Origin: Chiloscyllium plagiosum
Lineage: Eukaryota
Direction: 5' to 3'
Assembly: GCF_004010195.1 (NCBI RefSeq)
Contig: NC_057752.1
Coordinates: 3,958,379-4,008,637, forward strand
DNA: 50,259 nucleotides
Positions 1 through 50,259 of the stretch are shown here, one piece after another. The position numbers were made by a program, and so were the translations under genes. The notes beneath the pieces were generated by a model. The model did no database searches. It saw only the letters and a list, made by a program, of their open reading frames with translations, and was not told the DNA's origin. Each line of letters begins with the position of its first letter. Within the stretch, counting starts at the first letter, position 1.

Positions 1-259
1 GGTGACAATTGGTCCCTTTGTCAGAAACTTAATTCGATGATTGAGCCGTATTTTTCTTAAAACTCAAACCGGCTGTCAGCATTGTAACCATCTGCCTGTG
101 TTTAATGCTCCGACATGACTAACATAAAGATGGACAGTAATTGTGGCAATTTTGCTGATATTTCTAGTTCATTACCAGGTAATATTGTATTATTTGTATA
201 ACATCACAATCATGAGGACTCCGTAGCCATTGAAAGGTGTGTTCTTGGAAAGAATCATG

Positions 260-835
260 GTGAGTAACTCACCTACTGACCCCACCCAGGCCCCCAAAGG
301 CTGTCCACCATCGACAAGGCACAAGTCAGGAGTGTGAGGGAATTTTCCACACACACCTGGATGAGAGCAGCTCCAACAACACTTAAGAAGCTCAACACCA
401 TCCAGGACAAAGCAACCCATTTAACTGATCCTTATCCATCACCTTTAACATTCACTCCCATCACCACTGATGCACAGTGGCAGCAGTGAATACCATCTAC
501 AAGGTTCACTGCAGCACCTCACCCAGCCCCCTTCTTTGACAGCACCTTCCAAACCCACGACCTCTACCAACTTGAAAGACAAGGACAACAAATGCACAGG
601 AACACCACCACCTACAAGTTCCCCTCTAAGCCACACACCATCCTGACTTGGAGCTAAAAGCACTGTTCCTTCACTGTTACTGCCTCAAACATCAAGTCCC
701 TTTCTAACAGCACTGTGTAGGCACCAGCACCGCATGGGCTGATGGGGTTCAAGAAGGCAACTTCAAGGGCAGTTAGGGATGGGCAATAAATGTTGACATA
801 GTCAATTAATTAATAAATTGTAACACATCCCATGA
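260..835 (+). mobile_element. 3' fragment of a CR1-group LINE (family B; tail ...AGGGATGGGCAATAAATG...)
   Basis: Colinear with 19000-19540 and 34500-34750 in this window. Confidence 0.8.
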
Positions 836-972
836 AAAAAAGTTAAGAAAATAATAATCCAAATATCTTGGGGATTGCACTGTAAATTATGTCACTGTGA
901 TCCCTTGCTCCTAGCACCATGGGAATAAATGAGTGAGGCAGGGTCATTAAAAGTATAGTATAATTCACTTAC

Positions 973-1145
973 AACATTATCAGGATGACTTTTGAAATTC
1001 CACTTCTGCTGGTCTGCAATTGTTTCTGTAACAAAGCCCAAAACCCAGATTATCCATCCAGTATAATCTCGGACACACAAAGGCCTGTCCTTTCCCCGAG
1101 TGTTTAGAATTAGTGTAGGAAGAAGTGTTACAAAGATCCAAATAC
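973..1145 (-). CDS. DUF1295 gene, downstream exon, probably exon 4 (GIWIFVTLLPTLILNTRGKDRPLCVRDYTGWIIWVLGFVTETIADQQKWNFKSHPDNV); gene continues left of the window
   Basis: TTTTTAG acceptor and GTAAGT donor; 173 nt, phase 1 to 0. The E-x-x-A-D-x-Q-K motif after two hydrophobic segments is characteristic of DUF1295. Confidence 0.9.
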
Positions 1146-1431
1146 CTAAAAAACAGGAAGAAAACTTCTGTTGAACTGGCACAACTGAACCATTCAAGAG
1201 TCTCTTAGTTACAGCATTTTAGCGCCATCTAATGTTGTTTCACTGTACAGCATTTTTTGTCGTACACTGTAGCCCAGATTACAAATTTGTTTTACAATGC
1301 TGACGTTGTGGGATGGGGAAATGGATCAATTTGTCTGCCTATGTACATTTAAAGGTGAATCCAAGAAAATCAGTAGGAACTGGTATGATCACAACTACAG
1401 TAGTGCAGAGATATGGCTTCTGTGCTATCAT

Positions 1432-2312
1432 CATGCTGCAGCTTTACAAAACTCTAGTGCGGCCGCACTTGGAGTGTTGCGTACAGTTCTGGTCACTGCA
1501 TTATAGGAAGGATGTGGAAGCTTTGAAAGAGTACAGTGGAGATTTACTAGGATGTTGCCTGGTATGGAGGGAAGGTCTTATGAGGAAAGGCTGAGGGACT
1601 TGAGGATGTTTTTGTTAGAGAGAAGGTTGAGAGGTGATTTAATTGAAACATATAAGATAATCAGAGGGTTAGATAGGGTGGACAGTGAGAGCCTTTTTCC
1701 TCGGATGGTGATGGCTAGCACAAGGGGACATAGCTTTAAATTGAGAGGTGATAGATATCATAGAATCCCTACAGTGCGGAAACAGGGCCTTCGGCCCAGC
1801 AAGTCCACGCTGACCCTCTGAAGAGAATCCCACCCAAACCTATTCCTCATGACTCTACATCTCCCCTAGCTAATGCACATAACCTACACATCCCTGAACA
1901 CTATGGGCAATTTAGCTTGGCCAATTCACCTAACCTGCACATCTTTGGATTGTGGGAGGAAACCGGAGCACCCGGAGGAAACCCACACAGACACGGGGAG
2001 AATGTGCAACCTCCACACAGTCGCCCAAGGGTGGAATCGAACCTGGGTCTCTGGTGCTGTAAGGCAGCAGTGCTAACCACTGAGCCCATAGGACAGATGT
2101 CAGAGGTAGTTTCTTAACTTAGAGAGTAGTAGGGGTGTGGAATGCCCTGCCTGAACAGTAGTAGATTCGCCAACTTTAAGGGCATTTAAATGGTCATTGG
2201 ATTAACATATGGATGAAAATGGAATAGTGTAGGTTAAATGGGCTTCAGATTGGTTCCACAGGTCAGCGCAACATTGAGGGCCGAAGGGCCTGTACCATGC
2301 TGTAATGTTCTA
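1432..2312 (+). mobile_element. 5'-truncated CR1/HER1-type LINE (family A), split by an HE1 SINE
   Basis: Translates to LYKTLVRPHLECCVQFWS, YEERLRDL and RGDLIETYK (CR1 ORF2 C-terminus); resumes at about 2088 after the SINE. Confidence 0.9.
1759..2087 (-). mobile_element. HE1-type V-SINE (tRNA-derived)
   Basis: Head GCTCAGTGGTTAGCAC...GGTTCGATTCC (A/B boxes), conserved central domain, and a CR1-like tail GGGCCGAAGGCCCTGTTTCC. Multiple copies in this window. Confidence 0.88.
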
Positions 2313-2437
2313 TGTACATTAACTCATGTGTTCTGCATACGACTACTACCATACAAATAATGCATCTCCAGATGGGAATACTATTAAATTTTCCTTTTTG
2401 GACTCAACAATATTTCTGCCCTGCTACTTACCAGCAT

Positions 2438-3173
2438 AAAAATCACACAACACCAAGTTATAGTCTAACAGGTTTATATGGAAGTACTAACAAACCTAGA
2501 ACAAACTTAACAGCAATCTCAGTTTGTTCAATATATCGTATCAATTGCATGCACGACATTGTGATCTTTTGCTATAAATTCTGTGTCTTATGATCCTGCT
2601 CCACAGCTATTGTTGTGGAAGAATTACTCAATGTTCTATAAAATAATTACCAGGAGGCGCAGAAAATAGTCCATGAAATTAAACTTTAATCTTGCAAAAT
2701 CGAAGCTGTGGGAGCCAGCAAAATGTCTTCCCTGACTCCTCAAAACAACTTGTTCTTGTGCTACTTATACAGTTGTTCTTCCTGCGCTTTTCAGATAACA
2801 TTAGCATAACCCTCATGCTGGCTTGTTTTGTCTTTCTAAACTAATCACCGTCTGCTACGCTGGTTCCCTCCATCACACTTAACGTATCATAGCACAACAC
2901 CATCATCTTCAGCATTAGCTCATCTCCCAGTGATTTAACTAACCTATCACAATGCACTATCATTACCTGTTACTGGAGCCCTGTAACATGATCCTGAGCA
3001 TACATTGCAACACTAAGTTAACTACATTACTGCCGTAGTAACTTCCATACTACCTGATGAAGGAGCAGTGCTCAGAAAGCTAGTACTTCCAAATAAACCT
3101 GTTGGACTATAACCTGGTGTTGTGTGATTTTTAACTTTGTCCACCCCAGTCCAACACCAGCACTTCCACATCA
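2438..3173 (+). mobile_element. Penelope-like fold-back element (family 1) carrying a nested solo LTR; 13-bp TSD
   Basis: Inverted termini AAAATCACACAACACC... / ...GGTGTTGTGTGATTTT. TACTTACCAGCAT is repeated at 2425-2437 and 3174-3186. Hammerhead core at 3051-3085. Confidence 0.8.
2611..3049 (-). mobile_element. Probable solo LTR (439 bp)
   Basis: Interrupts the host between CAGCTA(C) and CTACCTGATGA; 4-bp TSD CTAT/CTAC. Near-terminal inverted match TGTGGAAG / CTTCCATA. On the minus strand, GTATAAG precedes ATTAAA. Confidence 0.65.
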
Positions 3174-3424
3174 TACTTACCAGCATGACCAAGCGATAAA
3201 CTGGATTTCAATTGGCAATTGGCTTGGAGATCAGAAGTCTCTGCTCTTGCTGAAACAATGCCAGGGGATTTGCAATGATTACCAGTTGGAAGAAAGAAAA
3301 TCTATGGGTACTTGTAGTTGACAACCTTGCTTAAAGAATCAACTTATACTGTTTTGGAGTCCAGGGAAAGTCTGATTTTTGTTAAAATAGGAGTTGTGAG
3401 GTAAGTTAACCCAGAGGTGCTAAT

Positions 3425-3870
3425 CATATCCTAACTCTAATCATGTCTTGCTCATCCATCACCCTGTCCTTGCGGATCTACAGCAGTTCCTAGTCTGGCA
3501 ATGCTGTATTTGAAAATTCTCATCCTCATATTCAAATTCTTTCATGACCTTGCTCTGTTTGTCTAAATTCTTCCAGTTGTCACAGCTCTCAGATATCTCG
3601 GCACTTGTTCAATTTTAGTCGCTTGCACATCCCCAATTTTAATCGCTCGACCATTGGTAGTTGGACCTTCAGCTGCCTCACTACTGAGCTCTGAAATTGC
3701 TTCCTGAAATCTCTCCAACTCTCAATCCCCTCCTTTTAAGACCCTTCTTAAAACCAATCTCTTTGGTCAAGCTTTTGGTCACCTGTCTCATTATCTCCTT
3801 TAGTGACTCAGTGTCAAATTTCTTCATAAATATTTTTGTGAGGTACCTTGGCATGTTTTAATACGCATAG
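3425..3870 (+). mobile_element. Old L2-type LINE 3' end
   Basis: Decayed ORF2 end (...FKILILIFK...LKTNLFGQAF) plus tail; related copies at about 17000-17170 (-) and 48085-48370 (+). Confidence 0.6.
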
Positions 3871-4017
3871 TGGTAGGCTTAAAATTGATATCTTCAAACT
3901 TGACTATTAAGGGTTAATTGTCATGGCAATGAGCAATTGAAGGAAAGTGGAAAAAGTACAACAAAACAGGCCTAATGCAACAATAGCCGGTTTTGACTGG
4001 GAGGTAACATCGAATTG

Positions 4018-4146
4018 GGCGAAAGTGAGGACTGCAAATGTTGGAGATTAGAGTCAAGATTAGAGTGGTGCTGGGAAAGCACAGCAGGTCAGGCCGCATC
4101 CAAGGAGCAGGAAAATCGATGTTTCAGGCAAAAGCCCTTCATCAGC
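4018..4146 (-). mobile_element. 129-bp Penelope-like terminal fragment (family 2) with a 16-bp TSD and a hammerhead motif
   Basis: AGGTAACA(T/C)CGAATTG at 4002-4017 and 4147-4162. Minus strand begins gCTGATGAAGGGCTTTTGCCTGAAACATCGA. Confidence 0.85.
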
Positions 4147-4574
4147 AGGTAACACCGAATTGTCTATGAGATTTGTCTTGTTGTGTAGTTACATAGGGCC
4201 ACCTGGATTTGTTTCTCAGCTTGTTTTGAAACTTGGAAAAGTACTACAGTCATTACAAAATGGGGATTCAGCACGTAATCTTAGACTCAGAATAGTATTA
4301 ATATCAAGGACTTTGCCCCACTCATCATCAGGTTGTGGTTTTCAATATCAGTGCCATGAAATCTGAGACAGAGCTCTGAGTGATATCATCACCAAAGTCT
4401 CCAATGGGTAGAAGGCAATGTGAGACAGACTTGCTTGTATAGATATGTATGTCATGGAGTTTAACTGATAGATAACATGCAAACTAACAAGTGAATCTAA
4501 CATTTGAGCTAAGAGTCATACAGCATGGAAATAGACCCTTCAGTCCAACTAGTCCATGCCCAGTAGATTAAGCT

Positions 4575-4805
4575 CATAGAACATTGAACAGTACAGCACA
4601 GAACAGGCCCTTCAGCCCACGATGTTGTGCCGACCACTGATCCTCATGTATGCACCCTCAAATTTCTGTGACCATATGCATGTCCAGTAGTCTCTTAAAT
4701 GTCCCCAATGACCTTGCTTCCACAACTGCTGCTGGCAACGCATTCCATGCTCTCACAACTCTCTGCGTAAAGAACCAACCTCTGATGTCTCCTTTATACT
4801 TTCCT
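4575..4805 (-). mobile_element. CR1 family-A 3' end
   Basis: Translates to FFTQRVVRAWNALPAAVVEA...FKRLLD. Confidence 0.88.
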
Positions 4806-4808
4806 CCT

Positions 4809-5090
4809 AAACACAAACACACACACACCTCTCCCCACACACAGACACACCACACACAAACACACACACACCTCTCCCCACACACAGACACACCACACAC
4901 AAACACACACACACCTCTCCCCAGACACAGACACACCACACACAAACACACACACACCTCTCCCCACACACAGACACACCACACACAAACACACACACAC
5001 TCACAGACACACCACACACAAACACACACACACCTCTCCCCACACACAGACACAAAACAGACAGACACCCCACACACACACACACACACA
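4809..5090. repeat. 43-bp-period minisatellite built from (CA)n
   Basis: CCTCTCCCC recurs at 4828, 4871, 4914 and 4957 (period 43), and again at about 5033. Confidence 0.9.
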
Positions 5091-5434
5091 GCGTCTTAGA
5101 ATAAGAGATCAGCCATTTTGAAGTGAGATGAGGGGAGATTTCTTCACTCAATGGCTTGTGAAACTTGAGAATTCTGCACTTGTGATGCTCCGCCATTGAC
5201 TGTATTTGGACTGGGACGGACAAGGTCAGAAGTCACATGACACCAGGTTATAGTCCAACAGGTTCATTTGAAATCACAAGCTTTCAGAGCGCTGCTCCTT
5301 TGTCTTAACTTCACCTAAACTGTGACTTCTGAGCTTGATGATAGTTAAGGCAGAGATTGATAAGATTTTTGTGCCCGGAGGGAGTTGAGAAATATAGGAT
5401 TGGGTGAGAAAGTGGAGCTAGGATTAAGCTGTTT

Positions 5435-5640
5435 GATTGTTTGTGGATTTTGGGAAGGAGGTAGAAGTGAGCTGTGCAGGGATGGGAGACGATGGGCTTG
5501 GAGCTAGTGGGGGATAGATCACTGGACGCACTAAGGTTAGTGACTATTGTGGATACAATGGTCTGATGTTCCATGGGTGGGTCATGGTCTGGGGGTGCAA
5601 GGAGGAGGTTGCTGAGAGCTGGCAGACAGCCTCTGCAATG
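5435..5640 (-). mobile_element. Penelope-like reverse transcriptase fragment
   Basis: Translation includes PCTAHFYLLPKIHK, the YxLPKIHK motif typical of PLE RTs. Confidence 0.8.
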
Positions 5641-5842
5641 TACATGTAACCTGTGCCAAATGAGATCCGGAAATTCAGCACAGACCAGGGCTTGAAACTG
5701 GCGTTCATCACACTACATGGGTATATTTCCCAACTGCCCGATGGGGAGTAGAAATTCTCAATAACAAAGAAAGCTTCCGGTTACAAAATGACTGCAGGTC
5801 ATAAGGTCACAGGTTGTCCTGCTGTTTCGTTAGGGGAGGTGA

Positions 5843-6100
5843 ATGGCCCAGTGGGAGCATCGCTTGACTATTAGTCCAGGGACCGATGTAATGTTCTGGG
5901 TTCGAATCCCACCATGGCAGATTGAATTCAGTAGGAAAAGCCTGGAATTAAGAATCTAATGATGACGACAAAACTGTTACTGATTGTTGGGGAAAATCCC
6001 CTGGGTTCACTCATGTCCTTCAGGGAAGGAAATCAGCCATCCTTACCTGGTCTGGCCTACATGTGACTCCAGACTCTCAACAATGAGACTGACGTTTAAG
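5843..6100 (+). mobile_element. Second tRNA-derived SINE family
   Basis: B-box GGGTTCGAATCCC. The core GGTTCACTCATGTCCTTCAGGGAAGGAAATC...TGGCCTACATGTGACTCCAG recurs, diverged, at about 15490-15560 (-), 17380-17455 (-) and 37915-37945 (+). Confidence 0.7.
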
Positions 6101-6718
6101 GGTGGCATAGTGGCTCAGTGGTGAGCACTGCTGCCTCACAGCACCAGGGACCCGGGTTTGATTCCTGCCTCTGGCGACTGTCTGTGTGGAGTTTGCACAT
6201 TCTCCCCGTGTCTGCGTGGGTTTACCTCTGGTTTCGTCCCACAATTCAAAGATTAGATTGCCTACAGTGTGGACACAGGCCCTTCGGCCCAACAAGTCAA
6301 CACCGACCCTCCAAAGAGAAATCCACTCCCTTATATTTTACCCCTGACTAATCCACCTAACACCATGGGCAATTTAGCATGGCCAGCTCACCTGACCTGC
6401 ACATCTTTGGACTGTGGGAGAAAACCGGAGCACCCGGACGAAACCCACGCAGACACGGGGAGAATGTGCAAACTCCACACAGTGTGGAGTTGCCCGAGGC
6501 GGGAATCGAACCCGGGTCCCTGGCGCTGTGAGGCAGCAGTGCTAACCACTGAGCCACTGTGCTGTGCAGGTCAGGTAAATTGGCCATGCTAAATTGCCCA
6601 TAGCGTTAGGTGCATTAGCTAGAGGGAAATGGGTCTGGGTGGGTTACACTTTGGAGAATCGGTGTGGACTGGTTGGGCCGAAGGGCCTGTTTCCACACTG
6701 TAGGGAATCGAATCGAAT
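6101..6718 (+). mobile_element. HE1-type SINE (+) containing a second HE1 SINE in antisense at about 6253-6562
   Basis: Host reads ...CAAAGA|TGTGCAGGTCAGG across the insertion; the inner copy has both head and tail on the minus strand. Confidence 0.88.
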
Positions 6719-7683
6719 ACGGATTGGCTGTAATGCGACTGACAAAGAGGGGGTGCTGTTTCTAAAGTGCGCCCTTGTAAAACGTGTGTAGGCTGTGATG
6801 CAATTGCGTCGCCAATGCTTTCAGCGTTGTTTCTTTTGCGCGATTTTTATATCGCGCGGTCGCACAGGACGGCAACCATCACGTTATCGAAGAACAGCCT
6901 GTGTAGGAACAAAAATAGACCATTCAGCACGACCCTGCTGTCACATTCAGTGCAGCACAACAATTCCAGTTCAAAAGCAGGAAAGTGTAGGTTTTATTTT
7001 AAATTTGGGGTACCCCTGCGGGCTGTGAAAAGCACTATACAGATGTAAACCTTTCCTGAGCCTGCAACTTCCAGCAGACTGTGTACCAATGAACAGTGTG
7101 TGTCCATGCAACTATCTTGACAAAAGTTGCACTCAGTGAATAAAGTCAAACTGAAGTGGAGAGGGGAGGAAGGTTTTTTTAAAATTCAACCTGTTATGGA
7201 CCACCCCCAGGGCCGGTGAAAATATCTTTTAAACTAACCCCTCCAAAAATGTAATTGTACGCTACAGGCAGGGAGTGGGCTTGAACCCAGTAGCTCAGGG
7301 GTAGTAAAACGACTAACATACCACAAGAGCCCTTAAGCTCCTGTATAGCTTCAAAAGGATCTTGAACAGATTCGCCCTTGGGTGTACACATTGTAATTTT
7401 GACCTCAATGTCACCCTGCTTATTAAATCTAAGGGAAACAGTTTTTTTTTTAAAACCGTTTGAATGAGGGGATGCTGTGCAAAATGAATAGGTTTCAGGT
7501 AAGGATGAAGCAGCTGTCTCTGCATCAGCGGCCTGGAATCTTTGCACGTCTTTGCGCTGAGCAGGGTGACATTCTCTGATGGCTCCCGCCAAGCAAACGA
7601 TGCCAGACCTGAGGCAGCGTCGGTGTGTGTATGTGTGTGTGTCTGTGTGTGTGTGTGTGTCTGTGACTGTGTGTGTGTGTGCC

Positions 7684-8302
7684 NNNNNNNNNNNNNNNNN
7701 NNNNNNNNNNNNNNNNNNNNNNNNNNNNNNNNNNNNNNNNNNNNNNNNNNNNNNNNNNNNNNNNNNNNNNNNNNNNNNNNNNNNNNNNNNNNNNNNNNNN
7801 NNNNNNNNNNNNNNNNNNNNNNNNNNNNNNNNNNNNNNNNNNNNNNNNNNNNNNNNNNNNNNNNNNNNNNNNNNNNNNNNNNNNNNNNNNNNNNNNNNNN
7901 NNNNNNNNNNNNNNNNNNNNNNNNNNNNNNNNNNNNNNNNNNNNNNNNNNNNNNNNNNNNNNNNNNNNNNNNNNNNNNNNNNNNNNNNNNNNNNNNNNNN
8001 NNNNNNNNNNNNNNNNNNNNNNNNNNNNNNNNNNNNNNNNNNNNNNNNNNNNNNNNNNNNNNNNNNNNNNNNNNNNNNNNNNNNNNNNNNNNNNNNNNNN
8101 NNNNNNNNNNNNNNNNNNNNNNNNNNNNNNNNNNNNNNNNNNNNNNNNNNNNNNNNNNNNNNNNNNNNNNNNNNNNNNNNNNNNNNNNNNNNNNNNNNNN
8201 NNNNNNNNNNNNNNNNNNNNNNNNNNNNNNNNNNNNNNNNNNNNNNNNNNNNNNNNNNNNNNNNNNNNNNNNNNNNNNNNNNNNNNNNNNNNNNNNNNNN
8301 NN
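7684..8302. other. Assembly gap (619 N) flanked by (GT)n-rich microsatellite
   Basis: N run; GT-rich flanks at about 7623-7680 and 8303-8410. Confidence 0.99.
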
Positions 8303-8559
8303 GTGTGTGTGTGTGTGTGCATGTGAGAGAGTGTGTGGGGATGTTTGTGTGTCTGTGTGTGTTTATTTCTGTGTGTGTCTGTGTGTGTCGGTGTGTGTCT
8401 GTGTGTGTGTGGGGGCGTGGGAAGGAGAAGTGCAAAAATGAATCTTGTCTTTGCGAAGTGACATCTCAAAGGAGCTTTCGGCTTGATATACTGAAATTGG
8501 AGATAGCGAGGACTGCAGATACCAGAAAGTCAGAGTCGATAAAGCTGATTCAGATTGCT

Positions 8560-8855
8560 CAGTAAGATTCTTGACAGTGAAGATGAGCAGAGAGATCTTG
8601 GTGTCCATGTACAAAGATCCATGAAAGTTGCCACCCAGGATGGTTGAGTTGTTAAGAAGGCATACGGTGTGTTAGCTTTTATTGGTAGAGAGATTGAGTT
8701 TCGGAGCCATGAGGTCATGTTGCAGCTGTACAAAAGCCTGGTGCGGCCGCACTTGGAGTATTGCGTACAGTTCTGGTCACTGCATTATAGGGAGGATGTG
8801 GAAGCATTGGAAAGGGTGCAGAGGAGATTTATCAGGATGCTGCCTGGTATGGAGG
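8560..8855 (+). mobile_element. CR1 family-A ORF2 fragment
   Basis: LYKSLVRPHLEYCVQFWS...LERVQRRFIRMLPG. Confidence 0.9.
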
Positions 8856-9204
8856 GATGGGAAGGAAGGTGAGATCAGGTCAAGATGGGTTCGGGGATGC
8901 GGTGATGGAGGGCTGGACCTGGGATGAGATGCTGGGGAGATTTGGAAGCTGGTGAATTCGACATCGAGCTCCTGAGGCGGAAGATAAGATGTGTTCTTCC
9001 TTCAGTCCGGCCTAATTTTGGCAGTGGGAGAGGCCCAGGATGGATGTGTCATTGTGTTTCGGGAGGGGAGGTGAAGTGGGAAGACTCTCCCTTCAGTGCA
9101 TTCAGCACTCAAAATTGCGCCTTTTTTTAAGAGTCGGTTTAAAAAGACATATTTTAGCACCTTCCCAAATCCCTGATATGTGGGGCAATTTGACTAAAAT
9201 AGAG

Positions 9205-9655
9205 GGAAAGACAGAAACTGCTGGTGGAACTCAGCAGGTCTGGCTGTATCTGTTGGAAGAAAGCAGAGTTACCATTTTGAGACCGGTGACTCTTCATCAG
9301 AATGAGATATGGAAGGGGGAGGGAAACAAGGAGATTAAGGACAGAAAAAAAGCCGAATAAGTGATAACAAGAGCTCAGGGTAGGAGAGAATGGGTGAGCT
9401 GTACTGAATGTGACCCATCGAATGGGCCCAGGAGTAGGTGAGAATGGCTGACAGTGCTAAAAGCAACCTGATGGACTGGGTGTGGGGGTGAGTAAGTAAC
9501 ACGAAAGGATGGAATCACGCTGTAACGTTACTGAACTAAATGTTGAATCCTAGAGGGTGCAGGATCCCCAAGTGGAAAATGAGATGTTGTTCTTCCAGCT
9601 CATGCTGAGGCTCAATGGAACACTGCAGCAGGCCTAGGACAGGAATGTTGGTGTG
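9205..9655 (-). mobile_element. Penelope-like 3' region
   Basis: Minus strand encodes LEEQHLIFHLG (PLE ORF end) and carries a decayed hammerhead (CTGATGAAGAGTCACCGGTCTCAAAA) at about 9265-9302. Confidence 0.7.
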
Positions 9656-9749
9656 GGAACACTGCAGCAGGCCTAGGACAGGAATGTTGGTGTGGGAACA
9701 CTGCAGCAGGCCTAGGACAGGAATGTTGGTGTGGGAACACTGCAGCAGG
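9617..9749. repeat. Perfect 39-bp tandem repeat (3.4 copies) followed by (TC)n
   Basis: GGAACACTGCAGCAGGCCTAGGACAGGAATGTTGGTGTG starts at 9617, 9656, 9695 and 9734 (partial). Confidence 0.95.
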
Positions 9750-9751
9750 TC

Positions 9752-9786
<35 letters not shown>

Positions 9787-9924
9787 TTTGGTTCCATCTC
9801 CAACTATTTGTTCAGCTCTCCCACTGTGTCCCCCACCTACCCTAACTTCGGCTTTAGCAATGTAAACTGGAACAACTCTGAGATACCCACACCCCTCTTG
9901 AACGTCCATCCTTTCTCCTGATCC

Positions 9925-10065
9925 CACCACTTGTTGTGCCTGCACCATCCCTTCTGACCTCCCGCTCTCTGATGCTGAACATTCTGTACTCAGCAAGGGT
10001 CTTAGTTTTATCCCTCTGTACCCCCACCTCAATGGATTTTGCGCACGATTAACATCAAACTCTTC
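9925..10065 (+). mobile_element. Penelope-like ORF N-terminal fragment
   Basis: Translates to LSDAEHSVLSKGLSFIP (the PLE 'L..GL.F.P' motif). Confidence 0.65.
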
Positions 10066-10312
10066 CTGTCAAGTTGGGAGCAGGTCACTCCTTTGCCAAC
10101 TTAGCCAGTGCCAATAGTTGGAAAAGTGCAGGCAAGAAAACAGCTTGGATAAAAAATTTAATGCCAAACAAATGCCAGCTTTTGAAAAATGTTCTTATAA
10201 GTATGAATCAATCCAGTTTCTTAATCAACCTGGAATACTTTTGGAGTCAAAACAAAGCATGCAGATACCAGCTCAAGTTTATCTGCTGAATCCTGCTCTT
10301 CTGCATTCTCAC

Positions 10313-10418
10313 CTCAAGCCCCACACGGTTACCAAGGTGCTCTGTATTTTCTGTCGGTGGTAGCTGGTGCCATTCCACCTGTAACTCAGGTGAGTCAAGA
10401 AGATGAATGTCCCTGACC
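10313..10418 (-). CDS. DUF1295 gene, coding exon 2 (GSGTFIFLTHLSYRWNGTSYHRQKIQSTLVTVWGLR)
   Basis: TTTACAG acceptor and GTGAGA donor; 106 nt, phase 1 to 2; open frame ending in the family WGLR motif. Confidence 0.9.
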
Positions 10419-11099
10419 CTGTAAACAGGTGAACTGTATGTTACAGAATGGAAATGCAAAATGTGAAACAGATATTTAAAAAGGAGAAACACAGGGAATA
10501 GCCTGCAGATGCTTTGTGATTTGAGCAAGAGAATGGAAAAGTCCACTTCAACATTGAGATTTGTTCTTTATTAGTGTCTGTTCATTTTTCTTCAAAATTG
10601 TAACTGAGAATTGAGTTGCATACTGTTTAAGTTTATCCTCTACACAGCAGTATCCTCATACCATGTACCTGCTCTCTTCCCATATCTTCTTTCCTTCAAC
10701 TACTGATCTAACCTATCCTTTAAACATCAATATACAATCTTACAGAACAGCTGGATTCAGTCTGTCATCCCCATCCTTAGCGTGGCCATCCATTTAGTCC
10801 TACTTCCCTGCAGTTATCCCCCAAGAGCTCTTCCCTCTTTTCCCCATTAAGTGTAATCCAAGTCCCTTTTAAAAGTTACCATCTAAACTGCTGCCACTGC
10901 CCTTTTGGACTGTGCGTTTCAGATCAAAGCCACCTCCTGGGTGAAAAAGAAATCTAATTTCTGTTATTGATTCTTTCACCATAATTTTGTCTTCAATTAG
11001 TAACTCTTCCTTGCTGCAGCCTAAAATCCTATACCTTTGCACCTTGGTTCCAAGCCACAGTCCCATACATAATTGAAAACTGCTAAATCATCCCATATG

Positions 11100-12480
11100 A
11101 CCATAAGATATAGGAACACAATTAGGCCATTCGGCCCATTGAGTGTGCTCTACCATTCGATCATGGCTGATATGTTTCTAAACTCCATTCTCCTGCTTCT
11201 CCCCATAATCCTTGATCCCCTTACCAATCAAGAACTTATCTATCTCTGTGTTAAATACAGTTAATGACTTGGCCTCTGCAGCAAAGTGTTCCACAGATTC
11301 ATCTCCCTCTAGCTGAAGAAATTCCTCCTCACCTCAGTTCTAAAGGATTGTTCCTTCACTCTGAGGCTGCTAGTCTTGGTTCCTAGTCTCTCCTAACTAG
11401 TGAAACCATCTTCTCCACATCCACTGTATCCAGGCCTCAGTAATCTGTAAGTTTTAATCAGATCTCCCCTTCATTCTTCTAAACTCCACTGAGACCCATA
11501 TGACAAACTCTTCATCCTCAGGATTTTTGTAAATCTCCTCTGGACCCCCTCCAAGGCCAGCACATTCTTCCTTAGATACAGGACCCAAAATTGCTTAAAA
11601 TATTCCAAACGCAGTCTGACCAGAGCCTTAAACAGCCTCAGCAGTACATCTCTGCTGCCTGAACTGCTGTGGTCTTCCAGCACCACTGATCCAGAATCTG
11701 GTTTCCAGCATCTGCAGTCATTGTTTTTGCCTTCCAAACTGCCAACTGAACTTGTATGTTAATCTGAAGAGAATCCTGAGCTAGGACTCCCAAGTCCCTT
11801 TGTGCTTCAGATTTCCAAAGCCGTTCCCTGTTTAGAAAATAGAGTACACCTCTCTTTTTTTCTACCTAAGTGCATAATCTCACACTTTCCCACGTTGTAT
11901 TCCATCTGCCACTTCTTTGCCCACTCTCCTGACCTGTCCAAGTCCTTCTGCAGGTGAAAGTGAGGACTGCAGATGCTGGATATCAGAGTTGAGACTGTAG
12001 TGCTGGAAAAGCACAACAGGTCAGGTAGCATCCAAGGAGCAGGTGAGTTGACATTTTGCCCGAGACATCGACTCTCCTGCTCGATGGACCACACTCTCGA
12101 CAAATCCTTCTGCAGCCTCCCCACTTCCTCAACACTACCTGTTCCTCCACCTATCTTTGTGTTAACTGCAAACTTAGCAACAACGCCCTCAGTTCCTTTG
12201 TCCAGATCATTAATGTATAACATTATTAATGTATAATAATTGTGGTGCCAACACTGAACCCTGCGGAACTGCACTAGTCACCGGCTGCCATCCTGAAAAA
12301 GCCCATTTATCCCTACTGTCAGCCTTCTACCAGTCTGCCAATCCTCTATCCATGCCAGTACCTTTCCCCTAACACCATGGGCTCTTATTTTATTTAGAAA
12401 CCTCCTGTGCGGCACCTTGTCAAAGGCCTTCTGGAAATCCAACTAGATTATATCCACTGTCTCTTCTTTGTCTAATGTGC
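11100..12480 (-). mobile_element. CR1 LINE RT/3' region, interrupted by Penelope-like fragments at about 11654-11733 and 11954-12100
   Basis: YINDLD...AKFA...LQKDLD...WQMEYNVGKC. The insertion at 11954-12100 is flanked by CAA(G/A)TCCTTCTGCAG (11939-11953 / 12101-12115). Confidence 0.88.
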
Positions 12481-12829
12481 TCGTTAGATTATTACAAAGC
12501 ACTCAAATATGATTTGTTTGCATAAGTTAAAGGATAAGTATAATTATCAATTTTCTAAAAACATAACTCAATGGAAAACTAGTGTGTTCTATGGCTAGAA
12601 AAGTTTTGCGTTACAAAAGTTATGCAATGACCAACTCGGAAGAATGTTTCACAGCACTCACATTATGTAGTTGGCCAGGCATTTCAAGATAAATAAGATT
12701 AAAGGAAAAAGATGCAGTAAGAAGTGGCCAAGGAAAAAAAACTGGAAACTGAACTTTCACTCAATTTCCCCCGACCCCACATTGTTATCGTTTGTAAATT
12801 TCTTTCCACACTCTCCACGAAGCACTAAC

Positions 12830-12935
12830 CAGCCAAGTCATAAAACTTCTCGGTTTGCAGAATGCTCGCTGCAGCCCAGAGAACCCATTGAATGGTCAAA
12901 TCGATCATCGCACATTTCACCAGGATTGAACCCAT
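12830..12935 (-). CDS. DUF1295 / steroid 5-alpha-reductase-like membrane protein, coding exon 1 (MGSILVKCAMIDLTIQWVLWAAASILQTEKFYDLA-G)
   Basis: ATG at 12935-12933; 35 codons plus 1 nt, then a GTTAGT donor. TEKFYDL is typical of DUF1295 N-termini (recalled). The phase-1 end joins the next exon in frame (G+GG=Gly). Confidence 0.9.
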
Positions 12936-13170
12936 CGTTGAGCGGCACAAAACTGAAAGCTCAGGCTGTGTCAAGCAGCTGTCACTCACAGAGCGGAAGT
13001 ACTGCTCCAGCGATTCGTGTGCTGGGAAAGGGAGTAGTGCTTTTCCTGTATGGTCTAATAGGTTGATATTGTATGCGTTGTAGTATATTAGAATACAGGG
13101 AAGAAAATAGTGCCCTTTGAGGTTAAATATTCTGGTCTTCCCTGCAGAATTATACTACAATTTCTTGTCT
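12936..13170 (-). promoter_or_regulatory. Probable 5'UTR/promoter of the DUF1295 gene, with an ETS site and ACTACA motifs
   Basis: Unique sequence with retained CpGs directly upstream of the ATG. CGGAAGT (ETS/GABPA-like) at 12994-13000. ACTACAA at 13154-13160 (+) and 13078-13084 (-), resembling the ZNF143/THAP11-associated motif. Confidence 0.5.
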
Positions 13171-13589
13171 GCAATTGCAGGAAGGTAACCGATTCATGCA
13201 GCTCTGTAAAATATATTTTAGCACCGCAACCCGAATTCAAAAGCGAAAAGAAAAGAGAGCGTATAATACAGCGTTTCACTGATGGTTTGGAGGAGAGGCA
13301 GCTGAACATTTGGCAAGCATACAGAATGCTCATATCACAGATACAGCTCATTCGGCCCATTGAGCCTGTACTCGCCCTCTGATGATGGAGCAAGTCACAC
13401 AGTGCCCCCTCTTCCCAGTCTTTTCCCTATAGTCCTGCGTTTGTTTTTCCTTTTTTTAAGATAATCCAATTTGCTTTTGAAATCCTCCTTTGCCCCTCCC
13501 TCTACCACACTGGATGAAAAAGGTTTTCATCGCTACTGAAATAACTCCCCAGAGGCTGGTATCCCCTCACCAAGTCCTCCTTTATTTAC

Positions 13590-13783
13590 ACAGAGTCCTA
13601 GAGCTGTACAGCACAGAAACAGACCCTTCAGTCCAACACGTCCATGCCAACCAGATATCCCAACCCAATCTAGTCCCACCTGCCAGCACCCAGCCCATAT
13701 CCCTCCAAACCCTTCCTATCCATGTACCCATCCAGACGCCTTTTAAAATGTTGCAATTGTACCAGCCTCCATCACTTCCTCTG
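13590..13783 (-). mobile_element. CR1 family-A 3' end
   Basis: Same tail as 31560-31740 and 39517-39720. Confidence 0.85.
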
Positions 13784-13792
13784 GAGAGTCGC

Positions 13793-14632
13793 TGACACGG
13801 ATCCAGCTCTTTCAGAGTAAACAGAGCCTCTGACTCTCCTGTTTACATTTTTTATTTTATTAAACAATTACAAAACAGTTTACAGAAAAACAGTTAACAT
13901 TTACGGCTGTATACAACAGCAATTTTACAAGGGAGAGGAGCAGCAAAGCTAGGCCCCAAACCCTACCGTTCAACCGGTTTACAGAGAGAGATGAGGACAA
14001 ACCTCAAATCCCAGTTTCACATATGACAAGACAGTGACAATGACATTTGTACATAAAAAGCTAATCCAGTTACATAAAAAAGTGCAGACAATATAGACCC
14101 AGCAAGCCCCCGCCCCTCCCACCTTCCGACCACTCTAAGGCAGCCTACCCCTACGCACCTTCCGGCTCTCGGTCCACCCCATGCCCCTTCCAGTTCTCGG
14201 TTCGCCCTGACACACCTTTCGACCACCTCTAGGACATGCCCGCCCCGGTACCCGCCCGGGGTGACAGCGGTCAGGACAGCCTACCCACCTTCCGGCTTCA
14301 GTAACCACCCTCCGCACCTTTTGACCACCTCTGGGACGGCTACCCACCTTCTGGCTCTCGGTCTGCCCCTACGTACCATTGGGCTCTCACCCACCCCGTT
14401 GCGCAGTCCAGCCAGTGGGCTATCCTGGCACACCTTCCGGCCACCTCTAGGACAGCCCGTCCCCTTCCCTGGGAGGGCAGTGTGCAGGGTAGCCCACAAG
14501 TCTTCCAGATCTCAGCCTGCCCCTACGCGCCTTCTGGCTCTCGGCTGCTCCGACACCTTTCGACCACGTCTAGGACAGCCCGTCCCGATTACCCTTTCTC
14601 GGGACAACAGCGCTCAGAACGGCCTACCCACC
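13793..14632 (-). mobile_element. Unclassified CpG-rich element with internal modular repeats, possibly a long LTR, cut by the gap
   Basis: Begins TGACACGG; TTTATT (AATAAA on minus) about 60 bp inside; CACCTTTCGACCACCTCTAGGAC-like module present four times. Confidence 0.4.
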
Positions 14633-15132
14633 NNNNNNNNNNNNNNNNNNNNNNNNNNNNNNNNNNNNNNNNNNNNNNNNNNNNNNNNNNNNNNNNNNNN
14701 NNNNNNNNNNNNNNNNNNNNNNNNNNNNNNNNNNNNNNNNNNNNNNNNNNNNNNNNNNNNNNNNNNNNNNNNNNNNNNNNNNNNNNNNNNNNNNNNNNNN
14801 NNNNNNNNNNNNNNNNNNNNNNNNNNNNNNNNNNNNNNNNNNNNNNNNNNNNNNNNNNNNNNNNNNNNNNNNNNNNNNNNNNNNNNNNNNNNNNNNNNNN
14901 NNNNNNNNNNNNNNNNNNNNNNNNNNNNNNNNNNNNNNNNNNNNNNNNNNNNNNNNNNNNNNNNNNNNNNNNNNNNNNNNNNNNNNNNNNNNNNNNNNNN
15001 NNNNNNNNNNNNNNNNNNNNNNNNNNNNNNNNNNNNNNNNNNNNNNNNNNNNNNNNNNNNNNNNNNNNNNNNNNNNNNNNNNNNNNNNNNNNNNNNNNNN
15101 NNNNNNNNNNNNNNNNNNNNNNNNNNNNNNNN
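14633..15132. other. Assembly gap, exactly 500 N (fixed-size scaffolding join)
   Basis: Counted N run. Confidence 0.99.
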
Positions 15133-15867
15133 CTTGTGTTTTCAAATAAACCTTTTTCACTATAACCTAGTGTTGTGTGATTTTTGACTTTGTCCACCCC
15201 AGTCCAACATCGGCTCCTCCACATCATTTGAACATGGATTGCTTCAGTATCTGAGGATTGGCTGGGTTGGATTTGTCCTGCTTTTTATGTACAGGACATA
15301 CCTGGGCAATTTCCTACATTGTTGGATAAATGCCAGTGTTGTAACTGATAATGCATTGGTTAGAGTCATAGTCATACAGATGTACAGCATGGAAACAGAC
15401 CCTTCAGGCCAGCACTTTACTGAATATTCTTAATTGCTCTTGAGAAGTGGTAATGAATTGCCTTCTTGAATTCAACTGAGGGACGTTAAGAATGGGCCTG
15501 GAGTCACATGTAGGCTGGACCATCTAAAGATAGCAGATTACCTTCCATAACGGGCACGAGTGAAGCAGCGTTTTTTTTACAGCAATCTATTTCTTTCATT
15601 GTCATAAGTACTGAGATTGGTATTTTTAACTCTAGATTTATTTAACCAGTTAAACTTGAATTTCCCCGCTGCTGTGGGATTTATTTGAACTTAAGTCACC
15701 AGTGCACCAGCTTATGGCATCATTCAGCTGATCACTGTGCTCTCGCTACCCTGTAACCAGTTCATCACCGTGTCGCAGTGTTAACTTTCATAGACACGCG
15801 TTATAGAGCCACACTGTGGTGAAACAGATTTACTGCAGCTATTGCAAAGCAATAAAAGACTGGCACA

Positions 15868-15948
15868 CAGCGCCGCTGGTGGCCAATAATCGCTACTTCA
15901 ACAAGCTGCATTTGTTTCAGAACTGGTTACACGGCCACCTTGTGGCGA
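15868..15948 (-). promoter_or_regulatory. Pair of CTCF-like motifs
   Basis: Minus strand reads CGCCACAAGGTGGCC (about 15933-15947) and TGGCCACCAGCGGCGCTG (about 15868-15885, one base short of consensus), in unique CpG-retaining sequence. Confidence 0.35.
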
Positions 15949-16080
15949 ACTGTACGTCATGAATGTAATGCACAGTATTTGTAAAGATCTGGGAACGTAT
16001 TAGAACTCGATGTGGACTTGTAAAGTGTCTCTTCATATGCCATGATTGGCAATCGATCTGTAGTTGCTTATTCCTCAACA

Positions 16081-16945
16081 ATTTTCGAAAGTCAAATCAA
16101 GGTAGGAGTTTAATGGTGAATAATTGGTCCTTAAGGAGTGTAGTGGAACAGAGTTCAGGTGCATTGTTCCCTGAAAGTGGAGCCACAGGTAGACAGGGCA
16201 GCAAAGAAGGCTTTTGGCACACTGGCCTTCATCAGTCAGAGTATGGAAGGTGGGAAATTATGTTGCAGTTATACAGCACATTGGTGAGGCTGCACTTGGA
16301 GTATTATATTAGATTAGATTACATTACATAACAGTGTGGAAACAGGCCCTTTGGCCCAACAAGTCCACATCGACCCACCACCCACCCCGACATTTACCCC
16401 TTACCTAACTTGTGTTCAGTTTTCGTCACCTTGCTATGGGAAGGATGTAATTAAACTGGAAAGAGTGCAGAAGAAATTTACAAGGATGTTGCCAGCACTT
16501 AATGGTCTGAGTTACAGGGAGAGGTTGGACAAGCTAGGACTTTTTTCCATTAGAGCGTAGGAGATTGAGGGGGGACCCTATAGAAGTGTATAAGATCATG
16601 AGAGGGATGGATAGGGTGAATGCACTGTCTTTTTCCCAGGTTGGGGAAACAAGGACTAGAGGGCATCAGTTTAAGGTTAGCAGGGAAAGAACAAAAGGGA
16701 ATCGGAGGGGCAACCTTTTTACACAGAAGGTTTTACGCTTATAGAATGAGCTGCCAGCGGAAGTGGTTGAGGCGGGTACATGAACAACATTTAAAAGGCA
16801 TTTGGACAAATACATGGATAGGAAAGGAATGGAAGGATATGGGCCAAGTGCAGGGAAATTGAGTTAGCGTGGATGGACATTTTGGTCAGAATGGACCAGT
16901 TTGGCCCAAAGGATCTATCTCCGTGCTATAGGACTCTATAACTCT
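16081..16945 (+). mobile_element. 5'-truncated CR1 with an antisense HE1 tail inserted at about 16308-16410
   Basis: LYSTLVRLHLEY...LERVQKKFTRMLP; ends GACTCTATAACTCTA. Confidence 0.88.
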
Positions 16946-17609
16946 AATTGCATTTATATAACACTTTTAACATGCCATAGGCACCTCATAGGATTAATAT
17001 CAAATCAAATTCAAAACTGAGCCAGATAAAGAGAATTTTCGATAGGTGACCAAAAGATTTGTCAAAGAGATAGTTTTTAATATGTCTTTTGGAAGAGGAG
17101 AGGGAGGTGATGAAGTCAAGAGATTTAGCAAGGAAATCCAGAGCTTGGAACCAAGTTAACTGAAGGCACTGCTGCAAATAGAAAGGGATTTTCTTTTCCA
17201 TTTAATTCAGACATGGATGTAGGGAGGGAGCATTTAAAAAATTTATTCATTCATAGAATGCAGCCATCATTGACAAAGCGTACATGTATTTTCCACTGTC
17301 AAGGTGAACTGCCTTCTCGAATACATCAGACAGATTTGTCCTGCCATTTCAGAGGACAGCTAAAATTCAACCACATTGCTGTGAGTCTGGAGTCACATGC
17401 AGACTAGACAGGATCAGGATAGCAGATTTCCTTCCCTTAAGGACATTAGTGAGTCAGATGGGTTTATACAACAATCTGGTAGTTTCATAGTCACCATTCT
17501 TGATACTAATTTTTTTTATTCTCGATTTATTTATTTGCTTCAATGTATATTCCCCAGCTGCCAAGAGGGAATTTAAACGCATGTGTCTGGACCAGTCAAT
17601 GATAAGAAT

Positions 17610-19540
17610 GAAGCATTTGCAAGGCCCTTCAGCCAGAGTGGATGATCTATCTCGGATTTCTCTAGAGGTCCCCACCATCATAGATGCCAGTTCTCAGCCA
17701 ATTCGATTCACTGCATGTGTCATCAAGAAACGGTTGGAGGCAATGGATATTACAATGGCTATGGGTCCTGACAACATTCTGGTAATAGTACTGAAGAATT
17801 GTCCTTTAGAACTTGCCACTCCTCTAGCCAAGCTATTCCAGTACAGTTACAAGACTGTGGAAAGTTGCCCAAGTATGTCCTGTACATAAAAGCAAGACAA
17901 ATCCAACCCGGCTGCATCAGTTTACTTTTGATCATCAGTAAAATGATGGAAGGTGCCACCCACAGTGCTATCAAGCAGCACCTGCTCAGCAATAACCTGC
18001 TCAGTGACGCCCAGTTTGGGTTCCACCTGGGTCACTCAGCTCCTGACCTCATTACAGCCTTGGTTCAAACATGGACAAAAGAGCTGAATTCCAGAGGGGA
18101 GGGGAGAGGGACAGCCCTTGACATCAAGGCTGCATTCAACTGAGTGTGATATCAAGGAGCCCGAGCAAAACTGGAATCAATGGGTATCGGGGGCAAGCTC
18201 GCCGCTGGTCGGAGTCATACCTGACACATAGGAAGATGTTGTGGTTGTTGGAGGTCAGTCATCTCAGCTCCAAGACATGTCTGCAGGAGTTCCTCAGGAT
18301 AATGTCCTTGGCCTAACCGTTCTCATCTGCATCAAAGATCCTCCCTTTATCATAAGGTCAGAAGTGGGGATGTTCACTGATGACTTCACAACATTCCAAT
18401 ACCATTCACCACTCCGCAGACATCAAGACTATCTGGGTGGCACAGTGGCTCAGTGGTTAGCATAAATGCCTCACAGTGTCAGGGATCTGCGATTGATTCC
18501 AGCCTTGGACAACTGGCTGTGTAGAGTGTGCACATTCTCCCATGTCTTTGTGGGTCTCCTCTGGGTGCTCCAGTTTCCTCCCACAGTTCAAAGATGTGCA
18601 ACTTAGGTGGATTGACATTGGGAAATGCAGGATTGCACAGATAGGGTGTGCCTGGGTGGCATGTTCTTCAGAGTATTGATGTAGACTTGATGGGTCAAAT
18701 GGTCTCTTTCTGCATTGCAGGGATTCTATTATTCTGTATCCAAAAGCAACAAGATTTGGACAATATCCTGGTTTGGGCTGACAATTGGCAAGTAACATTC
18801 ATACTACACAAGTGGCACACAATTACCATTGTGAACAAGAGACAGTCTAATCATTGCTCCTTGACGTTCAATGACATCCCTATTACTGAATCCCCCACTA
18901 CCAAAATCCTGTTGGTTACCACTGACCAGAAACTAAACTGGACTAGCCAAATAATACATTGGCTACAAGAGCAGGTGAAAGGCTAGGAATAATGCAGCGA
19001 GTAACTCACCTCCTGACTCCCCAAAGCCTGTTCATTATCTATGAAGCACAAGTCAGGAGTGTGATGGAATACTCTCCATTTTCCTGAATGATTGCAGCTC
19101 CAATAACACTCAAGAAGCTTGACACCATCCAAGCCCACTTGATTGGCACCACATCCACTCCCACTACCACCAACACTCATTAGCATCAGTGTGTCTATCT
19201 ACAAGATTCACTGCAGAAATTCACCAAAGATCCTTAGACAGCACATTCTAAACCCACAACCACTTCCATCTAGAAGGACAAGGGCAACAGAAACATGGCA
19301 ACACCATCACCTTCAAGTTCCCCTCCAAACCACTCACCATCCTGACTTGGAAATATATCACTGTGCCTTCACTGTCACTGGGTGAATATCCTGGGAATTC
19401 CCTCCCTAACAGCATGTTGGGTGTATCTACAGCATATAGGCCACTGTGGTTCAAGAAGGCAGCTCACCACCTTCTCAAGAGCGCTAGGGATGGGCAATAA
19501 TTGCTGGCCCAACCAGTGACAATCACATCCCATGAATGAA
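17610..19540 (+). mobile_element. Decayed CR1-group LINE family B (RT to 3' tail) with an HE1 SINE inserted at about 18435-18735
   Basis: RT motifs AMGPDNI, QFGF, ALDIKAAF, GVPQDNVLG and MFTDD; tail ending ATGAATGAAT. Confidence 0.88.
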
Positions 19541-19689
19541 TCATAAACATATTCTATTTGCCTGGATTCCTAGACAAGTAAGTTGAGCACTATGTTGTCA
19601 AACCCCACTAGGAGTCTGTGGAGGAGCTTGAAAACAAGATGAGAATAATAAACTTCAGGTATTGTTGGACTGGGAATGGATGCCAATTA

Positions 19690-21612
19690 GTGTGCACAGT
19701 GAATGATGTGTGGATACAAAATTGACTGAGTGATAGGAAATAGAGAGCAGATCAATCTGTACTTTTCCAGCTAGAGCAAGGTTTGTAGTGGAGATCCCCG
19801 GGGGTTGGTATGGGGACCCTTGCTTTTCCTGATTAATATTAATGATCTGGACCTTGGTGTGCAGGGGACAGTTTGCAGAAGACGTGAAATGTGGAAGAAT
19901 TGTAAACCACAAGGAGGACAGTGTGGAGCTCCAAAAGGACATTGACAATTTGGTGGAGTAGGTGGAGAGGCTGCAGATGAGGTTCAATGTACTACGATAG
20001 TAAAGATCTTGTGAAACTTGAGAGGGTATAAAGATTTACAAAGATGTTGCTGTGGTAGCAGGGTTTGAGCTATGGGGAGAGGCTAAATAGACTGAGGCTG
20101 TATTCCCTGGAGTGTCGGAGGCTGAGGGGTATAGAGATTTATAAAATCATGAGGGGCATGGATAGGATGAATAGCAGGGGAGTCTAGAACTGGAGGGCAT
20201 AGGTTTAAGGTGAGAGGGGAAAGATTTAAAAGGAACCTAAGGGGAAATATTTTCATACAGAGGGTGGTGCGTGTATGGGATGAGCTGCCAGAGGAAGTGA
20301 TGGAGGCTGATACAATTACAACACTTAAAAGGCATCTGGATGGGTATATGAATAGGAAGGGCTTAGGGGGATAGCTGGCAGGTGGGACTAGATCAGTTTA
20401 GTCACGGTGGCTCAGTGGTTAGCACTGCTGCCTCACAGCGCTGGGGACCCAGGTTCAATCCCAGCTTCGGGCAACTGTCTGTGTGGAGTATGTACATTCT
20501 TCTGTGTCTGCGTGGGTTTCCTTTGGCTGCTCCAGTTTCTTCCTACAGTCCAAAGGTGTGCAGGTCAGATGGATTGGCCGTGTTAAATTGCCCATAATGT
20601 TCAGGGATGTGTAGGTTAGGTACCTTAGTCAGGGGTAATAGGGTAGGGGAATGGGTCTGCGTGGGTTACTCTTCAGAGGGTTGGTGTGGACTTGTTGGGC
20701 TGAATGGCCTGTTTCCACACTGTAAGGATTCTATTATTCTATGATATCAGGTTGGCACAGGTGAGTTGGACTGAAGGATCTGTTTCCATGCTGTATGATT
20801 CTGTGTCTCTCTAAGTATGAGGTAATGCAGTTTGGTAGGAAGAACATTGAAAGGCAATGCAAAAGACAGAATACAATTTGAACTGGGTGCAGGAGCAGAG
20901 GGGGCTGGGTGTATCTGTGCACAGATCATCGAAGGTGGCAGAACAGGTGGCGAGAGCAGTTAATAAAACACACAGTGTCCTCAGCTTTATTAATAGGGAC
21001 ATAGAGAACAAGAGCAGGGAGGTGATGTTGAACTTGTACAAGACCCTTGTTAGACCTCAGCTGGAGGGTTGTGTCCAGTTGTGGGCCCCACACTATAGGA
21101 AAGATGTGAACACATTGGAGAGAGAGGGCAGGAGGGATTTACCAGAATGGTTCCAGGGATGAGAAACTTCAGTGAGGAGGAGAGATTGGAGACATTGGGA
21201 CTGTTCTCCTTGGGGAGAAGGAGGCTGAGAGGGAGATCTGAGAGAGGGTTCCAACATCATGGGGGGAGGGGGCTGGACAGAGTAGATCAGGAGAAGCTGT
21301 TCCCACATGGAAAAAGAACAGGAATGAGGGGGACAGAGATTGAAGGGGATGAAGTGAGGGAGAGGTGAGGAAAACCTTTCTCCCCCAGCGAGTAGTTAGG
21401 GTCTGGAATGTACTGCCTGGGAATGTGGGGGAGGCAGATTCCATTGAGGTATTTGATGGATTGAATGATTTTTTGGGAGAAAAATGGTGTGGAAAGGCAT
21501 GGGGACAAGACAGAAAATCAGCTCTAGGTAGTGATACTTGTTTAACAAGCTGGTGCAGATCCAATGGGTCGAATGGCCTCCTTCTGCACCGTAACAATTC
21601 TGTGATTCTGTG
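19690..21612 (+). mobile_element. Three-layer nest: older CR1 containing a younger CR1 (about 20000-20810) containing an HE1 SINE (about 20402-20740)
   Basis: Outer RT text breaks after ...CAGATGAGGTTCAATG (about 19990) and resumes at AAGTATGAGGTAATGCAG (about 20813). LYKTLVRPQLE lies downstream. Confidence 0.8.
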
Positions 21613-21859
21613 AATAAGACTTGATGAATTAGTACATAGGCTGCAAAGTTTTGGATGAGTTCAGGCTTACGGAGGTTGGAAGGCAGCTGGCTGACCAGAC
21701 CCCATTTTCTAGGCACAAGAAAGTCCAATGACAGAGGCCATGCATCACCTGAGTATAGGGGAGCTGACACTCCTCCAGCACTACTGACAGCCCATATTCT
21801 GATTGGTGAAAGATGGAAAAGTCGGGAAAAGCCAAGAGTAACTGAGGGAGGAGGTGGCA

Positions 21860-22082
21860 GAAAGAGAGAGAGAGAGCGCAATACAGAGTTAGAGTTGTCG
21901 ACACACAGATCTGGAAGAGAGATGGAAAGAGGGAGGGAATAAAAGAGAGAAAGAGGGAAGGAAAGAGAGGGAAGGATGAAGAGAGAAAGAGAGGGGGCGA
22001 AATGGAGAGGCATAGAGGAGGAGAGGCAGAGAGAAGAGGAAGAGGGATGGAGAGGAGAGGAAGAGAGATGGAGAGGAGGAGA
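21860..22082. repeat. Polypurine (GA-rich) low-complexity tract
   Basis: Mostly A/G on the + strand, especially from about 21915 on. Confidence 0.9.
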
Positions 22083-22233
22083 TCCCAAGTAAGGTTTGAG
22101 CCCACAAGCTTCATGGTAAGAGTGTAACCACTGAAACAAGCTGGCACTCAGACAACATTGTAATATTAATGCTTAACAAATAAGTTATTGATAAATGCTA
22201 CAACTTTAGTGTTGCAGAGAAAGAAGACACATT

Positions 22234-22269
22234 TTGTCAAAGCTTTTCATCTTGTACTTGTCAGGACAA
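22234..22269 (-). ncRNA. CpG-decayed hammerhead motif of a third family
   Basis: ttgtc-CTGACAA-gtacaagat-GAAA-agct-TT-gacaa; perfect 5-bp stem I and a palindromic AAGCTT. Confidence 0.5.
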
Positions 22270-22278
22270 TTTGCAATT

Positions 22279-22605
22279 GGGGCAGCACGGTGGCTCAGTG
22301 GTTACCACGGCTGCCTCACAGCACCAGGGACCTGGGTTTGATTCCAGCCTCGGGACCGTTTGGAGTTTGCACATTCTCCTGGTGTCTGTGTGGGTTTCCT
22401 CCCACAGTCCAAAGTCGTGCATGTTAGATAAATTGGCCGTGCTGAATTGCCCATTGTGTTCAGGGATGTGTAGGCTAGGTGTATTAGTTAGGGGGAAATG
22501 TAGAGTCTAGGGTAGGGGAATAGGCCTGGGTGGGATACTCTTTGGAGGGTCGGTGTGGATTTTGTTGGGCCGAATAGCCTGTTTCCATATTGTAGGGACT
22601 CTGTG
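22279..22605 (+). mobile_element. HE1-type SINE, apparently inserted into a third Penelope-like family fragment
   Basis: GGCAGCACGGTGGCTCAGTGG head through the GGGCCGAATAGCCTGTTTCC tail. Confidence 0.85.
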
Positions 22606-22874
22606 AATACCAATTCAAGGGGAAACCAACATTAATATTGCATGAGAACAGATGGGTTAGCAAGCATTTGTAAGTTCAGCCCCTCCCCAGCTAGCTAGGT
22701 TAAAGTTACCATTGGATGTCTGTTACACGTCTGCCATAGTAATGTCAACCAAGTGGCAGAGGGTCTGAGGGACATTTGGGAACAATGTATACATAGTTTC
22801 CAAAGCCTATCTCATGGTCATGTACTGAATAAGCAGGGGAACAGGATTATTAATTCACACAGCCATCCTCTGCT

Positions 22875-23081
22875 ATGTTTTGGAGATGCCGGTGTTGGAC
22901 TGGGGTGGACAAAGTTAAAAATCCCACAACACCAGGTTATAGTCCAACAGGTTTAATTGGAAACACTAGCTTTTGGAGTGTTGGTCATTAGGTGATTGTG
23001 GATGAAGGAGCTGCGCTCCGAAAGCTAGAGTGCTTCCAATTAAATCTGTTGGACTATAACCAGGTGTTGTGTGATTTTTAA
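22875..23081 (-). mobile_element. Penelope-like fold-back element (family 1)
   Basis: Inverted arms ACAACACCAGGTTATAGTCCAACAG / CTGTTGGACTATAACCAGGTGTTGT; imperfect flanking repeat CCATC(CT)CTGCTATG / CCATCTGCTATG. Confidence 0.8.
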
Positions 23082-24337
23082 CCATCTGCTATGATCACCT
23101 TATAAACCCTGTTTCTCTGCTCCATGCAATGAATCGCCTGTCAGCTGAACAAAACAGATTGCACCGCAGGTGATCTTCACATCCAGGTCATTGCCACAGC
23201 AACTTCCCCAGAACTGCACTTCTCATTAGCTTAGCAGGAGTTAACAGGTCAGAGTGCTAAAAGACTGTTAAAAAGAGCATGTAAAAATAACAATCTTGCA
23301 TTTCTAAAGCACCTTTTACAACAACCAAATGCCTCAAAGCACTTTACATGCAATATTTGAAGTGTAGTCGCTGTTGGAGGAGGGAAAACAACAGCCAATT
23401 TGCACACAGCAAGCTCCCACCAAAAGCAATGTGATAATGACCAGATGATCTTATCAAGGACAACTAGGGATGGGCAATAAATGCTGGCCAGCCAGCAATA
23501 CCCCCATCCCACAAATGAATAATAAAAAAGCCTGAATTACTACCCCAGTAACATTGCCCCAAGGCTACCAGCCTCTTACGAGGAATGATGACAGAAATTG
23601 GATGATGTGGTTTGGAAAGAAGATAATTAAGAGGGTTCCTTGATACATACATGAATGTTATGGATAAAGTTAACTTGGAGCATTGCTTCAGCATGAGTTA
23701 TGGCAGTCAATATTTCAGACCTAAAAGTCATCCTCAGTTCATTCAAACCATAAGCATGACTGAAGAAAGTTGGTCAAATGGTAAGACCATTTTTATTGTA
23801 CAGTGAATCCTGAGTACATACACAGTACAAGGTAAAAGGAAAGCTCTTTCCCAAGCTCTTAGAGAATCCCAATACTTGTCCTTCTTTAAGTATCAGTGTA
23901 AAAGGTAGATTACAGAAAAATCAATGCAGCAATGTGCTAGGCTACTGAATAGCACAAGGAGCATTTTATACTTGCAGTGACATCCCCCTGTACAAATGCC
24001 ATCTTACCTATTTCAATCATACCCAAAGAAAAGCAAGCAGGGTTTGAGTAGACTCTAGTTGCTGTCCCATATACGAGGTTTAAAAACCAAATCCAAATGG
24101 GCAAGTCATGCCAGCTAAGTCATGCAAGTAGGCCTCCTTGCAACAGATTTCAAGAAGAGCAGAGGGTCTTTCAGAAGGCCTCTTACCTGCTGTCACAGAA
24201 AGGTTACAGAACTCACCAGTTGGAGATCCAACATACAAGGCAGTAAAAATGGAAGCAAAACACAAGCCTGACAATAAAAGCTACCAATAAAGGTACAATG
24301 CAATCTTTCCAGTGATTTTTCAAAAGGTTTGACTTAC

Positions 24338-24515
24338 TTGGATCTACATAGGCCCAGCTGGGGTGCATAGGTGCCGATGGCGATGGACTGTTATTCTTAG
24401 CCCCCAAGGTTGCCTCCTCATAAGTGGGAGGAGCAGTTGATGCTGACATGGGTTCTCTTTTCTCAGGCCCTCGCTGTTCGCCTTCTGGATTTGAGGTTTT
24501 ACTTGTGGAAAAAAG
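24338..24515 (-). CDS. FAIM2: FAIM2 coding exon 2 (LFSTSKTSNPEGEQRGPEKREPMSASTAPPTYEEATLGAKNNSPSPSAPMHPSWAYVDP)
   Basis: TTTGTTTCTTTGCAG acceptor and GTAAGT donor; 178 nt, phase 0 to 1. APPxYEEAT and HPSWAYVDP match the FAIM2 N-terminus. Confidence 0.93.
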
Positions 24516-25660
24516 CTGCAAAGAAACAAAGATAATATACATTGATCTGGTGGATCTTAGTGACACAAATTGAAAAAAAAATGCCTCCACTTCTTCTTAT
24601 TTGGGAGTTTTTGATTCATTTTTTCCCATATTTATGGGGATATCAGTGATTTGGATAGAGTTTACAAAAGGATGGATTGTGCCAATTGGACTCTCTTCGA
24701 TGTAACAAAAGCATTAGGCCTCCAACAGAATAGGTCAGAGTTTGAAAATCAGAACTGGTTTACCCTCTACACAAATATATCAGCTGCTGGTTGTTGCAAA
24801 ATGTCCTTACCTTTTTACTTCTCAGCTAAAGTTACCATTGTATATCAAGCTCAAATTATTTTGAATTTGAGCTTCCAAAAGCCAAGAGCCACACAGGGAT
24901 CCTGAAACTGTAGTCTTACCTTTCCTTCTGAGTTACATACAGAAAAAGTATTAGTGAAGAGGATTAGACCACATGATGCTGATAATTCCCATCACTAGAG
25001 ATTACTAACACACTAATACTAATACTCAAGCACTGTTTCTGTCAGCTTCCTTCTCAGGAGATCATTGCATTGGGGAAATGCAATTAATTGAAAGGTATTG
25101 AGATAGATTCTGAATGATTTTAAAGTCCAGCTATTGGTCTTACATGATTCAGAGATTTAACTTCTTCCCCACATTGAACTCAATGGGGAAATAAATACCA
25201 GTAACATACATCTTCAAATAATGCTGATCCTGTTAACGCTGATCTTGCCTCACGTAAATCCTGTGCAGTGTAACCTGTATACCTTATTCTGTCCAAGTTT
25301 TTTTTCACTGTATGATCTGTATGTGCTTGATTACTATGATCTGCTTGTACTGCTCACAAACGCAGCTTTACACTGTACAGTGTACTTAGATACACGTGAC
25401 AATAAATCAAATCAAATCTACCAATTATCATTCAGGGGATGTGGCTTGGCCAGCATCCCTTATTGGAGAAAGTGGTAGTGAGCTGCTTTCTTGAACCACC
25501 TCAGTCCTTTGTATAGGACACCCACAGTGATGTTTGAAAGAGAGTAGCAGGATTTTGACCCAGCAACACTGAAGAAGGAAATGTTTAGTTTAAAAACAAA
25601 CTGTAAAAAGCAAAGTGATGACAGATTGAAGCATCTATCTTTATCCTCAACTATCAGAAC

Positions 25661-25697
25661 AATTCCTGAAGAAGGGCTCATGCCTGAAACGTCGATT
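25661..25697 (+). ncRNA. Minimal hammerhead motif in a family-2 Penelope-like terminus
   Basis: aattc-CTGAAGA-a-gggc-tcat-gcct-GAAA-cg-TC-gatt. Confidence 0.6.
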
Positions 25698-25914
25698 CTC
25701 CTTCTACTTTGATGCTGCCTGACCTGCTGCGCTTTTCCAGCAACACATTTTCAGCTTGTATCAGAACAATGAACTGACTGTGTTCAGCACATATCAGGGA
25801 GTGCAACTCACTGTCATATAACTGAGAAATCACAGCAAGGCAACCAATTAAAATGGCACCATTTATCTCATGCTGATGGTATAAACCTGCACAAAAAGTT
25901 GCCGGCAAACTCTC

Positions 25915-26130
25915 CCCAGTGTCCTGGCCAGTATTTATCCTTCAACTAAAATCACTAAGGCAGACGATCTGCTCATGATCACATTGTGGTTTGTGGGATC
26001 TTGCTGTGTAAACATTGGCTGCTGTGTTTCCCATGCAACAGTAGTGACTGCACTTTAGGATGTTTTAGGATTTAAGTATTTTAGGATGTTTGAGGTACGA
26101 AAGGTGCATTGGACATGCAAGCTCTTTCTT
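25915..26130 (+). mobile_element. Deu-domain SINE (SacSINE1/AmnSINE1-like)
   Basis: GTGTCCTGGCCAGTATTTATCC...CACATTGTGGTTTGTGGGATCTTGCTGTG...TTGGCTGC matches the recalled Deu domain. Related copies at about 23290-23450 (-), 27620-27960 (-), 31745-31880 (-), 37310-37470 (+) and 45200-45400 (-). Confidence 0.65.
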
Positions 26131-27470
26131 TCACCGCACAAATGTGAAATTTGTGAAACTTGACTTTCTACTTGATTAAGAGTTTTTCATCCTATTCCTT
26201 CCCTTTATCTTGCTGGAGTGGATAAGACAGCAGTATTGCAACTCTCTCCCCAAAATAAAACAGAATAAGGCAAGTAATGGCTGGTTAAGTATGAAGACTG
26301 GAGATGGGGCATTCGGAATAATGGAGAATTTGTCCAACCCAAATGGATTGCAGGAGCCAAGAGGGTGATGGAACTAGTGTATGCAAACATAGAATGGGAC
26401 CATTGGTGGTTCTGAGACCCTGAATCTTTGTGCAATCAGTGAGCTCGATTTGTATACAGGTTGAGATGAAGCAAACTCACTTGATGCACATCAAAGAGAA
26501 ATATTTCCCCCAGTAGAGATTCAAACATAATGGTGGCACAGGAGGAGGGCACAACACACAGCCCATTTGCCCCTCATTTATTGGGATAGCACTTTGCAAT
26601 GTGTACAAACTCTCTAACCAATGTGTATTGCTGCATGGAGCAATTCAAATCCTTTGCTAATCCCTCTCTTATTCCACTGTCAAACTTGTGAAATTGCCTG
26701 ATACCAAATTATCCAACCAACCTGTTGCCAGCTGATATATTGTCAGTGCACAGAATTAGCTAGCATTGTGACAGCCAGCAGCTCAATCACATGGCCCTGT
26801 TGTCAAGCTTCCAGTCAAATCCTACACACAAGTGACTTTTTGTCCCAAATCCCACATCCTGATAAGCAAAAGCAAACCTCAGAGCAAATGCAATTAGCAC
26901 AAACTGGAAATCAATAGAACAGAACTTAAAGCATTTTACAATCAAATGCAATTCTGAGGAAAGGCCAATCATCCCAAAACGTTAACTGATTTCTCTCCAC
27001 AGATACTGCCAGACCTGCTGAGCTTTTCCAGCAACTTCTATTTGTGTCCCTGATTGACAGCTTCTGCAGTTCTTTCAAGCTTTAAAAACATCTCTTGTTT
27101 GCTTCTGCACGTATCCACCTCTCTACCAGCTCCAACCCCACATCACCAGGGTGAACTGCTATCAGGCTGTTTCTGACAGGTATTAGCTCCATGATTGGCA
27201 TGGCATTCTTCAGACAAACTATTTGCTGTCAGCAATCAGAGAGGCAGGCTGCTGATAGAGTCTACACTCTTCACCACTCTGACATCCCATCTTCTGTCTG
27301 CCCCTGTAAGAAAGACTAACTTACACCTTTCTTCACTTTAGGATGTCCCAAATTTGCAGTCAGTTAAATTTTTTTGAGGTCATGATTTGGAGATGCCGGT
27401 GTTGGACTGGGGTGTACAAAGTTAAAAATCACACAACACCAGGTTATAGTCCAACAGGTTTAATTGGAAG

Positions 27471-27505
27471 CACTAGCTTTCGGAGCGCTGCTCCTTCATC
27501 AGGTG
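27471..27505 (-). ncRNA. Minimal type-I hammerhead ribozyme motif, on the same strand as FAIM2 exons 1-2 (intron 1)
   Basis: Minus strand reads cac-CTGATGA-a-ggagc-agc-gctcc-GAAA-gc-TA-gtg. Confidence 0.7.
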
Positions 27506-27525
27506 GTTGTCATCAGGTGGTTGAC

Positions 27526-27560
27526 CACCTGATGAAGGAGCGTCGCTCCGAAAGCTAGTG
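27526..27560 (+). ncRNA. Minimal type-I hammerhead ribozyme motif
   Basis: cac-CTGATGA-a-ggagc-gtc-gctcc-GAAA-gc-TA-gtg: stem I cac/gtg, 5-bp stem II, palindromic AGCT in place of stem III. Confidence 0.7.
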
Positions 27561-30500
27561 CTTCCAATTAAACCTGTTGGACTATAACCTGGTGTTGTGT
27601 GATTTTTAATTTTTTGAGGTGTAATCATTTGTTGTAATGTGAAAGTTTTAGCAGCTAATTAGCACACAACAAGCTCCCACAAACAGTGATGTGATAATAA
27701 TCAGATAATCTGTTCTTGTGAAGTTGATTGAAGAACAAATATCAACCAGGACACCAGTGCTGACACTTCAGCTCTTCCTTTAAACAGTGTCATGTGATCT
27801 TTTACATCCATTTGAGACTGCAGACAAAATGTTGCTTTAACATTTATCTGGAATAAGACTCCTCTGACAGTGCACCACTCCTTCAGTACTGCATAGAGAG
27901 TGACGTCCTAGGTTTTGTATTTGAGTTTTCGGAGTGGAACCTCTGACTGTGAGGTGAAAGTGTTGTCAGCTAAGACACCTGACTCGGTCCATTGTTCCCA
28001 CCTCAGTTCTGGCCTTTAAAGGTGACTCGTCCTCTATCATACAGGCTGCAATCTCTGCCCTTTGCAATCCTTTGTTGCGATACACTCTTAACAGAGGCCA
28101 TTCTTCAATATATTTTTGATTTTCTCCTTGCTAAACAACTCAACACCATCATGGCACTGTAGTTTACAAACAAATTCAGCCTCTGCTCGTATGCCTTTGT
28201 CAGAGCATGTAAGTCTCAATGCTACTCAGAAGTGATGATTCACAGTATCTTACTTCAGCTCTCCTACTGTATTTCTGCCCACCTCCAGAATGCTTTCCGT
28301 CACAAACAATTCCAGCCAAAGTATTTCATATTCCCCCTCATGCTGTGCTATTGCCTGGCTATCCAAGCTCATCCACAATATCACCATCCATGGGCAAAGT
28401 TGAAATTGGGAAATATCAAAGGGAATCTACCCCACATCTCTGCCTCACATAGATCTGCAACAAATGAACAATGTGATGTTACAATCTGACAGCTTTTAAT
28501 GTTACCATCCTGTAATGATGACACAAATGTAGGGATTGCTCGCAGGAGTGTGCAGGACTTTGTGTGGAAATTGAAGGCTCTCGGTGGATTGAGTATGATA
28601 AATGTTAGGAACTTCTTCACAGAAGAACCAAAAAATGGTCGATGATTTACCTTCTGGCCGCTCCTGTGCATTTACAAGGAGCTGGCTCAATAGGGTCCTT
28701 GCCACCAACTTGGCAGGAGATAATTTCCCTGTCCCCAGCTCAACAAAGATGGAAAGCATTGCACTGGAATTTGTTGGGATCTCAACAGGAAGAAAATACT
28801 TCTTACACATTAAATAAAAATAGTCTTTCGGATTTTCCTACAGGCTGCTATACTATTCTCTGCCATGCATTCCCTCAAGCCTGACTGTACCATTCTGTTA
28901 GATCATGGCTAATCTCTCAAACCCATTCACCAGCTTTTGTCTCCATATCCTGTGATTCCCGAATCCATCAAAAATCTGTCCACTTCAGATTTGAAGGCTC
29001 CAACTAACCCCCAGCAAATATTTCTCATACTCATAAATCTTACCAAGATACATTAAGGCTCTCAGTTGCTGATGAGAAGCAGAGCATTTTGGTTTTTAAC
29101 TATGACTTACTACAGAGGGGCAATGGCTTTGGTGAACAAATGCCTCATGGTGAGTGCTGCAGACTTTCCCTCTCAGATCTATGTGGAGTTACACTGGCTT
29201 CTATATGTTTCACAGATTTTACTTACAATGTTTTAAAATGTCTAATCCATGCTCCTGCTCTGGCTTCCAGGTATTTGCACAGTTTGTGTATCTTCCTCTG
29301 AATCCACACTCAGAGCTTAACCAATCAAGCACAGTCAGCATCAGGAATAAACAGATTTACATAATCAAACACAAACAATTGAACCATTGAACACTAAGGT
29401 GAAGTCTGACATTGAAACAGGTACATCTCCAATGTGGTGACCAGAGGAGTTCTCAATTCCCAAGTGACAGGGAGGGAGAATCAGTGATGAAGTACAACTA
29501 CTCCAAAGTAGGTAACTTTAGGCAGGTATGAAACAATGACTCCAATGTTTTTTGTTTGGGGGAGTGGGGGTTCCTGGCAATGAAGTAGATTGCAGTTTGA
29601 CATCAAGGATCATAGCTATGAATGCACTGCATATCCCATTGCATTCCTCTCCATGTAACTGCCCTGTGTATACTGATGCCTGTGCTACCTGCTGCCAGTG
29701 ACCTTTTCCAAAACATTTTTCCTTCCCTGCCCAACCCCAACCACCTGCCTAGCCTCCAATTCATTGCTGTAAATATGGTGTGCAAGCAACATTATCAAGT
29801 AACTGGATGTCACAATTCACTAACTGTCAAAAACTCCAGGAATGAGACAAAAAGAGAATGATTGGGCCAAGTGTGTGCAGTATATAACCACAATACACCT
29901 GCATACAGACTGCATTAACAACTCCAAGTTACCTTCATAGTGAAAAGCCCCACTCACTAACGTACAAGGTGAAATTATAATCCCAATCTCGTGAGGAGTT
30001 GCTTTGTCTTAACTAGAGTTACTTATCAGTTTAGGGAGGGGAAAGGGGAAACCAGTTTTATTTCCACAATAATGCAAAGTGCATGTGTGTTGGATAGGTT
30101 GCTCTTTCTGACACATAAGCTTGCTGGTAAGGAAGGATGCTGATAACCAAGGCACCATAGCTCAGGATGAGTCAGAGCCTCCAAAACAGGAGAGGGAGGG
30201 AAATTAATTATTGGTGGCTCAGATACACGTTCAGCTTCAGCACAACAGCTGCAAAGGAATCTGACGCTGCACCTTTTGGGGTGATATCCATGGCTGAATG
30301 AACAATAGTATGCACACTGCACCACAGCAATGAACAGAGACACAGGTAGCTTGGAGTGCACACCACCCTCAATCACTCAAATGCTCTGAAGCACCGTTAT
30401 GGAGGGGGAAAAAAAGGCTGAACCAACAGTTTAAGATTCAACACTTAACACTCGAAAACTCCTTTCCCTATTGGACTAATAGAATGTTACATTCCATCAC

Positions 30501-30833
30501 AAACTGAGTTTCTAACACTGGTTTAACAATTGATTTCCAAGGATTTCAAAATAAAGCTGGACGGAGGAGTGGGAGTCCTATTTTCCACGAAGATGCCCTA
30601 TTTTAGCACCAATATTCACACTAATATCTATTTCCTATGAAACTGAAGAATGAAGTTCAGAAAAGAAAGCCTGAGGTTCTCAGGCACGTATTGTTTAAGT
30701 GTATAAAATTAGACAATAAAATGCTTGGGGAGATCCATGACTAGATTGGTCGCACCATAGCAACGCTCTTGGAAATACAACGAATCTGTCATACTATAAT
30801 TGAAAAGGAACTGAACGATATAGATGTACTTAC

Positions 30834-30848
30834 TTTTCCTTGTGTCAT
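30834..30848 (-). CDS. FAIM2: FAIM2 (Lifeguard 2, TMBIM2) coding exon 1, MTQGK
   Basis: ATG ACA CAA GGA AAA followed by a GTAAGT donor. It matches the recalled FAIM2 start MTQGK with a phase-0 intron, and lies upstream of exon 2 on the same strand. Confidence 0.88.
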
Positions 30849-31375
30849 TCTGAGGAGCTCACTTGCACTGCGGATGACAGACAGTGTCGAACACCTGTGC
30901 TCCTGCTCGTTAATTTCCAGTGAAACTGACCCAGCCGCCTGTTATGACTGCAGTAAATCTGGGATAATACAGTTTCTAGCAATATCCACGGGCATGCACA
31001 CAGGCAGGCTGGAAGATACCAAGCGAGTGTAGCAGCCAGGGGAGGCTCGCATCAGATTACACATCAGGATCTCGGGCACAGCCCTGAACAATTGGCGAGT
31101 ACCGCTGCGGTGGGCATCTCCGCAGTGCCCGGAAAGTGGCCAAGGTGCCTTTCTCCTTTTCACCTGGACATCGCAGCGAATGGTGCTGGCGTTTGCTCTA
31201 ATGGTTGAGTCCTGTCATTCAAGTTGGGTTGGTGGAGGGGGCAGTGGGATTGGGGTGTTGTAGTGTTGCGTTTCACAAAAAGGACCTTGTGTTTTGAGAG
31301 CAATGGAAGGAAGACTAGCATTTCTCTAGCGCCGTTCACGACCTCAGTGACTGTCGCAGACTGCTTTGCAGCCAA
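30849..31375 (-). promoter_or_regulatory. Probable FAIM2 5'UTR/promoter
   Basis: Unique, GC- and CpG-enriched sequence directly upstream of the FAIM2 ATG, in an otherwise CpG-depleted background. Confidence 0.5.
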
Positions 31376-31379
31376 TGAA

Positions 31380-31741
31380 GAGAGGTTTATAAAATCATGA
31401 GGGGCATGGATAGGATAAACAGAGAAAGTCTTTTCCCCGGTGTGGGGGAGTCCAGAACTAGAGGGCATAGGTTAAGGGTGAGAGGGGAAAGATATAAAAG
31501 GGACTTAAGGGGCAACCTTTTCTCACAGAGGGTGGTACGTGTATGGAATGAGCTGCCAGAGGAAGTGGTGGAGGCTGGTACAATTTAAAAGGCATCTGGA
31601 TGGGTATATGAATAGGAAGGGTTTAGAGGGATATGGGCCAAGTGCTGGCAAATGGGACTCGATTGGGTTGGGATATCTTGTCAGCATGGACAAGTTGGAC
31701 CGAAGGATCTGTTTCCATGCTGTACACCTCTATGACTCTAA
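31380..31741 (+). mobile_element. CR1 family-A 3' end
   Basis: MRGMDRINRESLFP...FSQRVVRVWNELPEEVVEAG; tail CTCTATGACTCTA. Confidence 0.9.
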
Positions 31742-31887
31742 GTACTTTTGAAGTGTAGACTCAGTGTCAGCAAGTTCTCATACAGTAAGATCCCACAGAT
31801 TGCAACATGAAAAGGACCAGATAAACCATTTTGAGTGATGTTGATTGAGGGATAAATACTGGTCTGGTCTCCAGGGTGAATCCCAGA

Positions 31888-32330
31888 ACAGAAACAGAAA
31901 TTGTCGGAGAAACAGGTCGAGCAGCATCTGTGGAGAGAATGCAGAGTTAACGTTTCAAGTCCAGTGACCCTTCTTCAGAACTGATGGTAGCTAGGATAAA
32001 AGGTTGACCATGTGCGGAAGATGGGATGGGGGTGATTGTGAGTGATGGAGCCCAGAGAAAGAGAGAACCACAATTAGGCAAAGGCTTGAAGAACAGCATC
32101 TCATTTTCCACTTGGGGACCCCCACAGCCATTAGGACTTAGTATGGAGTTCGATAATTTTAGAGCCTGAATACTTTCCTCTATGTCCTTTACCTATTCCC
32201 CTACACCTCAGGCCTTGTCATGACATGAGCTGCTTTCAGCATAGCTCACCCATTGTCATCTACTCATTGTCCCATTATCAGCTTTTCTTTCTCCATTATC
32301 CATCCCTGTTTAACTGTCATTCTGTCTTTC
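31888..32330. mobile_element. Penelope-like element with inverted structure (minus-strand 3' terminus joined to plus-strand ORF end)
   Basis: Plus strand from about 32086 encodes LEEQHLIFHLGT; the minus-strand terminus carries a hammerhead. Confidence 0.65.
31945..31982 (-). ncRNA. Minimal hammerhead motif in a Penelope-like terminus
   Basis: agtt-CTGAAGA-a-gggtc-actg-gactt-GAAA-cg-TT-aact; stem I agtt/aact. Confidence 0.6.
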
Positions 32331-34750
32331 AGAGTGACAGCCCTTGACATCAAGCTCGCATTCGACTGCGTGTGACATCAAGGAGCCCTAGAGTCATAGA
32401 GATGTACAGCAGGGCAACAGAGCCTTCAGTCCAACTCATCCATGCTGACTAGATAACCGACATGAATTAATTCTAAAACCCTTCCAATTGATATTCCCAT
32501 CCAGATGCCTTTTAAATGTTGTCATTGTACCAGCCTCCACCGCTTCCTCTGGCACCTCTTTCAACACACACACCACCCTCTGCGTGAAAACTTTCCCCTT
32601 AGGTCCCTTTTAAATCTTTCCCCTTTCTCCCTAAACCTATGCCCTCTAGTTTTGGACTCCCCTACCCTGGGAAAAAGACCTTGTCTATTCACCTCATGAT
32701 TTTATAAACCTCTATAAAGTCACCCCTCAGCCTCCGATGCTCCAGGGAAAACAGCCCCAGCCTATTCAACTTCTCCCTGTAGCTCAAACCCTCTAACCCT
32801 GGCAACATCCTTGTAAATCGTTTCTGAACCCTTTCAAGTTTAACAACATCTTTCCCATAGCAGGGAGACTAGAATTGAATGCAGTTGTCCAAAAGTGGAA
32901 AGTCAAATCAAGATAGGAGTTTCATGGTGCATGGTAGGGCCTTCAGGAGTGTTGTGGAACAGAGGAATCTTGGAGTTCAGGTGCACGGTTCTCTGAAAGT
33001 GGAGTCACAGGTAGGCAGGGCAGTGAAGAAGGCTTTTGGCACACTGGCCTTCATCAGTCAGGGCATTGAGTATAGAGGTTGGGAAGTTATGTTGCGCTTA
33101 TACAGGACATTGGTGAGGCCTCACTTGGAGTATTGTATTCAGTTTTGGTCACCTTGTTATAGGACGGATGTTATTAAAGTCGAGAGAGTGCAGAAGGAAT
33201 TTACAAGGATTTTGCCTTGACTCAATGATCTGAGTTATAGGGAGAGGTTGGACAAGCTAGGATGTAGGAGACTGAGGGGAGGGAACCTTATAGAGGTGTA
33301 TAAGATCATGAGAAGCATGGATAGGGTGAATGCACTCAGTCTTTTTCCCAGTGTTGGGGAAGTGAGGACTAGAGGGCATCAGTTGAAGGTTAGAGGGGAA
33401 AGAATAAAAGGGAACCCAAGGGGCAACATTTTAAATATAGGGTGGTACACATATGGAATGAGCGGTCAGGGGAAGTAGTTGAGATGGGTACATTAATAGC
33501 ATTTAAAAGGTATTTGGACAAATACGTGGATAGGAAAGGATTAAAAGGATTAGAAAGGATTATGGACCAAGTGCAGGGAAATGGGTATTTTGGTCAGCAT
33601 AGACCAGTTTGGACCAAAGGGCCTGTCTCCATGCTGTAGGACTCTATGACTCTAAGTGGCCTAATCAATGTCCTATATAGGTGCAACATGACCTCCCAAC
33701 TCCAATACTCAATGCTCTATCCAATCCAGCATACTAAGCGTCTTCTTCACCACCCTGTCTACCTGCGAGTCCATTGCATTCCAAGGTCTCTTTGTTCGGC
33801 AACATTCTCCAGGACCCTACCATTAAGTGTATACACCCTGCTCTGATTTGCTTTTCCAAAATGCAACACCTCACATTTATTTAATCTGCCACTCCTTGAT
33901 CCATTGGCCCATCTGATCAAGATCCCATTGTACTCTGAGATAACCTTCTTTGCTGTTCACTACACCTCCAATTTTGATGTCATCTACAAACTTACTTACT
34001 CTAGCCCTTGCAAAACTGGAGTCAATGGATATCCAGGGGAAAACTCTCCTGGCAAAAAGACGGATGGTTATTTGGTGGTCATTCATCTCAACTCCAGGAC
34101 ATCTCTGCAGGAGTTCTTCAGGGGTGTGTCCTAGGCTCAACCATCTTCAGCTACTTCATCAGTTACTTCATCAATGACCTCCCTTCCTTCATAAAATCAA
34201 AAGTAGGAATGTTTGCCAATGATTGCAAAATGTTCAGCACCATTTGCAGCTCCTCAGATACTGAAACAGTCCATGTCTAACTGCAGTAGGACCTCAACAA
34301 TATCCAGGTTCCAACTAATAAGTGGCAAATAACATTCACACCTCACAATGACCATCTCCAATACGAAACAATCTTGATCTTCAGTGGTGTTACCATCACT
34401 GAATTCCCCCATTTATTAACATCCTTATTGACCAGAAACTCAAATGGGCTAGCCACATAAACACAGTGGCTACAAGAGCAGGCCAGAGGGTAGGAATACT
34501 GTGGCAAGTAACTCACCTCCTGACTCCCCAAAGCCTGTCCACCATCTACAAGGCATAAATCATGAGTGTTTTGGAATACTCCCCACTTGCCTGATGAGTG
34601 CAACTCCAACAACACTTGAGAAGCTTGACACCATCCAGGACAAAGTAGCTCACTTGATTTGCACTCCATCACAAACATCCACTCCTTCCACCACTGATGC
34701 ACAGTAGCAGTGTGTACTATCTGTAAGATCTACTGCAGAAATTCACCATC
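32331..34750. mobile_element. Three-layer LINE nest: family B (+) containing CR1 (-, about 32390-34003) containing CR1 (+, 32899-33653)
   Basis: Inner TSD AAGTGG at 32893-32898 and 33654-33659. The outer host reads CAAGGAGCCCT|...|AGCCCTTGCAAAACTGG, colinear with 18154-18175. Confidence 0.85.
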
Positions 34751-35917
34751 CTCTCCCTCCTTCATCCACCCTCCTCGCCAACCTACACCATCACCCCACC
34801 ACCTCCATTTACCTATCGCATTCCCAGCTACCTTCCCCCCAGCCATTTATCTCTCAGGCCCCTTGGGTCAACCCCTCATTCCTGATTAAGAGCTCATGCT
34901 TGAAACATCGACTCTCCTGCTCCTCAGTCGCTGACTGACCAACTGATAAGAATAGCAAAGATTCTTATTGCGCAAATGCCATTAGAAACCAGAATAAGAC
35001 AGTACTCAGAAAGACAGAGAAATAAAACATCTTTACTGATAAATCTTTAATGAAGGATGTTTTTAAGCCTAAAATAAGATGGGACAAATGAAGGGAGTAT
35101 AAAAATATTGACAAGATAAAAGCTCACAAATTCATTAACAGCCTGTTAATTTCTGTTAATAAAGTTGTAACATCAGTAAATTGTCTCATTTAAGTTTATT
35201 TTCTGTTACAATTGTAACAAACTTTAATGTTTTATTTACTTCCTTAAGTTGGAAATGTATTTTCTGAAGAGAGAAATCTCAGAGCCATAAAATAGCTTAG
35301 ACATTTATAGCAGAGCTAAGGATTATTAAACGTAAGCAGGCTATTTAGAACATGGCAACATTCACAAGTAGTTTCTTATCCAGGGAAAGTTAATCTTACA
35401 GTCCCAAAACTTTAAGTATTTATGAAATTGACTAGTTTGAACTCAATAGACAGAAATTACCAGGAATATACTCCTGATTTAAGTTTGCTCTTAAAAAAAA
35501 GGAGGTAGAAGCGAGAAATCACTTTGGGGTAAGGGGTACCTGGGGATTAGCTGGATCAGGTTGGAGGTTGGTCAGGTGGTGTTTGAGACAGGACTTGGGT
35601 TCAGTCAGTGATTGGGTGGGGGGTTGTCCATTGTGTATTACCAAGAAGTTAGACTTGGTCTAACCTGTCTAACATTTCCTTGGTATCTATCCAGGTAACT
35701 ACTTTGGAACTGCAGGAGGTTTCTGACTCCAGCTTTAACTGCGATGGAAGTTTGAACCTGGTGGACAATTCCCATGTGGATTAGCATATTGGGACCTATA
35801 AAGGATCCCAAAATACATTTTGGGTTGTATATCTGGTCTGCAAATTCCAGAAACCGAAACACCCGGACCATAATTTTAACAGCAGTGTTAAACCATGTAT
35901 TTCAAACTGATTAATAC

Positions 35918-36607
35918 TGTTACGAAGACGTGGGTGTACTGTACCTTTAAGAGAGTTAAAAGCTAGCAGAACTACCTGACACAGCACCAAGTGTTCTGAA
36001 TAAGGTAACAATGTGACACTTGGTCAAAAGCTAGATTAGCTGGTTGCCTGGAAATGACAAAACAGATTCGAATTAGGCCAATCGGTTTAAATTATATTCT
36101 GAAAAATATCAAATTACAATCAAGTTTGAATTTAGTCTATTGACAATCTTAAAAGCCAATGACACAATCCGATTTTTGGGGGGTATAAGACCGGGAAACA
36201 TTGAACAGTTGGGAGGAGAACTGCCAAGCCAATGATAACTGTAGGCTTCCCAGAGAATAGCTCTCTTAAAGCTACCTTTATTGATCAGTAACCTGTGAAG
36301 CAGAGATCCCTAAGGGGAAGAAAAGAAGAGTCGACGTCCGGCTGGTTTTTGAAAAGTTGAATTTTGGTAAATCTTAATTGAGTGGTTTTATTGGACTAGT
36401 AGAAGGGGAAGGAAAAAGATAGGTTAGAGGAAGGAGTTGTGAATAGTTTTAGTTAATTATTCTCTGTTATACTTTAAGAAATGAAGTTATTACTTTTACT
36501 TTAACTAGTTCTCGGCCTCTCGAAATTTCACAGGTTACTGCATGGGATAAATCTTTTCTGTGTTGCTGGTTTAAATTAAGCAGGAGGGTTTACCCCGTGT
36601 CGTAACA
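35918..36607 (+). mobile_element. Solo LTR (690 bp), probably Gypsy-type
   Basis: Perfect 8-bp inverted termini TGTTACGA...TCGTAACA; perfect 4-bp TSD ATAC (35914-35917, 36608-36611); internal GGGTATAAG. Confidence 0.88.
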
Positions 36608-39094
36608 ATACTTCACTGCAATAGTGTAGGAGGGTGAAATTAACAAGGTTGCCAATCCTCCCAGATTGTCTGGGAGTTTCCCAGTACCTCTTGACATGCT
36701 GCTGCTGCCAAAGACAAACAGCAACAGGGGACCCAGCTGTTATATGGAAGCGCAAATAAAATTTGCAAATTATGGGCCAGTATTTCCTAAACAAATATCC
36801 AGTGATCAAACCTCCAGGAATATGTCCAACCAGAGTTGGCAAACAATTAATTGCAAGATATTAGTGTTGCACACTGCAATTTGACCCATTTGTTTTCTAC
36901 TTCTTTATACCAAGAAATGTGAAGGTTTAGTGAAAGGTCTTTCTTCATATTAGACATTCAGGTCTTTGACATCTACAACTGAGAAGGATAACAGCAACAA
37001 AGTAATTGAAAATCTACTAGTCCAAATCACACACTATCAGTGTGGCTGTCCCACAGGGTGAGTTGCAATGCTCCTTGTTTGAATAACTTTACAGGTGGGA
37101 CAGTAGGAAGCTTGCAGCAGTCATCTAACTGTGAATAGGAGGAGTTGTCATCATGAGGACAACATATGAGAAAGGGGAGAAAATAATGCAAGATATAAAT
37201 ATTAGTTCAGTGTGAGTGAATTAGGTGTTGGGTGTGGTTTAGTAATAAATACTGTCAGTCTGGCTCAGACAGTAGTAGATTTATATCCCCTCCCAAAGAC
37301 TTAAGAACATTATCCAGACTGATTGGTCATTATCACATTGCTGTTTATGGAACATTGCTATGTGCAAATGGACTTAAAACTTTCCTACATAACAACAGTA
37401 GCTAACTACAAAAGTACATAACTGACTGAAGCCCTCTGAGATGTCATCAAAAATGCAATAAAATGCAGGTTTTAAAAAAAATAATGTTCTTTTCTCATCA
37501 GCTTCTTAGAACTCCAATCCATTGACTCCCACAAAATATTTGCATGGAGATTGGAATTCAAACGATCTCAGCGTCAGTAAATTGGATTCACAGAAATAAA
37601 ACTGAAATGTTGATTAACTTGTTATACAATCCCAAAGACAGTGATGGTTTTCCCTGTAATTAATCCCTCTTAGCGTTATCTTTTATAATGTATGTAACAA
37701 CATTAGTTTGAAACAATAGCAAGGTTAAACCTGGCCTCCATCTGCTGTCTCACCATGTGAGCAAAATGATTGTACCTCTGATGGCACTTCTGATCTGTCT
37801 ATGCTGTTTCACTCTGTGTTCATCACAATTTCTGCGTTCATTAAAATTTCTGTACTCACCTAGAGACTGGAACACTCAATTGTGGGGAGATGGTGGTGTA
37901 GTGGTAATGCTATCCTTACCCGAACTGGCCTACATGTGACTCTAAATTCAAAGCAAAGTAGTTGACTCCTAACCATTCTCTGAAATGCCAATCAGTTCAA
38001 GGGAAATTAGGGATGGGCAGCAAATACTCACCTTACCAGCAATGCCCATATCTTATCAAAAAATATCTTTAATAACCAGGTTGCAGTCTCCCTCCGCAAA
38101 GCATGTGTAAAGTCGTCAAGAGAATACAGACTGGACATGATGTACAAGAGGCTCCTCAAAACATTGCATGGCTGTAACTTTGGAAATCCTGACCAAAGTG
38201 TGGAGTGAATGATGACGTTTTGTCCGACCCAAGTTTGAAGGAGACTTCCTAGAGATGCACTTGTTCTTCAGTGGGACATTGGATTGGTGAGGGAAATGTG
38301 ATGCCAGCTTCTGCTCCAAAAGCCAGATGAAAGAAAAAGAAGAAGATCCAAGAATTTAAAAGAAAATTAATCATAGCAAAATACCCCAAGATGCTTAATA
38401 AAGGGGGAGGCGAAAGAGAATACAATTGTGGAAGAAAAAAGCAAGGGAAGGCATGGAAGGTTCACTCCCAAGGAAACCAATAGAGAGTGGAAAAGAAGGA
38501 GCTTGTTTTTTGGAAGAGGACTCCAAAATGCTGGGGAATGATGACTGAAGGAGGGAATATACAGCAGATTAGAATCAAAGAGTAGAGTTTGTTGCGTGGG
38601 ATACAGGCTTCAATGCTAAGTGATCCAGCAGGCACCTGAAACTGATAGGGACCATGCACATAATGCATTCATTGATAAATTAAATAGGTTATTCAGGAGA
38701 CATTTCTTTACTGAGAGGGTAATTAAAAAGTGGAACTTGCTGCCACAAGGAGTGCCTCAAGTGCTAGCTTAAATGCATTTAAAGGAAAACTAGATAAGTT
38801 AGCACAGGAGGTAGGAGTAGAGGAATATGTTGTTTCAATGACGTAGGCTAGGAGAAGGTTCACATGGAGCACACCAGTATGGGCCAACGAAAAAGTGGCT
38901 GCTTTGTATTGTAGGCTAGTGGGAGCTGGACAATGGATGCACAAACTGAGTTCACATTTCAGTTGACAATGGGAGCTATTACAGATGATCATTAATCCAA
39001 GTAACTATCTCATCCCAAATAAAAGCAAAATACCACTGATACTGGAAATCTGAAAGAAACTCAGAAAATGCTGGAAGAAACTCAATAGGGCTTT

Positions 39095-39505
39095 CCAACC
39101 CACTTGTCTCCACATTCAAAGGATCATCTTTCACCATTTTTGCCACTCCCAAACACATCTTCCCCTCCCCTCCCCTCCATTGTCAGTAATCTGCAGGGAT
39201 CATTCTCTTCATGACTCCCTAGTCCATAACTCCATCAATCCTAATGCTTCCTCACTCCCCATGGCATCTTCCCACACTAGTGTAACACTTGCCCATTCAC
39301 CTTCTCCTGCCTCACTGCCCAAGGCCCCAAACACATCTTCCGGGTGAAGCAGTGTTTCATTTGTACTTCTTTCAAGCTAGTCTACTGCATTCACTGCTCG
39401 CAAAACAGTCTTCTTTAACAAATGCAGACTGGGTAACTGTTTTGTGGAACACTTCCGCTCTGTCCATAGGCGTGGCCCTGACTCCCAATTATTTGCTATT
39501 TCAAT
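39095..39505 (+). mobile_element. Penelope-like GIY-YIG endonuclease region, decayed
   Basis: From 39281 translates to CNTCPF...GPKHIFRVKQCFICTSFKLVYCIHCS, then RLGNCFVEHFRSV; the YIG segment is deleted. Confidence 0.75.
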
Positions 39506-39516
39506 AAACCACCTTG

Positions 39517-41132
39517 GAGTCATACGAGTCATAGAGGTGTACAGCATGGAAACAGACCCTTTGGTCCAACCTGTCCATGCCGACCAGATATCCCAATCCA
39601 ATCTAGTCCCACCTGCCAGCACCCTCCCATATCCCTCCAAACTCTTCCTATTCATATACCCATCCAAATCCCTCTTAAATGTTGCAATTGTACCAGCCTC
39701 CACCACATCCTCTGGCAGCTCATTCCATACATGTGCCACCCTCTGCGTGAAAAAGTTTCCCCTCTCACCCTAAACCGATGCCCTCTAGTTCTGGACTCCC
39801 CGACCCCAGGGAAAAGACTTTGCCTATTTATCCTATCCATGCCCCTCATAATTTTGTAAACCTCTATAAGGTCACCCCTCAGCCTCTGACTCTCCAAGGA
39901 AAACAGCCCAGCCTGTTCAGCCTCTCCCTATAGCTCAAATCCTCCAACCCTGGCAGCATCCTTGTCAATCTTTTCAGAACCCTTTCAGGTTTCACAACAC
40001 CTTTCCGATAGGAAGGAGACCAGAATTGCACGCAAAGTTCCAACAGTGGCCTAACCAATGTCCTGTACAGCCGCAACATGACCACCCAACTCTTGTACTC
40101 AATACTCTGACCAATAAAGGAAAGCATACCAAACACCTTCATTATCCTATCCACCTGCGACTCCACTTTCAAGGAGTTAGGAACCTGCAATCCAAGATCT
40201 CTTAGTTCAGCAACACTTCCTAGGACCATACCATTAAGTGTATAAGTCCTGCTAAGATTTGCTTTCCCAAAATGCAGCACCTCGCATTTATCTGAATTAA
40301 ACTCCATCTGCCACTTCTCAGCCCATTGGCCCATCTGGTCCAGATCCTGTTGTAATCTGAGATAACCCTCTTCGCTGTCCACTACACCTCCAATTTTGGT
40401 GTCATCTGCAAAATTACTAACTATACTGCTTATGCTCGCATCCAAATCATTTATGTAAATGACAAAAAAGTAGAGGGCCCAGCACCAATCCTTGTGGCAT
40501 TCCACTGGTCACAGGCCTCCAGTCTGAAAAACAACCCTCCAACACCACCCTCTGTCTTCTACCTTTGAGCCAGNNNNNNNNNNNNNNNNNNNNNNNNNNN
40601 NNNNNNNNNNNNNNNNNNNNNNNNNNNNNNNNNNNNNNNNNNNNNNNNNNNNNNNNNNNNNNNNNNNNNNNNNNNNNNNNNNNNNNNNNNNNNNNNNNNN
40701 NNNNNNNNNNNNNNNNNNNNNNNNNNNNNNNNNNNNNNNNNNNNNNNNNNNNNNNNNNNNNNNNNNNNNNNNNNNNNNNNNNNNNNNNNNNNNNNNNNNN
40801 NNNNNNNNNNNNNNNNNNNNNNNNNNNNNNNNNNNNNNNNNNNNNNNNNNNNNNNNNNNNNNNNNNATCTTTGAGGGGCCCTATTCTCTCCCTAATTACC
40901 CTTTTGTCCTTAATATATTTATAAAAACCCTTTGGATTCTCCTAAACTCTATTTGCCAAAGCTATCTCATGTTCCCTGTTTGCCCTCCTGATTTCCCTCT
41001 TAAATATACTCCTACTTCCTTTATACTCTTCTAAGGATTAACTCGATCTATCCTGTCTATACCTGACATATGCTTCCTTCTTTTTCTTAACCAAACCCTC
41101 AATTTCTTATCCAATCCAGCATTCCCTATACC
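39517..41132 (-). mobile_element. Relatively young CR1 family-A LINE (ORF2 RT region to tail), spanning a gap
   Basis: 208-aa ORF at 39879-40505 with IYINDLD, FADDTK, LQQDLD and LYRTLVRP. Confidence 0.93.
40574..40866. other. Assembly gap (293 N) inside a CR1 element
   Basis: Counted N run; minus-strand CR1 sequence on both sides. Confidence 0.99.
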
Positions 41133-41632
41133 NNNNNNNNNNNNNNNNNNNNNNNNNNNNNNNNNNNNNNNNNNNNNNNNNNNNNNNNNNNNNNNNNNNN
41201 NNNNNNNNNNNNNNNNNNNNNNNNNNNNNNNNNNNNNNNNNNNNNNNNNNNNNNNNNNNNNNNNNNNNNNNNNNNNNNNNNNNNNNNNNNNNNNNNNNNN
41301 NNNNNNNNNNNNNNNNNNNNNNNNNNNNNNNNNNNNNNNNNNNNNNNNNNNNNNNNNNNNNNNNNNNNNNNNNNNNNNNNNNNNNNNNNNNNNNNNNNNN
41401 NNNNNNNNNNNNNNNNNNNNNNNNNNNNNNNNNNNNNNNNNNNNNNNNNNNNNNNNNNNNNNNNNNNNNNNNNNNNNNNNNNNNNNNNNNNNNNNNNNNN
41501 NNNNNNNNNNNNNNNNNNNNNNNNNNNNNNNNNNNNNNNNNNNNNNNNNNNNNNNNNNNNNNNNNNNNNNNNNNNNNNNNNNNNNNNNNNNNNNNNNNNN
41601 NNNNNNNNNNNNNNNNNNNNNNNNNNNNNNNN
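41133..41632. other. Assembly gap, exactly 500 N (fixed-size scaffolding join)
   Basis: Counted N run. Confidence 0.99.
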
Positions 41633-42388
41633 GTTTGATTTAAATAAATGTGAGATGCTGCATTTTGGAAAGCAAATCAGGGCAGGACTTACACACTTAA
41701 TGGTAAGGTCCGAGGGAGTGTTGCTGAACAAAGAGACCTTGCAGTGCAGGTTCATAGCTCCTTGAAATTGGAGTTGCAGTTAGATAGGATAGTGAAGAAG
41801 GCATTTGGTATGTTTTCCTTTATTGGTCAGAGCATTGGGTATAGGAATTGGAAGGTCATGTTGCTGCTGTACAGAGCATTGGTTAGGCCACTTTGGAATA
41901 CTGTGTGCAATTCTGGTCTCCCTCCTATCAGAAGGATATTGTGAAACCTGAAAGGATTCAGAAAAGATTTACAAGGATGTTGCCAGGGTTGGAGGGTTTG
42001 AGCTATCGGGAGAGGCTGAAAAAGCTGGAGCTGTTTTCTCTGGAGTGTCAGAGGCTGAGGGGTGACATTATAGAGGTTTATAAAATCATGAGAGGCATGG
42101 ATAAGGTAAATAGATAAGGTCTTTTCCCTGGGGTAGGCGAAGGCATAGGTTTAGAAAGAGGGGTAACTTTTCACGCAGAGGGTGGCGAGTGTATGGAGTA
42201 AGCTGCCAGAGGAAGTGGTGAAAGCTGTTACAATTACAGCATTTAAAAGGCAACTGGATGGGTATATGTTTAGAAAGGGTTTATAGGGATATGGGCCAAG
42301 TGCTGGCAAATGGGACTAGAATAATTTAGGATATCTGGTCGGCATGGATGAGTTGGACCATGGATGAGTTTCTGTGCATTGACTCTAC
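41633..42388 (+). mobile_element. CR1 family-A 3' part
   Basis: EYCVQFWSP...RLRGDIIEVYKIMRGMD; closely related to the inverted copy at 39517-40310. Confidence 0.9.
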
Positions 42389-43203
42389 GTATTCATTGTG
42401 TTATTTTTGGCAAAGCCTTCAACTTCTGTGCTTTATTCTCCACTCCTGCCTCCACAGTACATTCAAATGTCCTCTCAGGTGGTTCAGCAGGAGCCTTCTA
42501 TCAAATATTTGCTCCTACAGCTCATCCAGCTATGTTTCAGCAGCAGTATACAAACAGCCTGTCTCACTTACTGTTTCCTTCTTGAGAAGGTTCTAATCCG
42601 CACTTGCGCTGCCTTCCTATTTGAACACTTAGTGCCGAGATTTTGAATTCTTCCCTTGGGCATTTGAGGACGCCAGTGCCCTGTACCAAATAGTCATTAA
42701 AATGTCAAGTCTATGGCCTGCTATTCTCGCTCTTCACTCTTTGCCACAGGGGGAAAAAAATGGGGAAAAGGGGAGGAAATGGATCAGTCATGGAAGTGGC
42801 ATTTATGTCTGGGTAAAAAGAGATAAATAAATGGACAATTTCTTCTTAAAATTAAGACTCAACAAGCCACCGTGCACTGAATATCAGTACCCTTGCTGGG
42901 TAAGATCTGTGTGGCACCTACACTGTTGGGTTAGATGCCAGGTAGTTTGCTGCCTCCAGTTTGCCTCTGGCTTAATGATGTCATGAGCTGACAGATAATT
43001 GATGTTCTGGCCTGATGACTGGATAAGTAGTATCAGTGGGAGAGACCTTCTCATTTCAACTCTTCTGTCAGTGAGGGACAGCTCTCCTTTTGGAATGTGA
43101 GTCAAGTCATCAAAGCATGATTTTCTCCTGTGTTTTCATTTCAGTTTGTTCATTCTGAAATTGTATTCAATCATGTTCTTTCTCCCCCTCTGTTTCTGTA
43201 CAG

Positions 43204-43257
43204 TGACCCTGTCAAGATTTACATTCAGGCACGTCCTGGCTGGTACTGGGCTTCATA
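43204..43257 (+). CDS. FAIM2: FAIM2 exon 5 (DPVKIYIQARPGWYWASY)
   Basis: Polypyrimidine tract with TACAG acceptor, GTAAGT donor; 54 nt; matches recalled human DPVKDYVQANPGWYWASY. Confidence 0.93.
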
Positions 43258-43587
43258 GTAAGTGTGAATTAATAGTGTCCCAAAAACTAGATTGTGTGTA
43301 TGTATGTCCGTCCGTGTGTGAGGTAGTCTAAATGGTCACATCCTTGTATGAGCCAAAGGGACAGGTGTTATTGCCGAACTCTGTTTAAGAGAGACCTAGA
43401 GACTTACATGGAGAAAGAAATAGATGGATAGTACTGACAGTATAAGATAGAAGGAGAACTGTGTAGAGTGTAAATATCAATGTAGACCAGTTGGGTTGAA
43501 GGGTGTGTTTTTTGGTGCTGGAAATACCACAGAAACCAGTACCAGCACTCACTGCAGTCTCTTTAATATCTCTTTTTCTATTCACAG

Positions 43588-43638
43588 TGCTGTCTTCTTT
43601 GTTACCTATATGACCCTGGCCTGCTGCCCTGGACCAAG
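43588..43638 (+). CDS. FAIM2: FAIM2 exon 6 (AVFFVTYMTLACCPGPR)
   Basis: TTCACAG acceptor, GTAATT donor; 51 nt, in phase with both neighbours. Confidence 0.93.
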
Positions 43639-45960
43639 GTAATTATATTTAGGCATAAGTGAAACTGTGCACTATTTGATGGCTTATTCTACTTATTTAG
43701 CTATTAAAATTGGTAAAGCAGTGATGGGTGGCTTTATGGTGTAGTAGGTATAGCCCCACTCCAACCGAACTACACATTACAGGTTCTATCTCACTTCAGG
43801 ACTAGATAATTTAGGAAGACACATTCAGAATGTGGCCAAACAGGTTAAGCATCAAACTCTGAACACTTCACCTGACGCTTCGAAAATTTGTGATTTGAAA
43901 TAAACCTGTTGGACTGTAACCTGGTGTCATCTGAATTCTGCCCAAACTCTAAACTGTTTGACACACTCCAATGGCAGGAGGTGAGAATGGAAAAGATTCT
44001 GGGTCAGCATGTGACAGAGAGAAGGTTGGAGCCTCTCTCATCACTATCCATAGCTCCAGGCTACAGCATGCATGGAAAAACTGTTTGTTGCCACAGCAGC
44101 GTGGACTCTGGGGCTGGCTGATCAGTGTGGATCACATTGGTGCCTACAGCACAAGGTTCAGTCCCCATTCTGTCTGTGGTGGATTCGGAACCTACCTCCT
44201 CACCCTGCCCACAGTGAATATTGCAGTGTCAGTTGGGCCTGAAGCATGTCGTGGTCACGTCCACTTGTACCATCTGAGATGTTTGGGTAGTTTCACTGCC
44301 CAACAACCCTTCTTATCAGTATTGATCTTGATACCAAGTGGGGAAGGAAGCCCACAGTGTACTTTTATTACAGATTACATAATATTTCATTGCATTTTCT
44401 CTGCATTACATGATAGTCTCCTGTAAGTTTCAGGCTTGACTCCAGATTAAGTATACATTACTGCTAGCTACATAAAACCTAGAACTGAACTTGCAACTGG
44501 AACTGAAATCTGGTTGGCTCTTCCAGGAAGAGAACTTCATATCATGATGGGCACAGCTTATCATGGATGGTCAGTTAACCCTTTCAATTGCAAACTGCCT
44601 TATACAGCAGGACCTGCCTTTGGGCAGAGAATCCAAGAATGATACTCCTGAATAATATAAGTATATTATATATAATATATGAATCGTATAATAATTGTAA
44701 CACAAGTTTAGTTCTTTCCTACATGGAAGACATTTTGTATCACCACATGGCTTTGTGGAAGTTTTACATTGGAAGTGATGGACTATCCCAAACTTGAATG
44801 AACCTTGATTTGAATTACTACTCCAGGTATTTGTAAGCATCATGAAGCTTGGGAGAAGTTTGCCTGTGTAGCAGACTTCGGAGTTGAGAGCCGATTCCTA
44901 AATAGAGAGTTCTTCATTAATTCCGCCCACCTCCAGGACATGTTATTTGATCCACTTGAGTCAAGAGATTGCTGTCCATTGAGAGTGGAGGATTGGTGAA
45001 CTTGTTCCTTTTTTGTGGGACAGGTTTAGTGTGCAGACGTTTAGTGTGGAAATTAGTAAAGCTACATGGAGCAAAGAAACATCCCCAATTTTCTGATATT
45101 CCTTTGGCTCAGGTATTCCAACGTGCCTGGGACCTAATTTAGGAAAATTGCCCATGCTACCTCTTGCCTCAGTAGTTAGTTATTTTCCATGAAAGGAAGA
45201 TTTGCGTTAATAAAGAACCTATCAGAACCTCAGGGGGTCAGTTTACAAGCAACAAAGTTTTTTGAAGTGTCACCATTGTTGTATTATAGGAAACACAGAA
45301 GCTAATTTTGTGCACAGGGAACTCCCACAAATAGCAAATTGATTACAAGCAGATAATCTGTTTTCAGTTGGTGGTTAAGGGATAAATATTGGGTCAGGTC
45401 ACTAAACCAATGGAGGGTCTGTATTTTAACTCCATCTACCCACCTTGGTTCCATATATCCCTTGAGACTTGATGAACAAAAGTCAATTGATCTCGGTTTT
45501 CAAAGCTTTGACCCTTGGCCTCGATAGCTTTGCAGGGAGAGGGTTCCAGATACTCAGACTTGAGCTGAGAGCCTATTGCTCAGAAGCAGGAACACTAAGC
45601 ACTATGTCACGAGATCAACCTTTTTTTTTATATTCTCAAAACAACCTGATCAGGAATGCTGTTACTCTGCTCTGGGGCAGGTAGGATTTGAACCTGGACC
45701 ACCTAGCCCAGAGGTAGGAACACTACCACTGTGCCACAAGTGTGTTCTTCAGTACGCTAGTAAAATATCCTGGTCCCTGCGCAGTAATTCTAACAAGCCA
45801 AACTTCTATTGTTCTTAAAGGGGATTGTCCCAGGATCATGAACTTAAGAGGCCCCTGTTACCCACCCACACCAGCACCCTGAGCCCATTATGTTTTATGT
45901 TATGCACACTGAGTGGAAGATTTGTTGCTTTACAAATTTGCAGACCAGTGGAATAAAGTT

Positions 45961-46213
45961 AGGAGAAAGTGAGGGTGGCAGATGCTGGAGATCAGAGTCA
46001 AAAAGTGTGGTGCCGGAAAAGCACAGCTGGTCAGGCAGCATCCATGGAGCAGGAGAGTCAATGTTTTGAGCATAAGCTCTTCATAAGGAAACCTAGATAT
46101 AAAAAAAGAGCGTTAAACACACCTAGATGCAGAGCTTATGCTCAAAATGTTGACTCTCCTGCTGCTCAGATGCTGCCTGACCGGCTGTGCTTTTCTGGTA
46201 CCACACTTTTTGA
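45961..46213 (-). mobile_element. Penelope-like fold-back insertion (family 2) with a 15-bp TSD
   Basis: CAGT(G/A)GAATAAAGTT at 45946-45960 and 46214-46228; inverted arms at about 45998-46080 and 46131-46214. Confidence 0.85.
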
Positions 46214-46318
46214 CAGTAGAATAAAGTTTGCCAACTTATAGCGGACCTTTATGAATTCCCAGGAAACAACTGACAAACCATAATGGTTAACCTTAACTTA
46301 TGCTATTGTGTGTTGCAG

Positions 46319-46358
46319 GAGGTATTTTCCATGGAATCTGATCCTGCTCGGCATTTTT
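46319..46358 (+). CDS. FAIM2: FAIM2 exon 7 (RYFPWNLILLGIF)
   Basis: TTGCAG acceptor, GTAAGT donor; 40 nt, phase 2 to 0; FPWN motif of Lifeguard/BI-1 proteins. Confidence 0.93.
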
Positions 46359-47117
46359 GTAAGTAGGAGAAGGAGAGAAGAAACCTTGTTTGTGTGTTTT
46401 CCTTCCTTTACAGTTAATCACATCTGTATTACTAATAACTTGTTTTGTATTATTAAATGTATCAATAGTCCACAAGAAAGCATATAATATGGAAGAAGTA
46501 TTGAAACCACTTGCATTGGAGACCTACATTTGTCAAAGGTGCTGATCAAATGGGTAACTATTACCCCTTCGTTGACCTTTGCTTGAGCCTCACTCTTCAA
46601 ATTCTTCCATTCCAATGGGTTTGTAGGCCACCATCCCAAGGTGCTGTTGAGAGAGGGGCTCTAGGCTGCCTCTTTAAATCAATTCTTAATTATTCTGCTG
46701 CTGTGGTTTGATGCAACTGAGTGGCTTGCTTGGCCACTTTAAAGTGGGTGCACGATTATAGTTACATACTGGTCAGACCTTTCAAAGGCACCAGGTGTCT
46801 CTCTTAAAAACATGTCAACAATGCAGTATATTCACCAGCATTATTAAAGAGACAAACATGATACTGTAGATTGATTTAATTTCCCCCCGTTGGGCGGAGA
46901 TTTGAACCCACACCCCCACAGCAATCATTCAGGTTTAGATTACTTGGTCTACTAACATTACCACTAAGCTACGGTTGCCACAGTCTTTGCTGTTTTGTGT
47001 CAATATTTTAGGACTAACTTATGTGGTGACATGACTGATCAAAGCAGACCTCTTTGGGAATGTTCATGTGGTGCCTGTATAGCATTAACCAACAATGTTT
47101 CTAATCACTCTCTGCAG

Positions 47118-47155
47118 ACTCTGGCCATGTCTTACATGACAGGAATGATGTCAAG
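47118..47155 (+). CDS. FAIM2: FAIM2 exon 8 (TLAMSYMTGMMSS)
   Basis: CTGCAG acceptor, GTATT donor; 38 nt, phase 0 to 2. Confidence 0.9.
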
Positions 47156-47765
47156 GTATTACAATAATTAGCCATGCCACACATTCCACTCTCTGTGGCT
47201 TGTCATTAACTGCTTTCCTTTGTTTGTGTTTAACCTTTCCAAAGACTGGCAGTTTTGCATGCATGCTTGGATTTCTTTCAAGGTATTGTTTTTTTAAAAT
47301 GATTTGTGCTTTGAAGTGAATGCTCATTGATCAGGATATCTTTTGCTCTATTTTACTTTCCATCCTGCCTTGGCTTAACTCACTGTGAAATCTAAAATTA
47401 ATAGCAGTCAGCGTTGTGAATTCTGGTGCCTTTTCCATTTCAGTAAAGAGCAGGCAGTTCTCAGAAATTTGGATAGAAGCTAGCTGAACAATTCATAGCA
47501 GAATTAAGCGTTCTTTCTTAAAGGGACCATACACCATTGCAAGTTTTCAAAATCAGATAATGCTTTTGATAATACAGCGAATATTCACTTGATTCTATGC
47601 AGGAGGAGGTAGTCCTAAAAGCACAAAGCACACAGTTCTGATCAAGCATTTTTGAATACGCCTCATAGTGAGAATAAATAGAGGTGATCTGCTATTCCCA
47701 CTAATCTTTGAATTGAGAATTAGAGGGGATTGATATAAAATCAACAGCAAATGATTAGGAGACTT

Positions 47766-48046
47766 TAGATTAGATTAGATTCTCTACAATATGGAAACAG
47801 GCCCTTTGGCCCAACAAGTCCGCACTGACCCTCTGAAGAGTAACCCACCCAGACCCATTTCCCGACCCCATATTTACCTCTGACTAATGTGCCTAATACT
47901 ATGGGGCAATTTAACATGACCAATTCACCTGACCTGTGCATCTTAGGATTGTGGGAGGAAACCAAAGCACCTGGAGGAAACCCACTCAGACATGGGGAGA
48001 ATGTGCAAACTCCACACACACACACACCACGGAGCCACCGTGCCAC
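47766..48046 (-). mobile_element. HE1-type SINE with an internal deletion
   Basis: (TTAGA)n tail, central domain, and head GGCACGGTGGCTC. Confidence 0.85.
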
Positions 48047-49920
48047 TTAATTGTTGGGATGCAGGATGCTTAATCTACATTGATTGCCTAGTAACCCCAT
48101 TGAATTTAAAATCCTGATCCTAGTCTACCAATTGCTCCAAGGTTTTGCTCAATTCCAGTTCTAGAACTCCTACCCAGCTGCCTATGCTCAGTATACCATT
48201 TATCTCCTCAGCCCTTTGTCACTACCCCCACTTAACCCTTTGCCATAATCATTGATGACAGAATCTTCAGCTGTCTGAGCTTCACACTCTGGGACTCTCT
48301 CCCTAAATCTCATCAATCTCTCCTTTCTCTATTTTTCAGAAGTAAAGGCGCATCTTTTAGAGTAAGCTTTAATCTCTGTGTGATTTGGGGCCCAATTCAA
48401 TCTATTTCCAAGGTGAAGGACCTTGGGTCAGGTTTTCTTTTGTGTTAAAACTGCCTTCAGAAATGCAGTTATTGTTGCCAAAACGTATACGGAGTGAGAC
48501 TTGACTGAGAGCCCAGACTTCCATAAAAAGAATATCTCTCTGACACATTTGAGGAGAAGGGAAAACTCTGCCCAATTGACAGGTTAATGGTGTTATAAAA
48601 AGCAATTTTATAGAAGTTAAAGAGATGTTTATAGCTTTTCTTATTGATACTTTAAAGGTCTGATTGATCGACACTTTTTTAGGGGTGTATCAGGTGAAGC
48701 TTTTAAAAAGAAAATTATTATTGGGTGTTTTTAAGCAGTTCTGTACATGCCATTATTACTATTGCATTCATTGGTTCAGTATAGAGTGCCAGATATTTTT
48801 AATAACCCTATTCACAGATGTTATTATACACATCTGGAGCAGGTGGGCCTGAAATCCTGGATCTCCTAGGTCAAGTACAGGGACACTATCACTATCACTG
48901 CACCACTACAGACCCCTCTGTGCAAAGTATATATGAATGAATGGCAATGGAAGTACCACGAGCAGGCATGGAATATGACTAGGTATGAAGTATTTGTGGG
49001 GAACAGAATTTTGCTTGAATTGACAGGGAGGTGGCATGGGCAGTAGGTGGGAGTGTGAATGAGTGCTATAGAACTTAATATATAAGCAAGCAACTGGGAC
49101 AAATGTCCAGAGAAGTAATGCGGGTCTTTTAAACAGCTTGCCTCAGCACTTGGCCATCCTGTGTCCTCCTCCAAACTTCTTCTGGGGTGGCAGGCCCGAT
49201 TCTGCCCCACACTGGCCCACACAACAGTGGAAACTCAGCCTGACAGTGCACTTCCTACTGAGCTGGGTCTGATGTTAGAAATGTCCGCCTTAGTAGCACT
49301 AATCACTAGATAGGCCTGAGATGAAGGAAAGACAAAGAAGGATTGGTGACAGTGACCTACATCAAACAGTCCTTACCTAGTAGTTCACACTGATAAAAAT
49401 GGCAAATACCACAAGGTACCAGCAGTGGTCATCCTGTTCTCAGTACTAACTTCTACTATCTTGTATTTTACGATCACCATTTTGGAAATTGCATCTTTCT
49501 GTTCCATATTGTTCTTCAATCCCTCCAGATTGTCTGTCTGCTAGTTGACCAGTTTTCTTTTCTTCCTCTGTGGGTCCTGCCCTCCCTCCTTCACACCATC
49601 CTGCAGCTTATGTGCTATGGAATCCTGTCCTCCCTTGGCCTTTGTCCCTTAAACAATGCTCAGGCTTTTAAAATCCACACCTTACTTCTGCTTCCTCATT
49701 TCCTGTTTCATATGTGGCTCCTTGATCTTTCAATTTGAGTTTCTGAATGAATGGTAGGGAAGGGCTATGGAGATTATTTCTAAGGCTATTCGCTCAAGCA
49801 ATGGTCAAAATGCAAAACTACCACTTCAAATGGATGTTTTATTGAAAGAAGTGTAAAACAAGAGTCATTGGCCACAATAAAAAAAACAGTCCTGATTATT
49901 TTTTATCTTCAAATCTCCAG

Positions 49921-50008
49921 CTTCTACAATACGAAATCGGTTCTGCTTTGCTTCACCATTACGGCACTTGTGTGTTTGGCAGTTACAATATTCAGCTTTC
50001 AAACCAAG
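49921..50008 (+). CDS. FAIM2: FAIM2 exon 9 (FYNTKSVLLCFTITALVCLAVTIFSFQTK); gene continues right of the window
   Basis: CTCCAG acceptor, GTAAGC donor; 88 nt, phase 2 to 0; matches recalled YYNTTSVLLCLGITALVCLSVTVFSFQTK. Confidence 0.94.
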
Positions 50009-50035
50009 GTAAGCTGGGCTCATTGGACCATGGTA

Positions 50036-50259
50036 GGTAAAAACAATGACTGCAGATGCTGGAAACTAGATTCTGGAGTAGAGCGGTGCTGGAAAAGCAC
50101 AGCAGTTCAGGCAGCATCCAAGGAGCAGGAAAATCAACGTTTTGGGCAAAAGCCCTTCATCAGGAATACAGGCAGAGTGCCTGCAGGGTGGAGAGATAAA
50201 TGAGAGGAGGGTGGGGGTGGGGAGAAAGTAGCATAGAGTACAATAGGTGAGTGGGGGAG
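50036..50259 (-). mobile_element. Penelope-like 3' terminus (family 2) in FAIM2 intron 9
   Basis: Similar to 4018-4146; hammerhead core CTGATGAAGGGCTTTTGCCC with GAAA mutated to AAAA. Confidence 0.8.

What the first reader, a model, noticed from the sequence alone, without database searches (positions are those of the whole stretch)
15133..41132. FAIM2 is split across strands: exons 1-2 are inverted relative to exons 5-9 inside an exactly 26,000-bp block
Seen: exons 1-2 (30834-30848, 24338-24515) are on the minus strand and exons 5-9 (43204-50008) on the plus strand. All have canonical splice sites and open frames. The block holding exons 1-2 is exactly 26,000 bp and is bounded by two exactly 500-N gaps, while the other gaps are irregular (619, 293). 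Established: Hi-C scaffolders insert fixed-size gaps and cut at bin boundaries. Inference: the block is mis-oriented, and flipping it restores exon order. A real inversion allele or trans-splicing is much less likely, but would be remarkable.
Basis: partly seen in the sequence, partly recalled or inferred. Interest (0 to 1): 0.7.

Follow-up and report, generated by a model that had tools for sequence, protein, structure and literature searches.

The report
Assembly flip splits shark FAIM2 gene
The first two exons of a shark cell-survival gene (FAIM2) point backwards in a 26,000-base block, most likely because assembly software cut the sequence, flipped the block and set aside the piece with exons 3-4; rejoined, the pieces give an ordinary intact gene, so this is a curation fix, not new biology.

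Summary
Observation confirmed; the assembly-artefact reading holds at about 98%.

Exons 1-2 are on the minus strand in an exactly 26,000-bp block between two 500-N gaps; exons 5-12 are on the plus strand. Exons 3-4 lie on unplaced C98870 (exactly 26,000 bp); exon 4 is also on unplaced C89441 (exactly 8,000 bp).

- Right join: C98870 runs gap-free from exon 3 into window 41633-41721, so 41132 is not the neighbour of 41633.
- Left join: C98870's first base continues the repeat copy cut at 15133 base-exactly: 11 ungapped spanning copies, none at 14 shifts or in 300 random joins.
- Rejoined gene: 12 exons, canonical splice sites, 310 aa, 308/310 identical to a relative's model.
- Assembly-wide: 5 of 6 pieces between 500-N gaps nearby are exact multiples of 1,000.

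Public reads were uninformative. The scan saw the same artefact type elsewhere in this genome (e1-9957378). Side finding: a likely mutually exclusive exon 8a/8b pair.

The parts
14633..15132 (.). 500-N scaffolding gap (left join), likely artificial
   Evidence: Exactly 500 N, on the same 500-bp grid as 6 of 7 such gaps nearby; no repeat copy spans 14632 joined to 15133
15133..41132 (-). Exactly 26,000-bp block, likely mis-oriented; holds FAIM2 exons 1-2 and about 10 kb upstream
15133..15230 (-). Cut end inside a short interspersed repeat; read on the minus strand it continues at base 1 of unplaced C98870, which carries exons 3-4
   Evidence: 16 gapped spanning alignments; 11 ungapped at shift 0, 0 at 14 of 14 shifts, 0 of 300 random joins; 25 in the larger database. 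End coordinate approximate.
30834..30848 (-). FAIM2 coding exon 1 (15 nt, ATG, GT donor)
   Evidence: same N-terminal five residues as most listed shark and ray homologues
24338..24515 (-). FAIM2 exon 2 (178 nt, AG/GT), single copy in the genome search
   Evidence: (1 match of 9 candidates scored)
40574..40866 (.). 293-N gap inside the block, irregular size, likely an older (pre-Hi-C) scaffold gap
   Evidence: origin inferred
41133..41632 (.). 500-N scaffolding gap (right join); the sequence preceding 41633 is the end of unplaced C89441 = C98870:6902, not 41132
   Evidence: C98870:6903-6991 = window 41633-41721 (89/89); C89441:2755-8000 = C98870:1678-6902 (99.4%); last 150 bases of C89441 identical to C98870:6753-6902
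43204..43257 (+). FAIM2 exon 5 (54 nt)
43588..43638 (+). FAIM2 exon 6 (51 nt)
46319..46358 (+). FAIM2 exon 7 (40 nt)
47118..47155 (+). FAIM2 exon 8a (38 nt), one of a likely mutually exclusive pair
47245..47282 (+). FAIM2 exon 8b (38 nt), 89 bases after 8a; using both breaks the frame
   Evidence: (both together: 5 stops)
49921..50008 (+). FAIM2 exon 9 (88 nt); exons 10-12 lie just past the window end on the same strand

Best explanation
The split is most likely an assembly error: FAIM2 exons 3-4 lie on two unplaced round-sized pieces whose ends fit the window's cut ends, so the real gene is likely an ordinary colinear 12-exon gene. Shown: the block is gap-free from exon 1 to 15133; C98870:1-6992 is gap-free, carries exons 3 and 4 and runs into window 41633-41721; 41633 to exon 9 is gap-free; the joined exons give a 933-nt open frame. 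Inferred with strong support: 15133, read on the minus strand, is followed directly by C98870 base 1. Restored introns would be 10,551 (intron 2), 1,302 (intron 3) and 5,656 bases (intron 4). Inferred mechanism: two earlier scaffolds overlapped over about 5.3 kb of introns 3-4 (99.4% alike, probably the two haplotypes), one with a 17.9-kb N gap next to it. Such stretches give poor Hi-C signal, so a 3D-DNA-type misjoin editor cut both at 1-kb bin edges. It left out the 26,000- and 8,000-bp pieces as debris, then re-placed the short 26-kb remainder near its true site in the wrong orientation, with default 500-N spacers.
For: Exons 3-4 are on C98870 and exon 4 also on C89441; their lengths are exactly 26,000 and 8,000. 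C98870 crosses the C89441-end/41633 junction without a gap. Of 45 trial joins among 10 free ends, only 2 are spanned by repeat copies: 15133 with C98870 start, and C89441 end with 41633. Of 153 joins among 18 ends, 3 are spanned: those two and the two sides of an off-grid gap about 140 kb away. The first is base-exact: 11 ungapped spans, 0 at 14 shifts, 0 of 300 random joins. The rejoined frame is 310 aa with all splice sites canonical, 299/310 to P0001 and 308/310 to P0133. Round sizes are assembly-wide: 5 of 6 pieces nearby; in the length-sorted contig list at least 28 are exactly 26,000 and at least 124 exactly 8,000, against about 0.18 and 1.4 per base of length nearby. Passages read: 500 N is the default spacer of 3d-dna and SALSA2, and short pieces are often mis-oriented (PMC9292758); 4.3% local orientation error (PMC7672694); uneven coverage triggers removal as debris (PMC7368989).
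Against: No read or long read was seen across the 15133/C98870 junction. That junction rests on repeat continuity in an abundant repeat family, where another piece cut at the same offset could also fit. The natural neighbours of 41132 and 14632 were not found among the 18 ends tested, so the block's upstream side is not closed. C89441:1-1350 matches neither the block nor C98870 and is unexplained. The scaffolding program and its settings are inferred, and 1-kb bin cutting is recalled, not read.
Confidence: 0.98

Rival explanations
1. A real inversion allele: one haplotype carries the block inverted (a FAIM2 null allele) and the other is intact.
For: Two near-identical copies of the intron 3-4 stretch exist (99.4%), so two haplotypes are likely represented; the block's upstream neighbour was not found.
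Against: Both haplotype-like pieces lead into 41633 from exon 4, not from 41132. The breakpoints sit on the same 1-kb grid as four other pieces nearby and are padded with 500 N. Both cut ends are clean continuations of repeat copies. An inversion would not explain exons 3-4 moving to unplaced pieces of exact round size.
Confidence: 0.01
2. A fixed inversion, with FAIM2 mRNA made by trans-splicing of opposite-strand transcripts.
For: All exons keep open frames and canonical splice sites despite the opposite strands.
Against: That is equally expected of an intact gene. Gap-free DNA links exons 3-4 to exon 5 and, by a base-exact junction, to exon 2. Relatives have full-length models each listed on one contig, e.g. 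P0133 at 308/310.
Confidence: 0.003
3. Exons 1-2 belong to a second FAIM2 paralogue with its own minus-strand downstream exons.
For: Teleost faim2a/b duplicates exist (recalled); exon 4 occurs twice in the assembly.
Against: Exon 2 gives 1 match of 9 candidates scored. Of 27 genome matches to P0001, 11 are this locus or its two unplaced pieces and 16 are other family members at 31-68% identity. No credible minus-strand exon 5-12 in 250 kb. The two exon-4 copies are identical and sit in one 99.4% overlap.
Confidence: 0.005

Closest known systems
Hi-C scaffolding misorientation with misjoin-editor debris (3D-DNA or SALSA2 type)
   Same: Uniform 500-N spacers (PMC9292758, passages), a short piece placed locally but reversed (PMC7672694, passages), and neighbouring sequence removed as unplaced debris (PMC7368989, passages).
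   Different: Nothing of kind. Here the debris pieces could be re-joined at base resolution from the assembly alone, and the program used is inferred, not known.
FAIM2 / lifeguard 2 / TMBIM2 (Bax inhibitor-1 family, PF01027)
   Same: The rejoined protein is 310 aa, 308/310 identical to P0133 (Chiloscyllium punctatum faim2b isoform X2) and 299/310 to P0124 and P0001 (Stegostoma tigrinum). It has 12 coding exons, as in human FAIM2 (human exon layout recalled).
   Different: It has a second 38-nt exon 8; forms of this kind are already listed as RefSeq isoforms for sharks, a skate and gar.
Scan finding e1-9957378 (ICAM-like gene, 20,000-bp block, same genome)
   Same: Gene split across strands by a round-sized block between two 500-N gaps.
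   Different: Different gene and place; an unreviewed AI note that I did not test and do not count as support.
Opposite-strand trans-splicing as in Drosophila mod(mdg4) (recalled)
   Same: Exons of one protein appear on both strands.
   Different: There the arrangement lies in continuous finished sequence; here the strand change coincides with artificial gaps and disappears on rejoining.

Membership tests
Hi-C scaffolding misorientation artefact | Strand change coincides with fixed-size scaffolder gaps | tested here: met
   Both block ends are 500-N gaps; 500 N is a default spacer (PMC9292758 passage)
Hi-C scaffolding misorientation artefact | Pieces cut at bin edges give round sizes across the assembly | tested here: met
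   5 of 6 nearby pieces are multiples of 1,000; at least 28 contigs of exactly 26,000 and 124 of exactly 8,000
Hi-C scaffolding misorientation artefact | Cut ends rejoin other pieces, not their present neighbours | tested here: met
   15133 joins C98870:1 and 41633 joins the C89441 end; the present joins have 0 spanning copies. Partners of 14632 and 41132 not found.
Hi-C scaffolding misorientation artefact | Independent reads support the corrected junction and not the present one | tested here: inconclusive
   Short-read contigs break in the repeats at both cut ends
Hi-C scaffolding misorientation artefact | Inversion (bow-tie) signal in the Hi-C contact map | not testable with these tools
   No Hi-C map available
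FAIM2 / TMBIM2 orthologue | PF01027 domain and best matches named lifeguard 2 / FAIM2 | tested here: met
   PF01027 over cut-off at exon 12; best named homologues are lifeguard 2 / faim2b. No tree was built.
FAIM2 / TMBIM2 orthologue | Complete open frame over all coding exons | tested here: met
   933 nt, 0 internal stops with either exon 8
Real genomic inversion | Continuous sequence across the breakpoints in the inverted orientation | tested here: not met
   Both breakpoints are N spacers, and continuous sequence into 41633 comes from exon 4's intron instead
Opposite-strand trans-spliced gene | Exons on opposite strands of continuous DNA, joined only in RNA | tested here: not met
   The DNA pieces join colinearly; RNA itself was not informative

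The most novel reading that the evidence does not exclude
The sequenced shark is heterozygous for a real 26-kb inversion that turns FAIM2's promoter and exons 1-2 away from the rest of the gene (a natural null allele, or one rescued by trans-splicing), and the scaffolder cut at it for that reason.
Probability: 0.01. Interest if true: 0.55.

Novelty: not a real feature. Interest (0 to 1): 0.06.

Why it matters
As biology it does not: the gene is predicted to be a normal FAIM2. As curation, gene models built on this scaffold would lack exons 1-4, which could be misread as a truncated or lost gene. The fix is explicit: reverse 15133-41132, then insert C98870:1-6902 before 41633. The check used here (round-sized unplaced pieces plus repeat continuity across cut ends) can triage other split-gene findings in this assembly without reads.

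Tried and rejected
Reads. No RNA holder was listed for the block. Laying public short-read contigs on 10000-25000 (4 runs) was swamped by repeats. On 14450-15370 at 99% likeness (4 runs) no loose end before 15133 appeared among the 24 shown; 38 were not shown. One contig gave a 16-letter loose end behind 14632 that continues a GC-rich repeat and fits none of 15133, the flipped 41132 end or the C89441 start. It may come from another repeat copy, so I do not count it.

Genome DNA searches for a second haplotype across 15133, for the start of C89441 and for the tail of C98870 returned only the self match and repeats; only 40 candidates were scored each time.

The idea that the 57-kb piece ending at 14632 continues into C89441 base 1 found no support (0 spanning copies). 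A passing idea that this join forms a first exon was dropped because 14100-14632 is a high-copy repeat.

A first motif scan for exons 3-4 in the window found nothing.

Paper searches: FAIM2 with 'mutually exclusive exon' gave 0 papers; searches listed nothing on a FAIM2 inversion, split or exon-8 switch (search listings only). No other shark genome DNA is reachable with these tools, so synteny was not tested. No tree was built.

Full report
OBSERVATION. The window is G000:C43:3958379-4008637. Its gaps are 619, 500, 293 and 500 N, and the block between the two 500-N gaps (15133-41132) is exactly 26,000 bp. Exon 1 (30834-30848) and exon 2 (24338-24515) lie on the minus strand with canonical sites and one open frame. 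The exon-2 peptide finds 6 proteins among 18 candidates, all from sharks and rays, at 76-92% identity; 5 are named lifeguard 2 or faim2b and 1 is a hypothetical protein with a UniRef lifeguard-2 name. Exons 5-9 lie on the plus strand in the window and exons 10-12 just beyond it.

THE MISSING EXONS. tblastn of six homologues over 250 kb found no exon 3 or 4 (rows for two of the six queries were printed). A genome search with P0001 gave 27 matches: 8 at this locus on C43, 2 on C98870, 1 on C89441, and 16 on other family members at 31-68% identity (one search agrees). Exon 3 (104 nt) is C98870:1347-1450. Exon 4 (65 nt) is C98870:2753-2817 and, identical, C89441:3830-3894. C98870 is exactly 26,000 bp, of which 17,923 are N, and C89441 is exactly 8,000 bp. 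Exon 2 has 1 match among 9 candidates scored, and there is no second minus-strand set of downstream exons, so the paralogue rival fails.

THE RIGHT JOIN. C89441:2755-8000 matches C98870:1678-6902 at 99.4%, and C98870:6903-6991 matches window 41633-41721 at 89 of 89. C98870 has no N before 6993, so it crosses that point in one contig. The sequence before 41633 is therefore intron 4, ending where C89441 ends, and not window 41132.

THE LEFT END. Position 15133 falls inside a short interspersed repeat. I joined every pair of 10 free ends in a script and asked which joins are crossed by other repeat copies in 500,815 bases of fetched DNA. Only 2 of 45 were: 15133 (minus strand) with C98870 base 1 (16 alignments) and the C89441 end with 41633 (20). 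With 18 ends and a larger database, 3 of 153 were crossed: those two (25 and 36) and the two sides of an off-grid 500-N gap about 140 kb downstream (81). The first join is exact to the base: 11 ungapped spanning copies at zero shift, none at 14 of 14 shifts of 1-40 bases, and none in 300 of 300 random joins. The limit of this test is that the repeat is abundant, so another piece cut at the same offset would also fit. But C98870 was found independently as the carrier of exons 3-4, and its strand fits.

THE REJOINED GENE. The order is block reversed, C98870:1-6902, then 41633 onward. It gives 12 coding exons, every internal site AG/GT, 933 nt, 310 residues and no internal stop. Identity is 299/310 to P0001 and 308/310 to P0133, a Chiloscyllium punctatum model listed on a 36-Mb contig. 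Introns 2, 3 and 4 would be 10,551, 1,302 and 5,656 bases. Without exons 3-4 the frame breaks (9 stops), so flipping alone does not restore the gene.

ASSEMBLY-WIDE SIGNATURE. In 650,259 bases, 7 of 28 gaps are exactly 500 N, 6 of the 7 start on one 500-bp grid, and the pieces between them are 44,000, 163,000, 57,000, 26,000, 101,000 and 37,261. The unplaced contigs probed run in order of length. All 7 probed from C98868 to C98895 are 26,000, and all 8 probed from C89320 to C89443 are 8,000. That implies at least 28 and 124 such contigs, against about 0.18 and 1.4 per base of length just below. Passages read: 500 N is the default spacer of 3d-dna and SALSA2, and orientation is reliable only for long pieces (PMC9292758). 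3D-DNA had a 4.3% local orientation error rate, worse for short contigs, which hinders gene prediction (PMC7672694). Uneven Hi-C coverage makes 3D-DNA remove stretches as debris (PMC7368989). Cutting at 1-kb bins is recalled, and the program is inferred. I read passages only, no supplements.

MECHANISM (inferred). Two earlier scaffolds overlapped over about 5.3 kb at 99.4%, probably the two haplotypes, and one had a 17.9-kb N gap beside the overlap. Both dropped pieces cover that overlap, which fits loss of uniquely mapped Hi-C signal there. The editor cut both, left 26,000 and 8,000 bp unplaced, and re-inserted the short remainder reversed.

AGAINST AND OPEN. No read evidence was obtained: the short-read contigs break in the repeats at the cut ends. 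The partners of 41132 and 14632 are not among the 18 ends tested, and these two ends do not join each other, so more sequence is missing upstream of the gene or the 57-kb piece is also misplaced. C89441:1-1350 is unplaced by my tests. None of this favours a real inversion.

SIDE FINDING. Two 38-nt versions of exon 8 lie 89 bases apart; either gives a full frame and both together do not. In 4 of 4 within-species isoform pairs compared (zebra shark, cloudy catshark, thorny skate, gar) the only differences are 7-8 residues within positions 169-181. The switch is thus already in RefSeq models and is likely old. Among 121 listed homologues my motif rule gave 101 of 8a type, 3 of 8b type, 12 unclassified and 5 without the anchor motif. 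The list is cut and clustered at 90%, so it cannot show loss in tetrapods. One search for a paper on it gave 0.

VERDICT. An assembly artefact of a well-known kind over an ordinary FAIM2 gene. Confidence 0.98, interest 0.06. The scan noted the same pattern at another gene of this genome (e1-9957378); I did not test that note and it is not counted as evidence.

Noticed in passing
window 47118-47155 and 47245-47282 (+): Likely mutually exclusive FAIM2 exons 8a and 8b (38 nt each, 20 of 38 bases alike, 89-nt intron) swap about 12 residues in a hydrophobic stretch. Matching isoform pairs are listed for zebra shark, catshark, skate and gar; no paper found in one search.
   Followed up: partly
homologues P0002, P0004 and several teleost entries: Some shark and ray isoforms are 278 aa and lack the 32 residues of exon 10 (96 nt), an in-frame skip; many teleost proteins have similar lengths (275-282 aa), not checked.
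   Followed up: no
window 976-1173 (-) and G000:C43:3957720-3957980 (-): Two exons of a DUF1295 (PF06966) gene on the minus strand inside the 57,000-bp piece; its upstream exons were not located.
   Followed up: partly
L058:1-1350 (C89441): The first contig of C89441 matches neither the block nor C98870. Its last 83 bases match C43 about 58 kb upstream of the window exactly, inside a repeat. It may be an older mis-scaffolded contig.
   Followed up: partly
L059:4916-6000 (C98870:24916-26000): A 1,085-bp repeat-rich tail after the 17,923-N gap with no near-identical place on C43; by distance it could fall in the 3,237-N gap downstream of FAIM2 (inferred).
   Followed up: partly
G000:C43:4138772-4139271: A 500-N gap off the grid whose two sides lie in the same repeat family (81 spanning copies); perhaps not a bin-edge cut.
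   Followed up: no
G000:C49452 and C47446 (about 1.5 kb each): Small unplaced contigs carry exons of other Bax-inhibitor family genes, so other family members may also be fragmented in this assembly.
   Followed up: no
window 9617-9749: Perfect 39-bp tandem repeat, 3.4 copies, next to a (TC)n run.
   Followed up: no
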